This document shows positions 1 to 64,000 of a DNA stretch of 64,000 bases, piece after piece. How positions within the stretch are numbered: position 1 is the first letter of the stretch; each line of letters begins with the position of its first letter. A program made the translations under genes and the position numbers. Where the stretch lies: positions 62,001 to 126,000 of the IMG/VR virus record IMGVR_UViG_3300027621_000003; one strand, written 5' to 3'. The notes under the pieces were generated by a model. That model worked only from the letters and a program-made list of their open reading frames with translations, made no database searches and was not told the DNA's origin.

Positions 1-797
1 GGGTTTTTTATTTTTATTTGTGGGAGATTAATATTTGAGAAGTATTTTGACCAACCTTTATAATTCTCTAAATCATAAGGAGTTCCCCACTGTAACATGT
101 TTTCAATCTCAAATATACCAACTTTAAGACCATCATTAACTAACAGGTTATAAAGTAAACTTACATAATATTCACCATTTATATTAATGTCTAAATCAAT
201 AAGTTTTTGAGAATATTCTTTTAATAAATTACCCGATTTAAAATAATACGTACCATTTGATGCGTATTCATTCATTTTGTTGTCAGTAAAAGGTTCTTTT
301 TCTTTTATTTGAATAAGCTCCATATTACTTTCTTTACAGAAAGCATAATTGTCACTACCTAACATATGTGGGTGAAATCCTGTATAACAAGGAATTGCAC
401 CATCAAGATTTTTATCATTTACGTAATTAATAAAATTTTCAAAATCCCAATAAGTTCCATAATCACAATAACTCACAATTGTTTGTTTGTTATTATCAAT
501 AAAATCAAATATTTGATGAATTGCGTTTATTGGTCCCTTTGTGTTATTAGCAACTTCAAATATTCTACAATTTGGGGAAATATCATTAAGAACTTTCCTC
601 ATATTTGTTTGTTTTAAATGAATATCATTACAAATAAAAATAACATCCTTTACACCAGGAAATAAATCAACAACATGTTTTATTATAGGATAACCATCAA
701 CATCAATTAATGATTTGGTTTTTTCATATCCAGCGTCTATGAACCTTTTACCAATACCTGACATTGGTATAATTAATTGAATATTATTATCAATCAT
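1..797 (-). CDS. Sugar nucleotidyltransferase-like protein (NTP_transferase fold), runs off left edge
   Basis: Not in the ORF track. Manual translation from ATG at 797 gives MIDNNIQLIIPMSGIGKRFIDAGYEKTKSLIDVDG...SYCDY...NGEYYVS...WGTPYDL, with the IPMxGxGxRF..K signature; frame open to position 1. Confidence 0.8.
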   Translation of the reverse strand, partial: MIDNNIQLIIPMSGIGKRFIDAGYEKTKSLIDVDGYPIIKHVVDLFPGVKDVIFICNDIHLKQTNMRKVLNDISPNCRIFEVANNTKGPINAIHQIFDFIDNNKQTIVSYCDYGTYWDFENFINYVNDKNLDGAIPCYTGFHPHMLGSDNYAFCKESNMELIQIKEKEPFTDNKMNEYASNGTYYFKSGNLLKEYSQKLIDLDININGEYYVSLLYNLLVNDGLKVGIFEIENMLQWGTPYDLENYKGWSKYFSNINLPQIKIKN

Positions 798-798
798 A

Positions 799-1671
799 TT
801 AAAATGGCATATCAATGAATTTTTCGGGGTCATCAATGATTTTATTTATAATTAAATCATTCATATTGTAATTGGCTCCCTTAAAGTGGTTATAAAAACT
901 AATAATTTTATCTTTAGTTTCTTTATTGTTGAATATTTGGCTTGTGTCGTGTGAAAAATTATAAAATTTAAGATTATAACTATCATAAACACAATTTGAC
1001 TCAAGTATGTTAGTATCTGAATATTTGTTTGGTATTTGGGGAATATTTAATCTTTCTAAGATTTGATTAGTTATCCATATATTGAAATAAGGTGTTAAAT
1101 GATTTTGTGTGACAAATAATCTCTTATCTTTATAATGTTCTAATATAAAATCAGATACTTTTATATCACAAATTTCATCTTTCTCTTTCAATAATTCCAT
1201 ACAAACATTCATTCTTTCTTCAAAATAAAAATCAATTAAACCATTGTCATACAAATTTATAATTTCATCAATTTTACGTTTTTCTAAAATCAAAGACATT
1301 ATATTTTTCCATCCACAATTAATTAATGTTTGAAGTGTCCATCTTGGCGAAGCGTCTTCCCAATAAGTGGTATAAAATGATGAGTTGTATACATAGGGAA
1401 AACTAATTTTTACACAACTGTCTTTTAACATTGATTTTAAATTCTCTGTACCATAAACTCCGTGACTTTCTCCAAGTGGTTGGTATATAAAAACATCACA
1501 GTTTTTAAGTTCATCAACATCAATATTTACTAATTTTTTTGTTTGTTCTCTATCATGATTCACATAGGATATTAAATCATAATGTTTTTTGAATTCAGGT
1601 AAATTATTTAATAATTCATAAACATAAATAATGGCCTGACAATTGCCATATAGTATACATTTTTTTTTCAT
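799..1671 (-). CDS. WcbI-family polysaccharide biosynthesis putative acetyltransferase
   Basis: N-terminal YGNCQ motif, DVFIYQP, LFVTQNH; glycan-cluster context. Confidence 0.7.
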   Translation of the reverse strand: MKKKCILYGNCQAIIYVYELLNNLPEFKKHYDLISYVNHDREQTKKLVNIDVDELKNCDVFIYQPLGESHGVYGTENLKSMLKDSCVKISFPYVYNSSFYTTYWEDASPRWTLQTLINCGWKNIMSLILEKRKIDEIINLYDNGLIDFYFEERMNVCMELLKEKDEICDIKVSDFILEHYKDKRLFVTQNHLTPYFNIWITNQILERLNIPQIPNKYSDTNILESNCVYDSYNLKFYNFSHDTSQIFNNKETKDKIISFYNHFKGANYNMNDLIINKIIDDPEKFIDMPF

Positions 1672-1675
1672 TTTT

Positions 1676-2686
1676 TTAAAGTAATTTTAACCAATCTTTA
1701 TAGTAATAGATATTTTCTAATTCCGACCACTTAGTATACACAATTTGACTATCTTCTAAAAGGTATACAAAATTGTTTTTATTAATAAAGGATGAAAACA
1801 TAGAAAAACCAGAATATCTTTGAGATAATAAAACATTTTTTGAAATGGACATCAAATACATATCATAATATGTTTGTTCAAAATCAAATTCAAATGATGG
1901 GGTTTTTAAATAATAATCCTTATACATATTTTCCCATTTTAATTTTTCTTTCTCATCATCAGAACAAAATAAAATTTTTGAGTTTGGTTTTTTTTCTAAA
2001 AAAGAATCAATAGCAATTTTAGTTAATTCATTTAAATCATTTAATTCTCTATAATCAATTACCTCGTTATTTAATTTAGACAATCTTACTTTATCTTCTC
2101 TTCTTAAGTGTACTGTTAAATCAGGAATAATATCTACTTTTGAAACATCTATAAGTTTTTTTGTTGGTTTAAAACTATTACAGACAGTATAAAAAGTTTC
2201 AATAAATGACTTCAAATCTATTCCCAATTTATTTGTTTTAAAAGGGGAATAATAACTCATAATTAAATTATCGTTTAATACGTATTTTTGATAAAACGTT
2301 ATTGGTGATTCAACTCCACCAATATACCCATCAAAATATGATAAATTTAATAAATCCGATTCATTTTTTTCAATAAATGTGTTTTCAGGTAATTCAAAAT
2401 ATTTTAAAAAATTTTCATGTTTATAGTCAGAATATCTAACATCTTTAAAAAATTTACAGATGTGACCACTATTATCTAATTTTAAATTGTCTAAACTTGT
2501 GTTATCATCTTCTTTTGTGTGATAGTAAGATTTACCATCCCCATGATTACTATATAGTGGTTTCCATTTTGAACTAAAATCTGAGTTGTTTAATTTAGCA
2601 TATGTTGCTATTAAAGAAAAATCAATAAGTCTATCACACAAACCAGATAGTGGAGAGTTAGTCCATATTAAAGTATTATTATTCAT
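1676..2686 (-). CDS. Fucosyltransferase-fold (GT11/GT23-like) glycosyltransferase
   Basis: SGLCDRL, VHLRREDK (HxRxxD GDP-sugar motif), FCSDD, SGFS. Confidence 0.55.
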   Translation of the reverse strand: MNNNTLIWTNSPLSGLCDRLIDFSLIATYAKLNNSDFSSKWKPLYSNHGDGKSYYHTKEDDNTSLDNLKLDNSGHICKFFKDVRYSDYKHENFLKYFELPENTFIEKNESDLLNLSYFDGYIGGVESPITFYQKYVLNDNLIMSYYSPFKTNKLGIDLKSFIETFYTVCNSFKPTKKLIDVSKVDIIPDLTVHLRREDKVRLSKLNNEVIDYRELNDLNELTKIAIDSFLEKKPNSKILFCSDDEKEKLKWENMYKDYYLKTPSFEFDFEQTYYDMYLMSISKNVLLSQRYSGFSMFSSFINKNNFVYLLEDSQIVYTKWSELENIYYYKDWLKLL

Positions 2687-2689
2687 AAA

Positions 2690-3511
2690 TTATTTAAGTA
2701 TTTGCCAATTTTCGGGTATAGGATTTTCATAAATTGTGTAACCTTCTCTTTGGTTAGCATAATAATGAAAATACTTTGGGATTTGTTTTATTTTTTCGTT
2801 AGTTAAAGATAAAAAATAAATCAAAACTGAATAACTTGAATCAATAAAATGAATTTCTTTTGCGTTTTCTAAAATTTTAATTTGGTCAACCATAGTTTTT
2901 GAACCATCGTTTAATTGGTGGACATAAATGTCATTAGGTAATTTAGACTTATCAATATTTATCCCTCTTTGACTATCATCATGTAATACAATGTAATCTT
3001 TTTCAGGTAACAATTCATATTTTTTATTTTCACTATCGTCATCTCTGTAAACAGAAAATTCAGTTTCTCTAACTTTTAAATCAAGATTTTCAAACAAATA
3101 AAAAGAATGTGAAAAAGAAATGTTGTTATTTATATTTTTTCCTAAAAATGATTTCCATAACTCATAATCTTCTTTAAAACAACCAACTTTAATATTGTCA
3201 TAATCACTCCACTCTGAATAATCAACAAATTTGTGTGTATCATACTTTGTATCATATCTACAAGAATAATGGTCTGATTGCATACAAATCAAACAAGAAC
3301 TATTGTATATGTTTTGGTTAATTAATTTAGGTATAACACATTTTATATTTGGTTTGTGTTTATACATTTCTTCAATAACAATCCTTCTTGATTCGTCTAA
3401 TGCAAATATAATTAATTCATCGTACAAATTAGCATAGTAATTACATAATGAATTATTTGTAAATAAATCACCAAATCCTTGGTGATGCATTATTGTTGCT
3501 TTCTTATTCAT
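2690..3511 (-). CDS. Putative GT-B glycosyltransferase, paralog of 4593..5339
   Basis: HHQGFGD N-terminus, ILENAKEIHFIDSS, C-terminal NWQILK shared with paralog. Confidence 0.45.
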   Translation of the reverse strand: MNKKATIMHHQGFGDLFTNNSLCNYYANLYDELIIFALDESRRIVIEEMYKHKPNIKCVIPKLINQNIYNSSCLICMQSDHYSCRYDTKYDTHKFVDYSEWSDYDNIKVGCFKEDYELWKSFLGKNINNNISFSHSFYLFENLDLKVRETEFSVYRDDDSENKKYELLPEKDYIVLHDDSQRGINIDKSKLPNDIYVHQLNDGSKTMVDQIKILENAKEIHFIDSSYSVLIYFLSLTNEKIKQIPKYFHYYANQREGYTIYENPIPENWQILK

Positions 3512-3512
3512 A

Positions 3513-4586
3513 TTAATTGGTGTTATTTTTTACTTGATAGTCAACCCAGTTATATGTTTCTTTAAGACCATCAATTAATAATTTGAAAGGTTCCCATCCT
3601 ATTTTTTTACGAAAAAGTTTATTATCCGATTTTCTACCTTTCACACCTAATGGACATTTAAATCCATACTTATTTAAAAATTCATCACCGTAAAGATTGT
3701 CTATTTTTACATTTTTCTGAGATATATCAATTGTCATTTGGGCTAATTGATTTATTGTTACCATCTCTTCACTTCCTATATTTACGGGTTCCATAAAATC
3801 ACTATTCATCAAACGTTCTACGGCCTCTAAACACTCATCTATAAATAAAAACGAGCGTGTTTGTTGACCATCACCCCACACTTCAATAGAACCATTATCT
3901 TCACATTCAGAAACCTTTCTACACATAGCCGCAGGGGATTTTTCTTTACCACCTTTCCAAGTACCCATAGGACCAAAAACATTATGAAATCTACCAATTC
4001 GTACATTTAGATTATAATTTCTATGATAAGCTAAAAACAATCTTTCTGAAAATAATTTTTCCCACCCATATTCTGAATCAGGATTTGCTGGATAGGCTGA
4101 AGACTCTTCACAGTTTGGATTGTTTGGGTCTAATTGATTATGTTCAGGATACATACACGCAGAAGATGAATAGAATATTTTCTTTATATCGTATTTAACC
4201 GACTCATTTAATACATTTAAATTTATTAAAGATGAATTATGCATAACGTTTGCATCATTTTCACCAGTAAAAATGTATGCCGCACCACCCATATCTGCCG
4301 CCAATTGATAAACTTCATCAAATGAATCACCAATTACCTCATCAATATGATTTTCAAAATCAACAAATTTTGTTATAATTTTTTGGTCAGGAGAAAGTAA
4401 AACGTTTTTAACAACATTAATATCTTTTAAGTCTCCCTGTACAAATTCATGACAAATTTCATTTTCTTGAAAGTATTCGTGTTTTTTTACATCACATATT
4501 CTGACCCAACACCCCTCATCTTTTAATTTTTTTGCGAGGTGTCCACCGATAAATCCACCACCACCTAATACTAAAATTTTTTTCAT
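3513..4586 (-). CDS. gme: GDP-mannose 3',5'-epimerase (extended SDR)
   Basis: GGGGFIG, LAADMGG, SSACMYP, YGWEK, GGKEKSPAAMCRKV, WGDGQQTRSF: GME-specific motifs including catalytic Cys and Lys. Confidence 0.88.
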   Translation of the reverse strand: MKKILVLGGGGFIGGHLAKKLKDEGCWVRICDVKKHEYFQENEICHEFVQGDLKDINVVKNVLLSPDQKIITKFVDFENHIDEVIGDSFDEVYQLAADMGGAAYIFTGENDANVMHNSSLINLNVLNESVKYDIKKIFYSSSACMYPEHNQLDPNNPNCEESSAYPANPDSEYGWEKLFSERLFLAYHRNYNLNVRIGRFHNVFGPMGTWKGGKEKSPAAMCRKVSECEDNGSIEVWGDGQQTRSFLFIDECLEAVERLMNSDFMEPVNIGSEEMVTINQLAQMTIDISQKNVKIDNLYGDEFLNKYGFKCPLGVKGRKSDNKLFRKKIGWEPFKLLIDGLKETYNWVDYQVKNNTN

Positions 4587-4592
4587 ATTAAT

Positions 4593-5339
4593 TTAAATAA
4601 TTTGCCAATTTGTTAAAGTTTTTGGTTTAAGAAACATTTCTTTATAACCACGTAAACAATATGTTGATATTGTAATATGATTAAATAATTCATATTTACT
4701 ATCTACTTGATATAAAAACGCTCCCCATACAGAATCCAACACATGAATATCTTTTGCGTTTTGAAGTATTTTAATATAGTCAAAAAAAGTGTTTGTTGAC
4801 TTATTTAAATCAACTAATTTACTTGTAGGATGTTTATCTCTAATACTTGAAATAATACTATCATTTAATCCATGGTATAACACATAATCATTACCATGTT
4901 CCGCAACAAATTTTGAATATGTAGATTCTTCTAAGTTTAAATCTCTATCAAACTCAAACATTGACACTCTTTCAGAGTAATCAATCCCATATGATTTATA
5001 AAATTTCTCAACAAAAAAAAGATTATGGTCTCTATTACTAAATGCTCCTTGATAAGAATCATTTCTATAACCATCAAACATACCAAAAATTAATAATGAA
5101 TTATTGTGACGGTAGTCGTTTAAAAGAGATGATAAATTATTATCAATTTGAGATTTATCAACATAACATGCGGTCACATTTGGTAAAGATTTTAAGTAAA
5201 AATCAATTATCTCCTTAAAATCGTTTCTCATTAATAAATTAATTTTATTAAATTTCTTTGAAAGAATATTAACCAATGGGAGACAGTTAATTACATCTGT
5301 AAAACCTTGGTGAAATAAAATTGTTCCTGTATTATTCAT
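4593..5339 (-). CDS. Putative GT-B glycosyltransferase, paralog of 2690..3511
   Basis: FHQGFTD, ILQNAKDIHVLDSVW, NWQII. Confidence 0.45.
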   Translation of the reverse strand: MNNTGTILFHQGFTDVINCLPLVNILSKKFNKINLLMRNDFKEIIDFYLKSLPNVTACYVDKSQIDNNLSSLLNDYRHNNSLLIFGMFDGYRNDSYQGAFSNRDHNLFFVEKFYKSYGIDYSERVSMFEFDRDLNLEESTYSKFVAEHGNDYVLYHGLNDSIISSIRDKHPTSKLVDLNKSTNTFFDYIKILQNAKDIHVLDSVWGAFLYQVDSKYELFNHITISTYCLRGYKEMFLKPKTLTNWQII

Positions 5340-5340
5340 T

Positions 5341-5898
5341 TTATAAAAATTTTAACCAGCTAGTGTCATTATATGTTTTGTCGGGTTTACCAAAAGTTTC
5401 ATTAACCGCATTTACAACACCCATAAAACATGCTTCTAAATAATCGTGACCTGCAATAATACCGCCTTGTTTTATTTTGGGTAGCCACATATTAATATCT
5501 TCTTTACAAGAATTATACGAATGGTCACCATCAATATATACAAAATCTAATGAACCATCGGCAATTTCTTTAACAAATTCCTTAGAAGTTGTTTTATGTT
5601 TTTTAATAACACTAAAATTTTTTGTTCTAATATCAAAATTAGATTCAACAACGCTCATTGGGTATTTATCTGAGCAAGCATCACCTGGTGCGTATCCATT
5701 GGACCATGGGTCAATTGCATGTAACTCCTGTAGTCCATTTATATTATCCGCAAAAATGATTGTTGATTCACCTTGGTAGGAACCAACTTCAACCATGTTT
5801 GTAATTTTATTGTCTAAATCGTTTATTAAATCAATCAACCCTTGTTTGTAGGTTGAGTTTCTACATGTTGCTTCATGCAACTCAATTAATTCAGTCAT
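5341..5898 (-). CDS. Class I SAM-dependent methyltransferase (Methyltransf_24-like)
   Basis: VEVGSYQGES, AIDPW, DFVYIDGDHSY, GGIIAGHDY. Confidence 0.85.
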   Translation of the reverse strand: MTELIELHEATCRNSTYKQGLIDLINDLDNKITNMVEVGSYQGESTIIFADNINGLQELHAIDPWSNGYAPGDACSDKYPMSVVESNFDIRTKNFSVIKKHKTTSKEFVKEIADGSLDFVYIDGDHSYNSCKEDINMWLPKIKQGGIIAGHDYLEACFMGVVNAVNETFGKPDKTYNDTSWLKFL

Positions 5899-6571
5899 TT
5901 TCGTGTATTATATCATATAGTTTATAGTACTCATCACCAAAAATATAATGAAAAGTAATTTGTTTTTTTATTTCTTCGTTAGTATAGTTCCAATATTTGG
6001 GTTCTCTTGGATTGAATAATGAACTATTGATTTGTTCAATATTATTGTCCGAACAAAAAATACCAACATTCGCATCTGCATATGGTGTTTGTTTGGCATT
6101 ATAATCCCCATTTTCTTCACGGAAATAACCGTATTTACCCGAAGGGTATGCGTTTTTTAGAATCTCTAAGGCTTTAAAATTAAATAATGTTCCAGCACCA
6201 CCTGAATGATAGTTTATACCAAAACCAGCACTATTCTCATTCAAACGACCTATTTTTACAATTTCATCTGTGGGAAGTGTTTTGACCAGTTCAATTAAAT
6301 TTTTATAGTTAACAAAACTATCGTCATCAACATTAATAAACCAATCAAAATCTTTACAGTTTTCAAATAGATAAACAAAAGATTTTAAATTTTTTTCAGG
6401 GGCACTTTCATAAGTTTTATTATCCGTAACTTTTACGGTATGATTTTCTTTATCATCATAATCTGAAATTATTAAATAATTTTCAAAATCTTTTAACCAA
6501 GTATCTTGAATAATTTTAATTCTAGAATCTAAGTGTTTTTCAGATGAAATAATTGTAACTAATATTTTCAT
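5891..6571 (-). CDS. GT31 Fringe/core-1 beta-1,3-galactosyltransferase-like glycosyltransferase
   Basis: IQDTW, DWFINVDDDSFV, SGGAG, DANVG, ITFHY. Confidence 0.75.
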   Translation of the reverse strand: MKILVTIISSEKHLDSRIKIIQDTWLKDFENYLIISDYDDKENHTVKVTDNKTYESAPEKNLKSFVYLFENCKDFDWFINVDDDSFVNYKNLIELVKTLPTDEIVKIGRLNENSAGFGINYHSGGAGTLFNFKALEILKNAYPSGKYGYFREENGDYNAKQTPYADANVGIFCSDNNIEQINSSLFNPREPKYWNYTNEEIKKQITFHYIFGDEYYKLYDIIHEND

Positions 6572-7278
6572 AATAAAGTATAATGATAATCTCTTTTATC
6601 TGTATCTAAATAAATTTCACCAACAAATTTACTATCATCTCTTTCTAAAGAAAATGGTTTACTCCATGGTTCCATGGCGTGAAATGAAGAATTCACATAA
6701 GAACTATCAATATAATTTGGGTAAATAATGTCTCTAAGAAAATGCATATCCCACCATTTTTCATACCAATCAACATCTACCCTATAATTTTTAGATGTAT
6801 TGTATTCTATGCAGGAACTTTCCATATTAAAATTTGGTTGTCTTCTCATACCCCACATCCCACCTAAAATATGGTATCCGTGGTGTGGATGGTCTCTCAT
6901 TATGTGTAGTATTTTTTCACTTTCAACCCACTCATCAACAGACACTTTTTCTCTTTCAGTAATTCTAGAATCAATATCACGAACAATAAATAACTCAACA
7001 TCTTCATCATCATTTGGTAAAAATCTCCATTGCATGGCACTTATTAAAGGATTTGTAATTAACTTGAATTCAAGTTTATCATAATCAATATTTTTTTGAA
7101 TTTCAGAAATATCAAATAACTCGTTATGATATAAGTAAATGTGCCAATTTGGATAGTACTTTTGAATTAAATTAATGTTTTGATACAATCCACTAATGTA
7201 TTTGTTGTGATTTGTTTCCATAACTCTTTCCCAATCTAAGGGTGCTTTATACAAACAAAAAGATATTACTCGTTTCAT
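6568..7278 (-). CDS. Conserved RDxDxR/RDHP/GGMWG protein, probable GT-A glycosyltransferase
   Basis: ISFCLY, WRF, VRDIDSR, HIMRDHPHH, ILGGMWG; paralog at 28590..29249. Confidence 0.5.
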   Translation of the reverse strand: MKRVISFCLYKAPLDWERVMETNHNKYISGLYQNINLIQKYYPNWHIYLYHNELFDISEIQKNIDYDKLEFKLITNPLISAMQWRFLPNDDEDVELFIVRDIDSRITEREKVSVDEWVESEKILHIMRDHPHHGYHILGGMWGMRRQPNFNMESSCIEYNTSKNYRVDVDWYEKWWDMHFLRDIIYPNYIDSSYVNSSFHAMEPWSKPFSLERDDSKFVGEIYLDTDKRDYHYTLL

Positions 7279-8000
7279 GTTAAAAATGTGTGTCTATCAT
7301 TTAAAAATTTATTTTTGTATTCATTGTGTAAATTAACCCAAGTTGAATAATCAGAATTATAATGAATGGCCTTTTTTTCAGGACATAAACTACATACCTT
7401 TATGTGGGTTAATGCCTTATGCTTATAACCAAATAAATGTGCTCTTATGGACATATCTGAATCGGCATAATAATATTTAAAGTCGGGGTGATACATACCA
7501 ATTTCTCTAAAAATGTTTTTTCTATAAATTCCATAATTCATGGTTATTTCACCAATAGTGTCATATTCATCAACAATACACCACCCTTTATTCTTTTGAT
7601 TTTCATGGTAACGACCTGTTATCCAATCATCGTCTGACACGTCAGTTCTATGACCATATTTCCAATTGAATAAATAAAAATCGTATCCGTCTTCAATTTC
7701 TGAAATTACGTCATCCCATGAATTAACTAATAAAACATCATCATTCCATTGACAGACTAATTCATGAGTAGCCTGTTCAATACCTAACTTCATAAAGTCA
7801 GGATAACTACTTCTTCCACCAACTTCAATTAACTTTATCCTTGGGTGGTTTAATTGTTTTATATATGTGGATGTTGGATTATTTAATTCTCCTCCATCAA
7901 CTAATACCAATTCTAATTTTTCGTGTGAATCAACGGTATTTTTAATTAAATCTGGTAAAAATTCCAATCGTTCAAGTGTTCCAGTAACAATACTTATCAT
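7275..8000 (-). CDS. GT2 glycosyltransferase
   Basis: ISIVTGT, VLVDGG, WNDD, YYADSDMSIR. Confidence 0.75.
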   Translation of the reverse strand: MISIVTGTLERLEFLPDLIKNTVDSHEKLELVLVDGGELNNPTSTYIKQLNHPRIKLIEVGGRSSYPDFMKLGIEQATHELVCQWNDDVLLVNSWDDVISEIEDGYDFYLFNWKYGHRTDVSDDDWITGRYHENQKNKGWCIVDEYDTIGEITMNYGIYRKNIFREIGMYHPDFKYYYADSDMSIRAHLFGYKHKALTHIKVCSLCPEKKAIHYNSDYSTWVNLHNEYKNKFLNDRHTFLT

Positions 8001-8004
8001 AATA

Positions 8005-8478
8005 TTAAGTATAAATAGATTTAGATATGTTTATATAGTCAGTACAAATTGCGTATACATTTTTTGTTGTGGTAGATATAAGGTCAGTATCACTTAATAA
8101 CGGAATTATACATTTATCATTTAAGTTAAGTTCTAAATCATGAACCCAAATATGGTTAGTGCTTGTTAACACAAAATTATCTGATGTATGACAAAAAAAC
8201 ATGTATGGTGTTTCATAATTTTTCTGTAATTCACACAATCTTGATGCTGCATTTAAATTTTTACAATGAAACCATATTTTATGTTTTCTTTTTTCTATCC
8301 AAGTTTCCGATATTTCATAATCAGGAGTATCGTGACCTAAAAAAAACTTATTGTTTAAATAGTTAATATCCACCTCAACATCATAACCCGCAGAAATTGC
8401 GGTATCAATATATGATGGTGAATTTTCTCTACTTGGATTAGGGCCAATCATATTACCTCTATGTGAAATTAATTTCAT
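8005..8478 (-). CDS. Glycerophosphodiester phosphodiesterase-like (PLC-like) small protein
   Basis: ISHRGN, GYDVEVD, LGHD, WFHCKN, ICTDY. Confidence 0.65.
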   Translation of the reverse strand: MKLISHRGNMIGPNPSRENSPSYIDTAISAGYDVEVDINYLNNKFFLGHDTPDYEISETWIEKRKHKIWFHCKNLNAASRLCELQKNYETPYMFFCHTSDNFVLTSTNHIWVHDLELNLNDKCIIPLLSDTDLISTTTKNVYAICTDYINISKSIYT

Positions 8479-8783
8479 ATTTCTTCAATTCTAAGTGTTT
8501 TATCATCAATGAATAAATCGTAATAAGGTTTTGTAACATTTAATTCGTGGTGTTTAGCACCCCACTCATTAAGTTGTTTTTTTGTTAAATCATACCAATT
8601 TATTTGTGTACGACTACCACGAGCTGTCCAATATACAATTGTATTCCCATCATCATATAATCTATTAATTTTATCAATATTTTCTTTGATGGGTTTGGCG
8701 TTGTAGTAGTTTCTAGGTTCTGGTGTTTCACAGATTGTTTCATCTATATCAACATAAATGACTCTTGTTTTATTTATTTCCAT
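8475..8783 (-). CDS. Small HAD-superfamily phosphatase (capsule biosynthesis phosphatase-like)
   Basis: VDIDETIC, YWTARG, KPYYDLFIDDK. Confidence 0.75.
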   Translation of the reverse strand: MEINKTRVIYVDIDETICETPEPRNYYNAKPIKENIDKINRLYDDGNTIVYWTARGSRTQINWYDLTKKQLNEWGAKHHELNVTKPYYDLFIDDKTLRIEEI

Positions 8784-9444
8784 TTTGTTTAATAAGGTTT
8801 TGTCTATAAATTTCTTTTTTATCAGTAATTAGGTTATTAACTTCAGTTTCATTCAAAAAATGTGTCTTACCTAAAACGTGACTACCAATAAAAATTTCGG
8901 CAGATTTTTCACAAATATCTGTAGACATTATACATTCTTGAATTGTTTCTCCACAACAAATAATACCATGATTTTGTAGTAATATTAATTTAGGAAAATA
9001 TTTTTCTTCTTTAATAAAAAGATTAATACAATCTTTAATAACATTTGTTAATTCTTCACCAGGTTTAGCATATGGTACAAAACAAGATTTAGTACCATTA
9101 AAAATAACTTGGTCAGGAAATAATCTGTTTTGTGCAAATGTTTTACTTAACTCACTACATAAAATTTTTACAGTATTTGATGGGTGTGTGTGAGAAACAT
9201 AATTAATGTCATCAAAACTTAATAGGTAGGTGTGAAAACTTAATTCCATACTACCTCTTTTTTTAAAATTATTTAATTGATTACCTTTAAAATCAAAAAA
9301 GACTAAATCTTTTTTTGTGAGAGATTCTAATCTTGTCCCACTTGCTTTAATAATTAAGCCATTTTTATACTTAGAGGAAACATTTCCTTCAAAACCGACA
9401 CAATGTTTTGATACAGATTTAGATAGTTCTAATATTTTTTTCAT
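8770..9444 (-). CDS. Class II aldolase/adducin family protein
   Basis: EGNVS, IKASG, SMELSFH, HTHP, LQNHG metal-binding motifs. Confidence 0.85.
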   Translation of the reverse strand: MKKILELSKSVSKHCVGFEGNVSSKYKNGLIIKASGTRLESLTKKDLVFFDFKGNQLNNFKKRGSMELSFHTYLLSFDDINYVSHTHPSNTVKILCSELSKTFAQNRLFPDQVIFNGTKSCFVPYAKPGEELTNVIKDCINLFIKEEKYFPKLILLQNHGIICCGETIQECIMSTDICEKSAEIFIGSHVLGKTHFLNETEVNNLITDKKEIYRQNLIKQNGNK

Positions 9445-9458
9445 TATTATATCTTATT

Positions 9459-10907
9459 TTAACCATTATAGTTAAGATTCAATATAAAATATAATATATA
9501 GTCATAAAAAGTGTAATTCTTATTTATATCAAAAAAGATTAATCTTTTATAATTTAAGAATGTTACCTTGTTAAATCTATTTTCGTCTTGTAAATCAAAT
9601 TCAATTTTATTGTCGGATAATTTTTTTAATATATGTTTAATATTAAATGATTTGTCAATTAATAGTTCTAAACTTAATTTAGGATTAACGTTCAAATTTT
9701 GTAAGTCAATATCATCAATTGTGAAAAATTTTATTATAACATCGGCATTGTCTTTTTGGGGTAATATAAATTGTTCAAAATCAGATTCTCTATTTTTTAT
9801 ATTAGATAAAACTTGGTCAGGAGTATATCCTCTCTCTTTAACATCACGTGATATTTTCCACTTCTTTTTTAATAAATCATCAGTATCCATATAAATTTTT
9901 AAATCATAAAGATTGTTTTCAGATTGATTAAATAAACTATGAAGTCCACAGACAATTAAATTGTTTGATGGTGAAATTGGTTTTTTTTCTGTAAATTTTC
10001 CGGTTGAATGGTCATAATCAACTTGGTAAATTTCATTTCCAACTTTTAAATTGAAAATATCCTCACTCATTTTTGTAATATGATTTGCATTTGGATTTAA
10101 ATGAGTGTAAGTTTTCCAATTGTTATTTGTTCTTTCCCATTTGTGATATCTATCACATTCTAACAAAAAGGAATCCGTAAAAGAAATTTTTAATAAATTA
10201 CTTAATGTGGATTTTCCCGAACCAGAGTCACCACAAATGGCAAAAACATTACATTTTGATAAAATAAAACTATAATCTAAATCAAACAACGTATAGTTAA
10301 TTTTATTTGAATTCAAATATTCATAAAGTAATGTTTCAGGACAAGTACCGTATAAACTAATTAAATTCTGAATGTTGTTATAAATGTTAAAATAATTGTT
10401 CATTATTTTGGAACTTCCAAAAGCAAACGCATCACAAATGTAATTGTCCGTTGGGGTTTCTAACTTTAATTTGTCTATTTTACTATCTTCAGGAATAAAC
10501 AAAGAATCCTTTTCAAAATTAAAAAAATTGGTAGACTTAATTAATAAATCAGGTCTAAGTCGTATTACTAAATCATATTCTTTTCCCGACAAATCCTCAT
10601 TTATTTTTCTTATTTCATTTAACTTATAAAGTTTTGACCAATGATTTATTACATTGTTAATTTTTTTATTCTCATCGTAAAAGATATTATCTTCAACAAG
10701 GGTTGTAATAGGATTTAAAAGATTTTTGATATGATTTAAATCAGATTCACTAATTTGATTAAAATATTTATCCTCTAAATTTTCATTATTAGTTATGTGA
10801 AGATAAACATCAACGTTTACAAAGTTATTAATAATTTCTTCTTTAATAAAATTAATATTTTCTTGGTAATTTCTAAGATAACCTGAAATTAATAACGCAA
10901 CCTTCAT
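9459..10907 (-). CDS. Fusion: N-terminal glycan-locus domain (RxRPD) plus phosphoribulokinase/uridine-kinase-like domain
   Basis: N-terminal KVALLISGYLR..RLRPDL..DAFAFG; C-terminal GDSGSGKST, DRYH, LNPNAN, YDHSTG, GLH, RDVKERG, FILPQK..ADV as in PRK. Confidence 0.75.
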   Translation of the reverse strand: MKVALLISGYLRNYQENINFIKEEIINNFVNVDVYLHITNNENLEDKYFNQISESDLNHIKNLLNPITTLVEDNIFYDENKKINNVINHWSKLYKLNEIRKINEDLSGKEYDLVIRLRPDLLIKSTNFFNFEKDSLFIPEDSKIDKLKLETPTDNYICDAFAFGSSKIMNNYFNIYNNIQNLISLYGTCPETLLYEYLNSNKINYTLFDLDYSFILSKCNVFAICGDSGSGKSTLSNLLKISFTDSFLLECDRYHKWERTNNNWKTYTHLNPNANHITKMSEDIFNLKVGNEIYQVDYDHSTGKFTEKKPISPSNNLIVCGLHSLFNQSENNLYDLKIYMDTDDLLKKKWKISRDVKERGYTPDQVLSNIKNRESDFEQFILPQKDNADVIIKFFTIDDIDLQNLNVNPKLSLELLIDKSFNIKHILKKLSDNKIEFDLQDENRFNKVTFLNYKRLIFFDINKNYTFYDYILYFILNLNYNG

Positions 10908-10917
10908 CGTTTTACTA

Positions 10918-12135
10918 TTAAAAATTAGTTTTAAAACTATCTAAATTTATTTCCCATGGTGAATTTAATCCACCATCTAATTTAATACAATCTTTTGGAT
11001 TAACTTGTTTACTCAAATATTTGGTATCATTATTCCAAGCGGTTAACATAGTATCACTATATGAAATAGTTAGACAATCATTTTCCACTTGGGTTATCTC
11101 CCCGACAATATTATCAACCTTCACTCTCATGTATGTTTTAAACTCACCATTTTCTGTGTGTGATGTGTTATCAAATAAGTTTAAATTAACTTTATTTAAT
11201 GAATATAAAAAACGTTTATTTATATCTAAAAAAAATGGAGATATGATGGCTGTTAAATTACAACTTTTTTTGGAAAATAAAACATTACAAATACCACCAC
11301 CTATTGCACCAACAACTTCTTCAACATTGGCAAATAAAAGTATTTTTTCCGTAGTTGTCATGTTTTCTGTGAATACCTCTGTAAAACCATTTTCAATTAA
11401 AAAATTAACCAAAGAATCTTCGTTGACTAATTTACGTTTAGTTGTGTAGTTTGTACCTATATTACTAAAATCACCATGTAACCAACTTCTTCGTGAAATA
11501 TAAACTTTCTTAGGTAAATTTTCTTGATTAGTATCTTTACTCACTCTCTTAACAATTTTACGATATAAATCATAAATTTCATTTCTTGGGGGTAAATTAG
11601 AATCAAAATCGTGTGTATATGATGTTGATACTAAAATTGATGAGTACTCAGTATTTTCATCTATTATTTTAATATCATTATCTGTAATTCCCAGTATATC
11701 TAAAAACTCAGAAACAAATCTATAATGTTCTTTTTTATTGGGATTTGGATAATTCATTAATAGTTTTAAATTTGGTTTTGTTTTCTTCATTTCCATAAAA
11801 CTTATCAAATATGGTAATGTGTCATAAACAAAATGAAAATAATTATCGGTATTATAAATAAAGTAGAATAAACTTTCTGACTCAAAATTTTTAGTTGTTT
11901 TTTCCTCATCAAATTTAATATCTTTTGAAATTCCTTTCAAAGACATTGTGGTTTCTTGAATAGGATTAACTATTTGATTTGTTTCATTTGAAATAAAAAA
12001 AATGTTTGGATAAAATAAGGATTCTCCAGTTGGGATTACATTTTTTAATTCATAGACATTTATTTCTCGTTGATTTGAGTCAACAGGAAATAAATTAATT
12101 TTATCAATTATTTCTTTATACGATACAAGATTCAT
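10918..12135 (-). CDS. GT61 (DUF563) glycosyltransferase
   Basis: NYFHFVYDTLP, KVYISRR, RKLVNE, VVGAIGGGICNVLF. Confidence 0.75.
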   Translation of the reverse strand: MNLVSYKEIIDKINLFPVDSNQREINVYELKNVIPTGESLFYPNIFFISNETNQIVNPIQETTMSLKGISKDIKFDEEKTTKNFESESLFYFIYNTDNYFHFVYDTLPYLISFMEMKKTKPNLKLLMNYPNPNKKEHYRFVSEFLDILGITDNDIKIIDENTEYSSILVSTSYTHDFDSNLPPRNEIYDLYRKIVKRVSKDTNQENLPKKVYISRRSWLHGDFSNIGTNYTTKRKLVNEDSLVNFLIENGFTEVFTENMTTTEKILLFANVEEVVGAIGGGICNVLFSKKSCNLTAIISPFFLDINKRFLYSLNKVNLNLFDNTSHTENGEFKTYMRVKVDNIVGEITQVENDCLTISYSDTMLTAWNNDTKYLSKQVNPKDCIKLDGGLNSPWEINLDSFKTNF

Positions 12136-13011
12136 TTAATTTAACTCTTCAAGTATTTTATAAAAACTTTTATTTAACCTTGTATGTTCTGCCATATCTG
12201 TACCTCCAACTCTTTCATCTTCATGCCACCAAATATCAAATTCTAATGTTACAAATAAATCAGGGTGGTTTCTATACATTAATGTCATTATGTCTTCTTC
12301 GTGATATAGTCTTTTATCATGTTCAGTAACTTGATAAACATATTTTTTGAAGAGTGTGATTATCTCGTTTAATAATTCTTTTTTTCCACCAAAAAAACCA
12401 CCGATGATGTGTCTAGAATTATCATATTCATTAAAATGTAATTCATTGACAGTACCTGACCAAAAATTTCTTGAGTTTTCTTTTGAAACAATGATAATTT
12501 TATCACCACTTTTAGAAATTAAATTGTTCAAAAATGTATTATTAAATAAAGAACTTTCATAATATTGACTATTATGAATACCTGTTTTTGCCAAATATCT
12601 GTTTGGTATTAAACCACAATGTGACAAACCAGCATCTATCCAATAATAATTGTCATAGGACATATCCTCCATTGATAACCATATGAACTTCATATACTGA
12701 ATCTCAATACATCTATCCCCTCTTTTAGTTCCTTCATAGTCTTTGTATTGACCAATCAAATCAGAAAATTCATTTTGTTTTAAATCAAATTTAACAAATT
12801 TAATTTTTTCAGGATTTATATTGTTTTCAACATAGAAAAAATCAACTAATTTATCGTACTCATCATCAGATGTGTAACATATAAAATCTGCGTCTGTCAT
12901 TTTTAATAATGATAGTAAGCTCCAAAAATAATGACCCTGTCTACCATTTCTCCCACCTAATTCAGTTCCATATAAATTAGAATAAATTGCTGTAATAATT
13001 TTAGTTTTCAT
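12136..13011 (-). CDS. HtrL/YibB-like glycosyltransferase
   Basis: ITAIY, MKF, YYWIDAGL, IIGGFFGG, EEDIM. Confidence 0.6.
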   Translation of the reverse strand: MKTKIITAIYSNLYGTELGGRNGRQGHYFWSLLSLLKMTDADFICYTSDDEYDKLVDFFYVENNINPEKIKFVKFDLKQNEFSDLIGQYKDYEGTKRGDRCIEIQYMKFIWLSMEDMSYDNYYWIDAGLSHCGLIPNRYLAKTGIHNSQYYESSLFNNTFLNNLISKSGDKIIIVSKENSRNFWSGTVNELHFNEYDNSRHIIGGFFGGKKELLNEIITLFKKYVYQVTEHDKRLYHEEDIMTLMYRNHPDLFVTLEFDIWWHEDERVGGTDMAEHTRLNKSFYKILEELN

Positions 13012-13735
13012 ATATAAATTCTTTATGTTCGTTGTTTTGTTTAGTTATTTGATTACGTTCGTAATCTAAAAATTCGCCAGAAATTTTATATGGAGAATAC
13101 CCATTCCAATTATAAGTTTGTATATAAAAATTACTATAAGACCCTTGTGTGACATCTGAAAAATCACTTTTTTGTGGTGCTATTGGTAATATTGGACAGT
13201 AACTTTGTTTTTTTGTTGTTATGTTATTATAAATGTACTCATCAATTGCATAATAACCTTGTAAATTATCGGTCACAATTTGTTTAACATCATTAAATAT
13301 TGATTTATGATATACCATCATATTTGTTGCAAATACACCCCTATGTCTTTCTTCTTTAGGTGGAAAATTAGTAATATCAATTAACAATTTATGGTTTTTA
13401 CTAACATCAACAGGTCTATTATGTGTTGGGGATAAATTTAAAATACCAAATTCAGTATTTTCTAACTCAATGTCCAATTTTTCAATAAATGATTTTGCGT
13501 ATGGCATAAATGAACAATCATCTTCTATAACCATAACATATTCATAATCTCTTTCAATTGCAATATCTATGATTGCAATATGAGATAACGTGCATCCTAA
13601 ATGACTACCTGTATCAACAGCTTTGAATAATTCATAATCCCACCCAATGTATGACATTTCTTTTTGGATGTGTTCTAATCTGTCAATACGTTTTTCTAAA
13701 TTTAGAACAAATTTTGGTATTTCATTTAATTTCAT
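13001..13735 (-). CDS. GT25 glycosyltransferase (likely start MKLNEIPK at 13735)
   Basis: VLNLEKRIDR, GCTLSH, VIEDD, AIDEY. Confidence 0.8.
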   Translation of the reverse strand: MKLNEIPKFVLNLEKRIDRLEHIQKEMSYIGWDYELFKAVDTGSHLGCTLSHIAIIDIAIERDYEYVMVIEDDCSFMPYAKSFIEKLDIELENTEFGILNLSPTHNRPVDVSKNHKLLIDITNFPPKEERHRGVFATNMMVYHKSIFNDVKQIVTDNLQGYYAIDEYIYNNITTKKQSYCPILPIAPQKSDFSDVTQGSYSNFYIQTYNWNGYSPYKISGEFLDYERNQITKQNNEHKEFIYEN

Positions 13736-13739
13736 ATCT

Positions 13740-14339
13740 TTATATTTTTTCCCAATTTTCCCACACAAACTCATAATCATAAGTTAATTTGTGTGTTAAA
13801 GTTAATTTTTCTCTTATCCAATTTCTTAAATTTACAGAATCTGGTATAAACTGATGAAATTGTACCTGTATGTTTTTAAACATATGTATAACATCATTAT
13901 CAATTAAACTCTTTAATACTGGAAATTCATCACCCTCAATATTAATCTTTATTAAATCAATGTTGTCTATGTTATTTTCATTTAAAAATTTAACAAATGA
14001 AACAACTTTGGCCAATATTTTATTTTCAGCGTTAATATAAAAAGAACTTCCATCGTTTAACAATGCAATCTCAATTGATTTATCTTCGTCTGAAATTCCA
14101 AAATTATAAACTTTTATTTTTTCTTTATCTTTAAATTTTTCTACCAAATTATTATATAACTCAGGTATAGGTTCAAAAACATGTACATAACATTGATATT
14201 TATCGTAAATTTTTTGAGTCCAACTTCCGTGATATCCACCTAAGTCAAACACAATTGAATTTTCGTTTAGGGGGTAATTAACTCTTAATGTGTCGTCACC
14301 ACCAATTTTAAACCATTCTTGTAAATCTTCGTAATTCAT
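13740..14339 (-). CDS. FkbM-family methyltransferase (likely start MNYEDL at 14339)
   Basis: VFDLGGYHG, VFEP, IKINIEGDE, QVQFH. Confidence 0.85.
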   Translation of the reverse strand: MNYEDLQEWFKIGGDDTLRVNYPLNENSIVFDLGGYHGSWTQKIYDKYQCYVHVFEPIPELYNNLVEKFKDKEKIKVYNFGISDEDKSIEIALLNDGSSFYINAENKILAKVVSFVKFLNENNIDNIDLIKINIEGDEFPVLKSLIDNDVIHMFKNIQVQFHQFIPDSVNLRNWIREKLTLTHKLTYDYEFVWENWEKI

Positions 14340-14358
14340 TTTTTTATTTTTTTTATGT

Positions 14359-15138
14359 TTATATGATAACCCAATTTTCTGGATAAAGGTCATCTGTAAT
14401 GTATGAATGTAATGTCGGACCAAACCATTTTTTTGGTGATATTACAATATTTTCTTTTTTATTTAACCATGCACCCCACCAACTAAAACTACTATTTGCA
14501 ATAATATTATTATTACAGAATGACATCAAATACAATTCTTCATAGTCGGATAAATCGGTAATAAAAACTTTGTTTTTAATATATTCAAACTGTGTTTTAC
14601 AATATTCAATATCATCTGAAAATATTAAATAAACTGATTCAGAACCAATTATTTCATATGATTTTTGATAGTAATCATGTGATAAAACTGGATGGTAATT
14701 TTCTAAATGAAGATAATCACCTCGTCTTACATGTATAGAACAAGTTTTATTTTTTAATATTTCTCCGTATATAGATTGTAATTTATTTTTAATTTCATCA
14801 TTTGGTTCAAACAAAGATAAAATTCCTTCTCGGTTTTTTTTAAAATATTTATCACTTTGAAAAAAACCTGATAATTTTATACTTCTATCAAACTTAGGTA
14901 TTTCACAGTAATGAAAACTACCCACATTATAAACTTCATACGGTACTTCTGTATTTGAAAATTTTACTTTTTGAAATATTGTGTTTTTATATGAGCTTAA
15001 TGGGTTGTGTCCATTATAATGTTTAGTTTCATCAACAATAAAATCTGAGTCTTCGTCTATTGAGGTAGAATACCCTGTAGCGATTTGAAACATTGTATTA
15101 CCAAGACCTCCGTGTATATTTGTTGAAATAACATTCAC
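14359..15138 (-). CDS. GT11 alpha-1,2-fucosyltransferase-like
   Basis: GGLGNTMFQ, GFFQS, IHVRRGDY, FSDD, IIANSSFSWWGAWL. Confidence 0.9.
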   Translation of the reverse strand: MNVISTNIHGGLGNTMFQIATGYSTSIDEDSDFIVDETKHYNGHNPLSSYKNTIFQKVKFSNTEVPYEVYNVGSFHYCEIPKFDRSIKLSGFFQSDKYFKKNREGILSLFEPNDEIKNKLQSIYGEILKNKTCSIHVRRGDYLHLENYHPVLSHDYYQKSYEIIGSESVYLIFSDDIEYCKTQFEYIKNKVFITDLSDYEELYLMSFCNNNIIANSSFSWWGAWLNKKENIVISPKKWFGPTLHSYITDDLYPENWVII

Positions 15139-15143
15139 TTGTT

Positions 15144-15908
15144 TTAATCTTTAAACATTAAATTTGATTTATCATCATATCCTCGTCTATGTGCAAAAAT
15201 TACAGAACCAATAGATTTTGCACCTTCCAAGTTTCTACTTGAATCCGTCCAATATCCGTATATGTCAATTTCTTGTTTTGAACAACCATATCTTGAAGCC
15301 AATATAGACAAAATACTTTGGTCATGACGATGATTTTCTTGATTTCCATCTAAACAACCTTCAATTAACGAAAACGCATACGCATCATCAAATAATTGTT
15401 GATATTTTCCATTAGATTTATATCCAACCAATCCAGCCCAAAGTTGGTTATCACTAAGTTCGCTTTCTGTAGCAGAAACACATTCAACACATTCTGAGTG
15501 TGTAAAATTTCTATTTATGTGAACATCACCAACTAAAAATATTTCTTCGTTTTCAATCTTATCATAGATTTCTTTAATTGATTTCAAAGGACATGCTCCT
15601 GAGTCCAACCATAAAACATTATGTCCCAAACTACTTGCATTTTTCATACAGTAAATTTTATAGATGTAAGATTTTGGTTCCAAAAATTTTGAATGTAATT
15701 CTGTTGCGTTTGATGGGAAATTTAAAACTTCAACATTTTTTAATGTGTTTAAATAATTAATTTCATTTTCTTCCAATCCCAAGTTAAAAACAAAAATTCT
15801 ATCAACAACTTCCAAACTATCTTTATGTACATTACTTATCAATGTTAAAAGAGAACTATAGTAGGGACTATTGGTCGCGGTAACTAAAATATTATTATAC
15901 ATTTTCAT
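15144..15908 (-). CDS. DUF1647-like putative GT-A glycosyltransferase
   Basis: FNLGL, VLWLDSG, NHRHDQSILSIL. Confidence 0.55.
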   Translation of the reverse strand: MKMYNNILVTATNSPYYSSLLTLISNVHKDSLEVVDRIFVFNLGLEENEINYLNTLKNVEVLNFPSNATELHSKFLEPKSYIYKIYCMKNASSLGHNVLWLDSGACPLKSIKEIYDKIENEEIFLVGDVHINRNFTHSECVECVSATESELSDNQLWAGLVGYKSNGKYQQLFDDAYAFSLIEGCLDGNQENHRHDQSILSILASRYGCSKQEIDIYGYWTDSSRNLEGAKSIGSVIFAHRRGYDDKSNLMFKD

Positions 15909-16710
15909 TTAAATAAGTTTCAATTATTTTTTCAGGGTAAATATATTTTTTAGCAGATTCAAAATTACTTTGGATTGAATTTATTTTAGAGTTATACAAT
16001 TCCACATCTAAAGTATCAATAATTGTTGATAATTCATTTTCATCGTTGATGAAAATAACACCATTAGTATCAAAATAATTTTCAATGTTTTTTGTACCCC
16101 AATAAATTGGAATGGTACCTGTCAAGAAACAATCTAATAGTTTTTCAGTAAAATAATCCGACTCAATTGAATTTTCAATTACAACTGAAAATCTATAGTC
16201 TTTTAGACCATCAACTTTTAAATCAATAGGTTTATCACAACCACTACCATAAAAATCAATTTTACCACTATCTTTAAACATATTATAGATTGAGTGTCTT
16301 AATCTATGACCATGATTCCAAGTTTTCCATGAAAAAATTGTGCTAATAGATTTTAATTTTTCGTGAATACCCATATCCTCTTCTCTCATCCATGTTCCAC
16401 CAGCTGGTATGTAAACAAAATTATCAATTCTGTCGTTTAAATCTTTTATGAAACTAAAAATATATTTAAAATTTTTGTAGTCTCTAACAGCCTTTCCTTG
16501 ATGGTCACCATTAATAATGGGTGGTTCTAATAACCAAACACAATTAATTTTTTCGGGATTTATTTCTTGTGAAAATGCCATACTGTCGGTGTATATTGCA
16601 ATATCATACTCGGTTGTTGTCCTTGACCATTCTACAGGACTTGGTAAATTTAAAGATATCCCTGACACACCGTCAAAGTTACCGTCAATTAATTTTATTG
16701 TTTTTGTCAT
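15895..16710 (-). CDS. GT10 alpha-1,3/4-fucosyltransferase-like
   Basis: YRFSVVIENSIESDYFTEKLLDCFLTGTIPIYWG matches the GT10 alpha-1,3 motif. Confidence 0.85.
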   Translation of the reverse strand: MTKTIKLIDGNFDGVSGISLNLPSPVEWSRTTTEYDIAIYTDSMAFSQEINPEKINCVWLLEPPIINGDHQGKAVRDYKNFKYIFSFIKDLNDRIDNFVYIPAGGTWMREEDMGIHEKLKSISTIFSWKTWNHGHRLRHSIYNMFKDSGKIDFYGSGCDKPIDLKVDGLKDYRFSVVIENSIESDYFTEKLLDCFLTGTIPIYWGTKNIENYFDTNGVIFINDENELSTIIDTLDVELYNSKINSIQSNFESAKKYIYPEKIIETYLNENV

Positions 16711-16721
16711 ATAAATAAGTA

Positions 16722-17969
16722 TTATAAATTACCTGTTATTCTTTCACACCAATCTTTAGATATTGAGTGTGGCCAAACAACCCAATACTTAGGTTTATGT
16801 TCTGTTTGGAATTCTCTCCATACCTTACAGTAACCATCTGGGTCATTCATCATTCTATTGATTTCATCTTTGTCAGCATCTTTTCTGTTCAATGTCTCAT
16901 CATTTTCACCGTGGAAAGCAACAACCCAAAAATCATAATCTTTTTCAGGGACTTGTGAGAATCCAATATCAATACAATGTTTAAATACTTGAGCAAAGTT
17001 TTTCTTCCACTCTTCCTCAGATTCAAAATTATATGGGTTTGGTGGGTAATTCTTATCTAACGTATGTTGTTGAACCGCTCTTTTTTCAAATAAAAGACCT
17101 GAATATTTTTCATAATCTCTTAATGTCCTAACGGGTCCAAAACCATAAGGTCCATCATGTCCTTCTTGTTGTTCACCATCCATACCAAACAATTTTCTAT
17201 TGGTAAAATGTGAATGACTATTTTTATTTCCCCACTCTTTATCATCATCCCACTGTTTTGTTCTACCTTTACGAGTATATTCGTGCCAAATTAAAACTTT
17301 ATGTGGGTGGAATAAATCATAACCCCAAGTGTAAGCACGAGCAGCAATTGATATTTCTTCACCGTGGAAATAGTATTCAGGATTGTGTTGTACTTCTTTT
17401 GAGAATTGTCCTAATGTAAAACAGTAGTGAGCTGAATAGAAACGAGATGTAACAGGTTCTGTTAAGCTCTGCCAACCTGGAATTGTCTCAGGTAGGAAGA
17501 ATACCGCACCTTCGGGAATAAATCTGTCAAACGCCATTCTCCATGGTTCTTGCATTCTCCCTGCTGGGTCATTGTCGGGGTCAAATGATGAAACATATCC
17601 TGTAAGTAATGGTTTTTCATGACCTTTCTTTTGGAGTTGTTTAATCATCTTAATCATTTCATCGTCCCAATTGGGTGCGAATCTCATGTGTGAGTCAATT
17701 TGAAGTGTATATTCTTCATCTTGATACACTTGTTGGACTTGGTGTCTTGCCCAACAAACACCCTTTGATTCCAAATATGGAATGTTAAGGATTCTAAATC
17801 TTTTATCTTTTTCGTACTCTGACAAATCATCAAATTTATCATCAGGATGAAATTGTCTTGCAATACCAATTCTTAAGTTTTTAGGTCTTTTAGCATTTTC
17901 TATCATACTTTTGATAGTAGCGATAAGTTGGGGGTCACGATAAGCGGCAATTTGAACAAATATTTTCAT
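16722..17969 (-). CDS. GT60 polypeptide/hydroxyproline alpha-GlcNAc transferase (Gnt1-like)
   Basis: IFVQIAAYRDP, SKGVCWAR, YTLQIDSHMRF..WD, FHGEEISIAARAYTWGYDLF, HEY, GPVRTLRDYE. Confidence 0.85.
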   Translation of the reverse strand: MKIFVQIAAYRDPQLIATIKSMIENAKRPKNLRIGIARQFHPDDKFDDLSEYEKDKRFRILNIPYLESKGVCWARHQVQQVYQDEEYTLQIDSHMRFAPNWDDEMIKMIKQLQKKGHEKPLLTGYVSSFDPDNDPAGRMQEPWRMAFDRFIPEGAVFFLPETIPGWQSLTEPVTSRFYSAHYCFTLGQFSKEVQHNPEYYFHGEEISIAARAYTWGYDLFHPHKVLIWHEYTRKGRTKQWDDDKEWGNKNSHSHFTNRKLFGMDGEQQEGHDGPYGFGPVRTLRDYEKYSGLLFEKRAVQQHTLDKNYPPNPYNFESEEEWKKNFAQVFKHCIDIGFSQVPEKDYDFWVVAFHGENDETLNRKDADKDEINRMMNDPDGYCKVWREFQTEHKPKYWVVWPHSISKDWCERITGNL

Positions 17970-18026
17970 GAATATATTTTTTCATAAAAATATTAAAGGA
18001 TTTGAAAAAGTTAATAGGAAATAATA

Positions 18027-21000
18027 TTATAATCCATATTTTGATTTATCGGCGTTAAAGTTTTGTAATACTTGTGCTGAGGTAAGTGCTGCGTTGTATA
18101 AACGAGTTATACCAATTTTTCCATCAAACCATTGAGAAAACTCTCCACCATTGTAACTACCAATGTAAAGTGGGTTAGTTGAGTTTAATATACTTGCCAA
18201 ACTATGACCCACACTTCCTATACTTACACCATTTACAAATGTTTGAAGTGTATTGGCGGCAACATTGGTAAACACATAAACTATTTGGTACCATGTGTTA
18301 GTTGTTCCAGTGTAGAAGGTACTATCAACAAATAATGATGAACCAGTACCACTACCTGAACCTAATTGAGCATAATATGTGGTGTTAGTTGTTCTAATAC
18401 TATAACTTACATCTTGGGATAGACCTCCATTATCAAACTTTCCAAGAACAACATCGTTACCTAACACTGCTTGATTAACCCATACTTCCATAGTCCAGTT
18501 CCCACTTCCTGGTTCTAATAAGGGATTATCCGCAACACTAACTTGAGATGAGGCTCCATTATATGTGAAGTATGGTGATGTATATGTGATATTGGACATT
18601 GAACCATTTAATTCATTTCCTGATAAATCATTAATTGTTGTACCAGTACCAGGGTAACTTGATAAATTACTTGGGTCATAATATAAAACAAGATTAGCGG
18701 TTACTGGAACCTCAGGTGTTGAGGTTGGTGTTGGTGTTGGTGTTGGTGTTGTTGTATTAGTTGGTGTAACTGTTACTGTTGGTGTTTGTGTTATTGTAGG
18801 AGTAGGCGTTTCAGTATTTGTTGGTGTTTGTGTTATTGTTGGTGTTTGTGTTATTGTAGGTGTGGGTGTTTCAGTATTTGTAAGTGTTGGAGTTACAGTC
18901 TGAGTCGGAGTTGGTGTCTGAGTCGGAGTTTCTGTATTTGTAAGTGTTGGAGTTATAGTATTAGTTGGAGTATTAGTTGGAGTTTCTGTAGGTGTTGGCG
19001 TATTAGTAGGAGTTTCAGTATTAGTCGGTGTAGATGTTGGTGTATTAGTAGGTGTTTCAGTGTTAGTAGGTGTTTGTGTTGGCGTATTAGTAGGAGTTTC
19101 AGTATTAGTCGGTGTATTAGTTGGTGTAACACTTGTTGTTGGTGTAACTGTCGGCGTAATAGTTGGAGTTGGAGTTGCCGATGGACACATACCTAAATCA
19201 ACAATAACCAAAGAATTAACACCACCAGTTCTTACAATACTATTTTTGGTTGCACATAAATAAACATCAGGATTTGGTGGTAAAATGTTTCCAACAATTA
19301 AAGTACCATAACAATCCGTATAAGAATAAATAACGTTTCCTCTATCAGATTCATTTATTAATTGATAATATTCACATCCTGTATATCCTGGTGTTGATGT
19401 AACACTTGGTGTTGGTGTTTTAGTTGATGTAACACTTGGTGTTGGTGTTTTAGTTTGTGTATTAGTTGGTGTTGGTGTTTTAGTTTGTGTGTTAGTTTGT
19501 GTGTTAGTAGGCGTTGTCGTAGGTGTTTTAGTGTTAGTAGGCGTTGTCGTAGGTGTTTTAGTATTAGTTGGTGTACGTGTTAAATTTATAGTGTTGGTCG
19601 GTGTCTGAGTAGATGTTACCGTTGGTGTTACCGTTGGTGTTAATGTCTGAGTAGATGTTACCGTTGGTGTTAATGTTTGTGTTGCAGTTGCGGTTGGAGT
19701 TAATCCAGTTGTTGCGGTTGGTGTAACCGTTTTTGTTGGTGTTAGAGTTAAAGTTGGTGTTACTGTAGGAGTTTCAGTGTTTGTTGGTGTTACTGATGAC
19801 GTAGGTGTGTTTGTGGGTGTATGTGTAGGTGTTATTGTAGGTGTAGGTGTAGGGAAATCACAATTTAAACAATATGGATTTAAAAAATTATAAATTGGTC
19901 TTAAAATTCTGGCGTTGTGTTGAATTTCAGGAACCGATAATGGTTTTGCATACATATTAAATTTGGATATTGCACCATCAAAAGTACCGGCAAAATTTTG
20001 TTCTATTAATATATTGGTTGTAAGGCCACTTAATGTTGTTCCACTCAAAATATTTGGTGGGAACAATTCAGGGTCTTGTGTGTAGTAATTAATGTCGTTT
20101 GTTGGTACCGCGCTAAAAATTAAATTTTCATGTAATCCTTGTGTTCCACCACCCCAAGAAATATTAAATGGTACTCCAACTTGATTTTCTTTGTGTCCAA
20201 ATAAACCACGAGGTATGATTTCTTCAACATCTTCAAATACATAAAATATTATACCATTAATGTAAATTTTCATTCTACCTCTACGGTATATTTTTTCTAA
20301 AATCCAAAGATTGTTTAACTCAACAAGTTCTTCTATTGTTGGAATTAATTCATAATGTGTTATTGGTGGTGATATTAATGAAACTGAATTATTTACGGTA
20401 CTGGCAGTATATGGGAAGATAGTGATTGTCCCAAGACCACCACGATAAAACAAATCGCACGTATCTAACCATGTATATCGTTCAAAGACTACATCCACTA
20501 AAACCCAATGTTCTTGTTCGTCATATGTTGTTCCACTACAATTATCATAAATTCCTCTATTGGTACAATAGTTATTTATTGAATAACCAGTTACTGAACC
20601 AGGACCTAAAGTTTCACAAGAACCTGTGTAAATACAATCACCTGTTATGGTTAAAGTTCTTATACAAATTTTTGGATTGTGTGGGTCACCACTAAATTTG
20701 ATTGCAATTGCATTAGACATTGAATCATATTCAGGATTATGTTCAGGAATTGGAACTGGTGGTTCGGGACAACAACAAAGGTCTACTTGAGTATGTGAAT
20801 CTGTAGTTCCTGTTGGTGGATATACTAATATACAATTAGAATCATTATATTGCAAATAACCCGGCTTGGTTATTATTGAAAATTTAATGGTTCCCAATCC
20901 AACTCGTTTTGTTGTTACAAATTTAAAATCTCCGGTTGATGCTGTGTATCCAACAACAGTTCCCTCAAGATATTGAGCGTCGTCATGATAAATTAATGCC

Positions 21001-21971
21001 GTATCACCCGAAACCCATAATAAATTTGGAGAAACAGTTAATGTTCTACCTGTTGTTGTTAAATCAAAAATTGTTGTTGATGAAGTTGTATATCCCGAAT
21101 ATAAATCAACACAAAAACAACTTGTTAATCCAGTCAACGGTGTTGTAATTCTGTAATAAGATGGGTCACCTGAATTTGTTCCGGCTGCGTGGTGCCAATA
21201 CTTATTTTCGGCTCTTGTACCCATGTAAAAGAATATACCAGCATTATTTGGGTAATATTCATTTAATGTGGTTTGTCCTGAACTTGGAGAATAGACATTT
21301 GATAATCTTGGCTTTAAAGTCATCTCTACCGTCCATCCTTTTGGATATCTTTCAGGTAAAATTTTATAATCGTATCCGAACAATTCATAAAATCCTTGAT
21401 AAAAACCACCATATAATTCTTGGTAATTTCCAATAGTTTGTGCACTATATGACACAACATTATAAATCGTTCCTGCGGTTACACCCGAAAATCTTGTGTT
21501 TGGAGTCCAAGTATAACCAGTAACTTGATGTAATTTTAATCTTCTATCAAATTTATACCTATCAAATTTTTCATTAGCAGGTAGTAAGCCATTAGTATAA
21601 GTTATTGATTGACCTGTCATTCCGGTTACCAATCCGTTGTCAGTTCCTGTTAATCCAATATCACAAATTGTTTTTGAAGAATAACAATCAATTAGAACAT
21701 CATTTGGGTTGTAGTAGTTTTCAGAAATTAAAATGTTATCAAAGTCATAATTTCCATATGTTAATGAAAAATTTTGATTACTTCCTGTAAAATTAATATC
21801 AAACTTAACTGGTAACACGTCACCATTATATGCGCCAATAATATATGGTGAAAAAATAACTTCTTCGTTATAATCTCGTTCATCTGATGCTAAAGAAAGG
21901 TCTGTAACCTCCAAAAATGGTGATAAATACCATTTTTTATAGACATATTGGTTAATGTTCTGATAAGCCAT
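18027..21971 (-). CDS. Large virion-type protein with two Thr/Pro mucin-like tracts and a C-terminal LamG/ConA domain
   Basis: 1314 aa; (TPT)n tracts separated by a small Cys-containing domain; C-terminal LVLYYD..SYPGTG..DLSGN..WYQIV..IGS..FDGKIG..LYNAAL..QNFNA LamG signature. Confidence 0.8.
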   Translation of the reverse strand: MAYQNINQYVYKKWYLSPFLEVTDLSLASDERDYNEEVIFSPYIIGAYNGDVLPVKFDINFTGSNQNFSLTYGNYDFDNILISENYYNPNDVLIDCYSSKTICDIGLTGTDNGLVTGMTGQSITYTNGLLPANEKFDRYKFDRRLKLHQVTGYTWTPNTRFSGVTAGTIYNVVSYSAQTIGNYQELYGGFYQGFYELFGYDYKILPERYPKGWTVEMTLKPRLSNVYSPSSGQTTLNEYYPNNAGIFFYMGTRAENKYWHHAAGTNSGDPSYYRITTPLTGLTSCFCVDLYSGYTTSSTTIFDLTTTGRTLTVSPNLLWVSGDTALIYHDDAQYLEGTVVGYTASTGDFKFVTTKRVGLGTIKFSIITKPGYLQYNDSNCILVYPPTGTTDSHTQVDLCCCPEPPVPIPEHNPEYDSMSNAIAIKFSGDPHNPKICIRTLTITGDCIYTGSCETLGPGSVTGYSINNYCTNRGIYDNCSGTTYDEQEHWVLVDVVFERYTWLDTCDLFYRGGLGTITIFPYTASTVNNSVSLISPPITHYELIPTIEELVELNNLWILEKIYRRGRMKIYINGIIFYVFEDVEEIIPRGLFGHKENQVGVPFNISWGGGTQGLHENLIFSAVPTNDINYYTQDPELFPPNILSGTTLSGLTTNILIEQNFAGTFDGAISKFNMYAKPLSVPEIQHNARILRPIYNFLNPYCLNCDFPTPTPTITPTHTPTNTPTSSVTPTNTETPTVTPTLTLTPTKTVTPTATTGLTPTATATQTLTPTVTSTQTLTPTVTPTVTSTQTPTNTINLTRTPTNTKTPTTTPTNTKTPTTTPTNTQTNTQTKTPTPTNTQTKTPTPSVTSTKTPTPSVTSTPGYTGCEYYQLINESDRGNVIYSYTDCYGTLIVGNILPPNPDVYLCATKNSIVRTGGVNSLVIVDLGMCPSATPTPTITPTVTPTTSVTPTNTPTNTETPTNTPTQTPTNTETPTNTPTSTPTNTETPTNTPTPTETPTNTPTNTITPTLTNTETPTQTPTPTQTVTPTLTNTETPTPTITQTPTITQTPTNTETPTPTITQTPTVTVTPTNTTTPTPTPTPTSTPEVPVTANLVLYYDPSNLSSYPGTGTTINDLSGNELNGSMSNITYTSPYFTYNGASSQVSVADNPLLEPGSGNWTMEVWVNQAVLGNDVVLGKFDNGGLSQDVSYSIRTTNTTYYAQLGSGSGTGSSLFVDSTFYTGTTNTWYQIVYVFTNVAANTLQTFVNGVSIGSVGHSLASILNSTNPLYIGSYNGGEFSQWFDGKIGITRLYNAALTSAQVLQNFNADKSKYGL
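18715..19180 (-). repeat. Thr/Pro low-complexity coding repeat 2 (TNTETPT-type units)
   Basis: Degenerate GGTGTT/GGAGTT tandem units on the + strand; boundaries approximate. Confidence 0.9.
19390..19855 (-). repeat. Thr/Pro low-complexity coding repeat 1
   Basis: Degenerate tandem units encoding TPTxT; boundaries approximate. Confidence 0.9.
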
Positions 21972-21975
21972 ATGA

Positions 21976-22003
21976 CATAAATACTTTTATTGTAGTATTT
22001 ATA
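21976..22003. promoter_or_regulatory. Back-to-back RTATTTAT putative late promoters for divergent genes
   Basis: GTATTTATG on the minus strand (21976-21984) before 21971; GTATTTATA on the plus strand (21995-22003) before 22019. Confidence 0.6.
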
Positions 22004-22018
22004 GTATAAAAAATCATT

Positions 22019-22828
22019 ATGGTTGAATTTGGTCGTGAATATTATAACAATGACATGTATTTTTTCTTAAAGAAAAGAAAAGATTCTATTGATGTCTACT
22101 ATTCTGTTGGTAATACAATTACAGAAGCCAGAACAATGGATGAAATTGTTAAAATACCTTTAATTAATGAAACTAAACTAAAATTAGTTATTGAAAAATT
22201 AACAAAGTCAAAGAAAAAATTTTCAAAAAAAGATATTAAAAGAATTATGGATAAAATTTCATCTGAAAAAGGTGAAATTGAAGAACTTGTTGATTACGAT
22301 GGTAGTTTTTCAAATTCAAAAGTTCCAATTCATGACCCTACTTTATCACCAACAAAAACTATGGACCAAACTGTGTTTGCCGCTAGACAAGCAACAAACC
22401 CATTATTACGTGGATATAGAGTTTACTATGGTGAAAGTGTTGTTAGAGAAATTGATGCTCGTGGAGCCTTTGGTTTTGAAGAAACTGAATTAGAAGGTGA
22501 AGATGCCAAAGAAGCGATTGAAACATTTAAAGAATTAGGTGTTGAGGACCCAAAAGGTAGAGCTAAAGAAATGGGTTATGACCCAAAATTAGAAAAGAAA
22601 AAATTACCAGGTTCTTTTACAAGAAAAAGATTAGAAGAAGTCCAAAAAGAAAAAATGATTAAAGTTCTTGAGGATATGGTAACAAAAAAATCAAAAGATA
22701 CTGACGTTCAAAATAAAGAAATAAACGCATCAAAATTATTAATTAAGAATTTAAGAACTCTTAAAAAAATGGCGGAAAAAGAAGGGTTAAGTAATTCTGA
22801 TATTTTAAAGTTACTAAAAAATGAATAA
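22019..22828 (+). CDS. Hypothetical protein (possible head-associated)
   Basis: 269-aa ORF behind the motif; several [ILV]xE motifs. Confidence 0.6.
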   Translation: MVEFGREYYNNDMYFFLKKRKDSIDVYYSVGNTITEARTMDEIVKIPLINETKLKLVIEKLTKSKKKFSKKDIKRIMDKISSEKGEIEELVDYDGSFSNSKVPIHDPTLSPTKTMDQTVFAARQATNPLLRGYRVYYGESVVREIDARGAFGFEETELEGEDAKEAIETFKELGVEDPKGRAKEMGYDPKLEKKKLPGSFTRKRLEEVQKEKMIKVLEDMVTKKSKDTDVQNKEINASKLLIKNLRTLKKMAEKEGLSNSDILKLLKNE

Positions 22829-23291
22829 AGAACTTTATGATAAGAGTTGGGATTTTCCAAAAGATTTGCAGAATCATATGAGAGTATGTTTTGCTAAGGT
22901 CAAAAACGCTGATGCAAATACTGAAGGATATAATCGTAACAGAAGATTACAGACGGCAACAACAATTTCTTATCCTGAATTAAAAAGAGTAAAAAACTTT
23001 TTTGATAATCACACAGGAACACCTCAAGACGCACCATTTATTTTAAACGGTGAAAGTAAAATGAGAGATTTTGTTAATTCATCATTATCAGGTGCAAGAC
23101 AATCACTAGCAACTTCCAAAAATATCAGACAAGACACTGGTATGGAAAAAGAATTTGTTCAAACACCAAATGCAAATGTAAATCTTAATATTTCAAAAGA
23201 CGGAGCAAATAAAACAAGTCTTGAAAAATATGATTTACAAGTAACCGAAAGCCTAAAAAGGATAAATAACATTATGAAAAAAATAATATAA
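22821..23291 (+). CDS. Hypothetical phage protein
   Basis: 156-aa ORF overlapping the upstream stop. Confidence 0.6.
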   Translation: MNKELYDKSWDFPKDLQNHMRVCFAKVKNADANTEGYNRNRRLQTATTISYPELKRVKNFFDNHTGTPQDAPFILNGESKMRDFVNSSLSGARQSLATSKNIRQDTGMEKEFVQTPNANVNLNISKDGANKTSLEKYDLQVTESLKRINNIMKKII

Positions 23292-23296
23292 AAGTT

Positions 23297-23590
23297 ATGG
23301 AAAAATTACCATTAGATTTTTCACAACCAGCTAATAGATTAACTGCGATTGCGGAAATAGAAAGAAAAAAGAACATTGTAAAAAATGATTTTATTCAACA
23401 AAGCAATGAATATGGCACCACTAATCCGGCCGCACTTGCGGATGGAGATTCGATGGGAAGAGGTATAGGTACTTCAGACACTCGTAATGAAAGTGCGGGA
23501 ACATCAATTGACATTTTTGAAAGAAAGATGAACATTAAATTTAATGCTTATCAAGCAGACAAACCTTACAACGTAAAAGGTGTAGAATAA
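23297..23590 (+). CDS. Hypothetical protein
   Basis: 97-aa ORF, operon-like spacing. Confidence 0.55.
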   Translation: MEKLPLDFSQPANRLTAIAEIERKKNIVKNDFIQQSNEYGTTNPAALADGDSMGRGIGTSDTRNESAGTSIDIFERKMNIKFNAYQADKPYNVKGVE

Positions 23591-23985
23591 TGAAATTAAT
23601 TGGTTCGTTAAAATCTTTAATAACTGAAGCGGCATCAATAGATGATATTAAAAAATCTATTGAACAAAAACAAGTATGCTCCATTTACTATGAAGGTGAT
23701 GAACCAGGAGGAAGAGGATTACGTGAAATTGAACCTGTTGCGTTAGGACGTTCAAAGGCGGGTAATTTAGTTCTTAGAGGATGGGATAGAACGGGAGCGT
23801 CTCACACCGCTTATAAAGGTGAACAACCATTACCATCTTGGAGATTATTTCGTGTTGATAAAATAACTATGTTAAAACCTACACGTGAAAACTTTACTCA
23901 GGCACAACCTGGCTATAACTTTAATGGAGATAAAAGTATGACCCAAGTTATCTTAATTGCAAAATTTGATAACACAACAACATAA
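23590..23985 (+). CDS. Stand-alone WYL-domain protein
   Basis: SIYYEG..REIEPVALG..LRGWD..WRLFRVDKI; no HTH or WCX domain. Confidence 0.7.
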   Translation: MKLIGSLKSLITEAASIDDIKKSIEQKQVCSIYYEGDEPGGRGLREIEPVALGRSKAGNLVLRGWDRTGASHTAYKGEQPLPSWRLFRVDKITMLKPTRENFTQAQPGYNFNGDKSMTQVILIAKFDNTTT

Positions 23986-23988
23986 TAT

Positions 23989-24594
23989 ATGAACTCAGAA
24001 AACGATTTAATGCAAAAATTAGTGGTGGCTAAAAAAATTATGGATGCCCATAATAAAACACCAAGAGCTGGAAACAGTGGTGGAATTCCATCAACACCGA
24101 TGTTAGAACAATTTAACACACCGCCAGCAATGTATAATATTCCACAAGAATATATGGAAGAACAAAAACAAGTTCAACCACAACAAACATCTCAATTACC
24201 CGTTAAAGACAGAATTTTAAATTCAAGATTACCTGATGAAATTAAAAGATTGATGATTGAACATCCTATTGACAAACCAAACAATATGGGTGGTCCAACA
24301 TTATCTAATGAAGTTGTTGAAGCGGCAGCGAGATTAATGAAAACAGATGCTCGTGGTAATGTAAGTGAATCAAACGTGCCAAGACAACCTCAAGTACAGT
24401 ATCAACAAGGACAAAATACCTCTGGTATTGACTATAGTCTATTAAAGTCAATTATTAGAGATACAATAACTGAAGTTTTGACTGAAAAAGGTATGGTTGT
24501 TGAAAGTGCGTCAAAAACTAAAGAACAAATTTCTTTTAGAGTTGGTCAACACGTGTTTGAAGGTGTTGTAACAAAAATTAAAAAGATGAAATAA
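23989..24594 (+). CDS. Hypothetical protein
   Basis: 201-aa ORF, Q/P-rich linkers. Confidence 0.6.
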   Translation: MNSENDLMQKLVVAKKIMDAHNKTPRAGNSGGIPSTPMLEQFNTPPAMYNIPQEYMEEQKQVQPQQTSQLPVKDRILNSRLPDEIKRLMIEHPIDKPNNMGGPTLSNEVVEAAARLMKTDARGNVSESNVPRQPQVQYQQGQNTSGIDYSLLKSIIRDTITEVLTEKGMVVESASKTKEQISFRVGQHVFEGVVTKIKKMK

Positions 24595-24643
24595 TACTTT
24601 GATTTATTGAGTAAACTTTCTATTATTATGAAAAAGTTTACTT

Positions 24644-25855
24644 ATGTCAAAAATCAAAGTTTTAGTTTTACCATCAGACAGAACAGGTGTCGGAAAATTC
24701 CGCTCTGTTGACCCCCACATTTTTTTACAAAATTTATATCCCGATGATTTTCATGTTGATATTGTTTTTGATTTAGATATCAACAACCCGTCAGTATGGG
24801 ATGATTATCAAATTGTTCATTTTCATAGGGTAATTGCTGGTAATTATGAAAACACACCAAACATTGTTAACTATCTAAAACAAAGAGGTATTAAAACCGT
24901 AATGGATTTGGATGATTATTGGTTACCAACCAAAGAACACCCAATTCACGATTTAATTCGTGTTAATAAAATTCACGAAAAAATTGTAGATAACATTAAA
25001 GTGGCTGATTATGTATTAACTACAACAACACTTTTTGCTGATGAAATTAAAAAATACAATAAAAATGTTTTTATTTTTCCAAATGCAATTAATCCAAAAG
25101 AACCACAGTTTTGTGAACCAACAATTAAATCAGAAAAATTACGATTTGGTTGGTTAGGTGGTTCATCCCACTTATATGATTTAATGTTATTAGATGGATT
25201 GTTTCAAAGAATGGAACCATATAAAAACAAAGTACAAACTTATTTATGTGGTTTTGACATTAGAGGTAGTGTAACAGAAATTAATTCTGAAACAAAAGAA
25301 CAAACTAAGAGAGACATTAAACCAGAAGAAACTGTTTGGTTTAAATATGAAAATATCTTTACAGATAATGGAAAGTTAATCAGTCCTGATTATAAAGATT
25401 TTTTATTAAAATTTAAAGAAGAAGATTATTCTAAATTTTCAGATGAATATTACCATCGTGTATGGACAAGACCTGTTCAAAGTTATGCTAAAAATTACAC
25501 AAAATTTGATGTGTCTTTGGCACCGATTAAAAATCATATATTTAACCGAGTTAAATCACAATTAAAAGTTATTGAAGCAGGTTTTTATAAGAAAGCATTA
25601 ATTGCATCAAATTTAGGACCATATACAATTGACTTGAAACATTCATTACAAAATGGTAACTTTGTTGACGGAAACGCATTGTTGGTTGACGAAAGTAGAA
25701 ATCATAGTGATTGGTTTAAATATGCTAAGAAACTTATTGACAACCCAAATTGGGCTCACGATTTAGGTGAAAGGTTGTATGAAACAGTAAAAGACACGTA
25801 TGACTTAAATGTCGTAACTAAAACAAGAGCAGAATTTTATAAATCTATAGTATGA
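24644..25855 (+). CDS. GT-B (GT4-like) glycosyltransferase
   Basis: MDLDDYW, PNAI, GWLGGSSH, DVSLAP..FNRVKSQLKVIEAG. Confidence 0.75.
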   Translation: MSKIKVLVLPSDRTGVGKFRSVDPHIFLQNLYPDDFHVDIVFDLDINNPSVWDDYQIVHFHRVIAGNYENTPNIVNYLKQRGIKTVMDLDDYWLPTKEHPIHDLIRVNKIHEKIVDNIKVADYVLTTTTLFADEIKKYNKNVFIFPNAINPKEPQFCEPTIKSEKLRFGWLGGSSHLYDLMLLDGLFQRMEPYKNKVQTYLCGFDIRGSVTEINSETKEQTKRDIKPEETVWFKYENIFTDNGKLISPDYKDFLLKFKEEDYSKFSDEYYHRVWTRPVQSYAKNYTKFDVSLAPIKNHIFNRVKSQLKVIEAGFYKKALIASNLGPYTIDLKHSLQNGNFVDGNALLVDESRNHSDWFKYAKKLIDNPNWAHDLGERLYETVKDTYDLNVVTKTRAEFYKSIV

Positions 25856-26553
25856 TACAGGTACCATTAACTAAACTATTATTTTTTGACATTGAAACTG
25901 TTGGATTGCATAAAGACTACGATGGTCTTGAACAAAATCATCCAGCACTCACAAAACAATTTAACAATTACTTTGATTGGTTTCAGAAAAGATTTCCTGA
26001 AGACCAAGGGTTGGACCCACAACAAGTTTTTGTAAACCGAGCGGCACTTGTTCCTGAGTTTTCAAAAATTGTCTGTGCAAGTTTTGCCTTTGTTGGTCCT
26101 GATGGAAAAACACACGCACAAACTTTCTCAGGTGATGATGAAAAAGAAATCTTATTGGGTATTAACGCCCTTTTGAATAAAGTATTCAAATTAGATTTTT
26201 GGTTATGTGGACATAACATTAAAAACTTTGATATTCCTGTGTTAAATAAACGTATGGTTATCAATGGAATTAAACCATCACCACTATTACCATCTTATGA
26301 TACAAAGCCTTGGGAAATCAAAGCAATTGATACTATGGATGTATGGAAAATGGGTAATAACTTTGCATTATCATCATTGGAACTTATGTGTGCTGCCATG
26401 GGTGTTAAATCACCAAAAGAAGGTGAAGTTACGGGTAACCGAGTACACGAAGCATACTACGATTTTAATCAACTTGACTTGATTGTTGAATATTGTGAAA
26501 GAGATGTAATGGTATTGATTGATATAATTAAAAAATTTAAAGAACTACAATAA
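25852..26553 (+). CDS. PolB-related 3'-5' exonuclease (RNase H-like)
   Basis: FFDIETV (ExoI), GHNIKNFDIP (ExoII), YCERDV (ExoIII). Confidence 0.85.
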   Translation: MIQVPLTKLLFFDIETVGLHKDYDGLEQNHPALTKQFNNYFDWFQKRFPEDQGLDPQQVFVNRAALVPEFSKIVCASFAFVGPDGKTHAQTFSGDDEKEILLGINALLNKVFKLDFWLCGHNIKNFDIPVLNKRMVINGIKPSPLLPSYDTKPWEIKAIDTMDVWKMGNNFALSSLELMCAAMGVKSPKEGEVTGNRVHEAYYDFNQLDLIVEYCERDVMVLIDIIKKFKELQ

Positions 26554-26554
26554 T

Positions 26555-27157
26555 ATGAATAACGAAAACGATGAAATGGACTTGTTGCAACAAGAATTAT
26601 CTAATATCTTGAAACAACTTCAAAATGAAATGGATGGTACTTCTGAACTTGAAATTGAAGAAATTCACGGTGTTAATTTAAAAGAATTAGAAAAAGCATT
26701 TAGTGAAAAAGAACCAAAATTAGATTTAAAATTTGTTAAATGTCATGCCGATGCTGTGTCACCAAGTTATAATTACCCAACAGATTCAGGATTTGATTTA
26801 CATTCAACAGAATCAACAATGATACCTCCATTATCAAGAATGGTGGTTGGAACAGGATTAAAGTTTAACATTAAAGACGGTTATGAAATTCAAATCAGAC
26901 CAAAGAGTGGTTTAGCATTAAAACAAGGATTAACTGTTTTAAACACACCAGGAACAATTGATTCTGGATATGACGGTGAAGTTAAAGTAATCCTATATAA
27001 CTCAACGCAAAACACAATTAAAGTTGATAAAGGTCAAAAAATTGCTCAGGCATGTGTTTGTCCTGTGGCAAATGGCAGATGGATAAACCCTGTTGAAGTT
27101 TCTGAAATTTCAGGTAAGGACAGAGGGGATAAAGGATTTGGTAGTACAGGGATATAA
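26555..27157 (+). CDS. dut: Trimeric dUTPase with N-terminal acidic extension
   Basis: SGFDL, RPKSGLA, GTIDSGYDGE, IAQ, RGDKGFGSTG. Confidence 0.95.
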   Translation: MNNENDEMDLLQQELSNILKQLQNEMDGTSELEIEEIHGVNLKELEKAFSEKEPKLDLKFVKCHADAVSPSYNYPTDSGFDLHSTESTMIPPLSRMVVGTGLKFNIKDGYEIQIRPKSGLALKQGLTVLNTPGTIDSGYDGEVKVILYNSTQNTIKVDKGQKIAQACVCPVANGRWINPVEVSEISGKDRGDKGFGSTGI

Positions 27158-27159
27158 GT

Positions 27160-28590
27160 ATGATTACAATAGGTTATAGTACAAGAAAAATTGATGAAAA
27201 TTACATCTTACAATTAGAAAAAAGTTGTGGAAGTAAAAATGTTCAGATTATTCCAATTGAAAATAATGGTGAGTATTCATTATCTGAAGTTTATAATAAG
27301 ATTTTAGAACAATCAGAAAATGATATTGTTGTTTTATGTCATGATGATTTAAAATTTGATACACATGGTTGGGCATATAAAATTAAATCCCATTTTGAAA
27401 AGAACCCTGAATATGGAATCATTGGTTTAGCCGGTTCCAAATACATGCCAAAGTCTGGTATGTGGTGGGAAGTACAACCAACAATGTATGGTATTGTAAA
27501 CCACGAAAATGAAGGTAAAAAATGGGAATCAAAATATTCAAAAGACATTGGAAATAAACTTGAATCAACGTTAATGGTTGATGGTTTATTTTTTGCATTA
27601 CATAAACAAAGAATTAAAAAGAATTTTGATGAAACTGTAAAAGGTTTTCATTTTTATGATGTAACATTCTCATTCCAAAATCATCTTGAAGGTGTTAAAG
27701 TTGGTGTTTGTACTGATATTCGTGTAACCCACCTATCCATTGGTCAAACAAACGAACAATGGGAGGCAAACAGAGTTGAATTTGCCAAAAAATTTGAAGA
27801 TGTATTACCAGTTGATATTACAATTACCGATAAAACATTAAAAACATTTATTTTTGTTCATGACCAAGATTTGGTAGAATTGTTTGAGGAAAATAGTAAA
27901 TTTAAAGGATTTAATAATTACACATATGTGTTTGTCGGTAATAGACCTATTGACAAAATTGAAAACTTACCAAATGTTATTATTTCTCGTAACTATGAGG
28001 GTCATTTAGAAGACTATCCAAAACTAACATCATTTAGCGGTTGGTACACATTATGGAAACATAAATTAATTGATACTGAATATGTTAATTTATTTGAATA
28101 TGATGTGAATTATGTTCATGATTTTTTACCACAAATTTCAAAGATGTTGTACGATAAGTTAGACATGATTGGATATATACCATTTCCCGCACCACACCCA
28201 ATGTTTATTCAACACCCACCATTTATTGAAACTTTATTTAAAACAATTAGAAAGACATATCATGTTGACATTCAAAAAATATTGATGGGGGTAATTTCTG
28301 AAGGAAAAATGGGTTATTGGTCATCAACATCAAACACTACTTTTAGAAAAAATGTATTTGACCAATATATGAATTGGATGTCACCAATGATTGACGAGAT
28401 TAAAGTTGACCCAAATGCTGGTCACCTACACGAAAGGTCAATTACCATTTTTGCATCTATGAAAAGTAAAAAATTAATTTTAACAAATGGTTACTTAAAA
28501 CATTATCAAATGGACTCACATAAGACACAGGGACATTATGTTGATGAAAAAAGTACAATAAACGAACTTCTTGAAAATAAAGTACAATAA
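27160..28590 (+). CDS. Two-domain glycosyltransferase (GT2-like N-terminus plus second GT-like domain)
   Basis: YNKIL, LCHDD, GIIGLAG, DGLF, FHFYDV; C-terminal FEYD, HERS. Confidence 0.65.
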   Translation: MITIGYSTRKIDENYILQLEKSCGSKNVQIIPIENNGEYSLSEVYNKILEQSENDIVVLCHDDLKFDTHGWAYKIKSHFEKNPEYGIIGLAGSKYMPKSGMWWEVQPTMYGIVNHENEGKKWESKYSKDIGNKLESTLMVDGLFFALHKQRIKKNFDETVKGFHFYDVTFSFQNHLEGVKVGVCTDIRVTHLSIGQTNEQWEANRVEFAKKFEDVLPVDITITDKTLKTFIFVHDQDLVELFEENSKFKGFNNYTYVFVGNRPIDKIENLPNVIISRNYEGHLEDYPKLTSFSGWYTLWKHKLIDTEYVNLFEYDVNYVHDFLPQISKMLYDKLDMIGYIPFPAPHPMFIQHPPFIETLFKTIRKTYHVDIQKILMGVISEGKMGYWSSTSNTTFRKNVFDQYMNWMSPMIDEIKVDPNAGHLHERSITIFASMKSKKLILTNGYLKHYQMDSHKTQGHYVDEKSTINELLENKVQ

Positions 28591-29249
28591 TGAATTATGT
28601 GAGTTTTAGTCTATGGGGAAATCAACCAATTTATAATGTTGGAGCAATTAGAAATGCTGAACTTATGAAAACAATCTACCCTAATTGGAAAATGATTGTT
28701 TATTATGATAATACAGTACCATCTGAAACAATTGATAAATTAAAAGAATTAGATGTTGTAGTTAAAGATATGACAGGAACTGATATCTATGGTATGTTTT
28801 GGAGATTTTTTGCTCACGATGAACCTAATTGTCAATATGCAATTTTTAGAGATACTGATGCTCGTTTAACTGAAAGAGAAAAACTTGCAGTTGATGAGTG
28901 GATTAATAGTAGAAAATCCATTCACGTAATGAGAGACCATCCAGCACATAGAATTCCTTATGGAAATACAGGTTTAGGTATCTTAGGCGGTATGTGGGGT
29001 ATTAAATCAGGGGTTATTCCATTAACAGATTTAATTAAAAAATTTCCAAAGTTAAAAGAACTTCAATATGGTAATGACCAAACATTCTTAAAAACTATAT
29101 ATTCAATATTTCAAGATGACAGATGTACACATGATGATTTTTTTGAAAATAAACCTTTTCCCATCAAAAGAAACCCTGGTGAGTTTATTGGAAGTCGTAT
29201 TGACCACAATGATATGCCAGTTGGGACAGATTATTTAGCGGTGTCATGA
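28590..29249 (+). CDS. RDxDxR/RDHP/GGMWG protein, paralog of 6568..7278
   Basis: SFSLWG, MFWRF, FRDTDAR, HVMRDHPAH, ILGGMWG, DQTFL. Confidence 0.5.
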   Translation: MNYVSFSLWGNQPIYNVGAIRNAELMKTIYPNWKMIVYYDNTVPSETIDKLKELDVVVKDMTGTDIYGMFWRFFAHDEPNCQYAIFRDTDARLTEREKLAVDEWINSRKSIHVMRDHPAHRIPYGNTGLGILGGMWGIKSGVIPLTDLIKKFPKLKELQYGNDQTFLKTIYSIFQDDRCTHDDFFENKPFPIKRNPGEFIGSRIDHNDMPVGTDYLAVS

Positions 29250-29908
29250 AAAAAATATTATATGTGATTCTTCACACCTGTACACGACCAGAAAGATATG
29301 ATGCTGTTGTTAATACGTGGGGTAAAGACGTGGATTTTATATTCTATGCTGATTGTGATGATAAAGAAAAAAAAATTATTAAAGTTTCTGATGATACTTC
29401 ATATAGCTCAAATGAAGCAAAACATGTAAATGTAATTAAATATTTATTTGATAATGATTATCAATATGAATGGTTCTTTTTTTGTGATGATGATACATTT
29501 GTAAACACTAAAAAATTAGAAGAAAATTTAAATAATTTTGATAAAGAAAAAATTATTGGACAAAAATTAAAAGGTACTTGGCCAACCGATACTAATCTAG
29601 AATACTGTTCAGGTGGAGCAGGTTATTTAATAAATAAAAATATTTTAGAAAAAATTGCACCAATGATTACAATAAAAGATACGGGATACTCTGATGTTAC
29701 ATTAGGTCTTTCTATTATAGAATTAGGTTTAAAGGTGGTAAATCAGATACCTAAACTAGTTACTCAAATAGAACATAATGAAAAATTTAATGGTCAATCA
29801 CCAACATATTATAATATAGATATATCATCAATTAAAGATGTGTTTACCTATCATTATATTGATTCTCAGACAATGGTTGAAATGTATGAAATATTAAACA
29901 ACAATTAA
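29246..29908 (+). CDS. GT31 Fringe-like glycosyltransferase, paralog of 5891..6571
   Basis: VNTW, WFFFCDDDTFV, SGGAG, SDVTLG, TYHY. Confidence 0.75.
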   Translation: MKKILYVILHTCTRPERYDAVVNTWGKDVDFIFYADCDDKEKKIIKVSDDTSYSSNEAKHVNVIKYLFDNDYQYEWFFFCDDDTFVNTKKLEENLNNFDKEKIIGQKLKGTWPTDTNLEYCSGGAGYLINKNILEKIAPMITIKDTGYSDVTLGLSIIELGLKVVNQIPKLVTQIEHNEKFNGQSPTYYNIDISSIKDVFTYHYIDSQTMVEMYEILNNN

Positions 29909-29909
29909 A

Positions 29910-30980
29910 ATGAATCTTGGTATAATTGGAGTTGGTAATTTAGGTTTAAATTTATTAAATTTTTTATCCGAACAACAACATGAAATTTATGTTTCAGATG
30001 TTGATGGTGATAATGTTGATGTTATACGTAATTCAGATATTATTTTTTGTTGTGTTGATACCAACATACTACCATCAAATTTTTTAGACATAACAAATGT
30101 TATGGCTGTTGTTGAAGATTTTGGTGTTTCATTTGAAGATGAAATCCCACTATATAACAAAACATTTGTTATTTGTTCAACATTAAATCCTGGTGACACT
30201 AAAAAAATCATGGAAATATTAAATCCAATGAATCTAAAAGTATGTTATCTACCATTAATAATCCAATCTGACAACATATTATCATCTCTAAGTAACTTAA
30301 AAACAATAGTAGTAGGTAGTCTTGATTCAGAAGTTATTAATACAATTACAGACCTATTCCAACCATCAAAAAATAATAAATTAAATGTTATTTCAATGAC
30401 AAGTAAGTCTGCGGAAATTTACAGATTGGCATATAGTTCGTATATCCACACCAAAATTAATTTTGCAAATTTTTTAGGTGAGTTAATGTTAAATTTTGGT
30501 ACTTCAGATGAAACAAAATTATTACTTAAAAGTTTAGGATATGATAAATCAATTTCAGATAATAATTTTAATTTTGGATTTGGTGTTGGTGGTCCTTGGG
30601 TTCCGACAGAAAATAGAGTGTTAGGCCAAGTATCTAATGATAACAAATTAGAATTTGTGTTACCATTTGTCAATGAGGATTTCAATTTAAATCATCATCA
30701 ATTTATTAAAAAACATTTTATCAATTTAAATCCTGACAAGACAATACCTTTTGTGTTTAACGGTATTGGATATAAAGACATGTCTATTGATATTACAGAA
30801 TCACCAAAATTTGAGTTGGTATCAGACTTTTTAAAAGAGGGTTATACTGTGTATATTGTTGAAAGTGATGAATTTATTCGTAACAAAAAAGTAGTTAAAG
30901 AATTAATTTTTGATTTTAATGATAAAGTAAAATTCTTTAAACAAGGTACATCGCCCAAAGGAGTATACGTTAATTTTTAA
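29910..30980 (+). CDS. UDP-glucose/GDP-mannose dehydrogenase homolog with degenerate active site
   Basis: GIIGVGNLG, CVDT, STLNPG, SAE..TKINFAN, GGPWVP (canonical GGxCLP), YK..DITESP. Confidence 0.75.
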   Translation: MNLGIIGVGNLGLNLLNFLSEQQHEIYVSDVDGDNVDVIRNSDIIFCCVDTNILPSNFLDITNVMAVVEDFGVSFEDEIPLYNKTFVICSTLNPGDTKKIMEILNPMNLKVCYLPLIIQSDNILSSLSNLKTIVVGSLDSEVINTITDLFQPSKNNKLNVISMTSKSAEIYRLAYSSYIHTKINFANFLGELMLNFGTSDETKLLLKSLGYDKSISDNNFNFGFGVGGPWVPTENRVLGQVSNDNKLEFVLPFVNEDFNLNHHQFIKKHFINLNPDKTIPFVFNGIGYKDMSIDITESPKFELVSDFLKEGYTVYIVESDEFIRNKKVVKELIFDFNDKVKFFKQGTSPKGVYVNF

Positions 30981-31017
30981 TCTTTCTTTTATTATTATAT
31001 TTCATAAATTATAATTA

Positions 31018-31770
31018 ATGGAAAAAAAACCAAGAAAGAAACCAACTGTTTCTACAAAACCAACAGTTTTTAGTGGAGAAACTAGAATTACCCCTAAGTC
31101 AAAAAAAGAAATTATTGCTTCTGTAATTTCAAAACCAACAAAAGAAAAATTTTTAACTGAAAATCAAAGATTGTATTATGATTTATTACAAAAAAATCAA
31201 ATAACAATATGTTCAGGTCCCGCTGGTGTTGGTAAAAGTTATATTGCAATGAAGGCGGCTGTAGATTTACTTGCAGACCCAACAACACCGTATGAAAAAA
31301 TTATTATTGTCAGACCAGCGGTTGAAGCCGAAGAAAAACTTGGAGCATTGCCAGGTAATGTTGAAGAAAAATTAGACCCGTATATTTTTCCATCTTACTA
31401 TCTATTAAATAAAATTATAGGAAAAGATAAAAGAGAATATTTAAAAAATATTGAAGCAATTGAAGTGTTTGCGTTGGCGTATATGAGAGGTATGAATATT
31501 GACAATTCAATTTTAATTTTTGAGGAGTCTCAAAATAGTACACCAAAACAAATGAAACTCTTATTAACTAGAATTGGTTTTAAAAGTAAATTTTTTATTT
31601 CAGGAGATTTAGAACAAACTGATAGATACAAAGACAAAACACAATCTGGATTATGGGATGTAATTGAAAAGTTTAAAAATATTAATGATATTGGTGTTTT
31701 TGAATTCAATGACAAAGATATTGTTAGAAACCCATTAATTTCACAAATTTTAAGTAAATACGAAGAATGA
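31018..31770 (+). CDS. phoH: PhoH-family ATPase
   Basis: GPAGVGKS, RPAVEAEEKLGALPG, AYMRG, LLTRIG, GDLEQTD, DIVRNP. Confidence 0.92.
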   Translation: MEKKPRKKPTVSTKPTVFSGETRITPKSKKEIIASVISKPTKEKFLTENQRLYYDLLQKNQITICSGPAGVGKSYIAMKAAVDLLADPTTPYEKIIIVRPAVEAEEKLGALPGNVEEKLDPYIFPSYYLLNKIIGKDKREYLKNIEAIEVFALAYMRGMNIDNSILIFEESQNSTPKQMKLLLTRIGFKSKFFISGDLEQTDRYKDKTQSGLWDVIEKFKNINDIGVFEFNDKDIVRNPLISQILSKYEE

Positions 31771-32360
31771 GAATTGCAATAGATATTGATGGTGTTTTAA
31801 GGGATACTTTTAATAAAATAGAACAAATTTATCAAAAATATTTTATAGATGAATTAGAACTTGTTGATGATGAATTTAACTATGAAATCATAACACCGTA
31901 TAGTACACCTGAATATTCAAATCACTTTAAATTTAAAACAGATGAGGAATATTTGTCATTTATGTATGAAGAGTTTGCTATGGAAATATTTGGACATTCA
32001 CCGTCAACTGAAATGTCCACCTTTTATGATTTAAATGACTTAATCGCAAAACACAAAGATAATATAAGTTTTTTATTAATTTCAAAACAAATTGGAAAAA
32101 CAAAACCAGCAACTTTATTTTTCATTTCAAAGTTTGGTTGTGAAATTGAAAAAGTAATTTTTTATAATCAGTTAACAAAAAATAAAATATGGAATGAATT
32201 TGATATTTTATTAACGTCAAATCCTGAATTATTATCACAAACTGAAAATAAAACTTTAATAAAGTATGAAACATCTTATAATTTAACAACAGAGTGTGAG
32301 CATACCATTACAACACTAAAAGAATTAGATAAAAAAATTGAAACTTTAATAGAAAAATGA
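31767..32360 (+). CDS. HAD-like 5'(3')-deoxyribonucleotidase-like protein
   Basis: MRIAIDIDGVLRD motif I; C-terminal motifs divergent. Confidence 0.55.
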   Translation: MRIAIDIDGVLRDTFNKIEQIYQKYFIDELELVDDEFNYEIITPYSTPEYSNHFKFKTDEEYLSFMYEEFAMEIFGHSPSTEMSTFYDLNDLIAKHKDNISFLLISKQIGKTKPATLFFISKFGCEIEKVIFYNQLTKNKIWNEFDILLTSNPELLSQTENKTLIKYETSYNLTTECEHTITTLKELDKKIETLIEK

Positions 32361-32632
32361 TTACAATATTTGGTGAAAACTACTACCTAAATTTAGATAA
32401 TATTGACAAATATGTTAATATGATATCTGAGCCAATATCAGGTTCAACAGAACCTGAGCAACATATTTCTATTGTAAAATACGAAATGGTTAAAACACTT
32501 ATTGATGTAATCTTAAGTGAAACTGAAGACATTGATGAAAAACTCGCAAATAAAGTATCGTCACAACTTACAATACCTTTTAAATTGGCGTGGAACACAA
32601 TGTTAGTAAATAAATTAATTGAAAAATTTTAA
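32357..32632 (+). CDS. Hypothetical protein
   Basis: 91-aa ORF with ATGA overlap. Confidence 0.6.
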   Translation: MITIFGENYYLNLDNIDKYVNMISEPISGSTEPEQHISIVKYEMVKTLIDVILSETEDIDEKLANKVSSQLTIPFKLAWNTMLVNKLIEKF

Positions 32633-32643
32633 GTAATCAGTAT

Positions 32644-33696
32644 ATGGAAAACGAAATGATTGAAAAAATCAAAGTGTCAATTAAAAACATTGACGAAAAA
32701 TTGAACAGAATTTATTTTTTTGTCCAAGACACTAAAGGAAATGCCAAAGCATCAATACGATACATTTATGAAATGGCTTTGACTTTAAAAAATAACGGAC
32801 ATAATGTTATCATGTTGTATGAAAAGAAAGAATACACTTCTGTAACTTCTTGGTTAAAGGGTTCTTATGATGAACTACAACATCAAACTTTGGAAGGTCA
32901 AAACTTAGCAATTGCACCTGAAGATGTTTTGGTTATACCAGAAATTTTTGGTTTTATCATGGAACAAGTTAAAAATTTACCTTGTGGTAAGATTGTTTTG
33001 TGTCAAGCGTATGACCACATTTTAGAAACTTTATCACCAGGTGGTACTTGGGAACAATATGGTTTCTTTAAGTGTATAACAACATCTGAAGAACAAAAAG
33101 ATTATATTAACTCATTAATGAGACATGTATCTGTTGATATTATAGAACCAACAATACACGAAAATTTTGAAACTTCTAAATTTCCTGCAAAAACATTAAT
33201 TGGTGTTTCAGCACGTGAACAAAGAGAAGGTCTTAATATTATTAAACAATTTTATTTAAAGTACCCACAATATAGATTTTTTACTTTCAAAGATTTAAGA
33301 GGTTTATCCCAAGATGATTTTTCTAAAGGTTTACAAGATTGTTTATTAGGTGTTTGGATTGACCCAACCTCAGGATTTGGAACATTTCCTTTAGAATGTA
33401 TGAAGAGTGGTGTACCAGTTGTTGGTAAAATACCAAATTTAAAACCAGGTTGGATGTCAGAAAAAAATGGTATTTGGATTGAAAATCAAAATCAAATGGT
33501 TGATGTTATTGCCGATGTTGTTCAAACATGGTTAGAAGATAATGTCTTAGCGGATTTATATACCGAAGGATTCAACACTGCTGAAAAATTTACAAACCAA
33601 GAGAATTTTAAAACGTCAGTTATTGACATATTTGAATCATTTATTAATAAACGTAAAGACGCTTTTGAAGCACAAATCACACAAGAAACCGAATAA
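32644..33696 (+). CDS. GT-B (GT4-like) glycosyltransferase
   Basis: VIPEIF, SGFGTFPLECMKSGVPVVG (E-x7-E-like motif, first Glu replaced by Ser). Confidence 0.65.
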   Translation: MENEMIEKIKVSIKNIDEKLNRIYFFVQDTKGNAKASIRYIYEMALTLKNNGHNVIMLYEKKEYTSVTSWLKGSYDELQHQTLEGQNLAIAPEDVLVIPEIFGFIMEQVKNLPCGKIVLCQAYDHILETLSPGGTWEQYGFFKCITTSEEQKDYINSLMRHVSVDIIEPTIHENFETSKFPAKTLIGVSAREQREGLNIIKQFYLKYPQYRFFTFKDLRGLSQDDFSKGLQDCLLGVWIDPTSGFGTFPLECMKSGVPVVGKIPNLKPGWMSEKNGIWIENQNQMVDVIADVVQTWLEDNVLADLYTEGFNTAEKFTNQENFKTSVIDIFESFINKRKDAFEAQITQETE

Positions 33697-33698
33697 TC

Positions 33699-34505
33699 AT
33701 GGAAAAGAAACTTAATTTATCAATAATATTACCTATCAAATCTACATTGGCAAAAGATTTTGATACATACTTTGAAAGTGCCATTAAATCTTTAATAATT
33801 CAAAAAACAACATTTAATGAGTTAATTATTGTTCATACTCAAGAAGAACAATTGGTTACTAAATTAAAAAATTATGATTTTGAAACTTTAAATGTAAAAC
33901 TTGTTGAATATATTGGAGAACCATCATTCCAAAAACAAATTTCATTTGGTGTTGAACACTCTGAAAGTGAATGGGTATCATTCTTTGAGTTTGATGATGA
34001 ATATTCGAATATTTGGTTTGACAATGTTTTAAAATATTCTGAAATATATCCAGATGTGGATGCGTTTTTACCAATAGTTGTTGATGTGGATAATAAAGGT
34101 ACTTTTGCAGGATTTACAAATGAAGCAACATTTGCGGCAAATTTCACACAAGAAATGGGTTATTTAAATAATGAGACATTATTAGATTATCAAAACTTTC
34201 AAACCGCTGGTATGGTAATTAAAAAAGAAAAACTTGTTGATTTTGGTGGATTTAAACCGTCAATTAAATTAACATTTGTTTATGAATTTTTATTAAGAAT
34301 GTCATATAATTCTTTAAGAATTATGACTATACCAAAACTTGGTTACAAACACACAAGTATGAGAGAAGGTTCAATATTTTGGAACTACAAAAATGGTGAC
34401 GATGTGATGACTGAAAATGAAGTAAAGTTTTGGATTTCTACAGCAAAAAAAGAATACTTTTTTAAAGACGACAGAAATATAAAGTATGAAGTTCAAAATG
34501 CTTAA
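33699..34505 (+). CDS. GT2 glycosyltransferase
   Basis: LSIILPI, ELIIV, FFEFDD, YEFLLR. Confidence 0.7.
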   Translation: MEKKLNLSIILPIKSTLAKDFDTYFESAIKSLIIQKTTFNELIIVHTQEEQLVTKLKNYDFETLNVKLVEYIGEPSFQKQISFGVEHSESEWVSFFEFDDEYSNIWFDNVLKYSEIYPDVDAFLPIVVDVDNKGTFAGFTNEATFAANFTQEMGYLNNETLLDYQNFQTAGMVIKKEKLVDFGGFKPSIKLTFVYEFLLRMSYNSLRIMTIPKLGYKHTSMREGSIFWNYKNGDDVMTENEVKFWISTAKKEYFFKDDRNIKYEVQNA

Positions 34506-35242
34506 TGTTATCCGCCGAAACAACCTCAGATTTGGTTAAAAAAAGAGGTAGAAAAGCAACTACTGTAAATTATTTTGATGTTGCCGAAGAAGCGGCGGTA
34601 AGACGATATCTTATTGCGGAAACTTTTGAAGAAAAAAACGCAATTTATAATGAGTTTTTGAGAGGTCCTTTAGATAAGATGATTTCTTCAATCATCCGTA
34701 GATATAAACTATATCGTAAAGATATGAATTTTACCGATATTCATACTGATACACATTCTTTTTTGATGACAAAGGTTGATAAATTTAAACCTTCAAAAGA
34801 AAAGAAAGCGTATTCTTATTTTGGTACTATTTGTAAAAATTATTTGATGGGTCAAATTATTAAAGACCAAAAAGATACAAATAGAAAAATATCATACGAA
34901 GATATATCATCAAGTTTAGAACAAAGACCTGACATGGTTTATTATATGGAACTTGAAAAACTCGAAACAGATGATATAATCCAAGGTTTCTTAAACGAAT
35001 TAAGACATTACATAGAAAATGAACCTTTAACCGAGAATGAAAAAAAGTTAGGTATATCATTATTGGAATTATTTGAAAATTATAAAACCATATTTTTGGG
35101 TACTGATAATAATAAATTTAATAAAAATATTATCTTACTTTCAATTCGTGAAATGACAAATCTTTCAACCAAAGAAATTAGAACAGCAATGAAACGTTTT
35201 AAAAAGTTATATTATGTTGTGTTAAATAAAATAATAGAGTAA
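34505..35242 (+). CDS. Phage sigma-factor-like protein (candidate late sigma)
   Basis: Region-2-like VDKFKPSKEKKAYSYFGTICKNYL and C-terminal HTH-like IREMTNLSTKEIRTAMKR. Confidence 0.55.
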   Translation: MLSAETTSDLVKKRGRKATTVNYFDVAEEAAVRRYLIAETFEEKNAIYNEFLRGPLDKMISSIIRRYKLYRKDMNFTDIHTDTHSFLMTKVDKFKPSKEKKAYSYFGTICKNYLMGQIIKDQKDTNRKISYEDISSSLEQRPDMVYYMELEKLETDDIIQGFLNELRHYIENEPLTENEKKLGISLLELFENYKTIFLGTDNNKFNKNIILLSIREMTNLSTKEIRTAMKRFKKLYYVVLNKIIE

Positions 35243-35271
35243 AAAAAATATTAAAAATAATATTTATCAAT

Positions 35272-35643
35272 ATGTCACGACCAAAAAAAAAGGAAATAAA
35301 TTTAACTAAAGATTCAGTTCTTTCGTTATTACAAGAAATCTACAATGAACTTGTAGAACAAAGGTCTACGGCAATTAGAGTTCAAAATAAAATGTTGGCA
35401 ATGTTAAAAGACCCCGAAGACATGACGGTTATTGGCCCTGTTTTAGAAAAACAACAAAAAATTATTAATGATGTTGTGGAGAAAAAATTAACATTGGCCA
35501 AATTACAATCAACTATTTGGGAAAAATCAAATAGAACTGAGGATGATTTATCATTAGGTGATATTGATGATGATATGTTACAGTCTTTAATTCAAAAAGA
35601 TATTGATGGGATGTCAAACGACAATTCATATAAGTTTAAATAA
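35272..35643 (+). CDS. Hypothetical coiled-coil protein
   Basis: 123-aa ORF preceded by ATATTTATC. Confidence 0.6.
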   Translation: MSRPKKKEINLTKDSVLSLLQEIYNELVEQRSTAIRVQNKMLAMLKDPEDMTVIGPVLEKQQKIINDVVEKKLTLAKLQSTIWEKSNRTEDDLSLGDIDDDMLQSLIQKDIDGMSNDNSYKFK

Positions 35644-35645
35644 TT

Positions 35646-37679
35646 ATGGCAGCTATTGTTGATTTAAATTCCGCTTATGACAACGCTGAAAGTTCTATAA
35701 AGGCGGTTCAGACTTTTAATCAAGTATCGGAAGATAACAAAAAAATTACATCTCAACAACAATCGTCTCAAGAAAAGGCAGCTGAAGAAACTGTAAGTCC
35801 TTTAACTCAATTACAGGAAAACAAAAAAAAATTCCAAAGACAAGCTGAGACACAATTAGATAAATTATTAAATCTTAATCAATTATTACCTGATAATAGA
35901 TTATCGGGTAAATCATCTAGTTCAGTTGTTTCATTAGTTAAAAATGATTTTTTAATAGCTTTAAATCAAATTAAATCTGAAATACCAGATATTATTAAAA
36001 AAGCAATGTTGAAACAATTAGGATGTTCACAAGAACAAACTTATGATGTATCAACCTTTTCTGCCGGTGGTATTTTTATTCCTGTTGAAAGTGTGGATTT
36101 ATTTGGTTTATTAAAAGAGTCACCAACAACTCCCATGGGTAGATTGATGTATGAAACATTACCAACAGATAAATCATTTAAAGATTTAACTAGTACCGCA
36201 ACAACAACTACAACAACTACAACATCTCGTTCAGGAGTTCAAAAAAATCCTTATTTTATGAATCGTCAATTATATGAAAGGATTCAAAGCGAAGGTGTGT
36301 CCTACGATGATACATATGGTCAAAATTATCTTGGTTTATCACAACAAGGTTTACTTGATGTTACATATGTAACAGAAGATGATAATGGGAACCAAGGAAG
36401 TTTTTTCCAAGTAAAATTACCAGACAGACTTGACAATAAAAATTTAGTTAGTCAATTTATCACCGATTATTTTGAGACTATCAAAATGGTTGATACTAAA
36501 AATATATATCTCCGAATATTTCAAGTTTTATTTGGGGCGATGTCAATACAATTAAAAAATGGTTCTGCAGAAACCGAAAGCCAATTATTCTTTCAAAGAA
36601 TATTAACTCGTATTTTAGGTCTATGTTTTGACGATAGGTCAGAAATTGATGTTAGTGGTGTTGCCAAAGTAGCACCTTTAGATGGTATTGATGAGTCTTT
36701 TTTTGAATTAACAGATGTTGATTTAAGAATAATTGAAAATGATTTATCAAACATTCAAAGAGGTGTTGTTGAATATCCTGACTGTACTACAGTAAAGTTA
36801 CCAATAGATACTGAAGCATTATTCAATACGTTTCTTGGAATTTTAGAAGTTGATGATAATAACTCTGACGGTAATAGTAAAATATTTAACAAGTCAATTG
36901 CATCTGTAACAAAAAATCCACAATGGCCGCAAGGACCTGAAATTCAATTTTCAGTGGATACCAATATAATCAAAGCAATACCACAAGCGTTGTACGCATC
37001 CGTTCTTTCACCAAAAGTATTATTACCATTTATGGTGATGTATAAAGCAATTGAAGGAATTGCTCTTGGTAAAGTTGGTTCTGTGGTAAATGAAGTTTAT
37101 AATTTACAAACATTTTTAAAAACTTTCCAAACATTAAACATAGATGTTATGTCTGAAATAGGAGCAAGATTTGTAAAAATTTTACGTGATTTAATTGTTA
37201 GAGACATTAGAAAACTTCTTCAAAGTGTTGTTAGAGATTTAAAAAAATCCCAAGTTGCAAAACAATACTCAGTTATATTTCAATTAATTGAAGGTGCAAT
37301 ATTAATAACCCAGTTGGTTACGGACTATAAAAAATGTAAAAGTGTTATTGGTGATATTATTAATATTATTGAATTTGCCTTACGAGGAACACGAATTGAA
37401 ATACCACCATTTTTATTGTTTTTATCAACATTTAGAACAGGATTTAATGACATAAGAGCATCATTAGAAGTAATTAAAGAATTACAAAAAGCTGGTATTC
37501 CAACGGGACCAATGCCTGATGGAAGTCCAAATTTATTTTTACAATCAATAGTATCTCAAATAAAAGGTACCGAATCTGAACGAACAAAAAATTCAAAGAT
37601 GGTGTCCATGACTCCAGCACAAGTAATAACACCAAGTGGATTTACAGTACCAAGACCAATGACAGGAGTTCCCTTATGA
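35646..37679 (+). CDS. Hypothetical (probable virion/baseplate) protein
   Basis: 677-aa ORF upstream of the spike-like gene; contains a poly-Thr run. Confidence 0.55.
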   Translation: MAAIVDLNSAYDNAESSIKAVQTFNQVSEDNKKITSQQQSSQEKAAEETVSPLTQLQENKKKFQRQAETQLDKLLNLNQLLPDNRLSGKSSSSVVSLVKNDFLIALNQIKSEIPDIIKKAMLKQLGCSQEQTYDVSTFSAGGIFIPVESVDLFGLLKESPTTPMGRLMYETLPTDKSFKDLTSTATTTTTTTTSRSGVQKNPYFMNRQLYERIQSEGVSYDDTYGQNYLGLSQQGLLDVTYVTEDDNGNQGSFFQVKLPDRLDNKNLVSQFITDYFETIKMVDTKNIYLRIFQVLFGAMSIQLKNGSAETESQLFFQRILTRILGLCFDDRSEIDVSGVAKVAPLDGIDESFFELTDVDLRIIENDLSNIQRGVVEYPDCTTVKLPIDTEALFNTFLGILEVDDNNSDGNSKIFNKSIASVTKNPQWPQGPEIQFSVDTNIIKAIPQALYASVLSPKVLLPFMVMYKAIEGIALGKVGSVVNEVYNLQTFLKTFQTLNIDVMSEIGARFVKILRDLIVRDIRKLLQSVVRDLKKSQVAKQYSVIFQLIEGAILITQLVTDYKKCKSVIGDIINIIEFALRGTRIEIPPFLLFLSTFRTGFNDIRASLEVIKELQKAGIPTGPMPDGSPNLFLQSIVSQIKGTESERTKNSKMVSMTPAQVITPSGFTVPRPMTGVPL

Positions 37680-37894
37680 TTACAACAAATAAAATATCGT
37701 TTGACGAAGCCAATGAAATTATCTCTGATATTAAAAACAGAGGAAATGGTGATTTAACAAAAGTTATGGATTTTTTAAATGAAGATTTTGAAGAAACAAA
37801 AAATCTTATTGTAGAATTGACCAAACACTTGGACAACATTGAATCTTTGTATGATAGCGTATTAAAAGAATATAATTCACGAAATAATGGATAA
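37676..37894 (+). CDS. Hypothetical protein
   Basis: 72-aa ORF overlapping both neighbours. Confidence 0.55.
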   Translation: MITTNKISFDEANEIISDIKNRGNGDLTKVMDFLNEDFEETKNLIVELTKHLDNIESLYDSVLKEYNSRNNG

Positions 37895-39398
37895 GTCACA
37901 AAAGAAAATAATATTTCCTGCCGAGGTTGTTAATAATCAAGACCCACAAATGTTGGGTCGTATTAGAGCATATCCGTTAGACCAAAATACAAGAGCCGTA
38001 TTGGAAGGTTATAGTTTTAATCCTGTAACCGATACTTGGGGACCAAAAGACCCCTTTGTACAATTACCATTATTACCAATGTTTTTTAGCCAAGTTCCTG
38101 ACGTTGGGGAAAGAGTTAACATTATTTACCAAAATAGTTTATATCCATTCCAAGACCAATATTATATTCAAGGAGCCTATTCATCACCAATGAGTTTACC
38201 CTTTGAAAATATTTTAGCGGCAAACAAATACACATCATTAGGTGATAGAGTTTTAAGTACATTATCCATTAAAAATAAAGATGGTACATACAAGAATGTA
38301 AAATCTTATGGTGTATTTCCTGAACCTGGTGACAACGCTTTATTGGGTAGAGGTGCGGCCGATGTCATTGTAAGAAGAAATAGTGTTATTTTAAGAGCCG
38401 GAAAAACAAAAAGGTTTGATACAAATAAACTACCTATTGCCAATACAAATAGAGCGTTTGTTCAATTATCAAATTTTGATTCATCAGAAAAAACTAAATA
38501 CACAGACCCAACTTTTATTAAAAAAACACAAACTTTTATTAAACTTGGAACTGCAAATCAACAAATTAAAAAATTAGTTGAGTGGGAAGTTCAAAATTTA
38601 GAAAACCAACAAAATGCCTTCACTGGTTCAATAAGATTATATTCATTAAAACCTGTTAATAAAACATTATCAGACAATATTGATTATGATAGTAATTTAG
38701 AAGATGTTAAATTTTTGGAATACTACCAAAATTTTATTGGTTTTTCATTTGAAAGAACCATTAAATTAATAAATGATTTTATTATTGGTGTTAATAATGG
38801 TCAACTACCAAATGGACCAATTGTTGAAAACCAATTTCCATTTATCTATAGACCAAACATTACCGCCAGAAAAATATTAAGAGACATTTCAACAACCGCA
38901 AATGCCGTTATCTTTACAAATGCATCAAGAATTGCAAATTCAATTACATTAAACCCCGGTTTAGGTACACAAGCCATAAAGTACGCGATTGTACGTTCAA
39001 AAGGTGAAGTAGGAAAACCCATTAAAGTTGATTTAGAAGATGTGGTTTCAAAACAAGTTGTTGCAGATTATGGAACATTTTTAGCCTCAGGTGCAGATAC
39101 AGTTTATCTTTTATCACATAAGTCAAACAAACCTGTTGATTTAGAGGGTACAATATATGGTATTACACAACAAGATATTATAGATAAAGTATTACCTTTT
39201 ACATCATCAATGGTTAGAGGTGAGGAGTTAATTGAATTACTTAATTTAATTGTTAGATTCTTAGTTGCTCACGTTCATCCAGTACCAGGAACCCCACCAG
39301 TTCCCGTTGCAACAGACGGAACACAATCCACACAAATATTGTTTGAATTACAAAATGCAGTAAATAAAATTCTAAATCCAAATATTAGAATTAATTGA
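37887..39398 (+). CDS. Baseplate central spike/hub protein (gp5/gpV-like)
   Basis: N-terminal OB-fold motif VVNNQDPQMLGRIRA..PDVGERVNI; C-terminal VRGEEL..AHVHP (HxH apex motif). Confidence 0.65.
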   Translation: MDKSQKKIIFPAEVVNNQDPQMLGRIRAYPLDQNTRAVLEGYSFNPVTDTWGPKDPFVQLPLLPMFFSQVPDVGERVNIIYQNSLYPFQDQYYIQGAYSSPMSLPFENILAANKYTSLGDRVLSTLSIKNKDGTYKNVKSYGVFPEPGDNALLGRGAADVIVRRNSVILRAGKTKRFDTNKLPIANTNRAFVQLSNFDSSEKTKYTDPTFIKKTQTFIKLGTANQQIKKLVEWEVQNLENQQNAFTGSIRLYSLKPVNKTLSDNIDYDSNLEDVKFLEYYQNFIGFSFERTIKLINDFIIGVNNGQLPNGPIVENQFPFIYRPNITARKILRDISTTANAVIFTNASRIANSITLNPGLGTQAIKYAIVRSKGEVGKPIKVDLEDVVSKQVVADYGTFLASGADTVYLLSHKSNKPVDLEGTIYGITQQDIIDKVLPFTSSMVRGEELIELLNLIVRFLVAHVHPVPGTPPVPVATDGTQSTQILFELQNAVNKILNPNIRIN

Positions 39399-39420
39399 TA
39401 TTTATATAGTAAAATATATA

Positions 39421-40908
39421 ATGTCAATTTTAAGGTCATATTTTAACAAGAACAACACAATCCAATTAAACAGTGTAGTTAATACGGGTAGAAACCCAAT
39501 TACACAACTTTATTTTGGGGGTGACTTAGCCACTTTTGCACCAAGAGGGTTTACAAGATTTCTTTTTGATTTGGATTTAGCAGATTTAATAGAAGGTGTT
39601 GCCACAGGCACAATATCAACAGGTTGTACAACAGGAATGACTCATGTATTAAACATGACAAATACATCAGCGTTTGATATTGATTTACTGAATACAACAA
39701 CAACTGATGGTTCTCGTAGAGCAACATCATTTGATTTAATATTATTCAGAATACCTGAATATTCAGGAACCACAGGTAATCCCCAAGATTGGGATGAAGG
39801 TGTTGGTTTTGATTATACATATCAACCTGTAGTGAGTCAATTCTCAGATAACGTACCATTTAGTGAAAGACCATCAAATTGGTTCCAAACAACCACTATA
39901 AATAATTGGTCATATCCAGGTCTATACAACAACACCAATACAATACCAACAACATCACTTTCAGGATTAAATTATTCGGCTTTAACAATTGTTGATACCC
40001 AACATTTTGAGTTTGGAAATGAAGATATTAACTTTAATATGACAAGTGAAATCAATGGTATTTTAAACGGTAGTATTACAGGTGTTACAGGTTGGGGTAT
40101 TGCATATGTTCCCGAGGTAGAAAACATCTCAGGATTGACTGAAACTTATTCTGTGGGGTTCTTTACCCGTCACACCCAAACGTTCTACCAGCCCTTCTTA
40201 CAAACCACATACGATGATATTATTAAGGATGATAGAAACACTTTTGCACAGAACAGAACAAATCAGTTATATTTGTATGTTTATCAAAATGGTGACTTTG
40301 TAAATTTGGACCAAAATCCTGTTGTTGATATTTTAAATCCTGATGGTGAACCTATTTCAGGTTATACTGGTCTAACTACTTGTTTACGTACAAAAGGTGT
40401 GTATGAAGTTGTAGTACCACCATTGAATGGATATTATACACCATGTCAATTCACAGATAAATGGACTAATATTGTTATTGATGGTAATAATTTATCTGAC
40501 ATTGAAAATGATTTTGTTTTATTACCAACATCTTCTGCATATCAAATTGGTGTTCAATCTAAAGACCCAATCCTTTATGGTTTTGATTTTAGTGGTATTA
40601 AACAAAATGAAAAAATACTTAACACCGACATTCGTAAAGTGATGGTAACTATTAAACAAGCTTACACAAGTCAGGTTGTTTTAAATAGTATTGACACATT
40701 TTATAGAGTATACGTTAGAGAAGGTAATACCGAAGTACAAGTTCAAGATTGGACACCAATTAATAGAACACCCAACGAATACTACTTTATGTTTGATACA
40801 AGAGATAAAATACCAAATCAATATTATGTTGATATAAAAGTGAATACTAGCGGAGAACGAGATACTTATCAAAAAGAATTAATGTTCCAAATCGTAAACA
40901 AAAAATGA
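39421..40908 (+). CDS. Probable virion structural protein
   Basis: 495 aa, T/G/N-rich beta-type composition, preceded by ATATTTATA. Confidence 0.5.
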   Translation: MSILRSYFNKNNTIQLNSVVNTGRNPITQLYFGGDLATFAPRGFTRFLFDLDLADLIEGVATGTISTGCTTGMTHVLNMTNTSAFDIDLLNTTTTDGSRRATSFDLILFRIPEYSGTTGNPQDWDEGVGFDYTYQPVVSQFSDNVPFSERPSNWFQTTTINNWSYPGLYNNTNTIPTTSLSGLNYSALTIVDTQHFEFGNEDINFNMTSEINGILNGSITGVTGWGIAYVPEVENISGLTETYSVGFFTRHTQTFYQPFLQTTYDDIIKDDRNTFAQNRTNQLYLYVYQNGDFVNLDQNPVVDILNPDGEPISGYTGLTTCLRTKGVYEVVVPPLNGYYTPCQFTDKWTNIVIDGNNLSDIENDFVLLPTSSAYQIGVQSKDPILYGFDFSGIKQNEKILNTDIRKVMVTIKQAYTSQVVLNSIDTFYRVYVREGNTEVQVQDWTPINRTPNEYYFMFDTRDKIPNQYYVDIKVNTSGERDTYQKELMFQIVNKK

Positions 40909-41375
40909 AAAAAATAGTTAGACTTAACGAATCTATGATTCAAGACCTTGTAAGAAAAGTATTACAAGAACAAAAAAATGAAAGATATATGTTCTTCTCT
41001 AATTTAGAACAAATGAAAAGACAATGTGAAATGTTGTTAGATTTAGATGAATCACAAATTGAAAGTATTCTTGACAATGGTCATGACTGGGCTCAAGACC
41101 ACATTTCTGAAGCAAAAAACAATATGGACCAAGTCTTTGATTTTTTAATGAATGAAATCAATGGGGGCGAAGACGAAACAATGGAGGTTGAACCTAATAT
41201 GATGGAAGGTAAGAAAAAAACGGGAACAAAATTATGTGTTCGTGGTAAAGCTGCGGCTAAAGCAAAATATGATGTTTACCCTTCGGCATATGCGAATGGT
41301 TATGCCGTTCAAGTGTGTAAAGGTAGGATGCCAGGTTTAGACGGAAAAAAACATTGTTCAGGTGCCTATTGTTAA
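40905..41375 (+). CDS. Hypothetical head-associated protein with C-terminal YPSAYANG/Cys motif
   Basis: RLNES/LQEQ motifs; LCVRGKAAAKAKYDVYPSAYANGYAVQVCKG. Confidence 0.55.
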   Translation: MKKIVRLNESMIQDLVRKVLQEQKNERYMFFSNLEQMKRQCEMLLDLDESQIESILDNGHDWAQDHISEAKNNMDQVFDFLMNEINGGEDETMEVEPNMMEGKKKTGTKLCVRGKAAAKAKYDVYPSAYANGYAVQVCKGRMPGLDGKKHCSGAYC

Positions 41376-41399
41376 TTCAAAAAAAAATTATTATCTTTG
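41369..41399 (+). promoter_or_regulatory. Bacteroidota-type housekeeping promoter (TTG-N20-TATCTTTG)
   Basis: TTG 41369-41371, TATCTTTG 41392-41399, ATG at 41413. Confidence 0.6.
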
Positions 41400-41412
41400 A
41401 ATCCATATTAAA

Positions 41413-41820
41413 ATGAAAGAATACAAACACATATTCAAAAGGTGGATTCAACGAATGTACATTGATTCTGCAAGAAAAATGGACTACGAACGTGGTCACA
41501 GGTCAAAATACGAGTTGGATTGTTTATCAATTTGTAAAAAATTGATTGATAAACCAGATACTCAATTATTGATGACACCACTTTCAAATAAAAAATACAT
41601 ACACAATCCTGCAAATTCTATTTTTATTACAATTGAAGGTAATACAGTTAATGTAATTAATCACAAATATTCATATACGGTTGTAATTCAAGACAAATCA
41701 AAAATTGAAATAACAAATCACTTTAATGAAGTTTTAGAAAGTCAAAGATTAAAAATGGAAGAAGAAATTACTTCCAATATCAAACATTCTCTTAAGAATA
41801 TATTACAAACATTAGTTTGA
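41413..41820 (+). CDS. Hypothetical protein
   Basis: 135-aa ORF with its own host-type promoter. Confidence 0.6.
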   Translation: MKEYKHIFKRWIQRMYIDSARKMDYERGHRSKYELDCLSICKKLIDKPDTQLLMTPLSNKKYIHNPANSIFITIEGNTVNVINHKYSYTVVIQDKSKIEITNHFNEVLESQRLKMEEEITSNIKHSLKNILQTLV

Positions 41821-42369
41821 TGGACAAACTTCCTTAGCGATTTTTTCTGTTTGTCCTTCTTCAATTAGTCCTATTCTGTGTAATACACAATAATATCTTG
41901 GGTTTTCATTTAAATGTTGTTGTGCAATTTTACGAGCTTCTTTTAAATCTTTAGCATATTGCGATTCAACCATTTCTCCAAGGTCTATCATTTTGTTTTT
42001 TCTGACCTGTTCGTTGAGGATGGACTTAATAAATTGTCTCATACCTTCATTAGTGTTTTTCTTTTTGGGTTTATAAGAGGTCATTATTGGTTTTTGACCT
42101 TTACCTGATTGAGTATCTTTTTTTTCAGCTTCTCTTTTTTGTCTACAAGCATTTTGTTTTGCGGAATCACTCATTTTACCCGCAACACCTGTTGCTCGAC
42201 ACTTTGGATAAGCACCTTTATCAGTGTCAGAACGACCACAAGGTGGATGTTTTCCATCTTTATCTTTCCTACAAATATTAACCCACGGCCCTTTAGGCTG
42301 ACTACTTCCTTTTGGCGCCTTTTTTTTGCCAAACCATACTGCCAAATCTTCATTTAATTGTTGTTCCAT
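41812..42369 (-). CDS. Hypothetical basic Cys-motif protein (WF..WVNI..PCGR..YPKC)
   Basis: 185-aa ORF; LNE motifs; upstream ATATTTATG at 42402-42410. Confidence 0.6.
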   Translation of the reverse strand: MEQQLNEDLAVWFGKKKAPKGSSQPKGPWVNICRKDKDGKHPPCGRSDTDKGAYPKCRATGVAGKMSDSAKQNACRQKREAEKKDTQSGKGQKPIMTSYKPKKKNTNEGMRQFIKSILNEQVRKNKMIDLGEMVESQYAKDLKEARKIAQQHLNENPRYYCVLHRIGLIEEGQTEKIAKEVCPSN

Positions 42370-42418
42370 GTTGTTTTTGTGAAAAAAATTACGATACTTA
42401 ACATAAATATAAAACCAT

Positions 42419-42658
42419 ATGGAAAATACTGAAAATACTGAAGAAATGTCAAAAAAAACACAAGAAATTATTGGTTCTCTTTTTGATACAATACATTACA
42501 CCTCAAATGAACAATTAAATTCACTTATTGATGGTATGAATGAAGAACAAGCGATATATTGTATAAGACAAGCATTAATCGCTTGCCACGTTAGAGGCGC
42601 ATTTACAATGGAAGAAACCGAAGCAGTTTCAAAGTCTTTAAGAGTTATAAATTCTTAA
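42419..42658 (+). CDS. Hypothetical protein
   Basis: 79-aa ORF. Confidence 0.55.
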   Translation: MENTENTEEMSKKTQEIIGSLFDTIHYTSNEQLNSLIDGMNEEQAIYCIRQALIACHVRGAFTMEETEAVSKSLRVINS

Positions 42659-43077
42659 GGTCTTGATGGTGTGGGTGTAGGTGTTTTTGTTGGAGTAACC
42701 GTAGGTGTTGATGTATTAGTTGTGGTTACACTTGGAGTAACCGTAGGTGTTACTGTATTTGTTGGAGTTACACTTGGTGTTACTGTATTTGTTGGAGTTA
42801 CACTTGGTGTTACTGTATTTGTTGGAGTTACACTTGGAGTTACTGAAGGAGTTGCGGTATTGCTTGGTGTTTGAGTAACTGGTGGCCATTCAATTGTAGA
42901 ATCTATTGTTAAATTTGAAAACGCCGTTTTATATGTACCATCAACATACCAAATGTTTACGGTTTCGTTTCCTTGAATTTCGTAATTATTAAATACAAAA
43001 TTATCATCACATCTTGTGTATGATATTACTTTAATACTTTCTGAAGTATTTGTTATTGTTGATTTTTTACAGGCCAT
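42655..43077 (-). CDS. Small Cys-domain protein with Thr/Pro mucin-like tail, directly downstream of the capsid gene
   Basis: MACKK..SYTRCDD domain then (SVTPTNTVTP)n; own GTATTTATA motif at 43101-43109. Confidence 0.7.
   Translation of the reverse strand: MACKKSTITNTSESIKVISYTRCDDNFVFNNYEIQGNETVNIWYVDGTYKTAFSNLTIDSTIEWPPVTQTPSNTATPSVTPSVTPTNTVTPSVTPTNTVTPSVTPTNTVTPTVTPSVTTTNTSTPTVTPTKTPTPTPSRP
42746..42835. repeat. Perfect 30-bp tandem repeat x3
   Basis: GGTGTTACTGTATTTGTTGGAGTTACACTT x3. Confidence 0.9.
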
Positions 43078-43120
43078 AATTTAATTATTTTTTTTATACA
43101 TATAAATACCACGTAAAAAC

Positions 43121-43149
43121 AAAAAAGGGAACCGAAGTTCCCTTTTTTT
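43121..43149 (-). terminator. Intrinsic terminator after the major capsid gene
   Basis: AAAAAAGGGAAC-CGAA-GTTCCCTTTTTTT hairpin (UUCG loop on the minus strand). Confidence 0.85.
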
Positions 43150-43166
43150 ATAAGTTTTAAGATAAA

Positions 43167-45023
43167 TTATCTTAATTCTTGTAAGTTGAATGTTCTTACA
43201 CCATCAACTGTTACTCTACCATAGAAACGGTTGTTAACCATTTTCTTAGCGTATCTTGTCATGATACCCTTGATAGGTGTGAAGTTGAATGGGTTATACA
43301 TAGTTGGAGTCAACTGTAAAGGAACATATGGAGCGTAGATGTACCCTGTATCCAACAAGCTAGTACCTTTGTGTCCGATTAACACTTGGTTAGCTGGGAA
43401 GTAAGGGTCACGATACACTTGGTATCTTCCTGACAATGTACCAACTCTTTCAATACCCATGTTGTATTGGTCTTGCTCAGGAGCTGCATTTGATACGTGG
43501 AAGTATTCCAAGTCATCAAAGATAGCAGATACTTCAGAAGATACAACAATCCAGTTAGCACCACCTCTTAAAGTTGATTTGTGAATTTGAGCAGACAATT
43601 GGTTAATTGCTGTAATCAAAGTTTGGTTCCAATCTTTTTGAGTGTAAGGAGTTGTACCAGCAGAAGATAGTCTCTTCCAACCGTTGTAATCCCATCTCAA
43701 GTTCCAAGCTGCACCTTTTCTCAAATCTCTCAAGATTTCTCTATCAATTTCTGCAGCAACTTGCTCAGATAATAATGCTGTTAATTCAGCCTCAGCATCA
43801 ATGTTGTGGAATGCCGCAACGTCTTGAGCTAATTCAGGAGACCATTGTGCTCTCAATTTTCTTTCTGTAACAGAAACAGTTACTGACTCAAGGTCAAAAG
43901 AAACTTCACCGATTTGGTCTTCAAATTCCAACTCTTTATACAATCTGTAAACTGCTAAGAATGCATTATTTGAACTTGTTGTAGATGAGAATGTTGAACC
44001 TGTGTAACCGTCCATAGATGAATCACCACAAGTAATACAAACTGGTACTTGTAAATCAATTTCTAAGAATATGAAACCATTAGCATCACATACGTTGTAG
44101 AAAGAACCACCTGAGTTAGCGTTGTAAGCACCAGGTCCACCAGGGAAATTAACTGTAACATTACTACCATACTGAACAATACCTTTACCATATCTTTGAG
44201 TTACAACTCTGAATAAGTAAGGGTTACTTGTGTTAGCTGAAGTTGTTCCGTTAGTAGAAACACCTAAGATGTTCAAACCTGATATGAATTCTTCAGTATC
44301 CATAGTATTACCATTAGGACCAATCAATTGACCAGCACCAGCGTTAGAGAAACCACTCATAACAATAATTACTTTTCTGTAATTATCTGTACCGTATGCT
44401 GCAGGTAATAAATAACCAGCGTTAGACCAAGCGTAAGTTACAGTTGAAGCAGTTACTGCTGTCCACTGACCTTTTGAATAGTCAAACAAACCAGGAGGAT
44501 TTAATCCAGCTTCGTTACCTTCGTAGAATAAGTCATATAAATCCTTATTGTAAATAGGGTTGAAGTCACCTGTTCCTGAATTGTAACCAGCATCTGGATT
44601 ACCATTATAGTTTCCTGGAGCACCTATAGGAGCGTAGTGTGAACCACTATTTCCAAATAGACCATCTGTTGATGTACCACCAGAATAACCTTGAATTTTA
44701 GGTACGAAGTAGAACAATTTACCGATTGGTAAGTTCATTGCTTGTACAGACACGATGTCGTTAGCTAATAATTTAGAGAATACTCTTCTCACGATTGGGA
44801 AAACAACCGTTTCAAAAGAACCTGAATCAGAAGTTGAAGAAGCTTCGTTAATTAAGTGTGAAGCTTGGTTTTCATACAACTGAGCCACGTTTTCTTTCAT
44901 GTGACCTTTTAGACCTTCTAAAAAGCCAAGTTTATCCCATTTGTTGATTGTGTCTTCTTTGATAACTTTAAGGTGTTTCAAACCAATGTTACCAACAAGA
45001 CCGCTTTCTAATAATGCACCCAT
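43167..45023 (-). CDS. Major capsid protein (T4 gp23-like)
   Basis: PIVRRVF..ANDIVSVQAMNLP, RKLRAQWSPELAQD..H.IDAEAEL..EIDREI, GYIYAPYVPL, FTPIKGIMTRYA. Confidence 0.95.
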   Translation of the reverse strand: MGALLESGLVGNIGLKHLKVIKEDTINKWDKLGFLEGLKGHMKENVAQLYENQASHLINEASSTSDSGSFETVVFPIVRRVFSKLLANDIVSVQAMNLPIGKLFYFVPKIQGYSGGTSTDGLFGNSGSHYAPIGAPGNYNGNPDAGYNSGTGDFNPIYNKDLYDLFYEGNEAGLNPPGLFDYSKGQWTAVTASTVTYAWSNAGYLLPAAYGTDNYRKVIIVMSGFSNAGAGQLIGPNGNTMDTEEFISGLNILGVSTNGTTSANTSNPYLFRVVTQRYGKGIVQYGSNVTVNFPGGPGAYNANSGGSFYNVCDANGFIFLEIDLQVPVCITCGDSSMDGYTGSTFSSTTSSNNAFLAVYRLYKELEFEDQIGEVSFDLESVTVSVTERKLRAQWSPELAQDVAAFHNIDAEAELTALLSEQVAAEIDREILRDLRKGAAWNLRWDYNGWKRLSSAGTTPYTQKDWNQTLITAINQLSAQIHKSTLRGGANWIVVSSEVSAIFDDLEYFHVSNAAPEQDQYNMGIERVGTLSGRYQVYRDPYFPANQVLIGHKGTSLLDTGYIYAPYVPLQLTPTMYNPFNFTPIKGIMTRYAKKMVNNRFYGRVTVDGVRTFNLQELR

Positions 45024-45059
45024 TTTAGTATTTTTTTTGTTTTTAAGTTTTATTTATTT

Positions 45060-46673
45060 TTATTTTTGTATTTTTTGCATAATATCCTTCATTCTTAAGA
45101 ACTGTGGATTTTCATACGTTTTTGACTCAATTAAGTTTTGTGAAGAACCTGATGCTGGAGATTTTCCAATTTTTTCAATAGATTCTGTTACAACACTTTG
45201 AGTACTACTTGTTGTGTTTAATTCTCCTTTAATTGATGAATATAAAGTTTTAGACTCTTTTAATGATTCAACATCATCAAATCTTCTTAAGATATTAATT
45301 TTTTCTTGTTTAGTTGTAGTATGTTCAGTAAACAATCTTGTAGCGTAAGCCAAGTTTGAATTAAATACTGCAACTTCATTTAATTTATCTCTGAAGATAT
45401 TAAGAGCTTTTCTATACTCTTCATTTTTTTCTCTTAATCTTTCAACTTCCTCAGCAAGAGCTTGATTTGGAATTACTTTCATTTTAGGTAAACCTTTTCT
45501 TTCAGCATAATTTCTAGTTCCATTACCTAATGTTCTAGCCGCTTCTTTAGTTTCCTCTTTTTCGTAATCTTTGTAATGACCATCTTTTTCACCAGCTTTC
45601 TTTTCAACACCATCAACATCCTTACGTCTGTATTCGTGTTTTTTAGAACCATACTTATCTTTCATTTCAGCTTCAGTGTATTCAAACTTTTTAGGTTTCA
45701 AATTCATACCAACTCCTTTAGCCATACCTTTTGGTTCAATAGCCGATTCTTTGGTTTCCATTTTTCTACCTTCTTTATATTCAAATTTAGCACTTCCGGT
45801 TTTAACACCTTTACCTACTACAGGTTTACTCATCATTGACCCTTCTTTAGTTTCCATTTTTTTAACTTTGTTAGTTAAAGAGGATTTAGTTAATTTACCC
45901 ATAACTGGTTTAATTGTCATTTTACCTTCAAACATGCTTTCATCACCACTATAATCATTCATGCTTTTATCATCACTATCATCATCCATGTAATCATCCA
46001 TTTCTATTTCATACACTACTTCATCCTCATCAACAACACCATCCTCATTATCATCACCATAATCATTCGGTTGTTCGTAAATGTTCATCTCTTCACCGAA
46101 AATATCAGCCATCATAGAATCTAAATCCTCGTCTGATAATTCTTCTTCTCCATCCATTTCTTGCATAGGTTCGTTTTCCATGTAACTTTCAGTTTGAATA
46201 ATGTATTCAACATCTTCGTCTTCATCACTCAAAGTAATTTGGTCGCCATCTTGTTTAACAATGATACCATCTTCATCACTCATAGATTTAAAAACCTTTA
46301 AGATTTCATCATCAGATGCGTTTGTAAGGTCAATTGGTAGTGTATCATCAGAATCCATATCAAAGTCCATCTCAAGTTCATCTTCCGATTCATCATCGTC
46401 AGAATCCATATCAATGTCCATTTCAACATCATCCATGTTTTCATCATCAGAATCCATATCCATATCCATGTCTAAATCATCTTCCGATTCATCATCCATT
46501 TCAACTCCCATTGATTCATCTTCAGCCTCGTTTTTCAAAGACTCTTTTACTAATTCTGAGATTTCTTCCTTCATTGTAGAAGCAAGTATTCCTTTTGCAT
46601 TTTCGGCAACTACTTGTTCCAAATTTCTCATTTGTAGTAGTGCTTCCTCAACTAACGACTTTTTTTCTGTCAT
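45060..46673 (-). CDS. Prohead scaffold/core protein (gp22-like position)
   Basis: Acidic D/E/M low-complexity region plus coiled coil, many LxE sites, directly upstream of the capsid gene. Confidence 0.7.
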   Translation of the reverse strand: MTEKKSLVEEALLQMRNLEQVVAENAKGILASTMKEEISELVKESLKNEAEDESMGVEMDDESEDDLDMDMDMDSDDENMDDVEMDIDMDSDDDESEDELEMDFDMDSDDTLPIDLTNASDDEILKVFKSMSDEDGIIVKQDGDQITLSDEDEDVEYIIQTESYMENEPMQEMDGEEELSDEDLDSMMADIFGEEMNIYEQPNDYGDDNEDGVVDEDEVVYEIEMDDYMDDDSDDKSMNDYSGDESMFEGKMTIKPVMGKLTKSSLTNKVKKMETKEGSMMSKPVVGKGVKTGSAKFEYKEGRKMETKESAIEPKGMAKGVGMNLKPKKFEYTEAEMKDKYGSKKHEYRRKDVDGVEKKAGEKDGHYKDYEKEETKEAARTLGNGTRNYAERKGLPKMKVIPNQALAEEVERLREKNEEYRKALNIFRDKLNEVAVFNSNLAYATRLFTEHTTTKQEKINILRRFDDVESLKESKTLYSSIKGELNTTSSTQSVVTESIEKIGKSPASGSSQNLIESKTYENPQFLRMKDIMQKIQK

Positions 46674-46755
46674 ATTATTATAGAATAATTTAACATATAA
46701 ATATATCCATATGCCAAAAAATTCTGTTTGGGCTTAGTAAAAACCCTAAATAAAT

Positions 46756-46784
46756 AAAAAACCCCTCGGTTATGAGGGGTTTTT
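46756..46784 (-). terminator. Intrinsic terminator
   Basis: AAAAAACCCCTC-GGTTAT-GAGGGGTTTTT hairpin. Confidence 0.8.
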
Positions 46785-46785
46785 A

Positions 46786-46998
46786 TTAATCTTGAATAAC
46801 TTCGTCTATTTTACTTTCGGAGACCGCTGTGATTCTCCAATCATGTTGAAACCCAGTATATCGGGATGTTACCTTGGCTTCAACATCAGTTACAGAGTAA
46901 CCTTTAACCAATTTTTCCTCTCGGATTTTTTTTAATTTTCCTGTATTTTCATCAGGTAAATCGTACTGTACTTTTGCTACAAAATATTTCTCGTCCAT
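46786..46998 (-). CDS. DUF4494-like small protein
   Basis: YFVAKVQY..ENTGKLKKIREEKLV..SVTDVEAKV resembles the Bacteroidota DUF4494 N-terminus. Confidence 0.55.
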   Translation of the reverse strand: MDEKYFVAKVQYDLPDENTGKLKKIREEKLVKGYSVTDVEAKVTSRYTGFQHDWRITAVSESKIDEVIQD

Positions 46999-47009
46999 GT
47001 TTTTTTAAA

Positions 47010-47741
47010 TTATTTGTCTAAATAATGATTTAATTTTTTTAATAAGTCAATAGAGCGATTCATTTTTGTTCCACTTTCTTGTTCTATTGGAGATGTTCTT
47101 AAAACTTTTTCTTCTTCTAAATTTTCTTCAAATTTGTTTCTATCATCAGGATTTGTAAATAAGTAAGCACCGGGTGTAGATGGTGAAGATACCAAATCAA
47201 AACAGATTAATTCAAAATCATCTTGTACTTCATTTTGTTCACCAGTCTTTTTTAATGAACCAACTCCACGTGAAGATATACCCAAAGTAACACCTTGTCT
47301 TAACAAGTTTGCTGCTTGGTCACCCTTTGTAGATACAATCCCTCTCTCATGGAATCCTGGTGAGGTTAGAAGACGTAACTTACCCATAAGGATATGTCCG
47401 TCCCACCAAATGTCATTAATGATGTGAGACACACGGTCAAGGTCAATTAATGATGATTCAGGGTGATTTAATTCTGAAAGAGATGTTCCTTTTTCAATCA
47501 TCTTTTTATAATTTTCAGATTCACGTTTTAAAATTCTTTCAGGGTACACCCTACCATTACGGTTTGGTGTGTTGTATTTTTGAAGTACGGCATAGAATTC
47601 AAAAGGTTTTGAATAATCCAAGAAATTCTTGTGATTTTCTTCAAGCATCTTTTTATTAAATTCATGAGATGGTGACACATATCCTGCGTCCATTTCAATC
47701 AATATTCCTTTACCTGTCTCGGTAGGTCCTAATATTTTCAT
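47010..47741 (-). CDS. Prohead maturation protease (T4 gp21-like)
   Basis: NRNGRVYP, ELNHP, VSH, GISSRGVGS, DLVSSPSTPGAY. Confidence 0.92.
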   Translation of the reverse strand: MKILGPTETGKGILIEMDAGYVSPSHEFNKKMLEENHKNFLDYSKPFEFYAVLQKYNTPNRNGRVYPERILKRESENYKKMIEKGTSLSELNHPESSLIDLDRVSHIINDIWWDGHILMGKLRLLTSPGFHERGIVSTKGDQAANLLRQGVTLGISSRGVGSLKKTGEQNEVQDDFELICFDLVSSPSTPGAYLFTNPDDRNKFEENLEEEKVLRTSPIEQESGTKMNRSIDLLKKLNHYLDK

Positions 47742-47763
47742 ACGTATGTTTTAGTAATAAATA

Positions 47764-48210
47764 CTAGGATGCTTCTTCTTTGCTCTTTTTAGATAGTGTA
47801 AAATCAAAATACTCGTTCTTTTTAAAGTTTTCAATATAAATTTCTTTGGCAATTCTTTTTAATTTATCTTTAAGAATTGTATCTTTAAAATCTATTTCTT
47901 GAGATAAGAATAAAGTAATTTCCAAATTCATAAAACTTTTCTTCCCGTAAACAATCCCGCTAGTTCTTAAATCCAAGTCAATAATATAATTGTCTTTAAA
48001 AAATGTTGGGTCTAGTATTTCAAATATTGTATGTTTTATCTGTCTACTAAAATTTGATACTATTCTTTCCCAATTGTTATAACTTTGTTTTGGTGAAACC
48101 CAACTTTGTAGATTAAGATAAACCGATTTAAAATTTTTGGAATCAACTGTTCCATAACTCACTTTTGAATTGTTGAATCCTACAATTCGTGATGTTTTTC
48201 CTTTTTTCAT
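47764..48210 (-). CDS. Hypothetical protein
   Basis: 148-aa ORF. Confidence 0.6.
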   Translation of the reverse strand: MKKGKTSRIVGFNNSKVSYGTVDSKNFKSVYLNLQSWVSPKQSYNNWERIVSNFSRQIKHTIFEILDPTFFKDNYIIDLDLRTSGIVYGKKSFMNLEITLFLSQEIDFKDTILKDKLKRIAKEIYIENFKKNEYFDFTLSKKSKEEAS

Positions 48211-48308
48211 TAATATTCATGTGTATAAATTGTTTATTGTTTGAAAAAAAATAATCTAATTTGTTTCTATTGTCAAATTTTTACCAACTTTGTATTATTT
48301 ACTATAAT

Positions 48309-48497
48309 ATGTTAAAAGTAAAAATTGATGCAAAAACTCCTTTGGAAAAAGCCTTGAAACAATTAAAAGGAAAGGTAATTAAAACCAAGCAAAATGAAAA
48401 ATTGAGAGAAAGACTTCAATATGAAAAACCATCTGTTACACGTAGAGTTCAAAAATTAAAGGCTCAATACGTTGAATCACAAAAACCTAAAGATTAA
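48309..48497 (+). CDS. rpsU: Ribosomal protein bS21 (phage-encoded); start at ATG 48309
   Basis: MLKVKIDAKTPLEKALKQLKGKVIKTKQNEKLRERLQYEKPSVTRRVQKLKAQY: LEKAL..K..LRER..YEKPS..RR bS21 signature, 62 aa. Confidence 0.85.
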   Translation: MLKVKIDAKTPLEKALKQLKGKVIKTKQNEKLRERLQYEKPSVTRRVQKLKAQYVESQKPKD

Positions 48498-49198
48498 TTA
48501 ATATTATTATACAAATTGTATAATTTTACATAATTGATTTTAGAAAACACCTCACCTTTAATTTGTTGGATGGTTTCTTGTAATTTTTTTGTTGTACTTT
48601 CATCCATTGATTCATTAAGATTACTTAATGAATGAATTGTTTTTGTTTTTAATTCTTCAAATTCTTTGGATAATTCAGTATCTTCAGTCATTAACACTTT
48701 AGATAAGTCTCTTTTAGAATCCTCATCTAAATTTTCAATATAAGAACTAATTTCTCTATTGGCAATATTCAATAAAGTTTCCATTGGTAGTTGTATCGCA
48801 GTTTTAACTTCAGTGGTTTCACTTAAAGTTTTTATCAAAGTGTTTCTGCTTTCAACATTCTCCATAATTTTATCAGGAGAATTATAAATTAAATTGTCAA
48901 TATTTTTGTAGTTATTTTCACTAACAACATCTTTAACCCAATATTCAATTTTTTGGGTATTTAATTTCGGAAGAATTTTTTCAACTTGTCTTAAAGATTC
49001 ATTGATGTAAGCCTCAGATAATGTCTTATCATAACCTTTTTTCTTGGACAATTCAGTATAAATGTAAAACATTGTACTAACATTTTTGTTTTCCAATACC
49101 AATTTTTTGAAGTTCCTCACCTCAAATTTTGTTGTTTCATTTACATAAGAATTAACCATTAATCCTTCAATTTTGCTAAGTAATTGTCCAAATTTCAT
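48494..49198 (-). CDS. Hypothetical head-module protein (likely start MKFGQLL at 49198)
   Basis: Helical protein with many xxE motifs; ATATTTATT at 49202-49210. Confidence 0.6.
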   Translation of the reverse strand: MKFGQLLSKIEGLMVNSYVNETTKFEVRNFKKLVLENKNVSTMFYIYTELSKKKGYDKTLSEAYINESLRQVEKILPKLNTQKIEYWVKDVVSENNYKNIDNLIYNSPDKIMENVESRNTLIKTLSETTEVKTAIQLPMETLLNIANREISSYIENLDEDSKRDLSKVLMTEDTELSKEFEELKTKTIHSLSNLNESMDESTTKKLQETIQQIKGEVFSKINYVKLYNLYNNIN

Positions 49199-49211
49199 AT
49201 TAATAAATATA

Positions 49212-51020
49212 TCAATCAATTAGTTTTCCTAATTGTTCTTCAATAATACCTAAAGAACGTCTACCTTTTTCCAAATCAATTTCATCAACACCATAAACAT
49301 TATCTCTTTCTAATAATATATTCATATTCTTTTTAACAGATTCAGGTGTGATTGCAGTTTCACCTTCAGCCGGTGGAAGTTCACCTCCTGCCGGTGGAGC
49401 TCCACCTAAATCAGCCCCTAATCCACCACCTTCAGCCGGTGGAGATGTTGTTCCTGATGATGGACCATTACCATAAAGTTTATCAATATTATCGAATAAT
49501 CCGGTATGTGTTATAACATTAGGTGTTGCTTCAATTTCAGCGGCAACCGCTTTCTCAACTCTTTGTTGTTGTAAATCAAGTTTAATATCTTCATCAGAAA
49601 AACCAAGAATGTGTTTCTTAGCCCATGTTTGTGATGTTGGAGCGATACCTTCAACCTTTGTTACAGCGTCTTTGTACAACAACATTTTTTCTTTCCAAAC
49701 ATCTATTGTTAGTAAGTCAGCTTGTTTAGATGGGTTAGTTAAACTCAATTGGAACGAGTTTAATTCGTCTTCAAAACCCAATAAAAATAAATGAACAATT
49801 GCAATTTTGTTAAGTTCTGCAACCATAGATTTTTGAATTCTATTGATTGTTCTTGCAAAACGAATATCTTGTAACGATAAATTTCTACCATCACCAACAA
49901 CCTCTTCAAATCCCAAGAATGCTTTTGGTATTCTTAACGCTGTTAAAAGTTTCTTTTGAATGTATTCAATGTCGGCAATCTCCGATAAGTTTGTCGCTCC
50001 TGGCAAAGTCTCAATTGGGTTTGGTGATGCCGGGTCTCTAACAGGTACAAAGAAATCTTGGTCAACCGCCATTTGATTGAATCTCATATCTACGTTTCCT
50101 GTTTGTGGGTCAGTTACTTGGTCTTTTTTAAATTGTTGAGCAAATCTTTGAACGTATGGTTGAATATCTGCATCATCCATGTTACCAACAAATACCTTAA
50201 ATACACGTCTTTCTGGTGCTCTTGATGTTCTATATACCAACATAGCATCTTCAGCAAGAATTAATTGTTTCCAAATTCTTCTTGCCTTTTCCAACATGGC
50301 GGTACCATATGGTAATTTTCTATCATCACCCAATAATCTAAAGTGAGCAACTTCCCAACTATTAAATTCCAAACTTTTGTTTTTCCAAGTAAATGTTAGG
50401 CTTTTGGCATCGCTACCCGAAGCAACCGCTCCACCCATACCTGAAGTTGCTTTACCTTTCATACCAACTTCAATACGTTCAATTTCAATGTTTGGTAATT
50501 GTAAACAACCAACAACACCTCTTTCAGGGTCCAACTTTAAAAACACGAAGTTGTCACCATATTTTGCGGTATTACGTGTCCACATTGGTAAGTTTGTGTT
50601 AATGTCCAAAGCGTTATTAAATAAATCTCCCAATACAGCCTTAATTCTTGGAGAATCGGAGTATATTTGTAACATGTATCCATTCTCATCAACTGTTGTT
50701 GATTCTTCAGCGTATGTATCTAATGCTGCAGAAATTTCAGGAGTATATTCCATTGACTCATAATCATAATACGATGCCAATCTAGTTGGTTGATAATAAA
50801 CCGCTTGTGAATATAAATTATTTTCAATTTTAGCCCATTGGCTTGTAATATAATATGTTTGTCTGGCTTGGAGTTTTTGTTTTTCATACTCATCCTTGTC
50901 AGTAGTTCTTAATAGTTCTTTTTTATCAAACTTATAAGTAGGTATGTCTTGACCCAACAATGAATTTGGTCCAAGTTCTTGGGACAATCGTTGCCATATT
51001 GTCAAGTTTTTTTCTTCCAT
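49212..51020 (-). CDS. Portal protein (T4 gp20-like)
   Basis: YESMEYTPEISAALD, KYGDNF, VAHFRL, EDAMLVYRTSRAPERRVF, IETLPGA, LRIPKAFL, QDIRFARTINRIQ. Confidence 0.93.
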   Translation of the reverse strand: MEEKNLTIWQRLSQELGPNSLLGQDIPTYKFDKKELLRTTDKDEYEKQKLQARQTYYITSQWAKIENNLYSQAVYYQPTRLASYYDYESMEYTPEISAALDTYAEESTTVDENGYMLQIYSDSPRIKAVLGDLFNNALDINTNLPMWTRNTAKYGDNFVFLKLDPERGVVGCLQLPNIEIERIEVGMKGKATSGMGGAVASGSDAKSLTFTWKNKSLEFNSWEVAHFRLLGDDRKLPYGTAMLEKARRIWKQLILAEDAMLVYRTSRAPERRVFKVFVGNMDDADIQPYVQRFAQQFKKDQVTDPQTGNVDMRFNQMAVDQDFFVPVRDPASPNPIETLPGATNLSEIADIEYIQKKLLTALRIPKAFLGFEEVVGDGRNLSLQDIRFARTINRIQKSMVAELNKIAIVHLFLLGFEDELNSFQLSLTNPSKQADLLTIDVWKEKMLLYKDAVTKVEGIAPTSQTWAKKHILGFSDEDIKLDLQQQRVEKAVAAEIEATPNVITHTGLFDNIDKLYGNGPSSGTTSPPAEGGGLGADLGGAPPAGGELPPAEGETAITPESVKKNMNILLERDNVYGVDEIDLEKGRRSLGIIEEQLGKLID

Positions 51021-51050
51021 AGTAAAAAGTTAATATATATGTATTTTTTA

Positions 51051-52820
51051 TCAACGCTTATATCCGCCGAACACCCATAAATAGTCTTGATAATCCTTTT
51101 GTGTTGGTTGATTTTGATATGCAATATTTGTTTTATATTGTGTATTTGGCATTGCCGGGTTAAAGTATTGTTCTTTTGGTGGGTCATAAGAAGTAACCTG
51201 CCAAGATTCCAACATTGTTTTTGCCTGTTGTGTGACCTTTGTAAGTTGTGAAAAAGATGAATCAGATACATAAACAGCCATAGCCAAAGACATAATTAAA
51301 TCATCATGTTGTCCTTTCATGTGGTCAGGTCTTCCATTAATATAAACAAATGTATTCATTTCATTCAATAATCTTGATGAATGAACTTTTAATCCGTGTC
51401 TTAATCCTTCCTCAAGAGCAGCAATAATTTGAACTCTTTTATTGTTAAAGTTAATACCAGGAATTTTTTCAGCCGCCTTTGGGTCATATTTCCATTTGTT
51501 ACCAAAATCTACACCATCAACATACAAATCTTTATATCCTAATTCTTGGAGTTTTCTTGCGGTAGCAACTCCCATACCACCCGTGATATCCACAACAATG
51601 AAACAGTTGTACATGTTACCCCATTTGTAAGCAATTTCTGCCAATACATCAGGAGGAAGTTTTCCAATATACTCAGCAACTTGGTCTCTTTCGTCAAAAT
51701 CATAAATTTGGAATGTTGAATAATCTTCAGAGTCCCCACGAGAAACGTCCACACCCATAATGTATCTGTGACCCATTTCAGGTTCTTTCCATATCCAAAG
51801 TCCACCACCCATCATTTTATTGATAGGTTCTTTAATCATATTATCTGTGATATTTTTAATTAAGTTAGAATCAAATACGTTATCACCTGAACCCAAAAAA
51901 TTACATTCCAATTCCTGTGAAACTTTACGCTTATCATACTTAAGTTTTTTAACCATCGCCTCAAACCAAGAGGAACATGGTTTATAACCTAAATCAAAAT
52001 AGGCTTTTAACTCATCATAATTTCTTTCATAAGGGTCACGACCTGAAAAATCAACAACACTATCGGCGGTATATTCTTCACGGTTTAACAGATAATGAAT
52101 AATTTCATTTGTTTTAACCAAATATAAATCTTTTGTATAACGAGGGTCACGATACCAATACATTTCTGTAATTTTGAAATCGTTCATTCCACGATTGGCT
52201 TGTTCGTAGATTTCATAGTAAATTGGGTCATATCCGTTTGGTGTTGATACAACAACAACTTTACCACCCGTAGACAACGAAGCCATACAGGCAGCCCAGA
52301 AATCACCATCCGCCTCAATATACGCAGCTTCATCAAATATCAACATAGTGGGGCTATAACCACGAAGTGCATCTTTTGATGTCGCAACGGCTTTAACTTC
52401 ACAACCGTTTGTTAATTTAAAATGTCTTGCCGCGTTTTTATCTGGTGAAAAACTTACACCAACCCAAGCAGGCCATTGTTCAGTAAATCCACGTATTTTG
52501 TTTGCCATTTCCACGGCAGTGTCCAATTTGTTCGCAATAATCAAAACCTTTTCAGGTCTTTGTTTTGATGCAAATACAAGTCTTTTACTTGCCCAAGCCG
52601 CAGTCACGGTAGATACACCCGCCTGACGGTATTTTAATGCAATGTTTTCGTTATAGGATTCATAATCCTCAACCAAATTAACTTGGTCAGGAAATAACTC
52701 TAATGGGACGTATCTTGACTGAGTATTATCATAAGTCTGAAGATACGTCTTAAGAGCGTATGGTGTATTTTTTATACACCTTGAATATTCTAATAGTAAT
52801 TGTTCTCTGGTTAAACCCAT
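51051..52820 (-). CDS. Terminase large subunit (T4 gp17-like)
   Basis: KYRQAGVST Walker A variant, LIFDEAA Walker B, VSTPNG, QELEC.F, GVDVSRG, HDDLIMS. Confidence 0.93.
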   Translation of the reverse strand: MGLTREQLLLEYSRCIKNTPYALKTYLQTYDNTQSRYVPLELFPDQVNLVEDYESYNENIALKYRQAGVSTVTAAWASKRLVFASKQRPEKVLIIANKLDTAVEMANKIRGFTEQWPAWVGVSFSPDKNAARHFKLTNGCEVKAVATSKDALRGYSPTMLIFDEAAYIEADGDFWAACMASLSTGGKVVVVSTPNGYDPIYYEIYEQANRGMNDFKITEMYWYRDPRYTKDLYLVKTNEIIHYLLNREEYTADSVVDFSGRDPYERNYDELKAYFDLGYKPCSSWFEAMVKKLKYDKRKVSQELECNFLGSGDNVFDSNLIKNITDNMIKEPINKMMGGGLWIWKEPEMGHRYIMGVDVSRGDSEDYSTFQIYDFDERDQVAEYIGKLPPDVLAEIAYKWGNMYNCFIVVDITGGMGVATARKLQELGYKDLYVDGVDFGNKWKYDPKAAEKIPGINFNNKRVQIIAALEEGLRHGLKVHSSRLLNEMNTFVYINGRPDHMKGQHDDLIMSLAMAVYVSDSSFSQLTKVTQQAKTMLESWQVTSYDPPKEQYFNPAMPNTQYKTNIAYQNQPTQKDYQDYLWVFGGYKR

Positions 52821-52832
52821 AAAAGGTTAGTG

Positions 52833-54128
52833 TTAGGACCTGTCAATACCTAAACTACCTAAGAAATCATCTAAATCACTCAAATCATCATCGTCAGGAC
52901 CCATAGTGTCACCATCTTCATCAGTATCATAGTCTTCGTCATCATCACTATGTACTTCATTCAAATGAGCTACAATTTCCTTAACCATTCTGTCCAAGAT
53001 TGATGTTGCTTTTGCATCACCTCTTAAAATCATTTTTGCTAATTTGAAAAACTCATCAGCCGAAAGTGCTGAAAATCTTGCAAAGAGGTAGTTTTGTATG
53101 AATTTTTTATCTTCTTCAAATAATTCTTCAGGATATGCTGCTAAGAATTTTTCCCACAATATTGGACCAATTCTTAAATCCCAAATTTCATTTGATAAGC
53201 TGTCAGTTGATGCCATGACCATTTCGGCTTGTTTTGGGTCATCAGGAAGACCTTGAGTACCCAAGATTTCCATTGTACCTTTAATTAACTCGTGAATTAA
53301 TATAGGAAAAAATACACCTGTCGCTTTAACTGTTGGAGGGTCAGTTTGAATATCTACTTCTTCTTTACCACCAACACCACCTTGACTCATCATCATGTCC
53401 ATCATTTCGTCAGGTAATACCCAATACAATAAATCATTTACAGACATAACAACACCGTACAAATTCAATAAGTCGGGGTCAACTCTATCTAATTCATCTC
53501 TAACTAATTCAAACATGTAATGTCCTTTTTTAGACGAACCTTGAATTAATGCGTTAATAAATCTTCTTTTTGCCTTTTCAATATCAAATCTTTCAAATGC
53601 TGAAATAAAATCTTCAAGGTCTTCTTCTTTTTCTTGGAAATTCTGTTCAACTTCTTCGTCTTCAGGTTCTTCACCTTGTTTTTGAAAACCAGACATATCA
53701 ATTTGACCTGGCATTACAAGTTCAGCAACATAATTAATTTGGTCTGGTCGTACACCCATTTCTTTTCTAACCAAATCAATCGCCAAATTTTCAAGATATT
53801 CTTTATGAGCCATTTGTTTTTGTAACAATTGCATGGCCATAGTCATCATCATTCTTTGTAATTGTTGTAAAGCGTTTCCTCTTGAGATGTCAGCACCAGC
53901 GTTTGGTACATAACGTCTAACTTTAGCAACAACATCTTTAAATCTTTTAGAAGCAACTAATTCTTCAAATGTCTCAGGTAAATTACCCTGTTCAATATTT
54001 GGAAATGCTGGATTTGTAGATAATGGAGTTCCTTTTGAAAGAATTGTTCTTTCAATATCAGGTGACATTCTTTCAGGTCTATCTCCATAATCAATTGGAG
54101 CTTCTCTAACGATTTGTTTCTTTTTCAT
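52833..54128 (-). CDS. Hypothetical protein (head module)
   Basis: 431-aa ORF with acidic tail. Confidence 0.65.
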   Translation of the reverse strand: MKKKQIVREAPIDYGDRPERMSPDIERTILSKGTPLSTNPAFPNIEQGNLPETFEELVASKRFKDVVAKVRRYVPNAGADISRGNALQQLQRMMMTMAMQLLQKQMAHKEYLENLAIDLVRKEMGVRPDQINYVAELVMPGQIDMSGFQKQGEEPEDEEVEQNFQEKEEDLEDFISAFERFDIEKAKRRFINALIQGSSKKGHYMFELVRDELDRVDPDLLNLYGVVMSVNDLLYWVLPDEMMDMMMSQGGVGGKEEVDIQTDPPTVKATGVFFPILIHELIKGTMEILGTQGLPDDPKQAEMVMASTDSLSNEIWDLRIGPILWEKFLAAYPEELFEEDKKFIQNYLFARFSALSADEFFKLAKMILRGDAKATSILDRMVKEIVAHLNEVHSDDDEDYDTDEDGDTMGPDDDDLSDLDDFLGSLGIDRS

Positions 54129-55105
54129 TATTGGTTTTTAAAGTCAATTTTTAATTGGTCAAATTCTAAATAATCAGGAATCTTAACAGTACCCATTTTT
54201 GGAGCTTCAGTAGACGCCTTTGGTTTTGGTTGATGTTTTGGGTTTTTAAAAGGGTCAGAAGTATTTGGTTTTTCTTTAGTACCAGGTTTTACTCTTGTAG
54301 GTGCTGGTGCTGTTTTTGTACCTTGTTCATCCATTTTTTCCGCTTTTGGTTTTGGTTGATGTTTTGGGTTTTTAAAAGGGTCCATTTTACCAGGTTTTTC
54401 CTTTTCTTTAGTACCAGGTTTTACTCTTGTAGGTGCTGTTTTTGTACTTTGTTCCATTGCTTCTTTTTTAGAAACATATGTGTTTTTATTTGATTTGTCC
54501 ATTTTTGTTTCATCAACAAATCCAATCATACTATTTTTAAATGGACGAGAAATTATTCCTTGTTCACTTAAAGTATTTAATAAATCAATTTTAGAAATTT
54601 TTGGTGATATATGTTTTTCAACCATTCTTAATAAAGAAGACTCAACAATTGGTAAATAAGGATTTTTACCTTCTTTAATATTTCTTTTTACATCCATCAC
54701 ACATCTTTCAAATTTTTTCTTATCTTCTCTACCAACTGATGAGGTACAAATTGCATATGGGTTATATTTTGATTTTTTCTTCGCTTCGCTAATATCTTCT
54801 TCTTTGTCAATACCATCATCGCCTTCATCATCCATACCATCAGGTGCTTGTACTTGATGTGGTTCTTGAGTAGTTTGACCAAGTTTTGAATCACTTTTAT
54901 CAACTTCTACACCTTGCTCATAAACTTCAAAAGGTTTTTTCTCGTTTTTTAATTTATCAATTGTTGCGGTGTCAGTTTTTGGTACCATTGTTATTTCAGA
55001 TACCATCATTTTATGCAATTGATTGATTTGACCTTCATTCATTGTTAATAACAATTTATGGCTCAATCCACGTTCCATTAGTTGTTTAATTTTTTTATTT
55101 TTCAT
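54128..55105 (-). CDS. Hypothetical K/P-rich protein with internal duplication
   Basis: Two copies of TKTAP..TRVKPGTKEK..DPFKNPKHQPKPKA; NPYAIC..FERCV motif; start could be 55111. Confidence 0.6.
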   Translation of the reverse strand: MKNKKIKQLMERGLSHKLLLTMNEGQINQLHKMMVSEITMVPKTDTATIDKLKNEKKPFEVYEQGVEVDKSDSKLGQTTQEPHQVQAPDGMDDEGDDGIDKEEDISEAKKKSKYNPYAICTSSVGREDKKKFERCVMDVKRNIKEGKNPYLPIVESSLLRMVEKHISPKISKIDLLNTLSEQGIISRPFKNSMIGFVDETKMDKSNKNTYVSKKEAMEQSTKTAPTRVKPGTKEKEKPGKMDPFKNPKHQPKPKAEKMDEQGTKTAPAPTRVKPGTKEKPNTSDPFKNPKHQPKPKASTEAPKMGTVKIPDYLEFDQLKIDFKNQ

Positions 55106-55493
55106 ATACAACGTCTTTTTCTAATTCTAAAATAATGTCTCTTTCGTACAATTTATCTTTTACTTTCTGTTCTGAATCTCCGAAACGAAAAACAAGACGG
55201 GTCTCATCTTCACAACTTTCATCTTTTTCCCAGGCTAACGCAATTACATCTTCCATTGCGTCTGTGACTCCCATAAAATCAGAGTCCTGTATAAGTTCAA
55301 GTTGGACCACCGTATTTTTCAGTAGTCCAACTTTCTTTATATGTTTTAATTCAGGTGGTTGTGGGTAACCGTGTGCTGGTCTTGAATCCCAATTTTCACC
55401 CCAAACGTCTAATTCATCACTAAAGATAAACTCATACATGTTATCTCCTCTATAATTTGGACCAAGTCCATTAATATAGATTAAATGACTCAT
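55095..55493 (-). CDS. Hypothetical protein
   Basis: 132-aa ORF, overlapping neighbours. Confidence 0.6.
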   Translation of the reverse strand: MSHLIYINGLGPNYRGDNMYEFIFSDELDVWGENWDSRPAHGYPQPPELKHIKKVGLLKNTVVQLELIQDSDFMGVTDAMEDVIALAWEKDESCEDETRLVFRFGDSEQKVKDKLYERDIILELEKDVVYEK

Positions 55494-56959
55494 AAAACTT
55501 CACCTTTTGGTGTTACTCTAATTTGTTCTCCGTTGTGTTCAAACACTAAATTACTTTTGTTTGTTTTTCCAACGAATTTAAAATTATTGTTTTCTTGTAA
55601 GATAAATTCAGACGCCAATTCTTGTTCGTAAGTTTCTGACAATTTTTTAACTTTGTCCATTACTTGTGTTTTTTGTTGCTTTGACTCAACAAGTTTTTTA
55701 CTTTTTGTTTTTTGTTCATTTTCATTTACAACAAAATATGATGATAAAACCTTATCAACTTTAGATTCACTAAAAATTTCATCCATAATTTTAGAAACAT
55801 GAGAATTAACTTTGTCTTCTTCAGACATTTCACTTCCCATTCTTTTAACTCTAACTTTCATTGGACCAAATTTTTCTTTGTATGCGTTGAACATTCTTTC
55901 ACCCTCAGGTCCTTTTTGAAACATCGCATTATTACTATGTTTTTTCATCATTGGTTCAAATTCATCAAACTCTTCCTCGTCAAAATCAAAGTCAAAACCA
56001 CCTTTATATGGTCTATCAGTTTCATCATACCATTCATCGTTTTTAAATGAACCATACATACCTTCTCCCATTTCACCATCAATTGGTTCTTCCATGTCCA
56101 TATCCATATCTACGTCCATATCTTCGTCATCACCCATAGAACCCATATCCATATCTGAATCATAATCAGATTCTTGGTCTTCTTCAAATTTTGACATGAT
56201 ATCTTCTTGGTCTTCTTCGTCAAGTTTGCTCAAATCCAATGCTGACAATAATGAATTAATAACATACTTAACATCTTCAGAAGTCATTCCAACAGAATCA
56301 TTCATCATTCTGATTTTTTGACCCAATTTGCCTGTAAGTTTTTGAATAGTTTTAAATGTAATATCTTCTTCCTCACCAGCCATTGGTTCTTCTTCAGAAC
56401 TCATATCCATATCCATATCACCTTCAGGTGTATCTAATTCCATGTCCATATCCATTTCATCACCAGCTGGCATATCCAAAGATGCATCATCTAATGGTGC
56501 ATCCATTGAACCTTCTTCAGGTGCAGGAGCAGGTGGTGGAAGTTCAGCTGCCGGTTCTGGCATTGGTGCCGGTGCTTTAGGAGTTTTTAATGTAAATTTT
56601 TTTTGTTCTGAAATTTGATACATTGAAACCTCTTCTTCGTTTTCAACAAGTCTATTAATTTCACCTGCCATAAGGTTCAATCTTTTTAATGCTTGTGAAT
56701 AAGAACGATAATACGTTCTATTTTTCATTGGCTCAATGTAATCCAAAGATTCATCAATTCTTTTCTTTATGATGTAACCAGTTTTTTCTTTTACAATCTC
56801 ATACTGATGACCATCTGCTAACGTTTTTTCAAACTCCACTCTTGAAGTTTCATTAATGTTAGATGGTGCGGTTTCTTTATATCTAGAAATTTCAAGGATT
56901 CTATTGATTTTATCTTGTCCTTGTAATCTCTCACTTCCGATTGGTTTTAAGTCAGCCAT
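55490..56959 (-). CDS. Acidic low-complexity head-associated protein
   Basis: D/M/E-rich tracts like the scaffold; multiple INE/ISE/LVE/LSE sites. Confidence 0.55.
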   Translation of the reverse strand: MADLKPIGSERLQGQDKINRILEISRYKETAPSNINETSRVEFEKTLADGHQYEIVKEKTGYIIKKRIDESLDYIEPMKNRTYYRSYSQALKRLNLMAGEINRLVENEEEVSMYQISEQKKFTLKTPKAPAPMPEPAAELPPPAPAPEEGSMDAPLDDASLDMPAGDEMDMDMELDTPEGDMDMDMSSEEEPMAGEEEDITFKTIQKLTGKLGQKIRMMNDSVGMTSEDVKYVINSLLSALDLSKLDEEDQEDIMSKFEEDQESDYDSDMDMGSMGDDEDMDVDMDMDMEEPIDGEMGEGMYGSFKNDEWYDETDRPYKGGFDFDFDEEEFDEFEPMMKKHSNNAMFQKGPEGERMFNAYKEKFGPMKVRVKRMGSEMSEEDKVNSHVSKIMDEIFSESKVDKVLSSYFVVNENEQKTKSKKLVESKQQKTQVMDKVKKLSETYEQELASEFILQENNNFKFVGKTNKSNLVFEHNGEQIRVTPKGEVL

Positions 56960-56983
56960 TTTTATATTTTTTGTTTTTTATGT

Positions 56984-57949
56984 TTAAGAGTTTAATCCAT
57001 TAAATCCACCAAGAGCAACTGAGTCAACTTGGACTACAGACCTTCCTTGTGCATTTGAATATATTGCGTGTGGCATTGCTTGTGTAGTTGTATCACCTGA
57101 ACATGTAATACAATCTTCATATACTATTGTTCCACTACTTGTATTAGTTGTTCCACCTGTAAGAGCAAATCCACTTAAGGTAGGTGTTGGTGTTAAGGTA
57201 GGTGTTTTAGTTACAGTCGCAGTAACACTTGGTGTAACTGTTTTTGTTGGAGTAACCGTTGGTGTTTTAGTTACAGTTGCGGTAACACTTGGTGTAACTG
57301 TTTTTGTTGGAGTAACCGTTGGTGTTTTAGTTACAGTTGCGGTAACACTTGGTGTAACTGTTTTTGTTGGAGTAACACTTGCGGTAACACTTGGTGTTTG
57401 TGTTTTAGTAACACTTGGTGTTGGTGTATTAGTTGTTGTAACTGTTGGTGTAACCGTTTTAGTTACAGTTGCGGTAACACTTGGTGTCACAGTATTTGTT
57501 GCAGTTACAGAAGGTGTTACGGTTTTAGTTGGTGTAACACTTGGTGTTGTAGTATTAGTTGGTGTAAGTGTTGGTGTCGCAGTTTTTGTTGGAGTTACTG
57601 ATGGTGTTGCAGTTTTTGTAACACTTGGTGTAACTGTATTTGTTGGTGTTACAGTAGGTGTTTTAGTTACAGTAGGTGTTACAGTTGCGGTAACACTTGG
57701 TGTTGGAGTAGGTGTTGAGGCTCCTTGACATGTGGCACAGTCATTATAATTTGTAGATTGAGTAGCAACAGTATCAATACCAACACCTGGTTCAGCGGTA
57801 TCTACAATTTCGTAACAACCACTATCAGTTGAACCTACAAATGTTAAGAAATAATTTCCTCCAACAACTGGAAGCGTACTACTACTAAATTCAACTAAAA
57901 TTGCCGATGGTCCTTCACAGGGTGCTATTAAATATGTTACTAATGCCAT
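56984..57949 (-). CDS. Cys-domain protein with long Thr/Pro mucin-like tract (start MALVTY at 57949)
   Basis: N- and C-terminal Cys motifs (YNDCATC, YEDCITC) flanking about 180 aa of TPSVTATVTK repeats; ATATTTATA at 57960-57968. Confidence 0.75.
   Translation of the reverse strand: MALVTYLIAPCEGPSAILVEFSSSTLPVVGGNYFLTFVGSTDSGCYEIVDTAEPGVGIDTVATQSTNYNDCATCQGASTPTPTPSVTATVTPTVTKTPTVTPTNTVTPSVTKTATPSVTPTKTATPTLTPTNTTTPSVTPTKTVTPSVTATNTVTPSVTATVTKTVTPTVTTTNTPTPSVTKTQTPSVTASVTPTKTVTPSVTATVTKTPTVTPTKTVTPSVTATVTKTPTVTPTKTVTPSVTATVTKTPTLTPTPTLSGFALTGGTTNTSSGTIVYEDCITCSGDTTTQAMPHAIYSNAQGRSVVQVDSVALGGFNGLNS
57180..57720. repeat. Thr/Pro coding repeat containing a 60-bp tandem unit
   Basis: 57241-57300 identical to 57301-57360, with degenerate flanking copies. 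Confidence 0.9.
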
Positions 57950-57991
57950 AATTTTACTATATAAATATAGCAATAATGGTAAATTGTTAAA

Positions 57992-58744
57992 TTATTCTAC
58001 GTCAGTATTTTCAATAGATAAATTTTTATCCATTAATTTGTTTTTAAAGTTGAATAATTTGTCAATATATCCGTTTCTACGAAGAAATTTAAAGACCAAA
58101 TTTTCGTATGAAAACTCACCATCTTTTTCCAAACCTGATGACCTATACTTCTTTAATTTTTCTTTAAAACTGTCAATATGTTTTACAGCTTTTTCATAAT
58201 TCTCACTTTTGGAATCCTCAATTGCATTATCAATTTTTGACATCATTGAATTTGCCTTTGATAATAACATTTCTTTATCAATTTTTACACTTTCTTTTTC
58301 AGGTTTGTGAACCCAAGTATCAAACATAACGGAATAGACACCGGTTGAAAAATGTGATTCATCAATATCTTCAGCATATAATTCCACATCAAAACCTTTT
58401 ACGGTAATATTGTGGGTGGTATTAAATAAAGTTTTTTTAAGTTGGAATAATTCTTTGTAAACTTCAACATCTTCAACATCAAATTGTGAGAAGTCAACAT
58501 AAAGGTGTAAATCAATATCTGAAAACTTGGACCAATTATAATTTGCTAGTGAACCAGTAAATCTAACATCATCAACAAATAAATCATCACCCAAGAAATC
58601 CATGAATTCTCCGGCAATCATTAACAATGCTTTTCTAATTTGTGGTTTTAATTTTGGTTCATCGCTTTCAACATCATCCCATATTTGAGGGTTCAATGTT
58701 TCTTGAGTTCCAAAAGAAGATAATATTTCTGAGTATTTATCCAT
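57992..58744 (-). CDS. Pol-beta-superfamily nucleotidyltransferase-like protein
   Basis: TGSLANYNWSKFSDIDLH (GS..DxD) plus VELY third acidic residue. Confidence 0.7.
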   Translation of the reverse strand: MDKYSEILSSFGTQETLNPQIWDDVESDEPKLKPQIRKALLMIAGEFMDFLGDDLFVDDVRFTGSLANYNWSKFSDIDLHLYVDFSQFDVEDVEVYKELFQLKKTLFNTTHNITVKGFDVELYAEDIDESHFSTGVYSVMFDTWVHKPEKESVKIDKEMLLSKANSMMSKIDNAIEDSKSENYEKAVKHIDSFKEKLKKYRSSGLEKDGEFSYENLVFKFLRRNGYIDKLFNFKNKLMDKNLSIENTDVE

Positions 58745-58769
58745 CTTATATAAATACTCAAGATTTTAT

Positions 58770-59015
58770 TTAAGGTAATTTTTTGTATTTGTATACTTTT
58801 GAAATTTTGGAATTGAAATATTTTCCTTGTGATTCTGACAATCTGAATTCTGCATATACATTGTGTGGTACATCTTCATATTCATAACGTGTACCATTTT
58901 TAAATTCTGTAATCATTGTTTTGTCTGCGGTATCATATTCAGTTCTAATAATATTAGATGAATTAATTTCATTAAGAATTTTTGTTCCTTTTATATCTTG
59001 TCTTCCTACTGCCAT
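58770..59015 (-). CDS. KTSC-domain protein
   Basis: SSNI..EYD..EFKNG..YEYEDVP..Y..F..SESQGKYFN..I. Confidence 0.85.
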   Translation of the reverse strand: MAVGRQDIKGTKILNEINSSNIIRTEYDTADKTMITEFKNGTRYEYEDVPHNVYAEFRLSESQGKYFNSKISKVYKYKKLP

Positions 59016-59030
59016 AATAGTATAAATATT

Positions 59031-59063
59031 AAAAGACCCCTGATTTTAGTCAAGGGTCTTTTT
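59031..59063 (-). terminator. Intrinsic terminator after the UVR-repeat gene
   Basis: AAAAGACCCCTGA..TCAAGGGTCTTTT hairpin. Confidence 0.7.
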
Positions 59064-59064
59064 G

Positions 59065-59511
59065 TTAGGGTCTCATTTTTCGTAGTTGGTCTCGGACTTC
59101 AATCGCTCTTTCAAAGTCTTGTCTTTCAATACAATCTTTTAACTCATCCTCAATCTTTTTAATTTCTTCTTGGTCTCTTTCAAAAGTTTTGATTTTATCA
59201 CGAAGATAAATTGCCAATTGGAAATCTTCTTTTTCAACTGCTTTGTCAAGTTGTTGTTTTAATGACTCCAAAGAATTTTTATTCTTTTTTGGTGGAACTG
59301 TTGAACTTGATGTTATGATATAGGTAAATTTTCCATCGGGTGTTGTATAGACTTGTTTTTCCCAATCCATACCATCATCATTTCCTGTTTCTGATTTATG
59401 TTCCATAGAAGAACTTTTAAAGTTAGGGTTGTAATCACCGAACATCTCGTTGAGTTCGTCCATCATTTGTTTTAGTGATTTTCTGCTGTTGTTTCCAAAT
59501 AAGTCAAACAT
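59065..59511 (-). CDS. Protein with two UvrB/UvrC (UVR) motifs; candidate Clp adaptor
   Basis: LDKAVEKEDFQLAIYLRDKI and LKDCIERQDFERAIEVRDQL. Confidence 0.75.
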   Translation of the reverse strand: MFDLFGNNSRKSLKQMMDELNEMFGDYNPNFKSSSMEHKSETGNDDGMDWEKQVYTTPDGKFTYIITSSSTVPPKKNKNSLESLKQQLDKAVEKEDFQLAIYLRDKIKTFERDQEEIKKIEDELKDCIERQDFERAIEVRDQLRKMRP

Positions 59512-59583
59512 ATTTTTTTTATTTTAATTTTTTTATGTATCTTTGTGAAACATAAATACAAAATTATGCCAAATCAACAGTAC

Positions 59584-59617
59584 TGACATTTTGTCATACC
59601 ATACTGACATATAGTCA
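59584..59617. promoter_or_regulatory. Two phased palindromic operators TGAC-N5-GTCA
   Basis: TGACATTTTGTCA (59584-59596) and TGACATATAGTCA (59605-59617), 21 bp apart, in a divergent intergenic region. Confidence 0.6.
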
Positions 59618-59620
59618 TTA

Positions 59621-59650
59621 TTGTTATTTGAAAATAAAATGGTATATTTG
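59621..59650 (+). promoter_or_regulatory. Bacteroidota-type promoter for the Clp ATPase (TTG-N19-TATATTTG)
   Basis: TTG 59621-59623, TATATTTG 59643-59650; a second TATCTTTG at 59538-59545. Confidence 0.6.
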
Positions 59651-59667
59651 TGGTAAGATAAAAGACT

Positions 59668-61662
59668 ATGATTGAATCAATGGATAACACAGAAGGTAAA
59701 TCAACACCTAAAAAGAAATCAGGAGGAACTCCTGTATTGGACAATTTCAGTAAGGACTTAATTAAAATGGCTCAAGAGGGTAAATTGGACCCTGTAATTG
59801 GTCGTGAGATGGAAATTAACCGAATTGCTCAAATCCTTTCCCGTAGAAAGAAAAATAACCCAATTATCATTGGAGAACCTGGTTGTGGTAAAACCGCAAT
59901 TGTTGAAGGTTTGGCAATGAAAATCTTTAACGGGGATTGTCCTCGTAACTTGCGTGATAAACGTATTGTATTATTGGATTTAACATCCATCGTTGCCGGT
60001 ACAAAGTATCGTGGTCAATTTGAAGAACGTATGAAAGTTATTATTGAAGAACTTTCAGAAAATCCTGACATTGTAATTTTCATTGATGAAATTCATACAA
60101 TTGTTGGAGCTGGTAATTCTTCAGGTTCAATGGACGCATCCAACATCTTTAAACCAGCTCTTGCTCGTGGTGAAATCCAATGTATCGGAGCTACCACTTT
60201 GGATGAGTATCGTACCAATTTTGAAAAAGACGGAGCCCTTGAGCGTCGTTTCCAAAAAGTTGTTGTTGACTCTCCAAATAAAGCTGAGACTTTAACAATT
60301 ATTACAAATGTTAAAGACAAGTATGAAGACTACCATAAGGTTAGTTATTCTGATGAAGTCTTGGAAATGTGTGTGAACTTGGCTGACCGTTACATTACTG
60401 ACCGTGAGTTCCCTGACAAAGCATTTGACATTATGGATGAAGTTGGTGCCCGTTCTCAAGTAGATACCAAAATCCCTGAAGCATTGGAGATTCTAAAACA
60501 AAAAGCGGCAGAACTTAAACAACAAAAACTTGATGTTGTTAAAAGACAAGACTTTGAACACGCTGCTGAACTACGTGATAAAGAAAAGAAACTTCTTGAG
60601 CGTTTAGAACTTGAAAAAGCAAAGTTTGAAAAGGAACAATCTGAAAATCGTAGACCGATTGACCCTGAGTTGGTATTGAATGTAGTTTCTTCAATGACAA
60701 AGATTCCAGTCAACAAATTAAATGTTGATGATAAAATGGCTTTGATTGGAATGGAAAAAACATTGATTTCTGAAGTTGTAGGTCAGGATGATGCAGTGTC
60801 AAAGATTTCAAAATCCATCCGTAGAAACCGTCTTGGTATTAAAGACCCAAACAAACCAATTGGTTCATTTATATTCTTGGGTTCAACAGGTGTGGGTAAA
60901 ACTCACTTGGCAAAACAATTGGCAAAACAAATCTTTGGTAGTTCAGATGCTCTTATCCGTGTGGACATGAGTGAGTACCAAGAGAAACATACCATTTCTC
61001 GTTTGATTGGTTCCCCTCCAGGTTATGTGGGTTATGAAGAAGGTGGACAATTAACCGAACAGGTTAAGAACAAACCTTATTCTGTAATCTTGTTTGATGA
61101 GGTAGAAAAGGCAAACAAAGAAATCTTCCATACACTTCTTCAGATGTTGGACGAAGGATACCTTACAGATTCTTTGGGTAGAAAGATTAACTTCAAAAAC
61201 TGTTTAATTATTATGACATCAAACATTGGAGTTAAGAAACTTCAAGACTTTGGAACAGGTATCGGTTTTTCAAGTAACGCTTATTCTAATGAAGAACAGA
61301 AGAAAGAAATCTTGAAAAAAGAAATGAAGAATTTTTTCTCTCCTGAGTTCTTGAACCGTATTGATGATGTGATTGTATTTAATTCTTTGAATGAAGAATC
61401 TATCAAAAAGATTGTTGACATTGAATTGAAGAAATTAATGGGTCGTTTATCAGAATTGAAACTTGTTTTCAAATATGATGATAAATTGGTTTCACACATC
61501 GCCAAAATTGGTTATGATGAAGTGTATGGTGCTCGTCCAATTAAAAGAGCAATTCAGGACCAAATTGAAGATTTGATATCTGAAGAAGTCCTAAACGGAA
61601 ATGTGGTTGAGGGTAAACAATATTCCCTATCGGTAAAATCTGAGAAAGTAATCATCAAATAA
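59668..61662 (+). CDS. clpC: ClpC-like AAA+ unfoldase lacking the N-terminal Clp_N domain
   Basis: [24 protein letters not shown]-type middle domain [30 protein letters not shown] ClpP-docking loop, GARP. Confidence 0.88.
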
Positions 61663-61687
61663 GTGAATAATATTCCTTATCGGTAAT

Positions 61688-61760
61688 AAAAGTGGGGTCA
61701 TTGACCCCATTTTTATTTATAAAGTTATAAGCATAAAAAAAAGGTCGTTAAGACCCTTTT
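61688..61760. terminator. Two hairpin terminators between convergent genes
   Basis: AAAAGTGGGGTCA-T-TGACCCCATTTTT and AAAAAAAAGGTC-GTTAA-GACCCTTTT. Confidence 0.75.
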
Positions 61761-61763
61761 CTA

Positions 61764-62591
61764 TTAAATATACCACTGAGATTTTGCGTATTCTTTATCG
61801 TACTGATACTCATGTTTCTCATACCCAAGTTTATCAATCATTGCATATGCGGTCTTGATTGAATTATCCAAATCATCAATTACAACATACTCACTTGGTC
61901 TGTGGTAGTTGTAATATCCACAAGAAATGTTGATACAAGAGAAATCAAACTTCATCTTCAACTGTGAAACATCGGTGTATGGGTGAACCATATACTCACG
62001 TTTTGGCATGTATTCATCCAATACCTTATCAACAATGGTAAAGAATTCACTGTCACGGTTGAATAGACGTACACCAGAACAAACTTCAGTAACCATGTAG
62101 TTCAACGGTGCGTCCAACTGAATTGCGTAAGCCACATCAACAAAGAAGTTTGGGTCGGCTTTACGAGAACCCCAACATCCTGTTTCTTCACTAACAAAGA
62201 ACGCCGCCTTTACGTGTGGTAAATCCAATAAAGCTGACATTGCTCCAAACACACCACATTTGTCATCACCACCAATACCGGTTTCTTTACCTTCAGGGGT
62301 GTAACCCTTAAGACATACTTTAAGGTTTCCTTCGTAATCAGGTAGAGTTTCTGTGTGAACAACAATCTCGTTCATTCCGTGAACAGTATCGGTATGACCA
62401 ACCATACATGGATAAAGTTTTCCTTCAAAACCTTCACTTGTTTTGGTTGCGTAAATGTTCATCATTTCATCTACCACGTAAGGAATGTTATTTTCCTTAA
62501 GCCAGTTGGAAATGAATTCCACCATATATTCTTCATGGTACGTAGCGGTTGGAACGCTAAGGACTCTTTCTAATAAATCTAATCTGTTCAT
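61764..62591 (-). CDS. M20/M28-clan zinc peptidase-like protein (likely start MNRLDL at 62591)
   Basis: GHTDTVH, GGDDKCG, SEETG, QLD, YNYH metal ligands. Confidence 0.8.
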   Translation of the reverse strand: MNRLDLLERVLSVPTATYHEEYMVEFISNWLKENNIPYVVDEMMNIYATKTSEGFEGKLYPCMVGHTDTVHGMNEIVVHTETLPDYEGNLKVCLKGYTPEGKETGIGGDDKCGVFGAMSALLDLPHVKAAFFVSEETGCWGSRKADPNFFVDVAYAIQLDAPLNYMVTEVCSGVRLFNRDSEFFTIVDKVLDEYMPKREYMVHPYTDVSQLKMKFDFSCINISCGYYNYHRPSEYVVIDDLDNSIKTAYAMIDKLGYEKHEYQYDKEYAKSQWYI

Positions 62592-62598
62592 CTTACCA

Positions 62599-62628
62599 CA
62601 AAGATACAACAAAATTATGAATTATCAA
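62599..62628 (-). promoter_or_regulatory. Bacteroidota-type promoter (TTG-N19-TATCTTTG)
   Basis: Minus-strand TTG at 62628-62626 and TATCTTTG at 62606-62599, 7 nt before the ATG. Confidence 0.6.
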
Positions 62629-64000
62629 AAAAGTTGTAGATTATAAATAAAATCTTTGAATTTTTCAAATGGTAATCTCATTTTTTTCAAATCTCTTGTT
62701 TCCCTATTTTGTAGTGCAAACGTTACCCTATCATCTTCCATGTCCAAATCGGTGATTTTTAACATGTATCTTTTGTCACCAGGCATATCAATCCACTCAT
62801 CAAAACCACCCAATTTTTTGATAAAATCATAATGGTCAATGTAATCACCTGTTATGTTTTCATTTTCATTGATAGTTTCTTCCATAGTGTCCAATAATTT
62901 TTCTATGGCACTGTTGGTACTACTATATTCATAATTATTAGTCCTAAACTCATATACACTATCAGCAATACTTGGGGGGTCAATATTTTCAAGATTAATA
63001 ATTCTTCTCAATAACCCATAAATTCCAATATTAAACGTTGGATTGTATTTTTGATACGTTTTTATAAGGTCATCTAATTTAACGGTTTTTTTATAAAAAG
63101 TTCCCGTCATTGGTAATCCATATTCGGCAAACATATTTGAATAATCTTTTTCCAAATATTCTCTAATACCTTGTTCGGTATCAGCATTCATGTCATAAGT
63201 ATATTCACTGGTTATGTTATCAACGGCATTTTCAAATGCTTTTGACAAGAATTCGGAAACTTTAATTCTACAATCATCACTATCTCGTTCTTTTAATCCC
63301 AACGTACATTCATATAATTTTGGATTAATAATTTTCATATACGTTTGAAGTCTTTTCATTTGTTCGTCATCAAAGTTAGAAAACAAATATCCCTCTTTCC
63401 ATTCTTCTTCAGCATAATAACTATCAAAAATTTCACCTGTACCGTAACTAGATAATGAAATATCTAAGTACATTCTATCACCGTCACCTTCGTTCCACTC
63501 AAATAAATCAAAATAATCGCTATCTCTTCCGTTAAAATCTAAATTCAAAGTGACATTATCTTCATTATCTCTATTGTAACTGGTGATTAATGGGTCCACC
63601 CTATCAGCATTCCAGCTTGAAATAGTTCCGTCTTTAATTCTTTCAAATCCTGATTTTACTTTTCCACCACCCAATAGTTTTTCAATAACAAAATTCTCAA
63701 CCTCGGGATAAACATGGTATAGAAAATCCACATCATGTCCAGTATCCGCAGCATCATACACAGTTGGGTCACCGTCTTTAATATATAAAGCAATCTTTTG
63801 TCTTCTATTTGATTTGTCAATAAAGTAATAAAGTTTACCGTCTTTGGTGTATTTGTTAAAATAATCTGGCTGTTGTCCCGCAGTACACCAACGTGTACCT
63901 GAACCATAATAACAAGAAGCATTATGTGTGATGGCTCTGATTCCCAATACATCACCATCTTCAAATACTTTTTCAGCTTCTTTTTTCGCCGCTCGTTCTT
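62625..64000 (-). CDS. Hypothetical phage protein (SCYYG..TRWC motif), 5' end beyond the window
   Basis: Frame stays open upstream of 63947 to the window edge (ERAAKKEAEKVFEDGDVLGIR...). Confidence 0.65.
   Translation of the reverse strand, partial: ERAAKKEAEKVFEDGDVLGIRAITHNASCYYGSGTRWCTAGQQPDYFNKYTKDGKLYYFIDKSNRRQKIALYIKDGDPTVYDAADTGHDVDFLYHVYPEVENFVIEKLLGGGKVKSGFERIKDGTISSWNADRVDPLITSYNRDNEDNVTLNLDFNGRDSDYFDLFEWNEGDGDRMYLDISLSSYGTGEIFDSYYAEEEWKEGYLFSNFDDEQMKRLQTYMKIINPKLYECTLGLKERDSDDCRIKVSEFLSKAFENAVDNITSEYTYDMNADTEQGIREYLEKDYSNMFAEYGLPMTGTFYKKTVKLDDLIKTYQKYNPTFNIGIYGLLRRIINLENIDPPSIADSVYEFRTNNYEYSSTNSAIEKLLDTMEETINENENITGDYIDHYDFIKKLGGFDEWIDMPGDKRYMLKITDLDMEDDRVTFALQNRETRDLKKMRLPFEKFKDFIYNLQLF

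Follow-up and report, generated by a model that had tools for sequence, protein, structure and literature searches.

Does a long run of glycosyltransferase genes in a freshwater jumbo phage remodel the surface of the host cell, or does it glycosylate proteins that the phage itself makes? The question is raised by a 64,000-nt stretch of DNA (the whole stretch is hereafter the window) in which a gene for a protein with Thr/Pro-rich (T/P) repeats is followed directly by a gene for a GT60-family transferase; the DNA belongs to a T4-like jumbo phage, abundant in metagenomes from freshwater. Protein glycosylation by phage-encoded enzymes has, to our knowledge, been documented in very few cases. We put the probability that the phage encodes, at this locus, a cassette for cytoplasmic protein O-glycosylation at roughly one half (0.52), and such a cassette would plausibly be a new variant of phage and bacterial protein O-glycosylation.

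Gene identities were obtained from the ORF layout and from Pfam and NCBIfam profile scans (Table 1). From the T/P-LamG gene to the left end of the window, the minus strand carries 23 genes in one orientation with gaps of at most 57 bp, and the families after the T/P gene comprise GT60, GT10, GT11, GT25, GT61, Fringe/GT31, methyltransferase, sugar-nucleotide and WcbI types. The tight, co-oriented packing described in the initial annotation, with GT60 57 bp after the T/P-LamG gene, is borne out by this layout; no terminator-like site was found between these two genes, and the common orientation and short gaps suggest one transcription unit. The cassette is unusually large, with 22 genes as against 2–5 in most relatives. 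Pfam matches confirm the GT60, GT10, GT11, FkbM, GT25, GT61, GT31-type, methyltransferase and WcbI assignments first made from the sequence alone, while other labels needed softening: the DUF1647-like similarity is sub-threshold, the GT2 call depends on a single weak match, and the supposed GME is an NDP-sugar SDR of generic type, which scores highest against the GDP-L-fucose synthase model, at 92 bits where the cut-off is 500. The 291-aa HtrL/YibB-like protein has no Pfam match of its own, but its homologues in relatives match HtrL_YibB (4.9e-30), and the 482-aa kinase-like protein scores 188 bits against the NCBIfam phosphoribulokinase model (cut-off 236). Genes missing from the first list encode this phosphoribulokinase-like protein, a class II aldolase, a HAD phosphatase, a nucleotidyltransferase and five proteins with no family match in Pfam or NCBIfam. 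A second group of glycosyltransferase genes lies on the plus strand at 27–35 kb; a dUTPase/dCTP-deaminase-like gene and an exonuclease gene at 25.8–27.2 kb adjoin a plus-strand GT2_5 gene.

Table 1 Features of the window discussed in the text.
Feature	Position (nt)	Strand	Evidence
1314-aa modular protein, candidate acceptor	18027..21971	-	translation, Laminin_G_3
GT60-family glycosyltransferase, 415 aa	16722..17969	-	PF11397
GT10-type (alpha-1,3/4-fucosyltransferase family)	15895..16710	-	PF00852, 5.6e-13
254-aa protein, weak DUF1647 similarity	15144..15908	-	E 0.0065, below cut-off
GT11-type (alpha-1,2-fucosyltransferase family)	14359..15138	-	PF01531, 2.7e-27
FkbM-type methyltransferase	13740..14423	-	PF05050, 5.5e-12
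GT25-type glycosyltransferase	13001..13780	-	PF01755, 3.3e-16
HtrL/YibB-like protein, 291 aa	12136..13011	-	3.9e-73 against profile from HtrL_YibB-positive homologues
GT61-type glycosyltransferase	10918..12135	-	PF04577, 4.3e-15
482-aa protein, C-terminal phosphoribulokinase/uridine-kinase-like domain	9459..10907	-	PF00485, 2.5e-34
Class II aldolase / L-ribulose-5-P 4-epimerase-like enzyme	8770..9444	-	PF00596, 8.8e-24
Small HAD phosphatase, resembles capsule-biosynthesis phosphatase	8475..8783	-	TIGR01689, 1e-7
157-aa protein, no family match	8005..8478	-	
Weak GT2-like protein, 241 aa	7275..8000	-	one match, 5.7e-4
236-aa protein, no family match	6568..7278	-	
Fringe/Galactosyl_T (GT31-type), 226 aa	5891..6571	-	1e-16
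Methyltransf_24 methyltransferase	5341..5898	-	1e-20
248-aa protein, no family match	4593..5339	-	
NDP-sugar SDR epimerase/dehydratase/reductase	3513..4586	-	4e-38
273-aa protein, no family match	2690..3511	-	
336-aa protein, no family match	1676..2686	-	
WcbI-like protein	799..1671	-	3.5e-19
Sugar-phosphate nucleotidyltransferase, runs off left window end	3..797	-	NTP_transferase, 1.1e-6
140-aa protein, second candidate acceptor	42655..43077	-	small N-terminal domain and 75-aa T/P tail
329-aa protein, third candidate acceptor	56984..57973	-	~185 aa T/P(S/V) repeats between two small Cys-motif domains

The candidate acceptor next to GT60 consists of a 705-aa N-terminal module, a first T/P block (about aa 706–880, nt about 19332–19856), a small Cys-containing domain, a second T/P block (about aa 946–1112, nt about 18636–19136) and a LamG/ConA-like lectin domain. 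Some 300 aa of Thr/Pro repeats and a LamG domain had been read in it at the outset, in agreement with the 344 residues that count as T/P by a window criterion and with the Laminin_G_3 match at aa 1138–1301 (1.6e-18, Pfam); its T/P content and the tandem repeats in its DNA far exceed what chance would give. The N-terminal module, which closes with an invariant CxxC and gave a poor AF2 model (pLDDT 50), recurs at 46–97% identity in over 30 related loci, where it stands by itself or is joined to other T/P and distal domains; no homologue of it was found in isolated phages. Neither a signal peptide nor a membrane segment was found in the 1314-aa protein, whose LamG region matches phrog_8510, ‘virion structural protein’ (1e-14). 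Two further T/P genes lie in the head/packaging module of the window, one directly downstream of the major capsid gene (140 aa), a slot occupied by a T/P ORF in 7 of 69 relatives, the closest ones only, and the other encoding a 329-aa protein. The constant N-terminal module with its changing lectin-type distal parts, the phrog_8510 match and the position of the other two T/P genes suggest indirectly that the T/P proteins may be virion components; the failure to find the module in isolated phages and its uninformative model speak against this.

The enzyme itself is well defined, with a match to PF11397 (Pfam) far above the cut-off of 21 bits (3.1e-64, 218 bits), and an exhaustive search of GT60/PF11397 gave 4458 family clusters. 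Its DxH motif (D92-S-H94, context QIDSHMRF), the D and H of which are unchanged in alignments of 26 and 30 diverse GT60 homologues, is a variant of the DxD metal/nucleotide-sugar motif common to GT27 and GT60 (PMC7185993). In a Foldseek comparison of its AF2 model (pLDDT 94.5, pTM 0.91) with the PDB, ranks 1–18 were all polypeptide GalNAc-transferases (E 5e-11 to 1e-9), to which the catalytic core aligned over 250–290 columns at 3.8–4.7 Å; the model thus has a GT-A fold with GT27 as the nearest solved relatives. Pfam match, motif and predicted fold together make the original identification solid. A ricin domain had no Pfam match in the protein, and the model shows an extra C-terminal beta domain of ~90 aa (about aa 325–415); the GT60 family as described lacks the C-terminal ricin-type lectin domain, and its Dictyostelium and T. 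cruzi members start mucin-type O-glycans with GlcNAc (PMC8724618). The phage GT60 is predicted to be an initiating polypeptide alpha-HexNAc (GlcNAc) transferase. We know of no substrate for any prokaryotic or phage GT60.

Synteny was assessed in 78 close-relative loci whose GT60 is 77–100% identical to that of the window. A T/P-rich ORF lies directly upstream of and co-oriented with GT60 in 56 of the 78 and is missing from that position in 22, counts that come from a single clade, are partly inherited rather than independent and are inflated by kinship. These upstream ORFs range from 175 to 3289 aa, occur in 1–4 copies and show about 40 architectures, carrying LamG, legume lectin, PA14, CBM5/12, DUF285, InlB B-repeat and beta-propeller domains. 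The downstream genes vary as well (GT25, GT34, PLOD-GT, TylF/CmcI O-methyltransferases and UDP-Galp mutase) and are placed between GT60 and a long HtrL-like gene. Among 71 close relatives, GT25 was found in 33, GT10 in 8, GT11 in 3 and GT61 in 2; in the minimal cassette (locus L024) GT25 directly follows GT60. Only GT60, GT25 and the HtrL-like gene are conserved, with the bulk of the cluster strain-specific, and acceptor and tailoring genes are both hypervariable around a constant GT60. HtrL-like partners occur with GT60 in phages and bacteria alike: at viral loci in 83/86 and 73/80 cases, in 3/3 phages of XacN1 type and at 34/80 loci from bacteria.

The association extends beyond the clade. 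Across 117 GT60 lineages, including Sphingomonas, Gemmatimonadota, Verrucomicrobiota, Acidobacteriota and Halieaceae, a T/P ORF lies within 5 kb of GT60 in 54 (46%), about half being without one, and direct adjacency was observed in 15 (against a 2% background, P about 1e-8). Weighted by lineage, T/P ORFs reach a density of 0.16/kb over the first kilobase upstream of GT60 compared with 0.01–0.02/kb at 5–10 kb, an approximately 10-fold difference; near the capsid gene, within the phage's own clade, the value is 0.0175/kb. T/P ORFs adjoin GT60 homologues in Sphingomonas, Gemmatimonadaceae, Opitutaceae, Vicinamibacterales and Halieaceae, and the pairing occurs in at least 5 unrelated bacterial phyla, some of the proteins being T/P-only with no other domain; the bacterial T/P ORFs found all lie within ~5 kb of GT60. 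Twin-arginine motifs on 10 of 35 bacterial T/P ORFs suggest export after cytoplasmic modification, and PqqD-like adaptors occur beside bacterial GT60. The GT60–T/P neighbourhood is non-random in phages and bacteria, and the co-occurrence and synteny that had been proposed as a check were found both within the clade (56/78) and in independent bacterial lineages. Because it recurs in many phages and bacteria, the pairing looks like an undescribed protein-glycosylation system.

Known systems offer partial parallels. The protist GT60 polypeptide alpha-GlcNAc-transferases (Dictyostelium Gnt1 and Gnt2, T. cruzi OGNT) share the Pfam/CAZy family, DxH motif and GT-A fold of the phage enzyme and act on Thr/Pro-rich mucin-like repeats resembling the T/P candidate, the PTVT-type repeat of the Dictyostelium PsA spacer being very like the phage TPTVTPT units. 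Gnt1, which acts on Skp1, is cytoplasmic, and the phage GT60 is likewise soluble and predicted to be cytoplasmic; it differs in its phage or bacterial setting with no Golgi, its lack of a membrane anchor, its additional beta domain and its HtrL/YibB-like partners. The animal GT27 polypeptide GalNAc-transferases, the best structural match, follow a similar logic, in which one initiator acts on S/T/P-rich tandem repeats before GT31-type and fucosyltransferase-type elongation. They belong to another CAZy family (10–17% sequence identity) and carry a ricin lectin domain, for which the phage GT60 gave no Pfam match; the phage process would take place in the cytoplasm, not the Golgi, with UDP-GlcNAc the probable donor. 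Serine-rich-repeat adhesins, modified by GtfA/GtfB and accessory transferases and exported by SecA2/Y2, and the cytoplasmic glycosylation of HMW1C type resemble the proposed system in cytoplasmic GlcNAc initiation on a Ser/Thr-rich adhesin of the same locus, strain-variable elongation and subsequent export or assembly; the serine-rich-repeat systems differ in a GT-B (GT4) initiator, in an accessory Sec pathway as against the Tat-type signals at bacterial GT60 loci, and in not being phage-borne.

Among phages, mycobacteriophages encode transferases that O-glycosylate terminal extensions of the phage's structural proteins, the particle being shielded by the glycan (Freeman et al. 2023, as summarised in PMC12619734); they differ in transferase family, actinobacterial host, number of transferases (2 against about 10 here) and acceptor, which is a short C-terminal extension of capsid and tail-tube proteins in place of long T/P repeats in lectin-tipped modular proteins. 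XacN1, an isolated phage, encodes a protein (ORF334) 47% identical to the GT60 of the window, and its virions contain at least 2 Schiff-stained glycoproteins, which that study did not assign to particular proteins (PMC5852040, Suppl. Fig. S4); this experiment in a relative is indirect evidence in favour of protein glycosylation. XacN1, Xoo-sp13 and Stenotrophomonas CM1/RAS14 have GT60 homologues of 44–47% identity with the same HtrL-like partners (XacN1 ORF332 and ORF330), but their cassettes contain a carbamoyltransferase and no GT10, GT11, GT25 or GT61, and the nearest T/P stretch is short and 8–9 kb from GT60, in a 3313-aa protein by the baseplate genes.

The alternative that survives best, although unlikely, is host cell-surface remodelling by an auxiliary gene set, in which soluble transferases working at the inner membrane face would modify undecaprenyl-linked or lipid A-core acceptors of the infected cell. 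The initiating transferase, flippase and ligase would come from the host, LPS or capsule would be altered so as to exclude superinfection or to avoid grazers or phages, and the T/P gene would be an unrelated neighbour. The GT25, HtrL_YibB, WcbI, GT10 and GT11 families have known roles in making LOS, O-antigen and capsule, and transferase turnover between strains resembles O-antigen loci. Cluster proteins lack membrane helices (no qualifying 19-residue hydrophobic stretch) and the enzymes are soluble, but bacterial O-antigen and LOS transferases of the GT25, GT10, GT11, HtrL and WcbI families are soluble too, so solubility does not discriminate. The absence of flippase, polymerase and membrane genes stressed in the initial annotation stands, extending within the 64-kb window to a lipid-carrier initiating transferase, ABC exporter and ligase; the step from this absence to protein acceptors is a weak one, given those soluble O-antigen enzymes and a host that might supply the missing functions. 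The T4-like aquatic cyanomyoviruses P-SSM2, S-SCSM1 and S-SCSM2R carry at least 10 transferases (GT10, GT11, GT25 and GT2) with NDP-sugar epimerases, regions read, also without experiments, as host LPS modification and for which no GT60 or T/P acceptor is reported (PMC12801897). Host remodelling leaves unexplained why the constant element should be GT60, a family of polypeptide transferases, why T/P ORFs pile up beside it in phages and unrelated bacteria, and why Tat-signal T/P proteins and PqqD-like adaptors adjoin bacterial GT60.

Also doubtful, and next in order, is a divided cassette, in which GT60, GT25 and the HtrL-like protein would glycosylate the T/P proteins while the strain-specific genes (GT10, GT11, GT61, Fringe-like, the kinase/aldolase/HAD trio, WcbI and the plus-strand transferases at 27–35 kb) serve a host polysaccharide or a separate glycoconjugate. 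The narrow conserved set, the unusual expansion of the cassette and the second group on the opposite strand favour such a division, against which stand the shared orientation and short gaps of the whole set and the observation that the variable genes of relatives are likewise glycan-tailoring and inserted before the long HtrL-like gene. A fortuitous association, with the T/P stretches plain flexible linkers and GT60 beside a hypervariable fibre locus but acting on a host protein or small molecule, is improbable: T/P linkers do occur far from GT60, many GT60 lineages have no nearby T/P gene and kinship inflates the within-clade counts, but the enrichment is 6- to 40-fold above the clade's own background and the pairing, T/P-only proteins included, spans unrelated phyla. 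Glycosylation of hydroxymethylated bases of phage DNA, evading restriction, is very improbable, since DNA is not a known substrate of the GT60, GT10, GT11, GT25, GT31 and GT61 families, the 64-kb window yielded no pyrimidine hydroxymethylase and the T/P association would go unexplained, even though phage transferases are able to assemble glycans on DNA (Pyle et al. 2024, as cited in PMC12619734), nucleotide-metabolism and exonuclease genes adjoin the GT2_5 gene, and the XacN1 GT60 gene lies near a DNA polymerase gene.

For the protein O-glycosylation cassette, we infer acceptor, donor, glycan structure, virion location and biological role as follows. Soluble GT60 would add HexNAc, most likely alpha-GlcNAc from UDP-GlcNAc, to Thr in the repeats of the upstream lectin-tipped protein and probably also modify the two other T/P-repeat proteins. 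GT25, the HtrL/YibB-like partners and the strain-specific transferases, O-methyltransferases and sugar-nucleotide enzymes would lengthen and decorate this first sugar, and all 22 enzymes may act on the T/P protein. The products would most likely be fibre-like virion appendages, in which the glycan may stiffen extended linkers, protect against proteases and diversify antigens. The initial interpretation is borne out in part: the identity of GT60, the solubility of the enzymes and the co-occurrence with T/P genes support it, and the glycan may have the GlcNAc-Gal-Fuc structure and the shielding or grazing-resistance role that it put forward. T/P linkers might need no glycosylation, and the rest of the cluster (GT25, GT10, GT11, HtrL and WcbI) belongs to classical LPS and capsule families. 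More tentatively, and with the odds somewhat against it, GT60, HtrL/YibB-like proteins and T/P acceptors may form a widespread, undescribed prokaryotic mucin-type O-glycosylation system, kin to the eukaryotic mucin initiators, that is cytoplasmic in bacteria, with PqqD-like adaptors and Tat export, and was captured by freshwater jumbo phages as a means of covering their lectin-tipped virion fibres in glycans that are hypervariable and specific to the strain.

The enzyme–acceptor pair is small and soluble, making the idea directly testable in E. coli. If GT60 glycosylates T/P repeats, abundant freshwater phages make their own mucin-like glycoproteins, with consequences for the stability and adhesion of particles, for the recognition of hosts and for antigenic diversity, and some of the aquatic-phage transferase clusters routinely labelled ‘LPS modification’ would be reassigned. 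Bacteria would gain a new protein O-glycosylation route with Tat-exported T/P glycoproteins. GT60 is sister to the family of enzymes that initiate mucin glycans in animals, and the finding, if true, would give the origin of mucin-type O-glycosylation a prokaryotic context.

The 1314-aa Thr/Pro-repeat protein and the predicted initiating glycosyltransferase GT60 belong to a cluster of 23 co-oriented genes, in which the largest gap is 57 bp, many stop and start codons overlap and none of the 23 products has a membrane segment. ORF layout and profile scans placed every gene named in the initial annotation where it had been reported, with GT60 followed in order by GT10, a weak DUF1647-like gene, GT11, FkbM, GT25, HtrL-like, GT61, a Fringe/GT31-type gene, a methyltransferase, an SDR and WcbI. 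A few labels needed qualification: the gene called GME encodes a generic NDP-sugar SDR whose nearest model is GDP-fucose synthase, far under the cut-off, the matches behind GT2 and DUF1647 are weak, and the HtrL-like label holds through homologues only. Overlooked genes comprise a phosphoribulokinase/uridine-kinase-like gene, a class II aldolase/epimerase, a HAD phosphatase and five family-less proteins. The nucleotidyltransferase gene, likewise overlooked, runs past the left end, so the cluster is longer than the window shows. The kinase, the aldolase/ribulose-5-P-epimerase-like enzyme and the capsule-type HAD phosphatase are grouped and may supply an unusual pentose or pentulose donor through a side pathway. 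A T4-type late promoter motif, TATAAATA, lies 24 nt before the 1314-aa gene, but was discarded as a promoter, since the motif shows no enrichment in the window (18 observed against 12.4 expected) and the structural genes are not marked by it. Scans for sigma-70 promoters and terminators gave counts equal to those of shuffled sequence, with no terminator-like site between the T/P gene and GT60.

Coordinates of the principal features of the window
Feature	Coordinates	Strand	Length	Remarks
Sugar-phosphate nucleotidyltransferase	3-797	-		23rd cluster gene; NTP_transferase 1.1e-6; starts at 797, exits left end
Kinase/aldolase/HAD trio	8475-10907	-		phosphoribulokinase-like, class II aldolase-like, HAD phosphatase
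HtrL-like	12136-13011	-		HtrL/YibB-like
GT60	16722-17969	-	415 aa	PF11397, 3.1e-64; starts 57 bp downstream of 1314-aa gene
1314-aa protein	18027-21971	-	1314 aa	705-aa N-terminal region, two T/P blocks, Laminin_G_3
GT2_5	27160-28590	+
Fringe-like	29246-29908	+
UDP-glucose dehydrogenase-like	29910-30980	+
Weak GT1	32644-33696	+
Weak GT2	33699-34505	+
T/P-repeat protein, head module	42655-43077			directly after capsid gene
T4-like major head protein	43167-45023	-	618 aa
Head protease	47010-47741
Portal	49212-51020
Large terminase	51051-52820
T/P-repeat protein, head module	56984-57973
FtsH-like ATP-dependent protease	59668-61662	+	664 aa	phrog_4871 1.7e-240; adjoins structural module

Membership of the phage enzyme in GT60 is indicated by every feature testable here, and its activity is predicted from that membership. 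The family is known from prokaryotes and protists and, together with GT27, is set apart by a DxH motif (PMC7185993); the phage protein carries this motif, which is invariant across two alignments of diverse homologues (26 and 30 sequences). Those members that have been characterised are polypeptide alpha-GlcNAc-transferases of protists (PMC8724618). An AlphaFold model built from 30 sequences was highly confident (pLDDT 94.5, pTM 0.91), and its best 18 PDB matches were without exception polypeptide GalNAc-transferases, which initiate mucin-type O-glycans in animals. The enzyme opens with the catalytic domain and closes with an unassigned C-terminal beta domain of ~90 aa, with no ricin lectin domain among its Pfam matches. 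The nearest entries in a viral structure library were 'Glycosyltransferase, GlcNAc' proteins of uncultured tailed phages, Megaviridae and Pandoravirus, while PDB sequence searches with GT60 and with both HtrL-like proteins gave no match. Many family representatives (P0121-P0145) reach giant size (800-2461 aa) and contain 2-4 GT60 domains in tandem. Literature searches turned up no functional work on a GT60 from bacteria or phages, and nothing relevant on GT60 or O-glycosylated T/P proteins in phages.

The T/P blocks of the 1314-aa protein (about aa 706-880 and 946-1112) flank a small Cys-containing domain, precede Laminin_G_3 at aa 1138-1301 and are encoded by imperfect tandem repeats whose period lengths are divisible by six. 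The 705-aa N-terminal module is kept in >30 loci at 46-97% identity, either free-standing (640-720 aa) or joined to differing T/P and distal parts in proteins of up to 1786 aa; tblastn against 50,697 isolated phages returned no match to it. Its AF2 model was discarded (pLDDT 50), and a PDB fold search yielded nothing below E 0.01 (TM <=0.14), the weak matches being generic jelly-roll lectin folds. The module closes with an invariant CxxC (C701, C704) immediately before the first T/P block. A related motif, aromatic-x-[D/E/N]-C-x-x-C, ends small domains right before T/P linkers in the second head-module T/P protein (aa 76 and 285) and occurs in many T/P ORFs of other loci (L020-L088, L101, L232, L237); among the distinct T/P proteins of the clade 17 of 126 have it, as against 1 of 1301 other ORFs. 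A fixed proximal module joined to interchangeable distal binding domains is the build of phage fibres and receptor-binding proteins, and this likeness is the main, indirect reason for thinking that the T/P proteins are virion appendages; we regard the placing of the acceptors in the virion as an evenly balanced proposition. A T/P gene directly after the capsid gene was rejected as a clade-wide feature, being confined to the closest relatives (7/69).

Co-occurrence of GT60 with T/P-repeat genes in related phages, which had been put forward as a test of the proposed O-glycosylation, was positive. T/P-rich ORFs were defined as having at least 40 residues in 40-residue windows with at least 60% T+P. 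Among 80 close-relative loci from an IMG/VR scan (GT60 77-100% identity), 78 had upstream sequence, and a co-oriented T/P-rich ORF lay directly upstream of GT60 in 56 of these, usually with gaps of 50-120 bp; 3 further loci had shorter T/P stretches. No single conserved gene accounts for these upstream proteins: their lengths run from 175 to 3289 aa, and they come in one to four tandem copies and show ~40 architectures, with non-repeat domains including LamG, legume lectin, PA14, CBM5/12, DUF285, InlB B-repeat, beta-propeller, BNR, fn3 and PKD, and in many cases nothing recognisable outside the repeats. In 80 loci of more distant phages (49-80% identity to the window's GT60), a T/P ORF was directly upstream in ~20 and absent within 10 kb in ~33. 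A scan of one bacterial genome per species returned 80 GT60 loci (Bacteroidota, Gemmatimonadota, Burkholderiaceae, Sphingomonas, Verrucomicrobiota, Acidobacteriota, Halieaceae and others), many on megabase contigs and thus truly chromosomal. T/P-rich ORFs occur in 31-33 of them, all within about 5 kb of GT60; those directly upstream and co-oriented include a Sphingomonas protein of 1200 aa that has an Rv2525c-like domain, and proteins of Gemmatimonadaceae, Opitutaceae and Vicinamibacterales. Others are small, a twin-arginine signal and a T/P repeat making up nearly all of their sequence.

With GT60 clustered at 80% identity and lineages weighted equally, T/P-ORF density was 0.16/kb in the first kb upstream of GT60, ~0.05/kb within 5 kb and 0.01-0.02/kb at 5-10 kb, compared with 0.0175 per kb around the capsid gene of the same clade. 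By majority rule per lineage, direct upstream adjacency was found in 15 of 117 lineages (P ~1e-8 at 2% background) and a T/P ORF within 5 kb in 54 of 117, about half of the lineages having no nearby T/P gene. The association is real and independently recurrent, yet partial, and a coincidental neighbourhood is unlikely. Under a looser 'mucin-like' definition (S+T+P >=65%), antisense ORFs lying opposite acidic scaffold genes dominated the count and capsid-centred control loci scored as high as GT60 loci; the strict definition was kept. One ORF of this confounding sort in the window, Ser-rich and of 160 aa (46198-46680, +), is antisense to a 537-aa gene (45060-46673) and almost certainly spurious.

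Downstream of GT60, among 71 close relatives with at least 9 kb of sequence, HtrL-like genes were present in 42 and GT25 in 33, compared with 8 for GT10, 3 for GT11 and 2 each for GT61 and the kinase/aldolase/HAD trio. The smallest cassette consists, in order, of GT60, GT25, a short HtrL-like gene and a long one (~560 aa). Other relatives fill the same slot with GT34, DUF273, DUF3431, a PLOD-type GT, TylF/CmcI/FkbM O-methyltransferases, UDP-galactopyranose mutase or a nucleotidyltransferase, which by their families are glycan-tailoring enzymes too. GT60 has HtrL-like partners at 83/86 and 73/80 viral loci, at 34/80 bacterial loci and in the XacN1-type phages (ORF332, ORF330). The picture is of a constant initiating enzyme with constant partners, set between hypervariable T/P proteins on one side and hypervariable tailoring enzymes on the other. 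Bacterial operons of Halieaceae and Gemmatimonadaceae (L126, 6828-13501; L119, 6889-13466; L103, 9242-12984; L099, 8510-10561) encode a T/P-repeat protein bearing either a Tat-type signal (RRKLLQALG) or a PqqD-like domain at its N-terminus, a ~580-aa HtrL_YibB-domain protein and a free PqqD-like protein, with two GT60 paralogues in Halieaceae. The PqqD-like domain is either free or fused to a T/P tail, and these operons resemble a system dedicated to the maturation of a glycoprotein or glycopeptide.

Among isolated phages, GT60 homologues (44-47% identity) are confined to XacN1, Xoo-sp13, CM1 and RAS14. Purified XacN1 virions contain at least two glycoproteins by Schiff staining, which its authors ascribe to the phage's two transferases (PMC5852040), one of which, ORF334, is the GT60 homologue. 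The nearest T/P stretch in XacN1-type phages measures 41-52 aa and lies within a giant protein beside baseplate genes, 8-9 kb from GT60. At the XacN1 locus (L001, 13409-18946; ORF333-ORF330), the genes after GT60 encode a carbamoyltransferase and a pair of HtrL-like proteins of 286 and 546 aa; the core is shared with the window's clade, and the tailoring enzyme differs.

The window has a low G+C content (25-36%), also encodes PhoH, dUTPase and an exonuclease, and yielded no tRNA in a tRNA scan. More than 6,900 GT60 homologues were scored, the best 120 of which all share at least 80% identity. Contigs encoding the identical GT60 protein were found in 48 blocks of public metagenome assemblies; several are longer than 200 kb, and the samples from JGI come from freshwater. 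The window is therefore a piece of an abundant freshwater jumbo myophage clade. The best relatives of its capsid protein belong to an uncultured 484-kb phage, Microcystis phage Mel-JY01 and Flavobacterium 'immuto' phages, from which we would guess a Bacteroidota host. 'Moraphages' (PMC12619734) were rejected as its identity, as that lineage lies outside the T4 group and the capsid protein is T4-like. This protein matches T4-like capsid proteins in two pieces (about 50-60% coverage), pointing to a ~200-aa Gly/Ser/Asn/Thr-rich insertion around residues 110-350. The plus-strand second glycosylation region (27160-34505) is interleaved with PhoH and a nucleotidase-like gene.

What follows goes beyond the gene identities and the neighbourhood statistics: we infer that in the cytoplasm GT60 would attach HexNAc (probably alpha-GlcNAc) to T/P-repeat threonines, that GT25, the HtrL-like proteins and strain-specific enzymes would then extend and modify the chain, and that the glycoproteins would be built into the particle or freed at lysis. 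We put this overall reading at about 50%. Action of GT60 on the neighbouring T/P proteins is its rather probable part, and construction of the T/P-linked glycan by the entire 22-gene set is more doubtful. A split function, with the conserved core acting on proteins and the remaining genes elsewhere, is quite possible. Remodelling of host LPS or capsule, the customary reading of similar cyanomyovirus clusters (PMC12801897), agrees with the family names but leaves the GT60-T/P association unexplained. The initial annotation had argued for protein acceptors from the lack of a flippase, an argument weakened by the fact that bacterial LPS and capsule enzymes of such kinds are also soluble. DNA glycosylation by the cluster enzymes is unlikely.

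Glycosylation of T/P repeats by the phage would work like mucin-type initiation in protists and animals, and like the bacterial serine-rich-repeat adhesins, which are glycosylated in the cytoplasm. Phage self-glycosylation has a precedent in mycobacteriophages (Freeman et al. 2023, as summarised in PMC12619734), from which the proposed system would differ in enzyme family, acceptor type, scale and partners. The hypothesis is testable with two soluble proteins, and a specialist would not expect abundant phages and many bacteria to carry a mucin-type initiation module together with its repeat acceptor.

Follow-up and report, generated by a model that had tools for sequence, protein, structure and literature searches.

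The 64,000-nt window examined here is part of the genome of an uncultured freshwater jumbo phage of ~300 kb, and encodes a GDP-mannose 3,5-epimerase (GME) together with enzymes of the fucosyltransferase families GT11 and GT10. This raises the question of whether the phage places L-galactose, rather than L-fucose, on its glycans. The genes lie in a glycan island of 23 co-directional ORFs on the minus strand, spanning ~22 kb with gaps of at most 57 nt (Table 1). Four lake metatranscriptomes contain short contigs identical to stretches of the island, some of them within the GME gene; DNA carry-over is possible there and transcription unproven.

Table 1. Positions in the window of the genes discussed in the text, with the basis of each assignment.
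Feature	Position	Strand	Length (aa)	Basis
Double nucleotidyltransferase, module B	3..836 (runs past left edge of window)	-	540	
WcbI-family capsule-biosynthesis protein	799..1671	-	290	PF18588, E 3.5e-19
Fucosyltransferase-superfamily GT-B enzyme (predicted)	1676..2686	-	336	HLRREDK; AF2 fold
GT9 (heptosyltransferase)-like GT-B protein, directly downstream of GME	2690..3511	-	273	fold
GME (GM35E), intact ORF	3513..4586	-	357	Pfam Epimerase, E 4e-38
Methyltransf_24 / O-methyltransferase-like protein	5341..5898	-	185	PF13578, E 1e-20
Fringe/GT31-like glycosyltransferase	5891..6571	-	226	PF02434, E 1e-16
Two small HAD-phosphatase-like ORFs, module B	8005..8783	-	102 + 157	weak HAD_PNKP; phrog_34507
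Class II aldolase/epimerase-family protein, module B	8770..9444	-	224	
PRK/uridine-kinase-family P-loop kinase, module B	9459..10907	-	482	
GT61-family glycosyltransferase, first gene of module B	10918..12135	-	405	neighbour order
GT25-family glycosyltransferase	13001..13780	-	259	PF01755, E 3e-16
FkbM-family methyltransferase	13740..14423	-	227	PF05050, E 5.5e-12
GT11 alpha-1,2-fucosyltransferase-family enzyme	14359..15138	-	259	PF01531, E 2.7e-27
GT10 alpha-1,3/4-fucosyltransferase-family enzyme	15895..16710	-	271	PF00852, E 5.6e-13
GT60-type polypeptide GlcNAc-transferase-like enzyme	16722..17969	-	415	PF11397, E 3e-64
Protein with Thr-Pro mucin-like tracts and C-terminal ConA/LamG domain	18027..21971	-	1314	
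Protein with Thr-Pro-rich tail, just downstream of major capsid protein gene	42655..43077	-	140	
Major capsid protein gene	43167-45023			
Protein with ~200-aa Thr-Pro tract	56984..57973	-	329	

Judged by its sequence, the putative epimerase is a true GME. In a phmmer search of PDB sequences it matched Arabidopsis GME (2c59) with E 1.1e-87 over residues 3-353, the next-best families being UDP-glucuronate decarboxylase (1.9e-20) and GDP-fucose synthase (1e-15); identity to plant GME is ~50%. The ORF contains YSSSACMYPE, YGWEK and GGKEK, in agreement with the original prediction of an intact enzyme with SSAC, YxxxK and EK motifs. All eight residues listed as diagnostic in a review of GM35E are retained (S143, C145, Y174, K178, N203, K217, R243 and R306; positions counted by hand in the alignment to Arabidopsis GME). 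Like the Arabidopsis enzyme and Methylacidiphilum GM35E, the phage protein has an extended-SDR fold with a GxxGxxG-type NAD motif (GGGGFIGG), and it shares with plant and bacterial GMEs the S/Y/K triad, the Cys/Lys acid-base pair, R306, R243 and N203. It differs from the plant enzyme by two insertions (at ~residues 62-88 and 300-311) and in context, as it is found among glycosyltransferases whereas plant GME serves ascorbate synthesis; unlike plant and bacterial GMEs it is phage-encoded, and its products are predicted from the sequence.

The GT10 and GT11 enzymes that had been proposed were both recovered as Pfam matches, as were the FkbM and Methyltransf_24 proteins. GT11 carries the motifs HVRRGDY and SSFSWWGAWL, and we propose it as the transferase for L-galactose (or L-fucose); GT10 carries the motif FSVVIENSIESDYFTEKL (FENS...YxTEK), and among solved structures it is closest to FUT9, Arabidopsis FucTA and H. 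pylori FucT. The FkbM protein is the candidate sugar O-methyltransferase. The underlying premise, that fucosyltransferases accept GDP-L-galactose, is documented, a GT10 plant enzyme included (PMC8787198).

Over ~98% of the phage genome, as its size is estimated, a GDP-fucose route appears to be lacking. Across its full length the 117.6-kb contig encodes no SDR other than GME; two further contigs, 100% identical to the window across two compared 20-kb stretches, have one SDR each and jointly cover ~292.5 kb. The complete genome is estimated at ~299 kb, of which ~6-7 kb is unassembled. In these ~292 kb GME is the only SDR, and neither gmd (TIGR01472) nor fcl (NF047922), nor a fucose pyrophosphorylase or GHMP kinase of Fkp-type salvage, was found. 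The original prediction had seen no GDP-fucose synthesis genes in the window; this holds there and extends to ~292 of the ~299 kb.

Two unrelated phage lineages show a linkage of GME with GT11, GT10 and FkbM methyltransferases. The trio of GME, GT11 and GT10 occurs in hundreds of phage contigs and recurs in cultured cyanophages. GT11 accompanies GME in 40 of 77 non-identical GME loci and in 34 of 50 GME-bearing viral records, GT10 in 32 and 27 of these, respectively, and FkbM in 12 of the 77 loci by direct match or 45 as an FkbM cluster, counts that are not independent events since much of the co-occurrence among jumbo relatives reflects inherited synteny. Among 24 island proteins tested, only these three recur near GME, the others being found at 0-9 of the 77 loci; a true gmd is present in 3 and an fcl-like gene in 4 of the 50 records. 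GT11 is present in every one of the ten GME-bearing cultured cyanophage (Kyanoviridae) genomes tested; in S-8S56, S-CAM9, Bellamy and SynMITS9220M01 its gene lies next to that of GME or overlaps it. GME is the sole SDR in S-CAM9 and S-T4, and in RB11-B an FkbM gene directly follows GME. In relatives the GME module is located between dUTPase and PhoH, but in the window phage GME, GT10, GT11 and FkbM are all in another island (with GME ~10 kb away from GT11 and GT10), which suggests that they moved together.

The immediate downstream neighbours of GME in the window belong to a different set of genes, here called module B. This includes the third, HxRxxD-containing enzyme of the original prediction, which has no match in Pfam or NCBIfam. 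Its HLRREDK motif is invariant among homologues, and the top matches of its AF2 model (pLDDT 82) are all fucosyltransferases (AtFUT1, NodZ, POFUT1 and FUT8), pointing to the fucosyltransferase-type fold that had been suspected. It does not, however, qualify as a partner of GME, because it travels with module B: on other contigs it forms a pair with the GT9-like gene, and no GME, GT10 or GT11 lies within 8 kb of that pair. The GT9-like protein (model pLDDT 91; best folds WaaF, TibC and a GT9 protein, weak at E ~1e-3) is assigned to module B by its conserved neighbours. The position of the GT61 gene relative to the kinase is preserved in unrelated contigs, and the second nucleotidyltransferase domain is weakly HddC-like (heptose-1-P guanylyltransferase). 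In relatives the class II aldolase/epimerase-family protein is fused to a HAD domain, and 97- and 148-aa genes occupy the position equivalent to the HAD-like ORF pair.

What the genes encode, the catalytic residues they retain, the lack of GDP-fucose genes and the conserved linkage are observed; from these we infer, as follows, which donor is used, how the sugars are joined, what is methylated and what serves as acceptor. GME, GT11, GT10 and FkbM would constitute a portable four-part module within the glycan island, in which GME would convert host GDP-D-mannose to GDP-L-galactose, with GDP-L-gulose as a by-product. GT11 and/or GT10, as members of families known to use GDP-L-galactose, would add alpha-L-galactose to the growing oligosaccharide at the fucose positions of H/Lewis-type structures, and FkbM-type methyltransferases would then O-methylate the product; because the phage would make its own donor, it could do without a GDP-fucose pathway in the host. 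The acceptors are likely Thr-Pro-rich mucin-like phage proteins encoded beside the adjacent, lineage-conserved GT60-type enzyme, which we propose primes O-glycans on their Thr-Pro tracts. This enzyme matches phrog_24687 (E 7e-164), and each of the three complete relatives has its gene too, immediately downstream of genes for Thr/Pro/Ser-rich proteins, while none of 14 control bacterial genomes does. The proposed main acceptor is the 1314-aa LamG-tipped protein beside the island, with two long Thr-Pro tracts (~residues 735-900 and 965-1150); its C-terminus matches phrog_8510 'virion structural protein', and it is probably a virion fibre. Two smaller proteins near capsid genes, of 140 and 329 aa, are possible second and third acceptors. 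Phage-directed L-galactose glycans are in our view plausible but unproven, and we give the complete scheme, from GDP-L-galactose synthesis to methylated glycans on Thr-Pro phage proteins, a probability of roughly 45%.

The proposed use of L-galactose rather than L-fucose is partly supported: the true GME, the lack of a GDP-fucose route and the gene linkage speak for it, but the phylogeny of GT11 does not. In the GT11 tree the proteins group by phage lineage, and GME-linked and gmd-linked orthologues do not form separate clades: the GT11s of ACG-2014f, with gmd only, and of the cyanophage B23, with no SDR or other donor-pathway gene, nest among GME-linked ones, and where a jumbo-phage genome has gmd, an fcl-like gene and GME, its GT11 is close to those of GME-only genomes. 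There is thus no dedicated L-galactose clade, and one constant donor, fucose, also fits. GT11 and GT10 could then be ordinary fucosyltransferases working on host GDP-L-fucose, while GME feeds another transferase (several uncharacterised island ORFs could be the real L-galactose or L-gulose transferase) or supplies GDP-L-gulose, and accompanies the fucosyltransferase genes only through a common inherited island. Two observations are in line with this: B23 shows that a donor from the host can suffice for a phage GT11, and G003, G031 and S-SCSM1 have gmd, an fcl-like gene and GME side by side. Nonetheless, phage GT11 genes tend to follow a GDP-mannose-modifying enzyme, since even the ACG-2014f GT11 is preceded by gmd, an SDR and an aminotransferase; only GT11, GT10 and FkbM stay with GME, all other island glycosyltransferases being exchanged; in several cyanophage genera the GME and GT11 genes overlap, and no other candidate separates them; and the module members stayed together on changing island. 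There is also no clear reason to keep a donor-forming enzyme beside a transferase that is fed by the host. As closely related GT11s do occur beside gmd alone or no donor gene, host GDP-fucose is a possible donor, though we consider this explanation rather unlikely.

We find it similarly doubtful that the same sugar chemistry is directed at the host LPS O-antigen or capsule during infection instead of the virion, for instance as a defence against superinfection or grazing. The literature commonly reads cyanophage 'LPS genes' as cell-wall modification, and WcbI, GT25 and GT9-like proteins are typically found in LPS/capsule pathways; against this, GT60 is directly beside Thr-Pro mucin-like protein genes both here and in the three complete relatives, one such protein matches a virion structural family, and no membrane gene for glycan export, of Wzx/Wzy/WaaL type or otherwise, emerged from Pfam scans of the island ORFs. 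The insertion of GME within module B, with its HddC-like domain, GT9-like transferase and neighbouring WcbI gene, might suggest that the enzyme acts on GDP-heptose or another GDP-sugar from that module and not on GDP-mannose. This is very improbable given its similarity to plant GME with all substrate-contact and catalytic residues kept; moreover, nearly all relatives have GME without module B, module B occurs without GME, and to our knowledge the known GDP-heptose 3,5-epimerases are cupins, not SDRs. Hardly more credible is glycosylation of phage DNA (hypermodified bases), as opposed to proteins or lipids: a 557-aa protein adjoining PolB has a weak TAGT-like match and a dUTPase gene lies close by, but the TAGT match falls short of the Pfam threshold, no base-hydroxymethylase was noted, and ~15 glycosyltransferases, GT60 and mucin-like tracts suit protein or surface glycans far better.

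GT60 enzymes initiate mucin-type O-GlcNAc in Dictyostelium and Trypanosoma; the window enzyme resembles them in its PF11397 domain and its place beside Thr-rich repetitive protein genes, but belongs to a bacterial virus and has a putative acceptor. The L-galactose scheme follows the same logic as a plant system in which fucosyltransferase-family enzymes use GME-made GDP-L-galactose when GDP-fucose is missing: L-galactose replaces L-fucose in Arabidopsis mur1, and is used in vitro by AtFUT1, AtFucTA and FUT8 (PMC8787198). There the use is confined to a mutant or to in vitro conditions, whereas in the phage it would be a native, selected arrangement. The only report we found that names a phage GME describes the 'cell wall' cluster of S-SCSM1 (PMC9602691), where GME lies beside GT11-type and other fucosyltransferase-like genes, a combination that the window phage shares. 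S-SCSM1 is a marine, T4-like phage of another family with a cyanobacterial host, and it raises no donor question because gmd and fcl are encoded beside GME; in the window phage, S-CAM9 and S-T4, GME comes without these two genes. Mycobacteriophages (Freeman et al. 2023, cited in PMC12619734) and giant viruses also use virus-encoded glycosyltransferases to modify their own structural proteins; compared with these systems, the window phage differs in its candidate long Thr-Pro mucin-like acceptors and GT60-type initiator, and has a far larger island with a predicted donor-synthesis step for a rare L-sugar.

The ORF for GDP-mannose 3,5-epimerase (GME) is a 357-aa extended member of the SDR superfamily; it carries the N-terminal glycine-rich NAD-binding motif of GME, GGGGFIGG, at residues 8-15, and is covered over its full length by PF01370 (E 4e-38). 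Among solved structures, the Arabidopsis GDP-mannose 3,5-epimerase (2c59) was the best match over the whole length (E 1e-87), against E 2e-20 for the next SDR family and E 1e-15 for GDP-fucose synthase, while the NCBIfam equivalogs Fcl, RmlB and GalE all scored far below cut-off. The residues that set GME apart from GalE and GDP-fucose synthase are S143/Y174/K178, C145/K217, R306, R243 and N203; Lys217, not His, tells GME from GDP-fucose synthase, R306 acidifies the Cys, and R243 contacts the diphosphate (PMC8787198). All eight are kept in the phage enzyme in the alignment to 2c59 (Arabidopsis numbering; residues in the alignment were numbered manually, and a constant offset of two fits the expected residue types). 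The triad S143/Y174/K178 aligns in YSSSAC and YGWEK; the acid-base pair C145/K217 falls in SSAC and GGKEK, the counterparts of SSAC and GGREK in 2c59; and GVKGRKSDN, GQQTRSF and RFHNVFGP align to plant Arg306, Arg243 and Asn203. The intact GME with SSAC, YxxxK and EK motifs of the original prediction is thus borne out in all three motifs, and we identify the ORF as a GDP-mannose 3,5-epimerase, predicted to convert GDP-D-mannose into GDP-L-galactose as well as GDP-L-gulose. It differs from the plant enzyme in two insertions, at about residues 62-88 and 300-311, both outside the catalytic motifs. To our knowledge, the biological role of L-galactose and of the GME product is hardly documented beyond plants and algae.

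Bases 47636-111635 of a linear IMG/VR virus contig of 117,610 bp (31% G+C; CheckV completeness 39%), read on the reverse strand, make up the window. Judged by gene content, its source is a tailed phage, in which PhoH, dUTPase and family-B polymerase genes are also present. Two other IMG/VR contigs, G001 (140.6 kb) and G002 (232.9 kb), match the window at 100% identity in both 20-kb stretches compared and together reach from -58474 to 234006 in window coordinates (~292.5 kb); three completeness estimates put the genome near 299 kb. The outer ends of the two contigs do not overlap, leaving a gap of ~6-7 kb: over its first 6 kb, G001 shares no identical stretch with G002 and matches Thr-Pro repeat DNA alone, at 64-87%. 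Copies of such repeat DNA, which encodes TPTxT tracts, match one another at 64-87% across the genome; since G001 starts within it, the assemblies are probably interrupted at these repeats. Near the structural genes lies a homologue of FtsH/AAA-type ATP-dependent proteases (664 aa; phrog_4871, E 2e-240).

Coordinates of features in the window and in related loci
Feature	Sequence	Position	Strand	Remark
Module B	window	3-12135	minus	continues in L003
Module B	L003	2801-4423		
Third enzyme	window	1676-2686	minus	fucosyltransferase-like fold
GT9-like ORF	window	2690-3511		upstream neighbour of third enzyme
GME	window	3513-4586	minus	
Methyltransf_24	window	5341-5898	minus	
FkbM	window	13740-14423	minus	
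GT11	window	14359-15138	minus	
GT10	window	15895-16710	minus	
1314-aa protein	window	18027-21971		head of island
dUTPase-PhoH slot	window	27160-30980		other genes in this phage
Second glycan cluster	window	27160-35242	plus	
NDP-sugar dehydrogenase-like	window	29910-30980	plus	truncated-looking
Thr-Pro-tract ORFs	window	42655-43077, 56984-57973		one immediately downstream of capsid gene
Major capsid protein	window	43167-45023		PHROGs
Portal	window	49212-51020		PHROGs
Large terminase	window	51051-52820		PHROGs
FtsH/AAA-type protease	window	59668-61662	plus	
557-aa HtrL_YibB protein	L003	4416-6089		past left window edge
Third glycan island	L089 (G002)	208000-224000		beyond window
Short RmlD-like SDR	L014	6309-7124		jumbo relative
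Short RmlD-like SDR	L077	9175-9990		jumbo relative
Short RmlD-like SDR	L087	7213-7956		cyanophage
Short RmlD-like SDR	L088	7126-7947		cyanophage
317-aa protein	L014 (G003)	9027-9980		directly upstream of GME

No fewer than 14 runs of freshwater metagenomes, all from different studies (2017-2021), contain at least 99% of the words sampled from positions 1600-7600 of the window; any of these runs may be the sample from which the window was assembled. The isolates closest in large terminase are ~28% identical (uncultured huge phages, Flavobacterium phage immuto), and Bacteroidota as a possible host is only a lead. The chaperone genes DnaK/DnaJ are reported in every member of the 'Moraphage' aquatic jumbo phages (PMC12619734); identity with this group was rejected because DnaK is missing, the HSP70 domain being absent from G001 and G002. 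Short Logan contigs in four lake RNA libraries are identical to parts of the glycan gene island, GME included; these matches show that the sequence is present in RNA libraries, but they do not prove that it is transcribed, nor tell on which strand or at what level. An Rfam scan of the whole window returned zero matches, and with them no wcaG RNA motif, which is annotated upstream of the sugar genes of cyanophage S-SCSM1; promoter-like sites (152 vs 144 expected) and terminator-like sites (8 vs 5.2 expected) in positions 1-20000 gave no usable operon signal, and a tRNA scan found none.

On the whole 117.6-kb contig, PF01370 and PF16363 detected a single SDR, the GME, and PF01370 detected one each on G001 and on G002; the PF16363 search covered the 117.6-kb contig only. 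The gmd equivalog TIGR01472 and the fcl model NF047922 had no match in the ~292 kb of the phage, and neither fucose pyrophosphorylase (PF07959) nor GHMP kinase (PF00288), and hence no Fkp-type salvage, was found there. With one SDR and no gmd, fcl or Fkp, ~98% of the estimated genome is therefore without any GDP-fucose route. The lack of GDP-fucose synthesis genes first seen in the window thus extends to ~292 kb of ~299 kb, and the proposed search for gmd/fcl in the rest of the genome found none there, ~6-7 kb being unassembled. Two nucleotidyltransferase-containing proteins were considered for phage-made GDP-mannose and set aside for want of a convincing ManC identity, and GDP-mannose is therefore assumed to be supplied by the host.

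Both predicted fucosyltransferase-family enzymes of the island score above their Pfam cut-offs and carry family motifs. GT11 (PF01531, 96 bits vs cut-off 23.9) has HVRRGDY for motif I (HxRRGD) and SSFSWWGAWL for the C-terminal SxFSWW.AxL motif; a PDB sequence search with this protein matched no solved relative. GT10 (PF00852, 49 bits vs cut-off 23.9) contains the donor-binding motif FxxxFENSxxxxYxTEK, with FSVVIENSIESDYFTEKL aligned to FYLSFENSIHKDYITEKL of FUT9, and its N-terminal 130 residues, the region in which the family's acceptor domain carries the catalytic base Glu, align poorly to solved enzymes. The FkbM and Methyltransf_24 methyltransferases were both confirmed by domain search. 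Fucosyltransferases of families GT10, GT37 and GT23 have been documented to use GDP-L-galactose (PMC8787198), which makes the biochemical step plausible.

In IMG/VR viral contigs, GME has at least 600 matching stretches, and the best 80 loci are at least 64% identical. When all 24 island proteins were compared with the ORFs of 77 non-identical GME loci, each taken with flanks of at most 10 kb, GT11 was found near GME in 40 loci and GT10 in 32; FkbM occurred in 12 by direct match and in 45 as a cluster, and the other island proteins each in 0-9. By family searches, 34 of 50 whole records carry GT11 and 27 carry GT10, with all matches that were placed against GME at most ~12 kb away, except for one GT10 (in the relative G034) that is ~28 kb off; a true gmd is present in 3/50 records and an fcl-like gene in 4/50. 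Neither GT10 nor GT11 occurred in any of 14 control bacterial genomes. In most relatives the module occupies a variable slot flanked by dUTPase and PhoH, typically in the order GT2_5/GT4, GT2, FkbM, GT11, GT10, a 271-aa SDR and then GME. In this phage the slot holds other genes, and GME, GT10, GT11 and FkbM are found in the large island on the minus strand that is bounded by PolB and the gene of the Thr-Pro protein; the ~10 kb here between GME and both GT11 and GT10 weakens the L-galactose interpretation. In large part, the raw co-occurrence comes from inherited synteny; it is the shared relocation of these four genes, together with the turnover of all other glycosyltransferases, that argues for a functional unit.

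Several further glycan genes were observed around these loci. The second glycan cluster of the window, which fills the dUTPase-PhoH slot used for GME, GT10 and GT11 in relatives, encodes GT2_5, Fringe-like, PhoH, GT1-like and GT2-like proteins and the truncated-looking dehydrogenase-like protein. A third island on G002 encodes five FkbM-family methyltransferases, from which we read a heavy phage investment in sugar O-methylation, as well as a hexapeptide acyltransferase, a DUF6625 protein and a 609-aa nucleotidyltransferase/kinase-like fusion. Directly upstream of GME, many jumbo relatives have a short RmlD-like SDR (247-273 aa) that is absent here; it is also seen in the cyanophages S-SSM7, RB11-B and S-B05, and may further process the GME product. 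A 317-aa protein that matches no family adjoins GME in the relative G003; its cluster is present in 18 GME loci, usually immediately next to GME, and it could be an unrecognised transferase.

The same enzyme is encoded in 37 GenBank phage records, at 52-56% identity to the GME of this phage; all of them come from T4-like cyanophages of the sea or from single-cell virus fragments related to these, and GT11-positive GenBank phage records number 103. The usual label of the GME is 'UDP-glucose 4-epimerase', 'nucleotide-sugar epimerase' or 'NAD-dependent epimerase', and GDP-mannose 3,5-epimerase is named in one GenBank phage record only, that of S-SCSM1 (MK867354); the paper on this phage was also the only one found that names a phage GME, and the donor question is not raised there (PMC9602691). 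GT11 is present in 10/10 complete GME-bearing cyanophage genomes examined: in S-8S56, S-CAM9, Bellamy and SynMITS9220M01 it immediately follows or overlaps GME, and in RB11-B the order is GME, FkbM, GT17, GT11. The complete genomes of S-CAM9 and S-T4 have GME as their sole SDR. ACG-2014f phages, which have no GME, carry GT11 after gmd, an SDR and an aminotransferase, while S-SCSM1 has gmd, fcl and GME consecutively. From these GME pairs, the ACG-2014f order and the S-SCSM1 row, phage GT11 genes are usually placed behind a GDP-mannose-remodelling enzyme, as expected of a donor-transferase pair.

GME is linked to GT11, GT10 and FkbM where GDP-fucose genes are absent; this linkage is real and occurs widely, and for this reason we suggest that glycans containing L-galactose would be the most economical reading, with a probability of roughly 45%. 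A serious rival, though we regard it as somewhat unlikely, is that fucose is supplied by the host. In the GT11 tree, sequences group by phage lineage rather than by donor pathway: the gmd-only GT11 and that of cyanophage B23, which has no SDR at all, nest among GME-linked GT11s, and in jumbo phages the GT11s of genomes carrying all of gmd, an fcl-like gene and GME fall near those of GME-only genomes. GME-linked and gmd-linked clades were thus not separated in the tree, and no specialised L-galactose clade was seen, which, like the B23 enzyme, is in keeping with host-supplied fucose. As the tree follows lineage, we take it neither to support nor to rule out L-galactose use; promiscuous enzymes that take whatever donor the phage supplies and a constant, host-supplied fucose fit equally well. 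The original suggestion that the phage may install L-galactose, not fucose, is partly supported: it gains from the gene linkage and finds no counterpart in the GT11 tree.

As for what is glycosylated, a gene for a GT60-type polypeptide GlcNAc-transferase (PF11397, 218 bits vs cut-off 21, E 3e-64) sits between GT10 and the gene of the 1314-aa protein at the head of the island. The latter protein has two Thr-Pro tracts of ~160 and ~190 residues, and the ConA/LamG domain at its C-terminus has a match in a PHROG of structural virion proteins; two further ORFs have Thr-Pro tracts. In 3/3 complete relatives, GT60 is directly downstream of two to four Thr/Pro/Ser-rich genes, and it is absent from 14/14 control bacteria. 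The enzyme is predicted to put GlcNAc on Thr/Hyp of protein, and we infer that the island may decorate the phage's own mucin-like proteins; the alternative target would be the host envelope. The Thr-Pro proteins adjoining a conserved GT60 point to extensive virion O-glycosylation in this uncultured jumbo-phage lineage.

Together with L-galactose as the donor sugar, decoration of the phage's own proteins would give a bacterial virus that makes eukaryote-like mucin-type O-glycans on long Thr-Pro tracts of its own fibre and capsid-linked proteins, initiated by the GT60 GlcNAc-transferase and capped with (O-methyl-)alpha-L-galactose by GT11 and GT10 acting as native L-galactosyltransferases, not fucosyltransferases, with the same GME/GT11 cassette serving hundreds of jumbo phages from aquatic habitats as well as many cyanophages of the sea. 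We consider it improbable that all of this holds together; if it did, L-galactose would be a common, overlooked sugar in phage-directed glycans.

GME is a widespread phage gene that travels with GT11/GT10 'fucosyltransferases' and sugar methyltransferases, usually without GDP-fucose genes. If the L-galactose reading is true, phage and bacterial enzymes annotated as fucosyltransferases may natively transfer L-galactose, the glycans of virions or infected cells would carry a sugar mistaken for D-galactose in routine analyses, and these phages would not need the fucose metabolism of their hosts. The enzymes and glycan islands described here belong to known kinds and form no new category; the main value of the finding is that the cultured phages S-CAM9 and S-T4, in which the sole SDR is GME, bring the donor question within bench reach.

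The third HxRxxD enzyme, which had been grouped with GME, has no Pfam or NCBIfam match, and we therefore describe it as having a fucosyltransferase-like fold and assign no CAZy family. The fucosyltransferase GT-B superfamily comprises GT23, GT37, GT65 and GT68, with GT11. AtFUT1 and NodZ account for the entire top 20 of Foldseek matches of the AlphaFold model (pLDDT 82), and POFUT1, POFUT2 and FUT8 come next (PDB; probability 0.99-1.0, TM-score 0.39-0.47), and its protein-language neighbours are GT11, NodZ and O-FucT clusters. In HLRREDK, its HxRRxD(K) diphosphate-binding motif, 17 homologues show no variation at H193, R195, R196, D198 and K199. Fold and motif thus stand, but the partnership with GME does not, as the homologues sit in a separate gene set, module B.

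Homologues of the third enzyme and of its upstream neighbour adjoin each other on unrelated contigs, where module B reads GT61, PRK-family kinase, class II aldolase (in some relatives with a fused HAD domain), GT9-like, fucosyltransferase-fold protein and double nucleotidyltransferase (loci L099, L100 and L101); no GME, GT10 or GT11 was present within 8 kb of it on the contigs examined. GME and one further ORF appear to have been inserted into module B in this phage, and the third enzyme probably uses the module B product. The upstream neighbour (model pLDDT 91) has the GT9 heptosyltransferases WaaF and TibC as best folds, a weak match (E ~1e-3); the second nucleotidyltransferase domain bears a weak likeness to heptose-1-phosphate guanylyltransferase (HddC), and a WcbI gene adjoins. 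These weak matches, along with WcbI and the kinase/phosphatase/nucleotidyltransferase logic, are hints that module B might make an NDP-heptose-like or other unusual activated sugar. Past the left edge of the window, the 557-aa protein with an HtrL_YibB domain adjoins PolB; it matches TET-associated glycosyltransferase (TAGT) below threshold, and its position is kept in three complete relatives.

What the first reader, a model, noticed from the sequence alone, without database searches (positions are those of the whole stretch)
8010..59559. Recurrent sense-strand RTATTTAT motif just upstream of late genes: the reverse complement of the T4 late promoter
Seen about 3-40 nt upstream of starts, in the gene's sense orientation, at 8010-8017(-), 21976-84(-), 21995-22003(+), 35260-68(+), 39398-406(+), 42402-10(-), 43101-09(-), 46696-704(-), 47756-64(-), 49202-10(-), 57960-68(-), 58749-57(-), 59021-29(-) and 59551-59(-). 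Established: the T4 gp55 late promoter is TATAAATA; TATTTATA is both its reverse complement and a 2-nt variant. Inference: a lineage-specific late promoter read by the sigma-like protein at 34505..35242. It would place the mucin/GT operon in the late (morphogenesis) programme.
Basis: partly seen in the sequence, partly recalled or inferred. Interest (0 to 1): 0.62.

Follow-up and report, generated by a model that had tools for sequence, protein, structure and literature searches.

The report
Conserved phage sigma promoter box ATATTTAT
A short AT-rich word (R-TATTTAT-W) that sits just upstream of many genes of this freshwater Bacteroidota-type jumbo phage behaves as a strand-specific, single-box promoter. 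It is probably read by a phage-encoded sigma factor, and at about half of its sites it lies so close to the start codon that the mRNA would have no leader.

Summary
13 of the 14 listed sites are exact RTATTTAT, and 8011-8017 is CTATTTAT. The raw window count is not enriched (21 against 25 expected), but placement is highly non-random. In the window, 12 of 70 genes carry the motif in sense within 45 nt upstream, against 1.3±1.1 in shuffles. In the whole 117.6-kb record, 44 of 149 genes carry TATTTAT against 6.7±2.5. In co-directional spacers the sense:antisense ratio is 23:1.

There is no -35 element. Spacing to the ATG is bimodal: 4-6 nt, or 10 nt and more. Bona fide host-type Bacteroidota -7 boxes (TAHHTTTG) in the same genome peak at 4 nt, which matches the published box-to-start-site distance. 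This implies leaderless mRNAs.

The box survives in 80 related loci, in the cultured Flavobacterium phage immuto before its structural genes, and in Microcystis phage Mel-JY01. Six of seven distant loci keep it just after the sigma gene. In four lake metatranscriptomes, contig depth drops 8- to 40-fold or more at the 46697-46704 site.

ORF 34505-35242 is a sigma-70-family protein, and immuto has only this sigma. Related jumbo genomes also carry a second, canonical sigma. A DnaB/RNR operon in a relative also carries the box, so "late" probably means "non-early". No start site has been mapped at nucleotide resolution.

The parts
21977..21984 (-). GTATTTAT box, 5 nt before the ATG (21971) of the 1314-aa Thr/Pro-rich virion protein. 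It heads the minus-strand glycosyltransferase operon.
21995..22002 (+). GTATTTAT box, 16 nt before ATG 22019. It heads the plus-strand operon 22019-35242 (glycosyltransferases, PhoH, sigma) and lies back to back with the previous box in a 47-nt divergent spacer.
35260..35267 (+). ATATTTAT box, 4 nt before ATG 35272 (predicted leaderless), directly after the sigma gene. This site is conserved in 80 related loci and in 6 of 7 distant loci.
39398..39405 (+). ATATTTAT box, 15 nt before ATG 39421. It overlaps the stop codon of the upstream gene.
42403..42410 (-). ATATTTAT box, 33 nt before ATG 42369.
43102..43109 (-). GTATTTAT box, 24 nt before ATG 43077. It lies 10 nt after the strong terminator that ends the MCP gene.
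46697..46704 (-). ATATTTAT box, 23 nt before ATG 46673 (537-aa scaffold-like gene, then MCP). The depth step in RNA-library contigs lies here.
47757..47764 (-). GTATTTAT box, 15 nt before ATG 47741 (head maturation protease).
49203..49210 (-). ATATTTAT box, 4 nt before ATG 49198 (predicted leaderless). The spacer after the portal gene is only 13 nt.
57961..57968 (-). ATATTTAT box, 11 nt before ATG 57949.
58750..58757 (-). GTATTTAT box, 5 nt before ATG 58744 (predicted leaderless). It is one arm of an inverted repeat whose other arm is at 58733-58740.
59022..59029 (-). ATATTTAT box, 6 nt before ATG 59015. It lies 1 nt after a 12-13-bp terminator stem.
59552..59559 (-). GTATTTAT box, 40 nt before ATG 59511. 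Its first G is the last base of a TAATTTTG host-type box (59566-59559).
8011..8017 (-). CTATTTAT variant, 10 nt before ATG 8000, inside ORF 8005-8478. This is the weakest of the listed sites.
34505..35242 (+). Sigma-70-family protein (245 aa), the candidate reader of the box.
43120..43149 (.). Bidirectional intrinsic terminator after the MCP gene.
46756..46785 (.). Bidirectional intrinsic terminator about 50 nt upstream of the 46697-46704 box.
59031..59062 (.). Intrinsic terminator that abuts the 59022-59029 box.
43167..46673 (-). Scaffold-like gene plus MCP gene. This is the unit that is deeply covered in lake metatranscriptome contigs.
59643..59650 (+). Host-type Bacteroidota -7 box (TATATTTG) before the ClpB-like gene 59668-61662. 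It belongs to the comparison class of promoters.
62599..62606 (-). Host-type -7 box (TATCTTTG), 7 nt before ATG 62591.
41392..41399 (+). Host-type -7 box (TATCTTTG), 13 nt before ATG 41413.

Best explanation
R-A-TATTTAT-W (core TATTTA) is a single-element, -10-type promoter box with no -35 partner. Host RNA polymerase reads it on the non-template strand once it carries a phage-encoded sigma factor. The most likely sigma is the divergent sigma-70-family protein at 34505-35242.

The box marks the phage's non-early transcription units. These include the head protease, the scaffold-like + MCP unit, virion proteins, lysis genes, both glycosyltransferase operons and, in relatives, some replication genes. 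At about half of the sites the box ends 4-6 nt before the ATG, so transcription should begin at or next to the A of the start codon and give leaderless mRNAs. At the other sites a leader of roughly 5-35 nt is made.

What is shown: enrichment, strand bias, spacing, conservation, terminator and operon context, sigma fold, and the RNA depth step.

What is inferred: the exact start sites, which sigma reads the box, and the timing.

My odds: the box is a promoter element, about 0.8. Given that, this sigma reads it, about 0.6. Many of the mRNAs are leaderless, about 0.6.
For: Enrichment and strand bias.

No -35 element. Only the two positions just upstream are constrained (-1 is A in 74% and T in 4%; -2 is a purine), plus an A/T patch 14-17 nt upstream, across 352 non-redundant sites.

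Spacing. In this record the box ends 4 nt (10 sites), 5 nt (9) or 6 nt (3) before the ATG, and otherwise 7-56 nt. The host-type TAHHTTTG boxes in the same record peak at 4 nt (10 of 21) and then mostly jump to 13 nt or more. In Flavobacterium the -7 box spans -12 to -5, with 4-5 nt to the start site (PMC6847099, PMC9723704). The base before the ATG is a pyrimidine in 94% of close sites against 47% in the background, which fits the usual pyrimidine(-1)/purine(+1) start preference.

It is not a ribosome-binding site. It is absent inside the long operons and present at their heads. It lies 9 nt before tRNA-Ser(tga), the same distance as host boxes before other tRNAs. In Mel-JY01 it lies 17-37 nt upstream with a GGAG-like sequence in between.

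Terminator then box: at 43120-49/43102-09, 59031-62/59022-29 and 46756-85/46697-704.

Conservation. ATATTTAT is the top upstream 8-mer in 80 related loci, 245 against 13.9 expected. Across 68 distinct spacers of 5-52 nt after the sigma gene, only the box (65 of 68, three of them one-base variants) and its 4-6-nt spacing to the ATG are kept. In immuto TATTTATA precedes 24 genes against 1.6 expected, including the TerL, portal, sheath, tube, hub, tape-measure and spike genes. Six of seven loci with 31-35% identical sigma homologues (GC 27-51%) have YTATTTA(A/C/T) just after the sigma gene.

RNA. At least 18 lake RNA runs hold the region. In four runs, contig depth is 28-644 in the 46500-46699 bin and 0-16 in the 46700-46899 bin.

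Sigma. Profile matches to SigA region 2 (E=2e-3) and to T4 gp55 (E=0.054). phrog_234 (the gp55 family) gives E=3e-5. hhalign against gp55 gives 62% probability and is collinear over 114 columns. The AlphaFold2 model has mean pLDDT 90.9, and all top 50 Foldseek and VIA matches are sigma factors; the sigma-2 domain matches at Z 9.6 with rmsd 2.7 Å.

immuto (complete genome) has this sigma family (hmmsearch E=7e-36) and no canonical sigma. Its sigma gene ends an operon headed by an early-type box, right before the first TATTTATA gene.

No T7-like RNA polymerase was found in this record or in four relatives.
Against: No start site is mapped at nucleotide resolution. The RNA data are assembled contigs in 200-nt bins, and RNA processing or differential stability would also produce a depth step.

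Related jumbo genomes G001-G003 carry a second, canonical sigma (PF04542, 58-64 bits).

In this window the candidate sigma gene sits at the end of an operon whose only visible promoter is the box itself. That would require autoregulation or another trigger.

The sigma model has a C-terminal sigma-3/sigma-4-like domain, yet no -35 motif is seen.

With a 4-nt spacing, the start would lie 2 nt closer to the box than it does in T4.

LR756508, whose sigma homologue is 24.5% identical, has no TATTTAT near its MCP gene.

The related loci are phylogenetically dependent, so their counts overstate the number of independent events.
Confidence: 0.6

Rival explanations
1. The box is a promoter, but a different factor reads it. 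Candidates are the second, canonical sigma found in related jumbo genomes, or host sigma-A redirected by a phage protein. In that case the 34505-35242 sigma would read another promoter class that I did not detect.
For: A canonical Sigma70_r2 gene of about 270 aa is present in G001, G002 and G003. In G001 it lies in an operon headed by a host-type box, as expected for an early gene that switches on the next class. In the window the divergent sigma sits at the end of a box-headed operon. The box shares T-A at its 5' end and a T-run with the host TAHHTTTG box.
Against: immuto has the box before its structural genes but no canonical sigma, by Pfam scan and by tblastn. The box is kept in phages of Bacteroidota and of a cyanobacterium, whose primary sigmas read different promoters, and these phages share the divergent sigma. 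The box sits immediately downstream of the divergent sigma gene even at 31-35% identity. It lacks the near-invariant T-7 and G-5 of the host box under the register that aligns its leading TA with the host box.
Confidence: 0.2
2. The word acts at the RNA level. It would be either a translation-initiation enhancer placed a fixed distance before the AUG in a host that does not use Shine-Dalgarno pairing, or a cleavage site for a host or phage endoribonuclease that creates stable 5' ends.
For: 22 of 47 sites in this record sit 4-6 nt before the ATG, which resembles the spacing of a ribosome-binding site. A depth step in RNA contigs cannot tell initiation from processing. PMC2988020 makes the same caution for T4.
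Against: The box is missing from most genes inside the operons. Spacing is bimodal and reaches 40 nt, and 11-31 nt in immuto. In Mel-JY01 a GGAG-like sequence lies between the box and the ATG. The box also precedes a tRNA gene. It follows strong terminators, so an upstream transcript to be cleaved is unlikely. Confirmed promoter-type boxes (TAHHTTTG) show the same 4-nt mode. The A/T patch and the constraint on the flanking positions lie upstream of any transcript that starts after the box.
Confidence: 0.07
3. The pattern is a by-product of AT-rich intergenic DNA and has no function.
For: The genome is about 30% GC, and the raw count of RTATTTAT equals the shuffle expectation.
Against: Local dinucleotide shuffles of the upstream regions give 6.7±2.5 against 44 observed. 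The strand ratio is 23:1. Among all A/T-only 7-mers it ranks first. It is conserved in spacers that are otherwise unalignable, including in a locus with 51% GC.
Confidence: 0.01

Closest known systems
Bacteriophage T4 late promoters (TATAAATA, read by gp55 with gp33 and the gp45 clamp)
   Same: A single 8-bp AT-rich box at the -10 position with no -35 element, found on either strand of the genome, dozens of copies per genome, in front of head, tail and lysis genes. It is read by a small, divergent phage sigma of the sigma-70 family. The phage has T4-type MCP, portal and prohead protease genes.
   Different: The sense-strand word is TATTTAT(A/T), so T4 positions -10 and -9 are T instead of A, and -9 is one of the bases that gp55 flips into a pocket. 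The sigma is 245 aa with an extra C-terminal sigma-3/4-like domain, against 185 aa for gp55. No gp45-type clamp was found in this record or in relatives up to 88% complete. The cultured relative replicates with a family-A polymerase. The box lies 4-6 nt from the ATG at about half of the sites. In a relative it also heads a DnaB/RNR operon.
Bacteroidota primary-sigma promoters (-7 box TAHHTTTG, -33 TTTG)
   Same: The same genome uses these boxes before small ORFs, the ClpB-like gene and tRNAs. Both box types show the same 4-nt mode of distance to the ATG, the same gap in the distribution, and A/T patches upstream instead of a clear -33/-35 element.
   Different: TATTTAT lacks the TTTG half, which is nearly invariant in host promoters. 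It is conserved in a cyanophage and tracks a phage sigma family.
Leaderless-mRNA promoters of Actinobacteria, Deinococcus and archaea
   Same: A -10-type box at a fixed short distance from the start codon, no ribosome-binding sequence, and a pyrimidine before the initiating A.
   Different: Here this occurs in a phage of a phylum where only about 5.5% of host mRNAs are leaderless and 87% have leaders longer than 10 nt. Two promoter classes share the arrangement. No start site has been mapped.
Variant late-promoter consensus sequences of T4-related phages (Aeh1, cyanophage S-PM2)
   Same: Lineage-specific variation of the late box that accompanies divergent gp55 homologues.
   Different: The known variants change positions -13/-12 and keep the AAATA half. 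This one changes the centre of the box.

Membership tests
T4-type late transcription system (gp55 / TATAAATA) | A single AT-rich -10-like box with no conserved -35 element | tested here: met
   Position frequency matrices of 47 sites in this record and 352 non-redundant sites show only the two flanking positions upstream, the eighth position W, and a weak A/T patch.
T4-type late transcription system (gp55 / TATAAATA) | Non-template-strand consensus TATAAATA | tested here: not met
   The sense-strand word is TATTTAT(A/T). In co-directional spacers TATTTATA is 18 sense to 1 antisense, and the antisense orientation corresponds to TATAAATA in sense. T4 numbering is from PMC2988020 and PMC7892883.
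T4-type late transcription system (gp55 / TATAAATA) | The sigma is a gp55 orthologue: a sigma-R2-only protein of about 185 aa with a C-terminal clamp-binding motif | tested here: inconclusive
   phrog_234 gives E=3e-5 at 20 bits. The profile against gp55 (7d7c_F) gives E=0.054, but against SigA it gives 0.002. hhalign gives 62% probability. The protein is 245 aa with an extra C-terminal helical domain that aligns to sigma-3/4.
T4-type late transcription system (gp55 / TATAAATA) | A gp45 sliding clamp is encoded and acts as the activator | tested here: not met
   phrog_223 gives no match in this record or in four relatives of 160-270 kb, the best of them 88% complete. Caveats: the genomes are incomplete, and the control search also matched nothing anywhere.
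T4-type late transcription system (gp55 / TATAAATA) | The box lies at -13 to -6 relative to mapped start sites, and transcripts appear late and depend on replication | not testable with these tools
   Only assembled contigs from RNA runs were available. There is no time course.
Sigma-70 family | Sigma-2 domain (regions 1.2-2.4) by sequence and by fold | tested here: met
   Profile matches to SigA and ECF region 2. PF04542 gives a weak hit, E=0.004. In the model, residues 22-123 match RpoS region 2 at Z 9.6, rmsd 2.7 Å, with 93 of 94 residues aligned. All top 50 matches are sigma factors.
Sigma-70 family | Binds RNA polymerase core and directs initiation | not testable with these tools
   This needs biochemistry.
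Bacteroidota sigma-A promoter (-7 box) | T-12 A-11 H H T-8 T-7 T-6 G-5 | tested here: not met
   TATTTAT(A/T) lacks T-7 and G-5 under the register that aligns its leading TA with the host box. True TAHHTTTG boxes form a separate set of genes in the same record.
Leaderless mRNA genes | Promoter box at a fixed 4-7 nt from the start codon, with a pyrimidine at -1 and a purine at +1 | tested here: met
   22 of 47 sites lie at 4-6 nt. A pyrimidine precedes the ATG in 94% of close sites against 47% in the background. Host boxes peak at 4 nt, which equals the published box-to-start-site distance.
Leaderless mRNA genes | The primary 5' end coincides with the A of the AUG | not testable with these tools
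   No raw reads were available for this phage.
Ribosome-binding / translation-initiation element | Present before most genes at one fixed distance, and only before protein-coding genes | tested here: not met
   The box is absent inside the operons, its spacing is bimodal from 4 to 40 nt, and it occurs before tRNA-Ser.

The most novel reading that the evidence does not exclude
The box and ORF 34505-35242 would be the type example of a large, undescribed family of phage sigma factors: at least 1,086 clusters at 50% identity, with thousands of metagenomic members. In this reading the family reads a TATTTA-type single-box promoter in T4-superfamily-like phages of Bacteroidota and Cyanobacteria, without a T4-type clamp. 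In the Bacteroidota phages the early (host-type) and sigma-dependent promoters would both be set 4-6 nt from the ATG. A large share of phage mRNAs would then be leaderless, in a phylum where host mRNAs rarely are.
Probability: 0.4. Interest if true: 0.7.

Novelty: new variant of a known kind. Interest (0 to 1): 0.58.

Why it matters
The finding gives a concrete promoter rule for an abundant group of freshwater jumbo phages that is poorly annotated and actively transcribed. With that rule, transcription units can be read from sequence alone.

It pairs the promoter with a candidate sigma from a very large family that has no annotation. The pairing can be tested directly in a cultured system, Flavobacterium phage immuto on Flavobacterium sp. 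LMO8.

It suggests that T4-style late control by a single-box promoter and a small sigma exists without the sliding-clamp coupling that defines it in T4.

It predicts unusually heavy use of leaderless mRNAs by phages of Bacteroidota, a phylum with atypical rules for both transcription and translation start signals. That would be useful for building expression tools for flavobacteria and for interpreting viral metatranscriptomes.

Tried and rejected
A plain motif count in the window shows no enrichment. That test is the wrong one, because coding-strand copies dilute the signal.

PHROG and Pfam scans of the sigma ORF and of most box-driven genes gave nothing or only families of unknown function, so a functional late-versus-early split within the window is thin.

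A single-sequence search of the PDB gave only noise.

An E. coli-type sigma-70 promoter scan was below the shuffle expectation, 72 against 83.

I looked for a -35 partner and found none.

TAHHTTTG inside coding regions is too frequent to locate an internal promoter for the sigma gene.

The family searches for a T4 clamp and for a T7-like RNA polymerase found nothing, and their controls also matched nothing, so absence is weakly supported. DNA polymerase A was not found in G001.

Read laying returned contigs only and reported no recurrent molecule ends (table 6). Contig ends at 46589 and 46626 reflect strain divergence, not transcript ends.

LR756508 lacks the box near its MCP gene and instead shows AACTTAA, 6 sense to 0 antisense. 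I did not pursue this.

In Mel-JY01 the box after the sigma gene overlaps the annotated ATG, so that site is uninformative.

Literature searches for TATTTATA or ATATTTAT as a phage promoter, and for Mel-JY01, found nothing.

Full report
Context. The window is the reverse strand of bases 47636-111635 of a 117,610-bp IMG/VR viral record, which CheckV estimates to be 39% complete. GC content is about 30%. The record encodes a T4-type major capsid protein, portal and large terminase, a head maturation protease and a virion structural protein, a PhoH-like protein and a ClpB-like ATPase, and many glycosyltransferases. The nearest named relatives by MCP are Flavobacterium phage vB_FspM_immuto, Microcystis phage Mel-JY01, an uncultured 484-kb phage (LR756508) and Rhodothermus phage RM378. 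A second upstream word, TATCTTTG, is the Bacteroidota primary-sigma -7 box, so the host is very probably a member of the Bacteroidota. The region is held by at least 18 freshwater and lake RNA runs from many studies.

Observation. Thirteen of the fourteen listed sites are exact RTATTTAT. The site at 8011-8017 is CTATTTAT and lies inside an ORF. The naive count in the window is not enriched: 21 against 25.0±4.4. The placement is.
- TATTTAT is the top-ranked upstream 7-mer.
- It lies in sense within 60 nt of 44 of 149 starts, against 6.7±2.5 in local dinucleotide shuffles (maximum 16 of 1000).
- Within the window, RTATTTAT precedes 12 of 70 genes, against 1.34±1.14 (maximum 6 of 2000).
- In spacers between co-directional genes it is 23 sense to 1 antisense.
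- Its intergenic density is about 13 times its coding density.
- Upstream copies are preceded by A, G or C, whereas other copies are mostly preceded by T.
- Across 352 non-redundant sites from this record, immuto and the relatives, the consensus is R-A-TATTTAT-W, with an A/T patch 14-17 nt upstream and nothing resembling a -35 element.

Spacing. In this record the box ends 4 nt (10 sites), 5 nt (9 sites) or 6 nt (3 sites) before the ATG, and otherwise 7-56 nt. The genome supplies its own control. TAHHTTTG boxes end exactly 4 nt before the ATG at 10 of 21 sites, with only three sites between 4 and 13 nt. In Flavobacterium johnsoniae the -7 box occupies -12 to -5 and lies 4-5 nt from the start site, and 87% of host transcripts have leaders longer than 10 nt (PMC6847099). 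In F. psychrophilum 5.5% of mRNAs are leaderless (PMC9723704). The host-type boxes here are therefore set to start transcription on the A of the ATG, and the TATTTAT boxes follow the same two-mode rule. At the close sites the base before the ATG is a pyrimidine in 94% of cases, against 47% for genes with neither box. That is the usual pyrimidine(-1)/purine(+1) start preference.

Promoter rather than translation signal. The two long divergent operons (21971 down to 1 on the minus strand, and 22019 to 35242 on the plus strand) carry the box only in their shared 47-nt spacer, apart from the weak copies at 8011 and 16711. No strong terminators lie inside them. Three of the strongest terminators in the 41-60-kb stretch are followed by the box within 1-50 nt. 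Outside the window the record holds 28 tRNA genes. Host boxes sit 9-11 nt before tRNA-Leu, tRNA-Phe and tRNA-Met, and TATTTAT sits 9 nt before tRNA-Ser(tga).

RNA. Contigs from four independent lake metatranscriptomes were laid on 43300-49290. They give depths of 30-2000 over most of the MCP and scaffold-like genes. In the 46500-46699 bin the depths are 147, 28, 134 and 644. In the next bin, 46700-46899, they are 3.4, 0, 4.6 and 15.6, and they stay low up to 49290. The step therefore lies within one 200-nt bin of the box at 46697-46704. These are contigs, not reads, so they show neither an exact 5' end nor the strand. The uneven depth does argue that the signal is RNA rather than contaminating DNA.

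Conservation.
- In 80 related viral contigs (sigma 57-93% identical), ATATTTAT is the top upstream 8-mer, 245 against 13.9 expected. Its spacing is again bimodal, with 100 sites at 4-6 nt and 119 at 12-16 nt.
- The spacer between the sigma gene and the next gene exists in 68 distinct versions of 5-52 nt. Only the box (65 of the 68, three of them one-base variants) and its 4-6-nt spacing to the ATG are kept, down to minimal spacers such as TAA-TATTTAT-AGTT-ATG.
- In the complete genome of immuto, TATTTATA precedes 24 genes against 1.6 expected. These include the TerL, portal, sheath, tube, hub, tape-measure, spike and fibre genes, at 11-31 nt, plus five sites at 2-5 nt. The small ORFs at 60-76 kb carry a different repeated box, TATATTTAGGTAT.
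- In the structural region of Mel-JY01, ATATTTAT precedes 8 of 31 genes against 0.4 expected, at 17-37 nt, with GGAG-like sequences in between.
- In seven loci that encode 31-35% identical sigma homologues (GC 27-51%), six have YTATTTA(A/C/T) in the spacer after the sigma gene, two of them behind a terminator.
- A 270-kb relative (G001, 88% complete) has the box before 78 of 297 genes, and host boxes before 23.

The sigma. ORF 34505-35242 has no Pfam or PHROG hit at library-wide thresholds. Its family is nevertheless very large: at least 7,970 word-search hits, 1,086 clusters at 50% identity, and the identical protein on a 295,908-bp contig. A 55-sequence profile matches SigA region 2 (E=0.002), an ECF sigma (E=0.034) and T4 gp55 (7d7c_F, E=0.054). 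The gp55 PHROG matches at E=3e-5 in a single-genome search. hhalign against gp55 gives 62% probability over 114 collinear columns. In that alignment gp55 pocket residues F86 and Y97 are conserved, while H95 and T99 are replaced. The pocket residues are those listed in PMC7892883. The AlphaFold2 model is confident (pLDDT 90.9), and all top 50 Foldseek and VIA matches are sigma factors, with the sigma-2 domain at Z 9.6 and rmsd 2.7 Å. The protein is thus a sigma-70-family member. Orthology with gp55 is possible but not established. It is longer than gp55 and has a C-terminal domain that aligns with sigma-3/4.

Which sigma reads the box? The evidence for the window's sigma is phyletic.
- immuto, a complete genome, has a clear family member, KNV73_gp118 (hmmsearch E=7e-36), and no canonical sigma.
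- That gene ends an operon headed by the early-type box, and the first TATTTATA gene follows it directly.
- Mel-JY01 also has a homologue.

Against it:
- Relatives G001-G003 encode an additional canonical sigma (PF04542, 58-64 bits). In G001 it lies in an operon headed by a host-type box.
- In this window the divergent sigma is the last gene of an operon whose only visible promoter is the box itself.

No gp45-type clamp and no T7-like RNA polymerase were detected in this record or in four relatives, and immuto uses a family-A DNA polymerase. The T4 coupling of late transcription to the clamp probably does not apply.

Timing. The box precedes the head protease, the scaffold-like + MCP unit, the Thr/Pro-rich virion protein and an endolysin homologue. 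In immuto it precedes nearly all the structural operons. In G001 it also heads the DnaB-RNR operon. I therefore read it as the phage-sigma-dependent, non-early class rather than a strictly morphogenetic one. Placing the glycosyltransferase operons in that class is reasonable but untested.

Comparison with T4. The T4 late box is T-13 A-12 T-11 A-10 A-9 A-8 T-7 A-6, has no -35 element, and gp55 flips the bases at -12, -9 and -8. TATTTATA differs at -10 and -9. Its being the reverse complement of the T4 box is a coincidence of two near-palindromic AT words, because the strong strand bias shows that only one strand is read. No paper in the library describes this box.

Verdict. This is a real, conserved, strand-specific promoter-type element. 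It is a new variant of the T4 kind of late promoter, tied by co-occurrence to a large uncharacterised family of phage sigmas, and it adds a testable prediction of widespread leaderless mRNAs. The open points are the nucleotide-level start sites, which sigma reads the box, and the timing.

Noticed in passing
window 41392-41399(+), 59643-59650(+), 62599-62606(-); record G000 2.8-47 kb: Host-type Bacteroidota -7 boxes (TAHHTTTG) precede small ORFs, the ClpB-like gene and others. At 10 genes of the record the box ends exactly 4 nt before the ATG, which predicts leaderless early mRNAs, far more often than reported for flavobacterial hosts.
   Followed up: partly
G000:C1 17.6-43 kb (loci L096-L098), outside the window: There are 28 tRNA genes in several arrays. 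Host-type boxes sit 9-11 nt before tRNA-Leu, tRNA-Phe and tRNA-Met, and TATTTAT sits 9 nt before tRNA-Ser(tga).
   Followed up: partly
G001:C1:246459-247274(-) (L095); also G002 and G003: Related jumbo genomes encode a second, canonical sigma-70-family gene of about 270 aa (Sigma70_r2, 58-64 bits). It lies in an operon headed by a host-type box. It is absent from the 117-kb record and from phage immuto.
   Followed up: partly
window 58731-58759: An inverted repeat, GAGTATTTAT ... ATAAATACTC, has 10-nt arms that bracket the ATG of gene 57992-58744. The promoter box is one arm. It could be a regulatory hairpin or operator.
   Followed up: no
window 18027-21971(-), with 1-17969(-) and 22019-34505(+): A 1314-aa protein with a Thr/Pro-rich tract (Ser+Thr 39-49% in residues 700-1100) and a virion-structural C-terminus is flanked by about 35 kb of glycosyltransferase-rich operons. 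This suggests a heavily glycosylated virion protein.
   Followed up: partly
window 43887-44176 (inside the MCP gene): Contigs from three RNA runs skip 247-277 nt here (flagged 'between: not known'). The MCP is about 100 aa longer than typical gp23-like proteins, and tblastn matches it in two pieces. A strain-variable insertion domain is likely, but splicing is not excluded.
   Followed up: no
immuto NC_055915, 60-76 kb (L012): A repeated early cassette, TTCGTATATTTAGGTATCAATAATTAAAAC, lies about 27 nt before at least 15 small ORFs. It is a near-consensus host -7 box followed by a constant leader.
   Followed up: no
L100 (LR756508, 151982-193520): This 484-kb phage has a 24.5% identical sigma homologue but no TATTTAT near its MCP gene. 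AACTTAA occurs upstream of 6 of 54 genes in sense and 0 in antisense, which may reflect a diverged specificity.
   Followed up: partly
window 59668-61662(+): A phage-encoded ClpB/Hsp104-type double-AAA+ ATPase (AAA_2, AAA_lid_9, ClpB_D2-small) sits behind a host-type promoter box.
   Followed up: no
window 43120-43149, 46756-46785, 59031-59062, 61689-61713: Perfect GC-cored hairpins are flanked by A-runs on one side and T-runs on the other, so they would work as bidirectional terminators at the borders of transcription units.
   Followed up: partly
L110 (Mel-JY01, 159532-159545): After the sigma homologue's stop codon the sequence reads TGA-TATTT-ATG, so the box overlaps the annotated start of the next gene. 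Either that start is mis-called or the geometry differs in the cyanophage.
   Followed up: no
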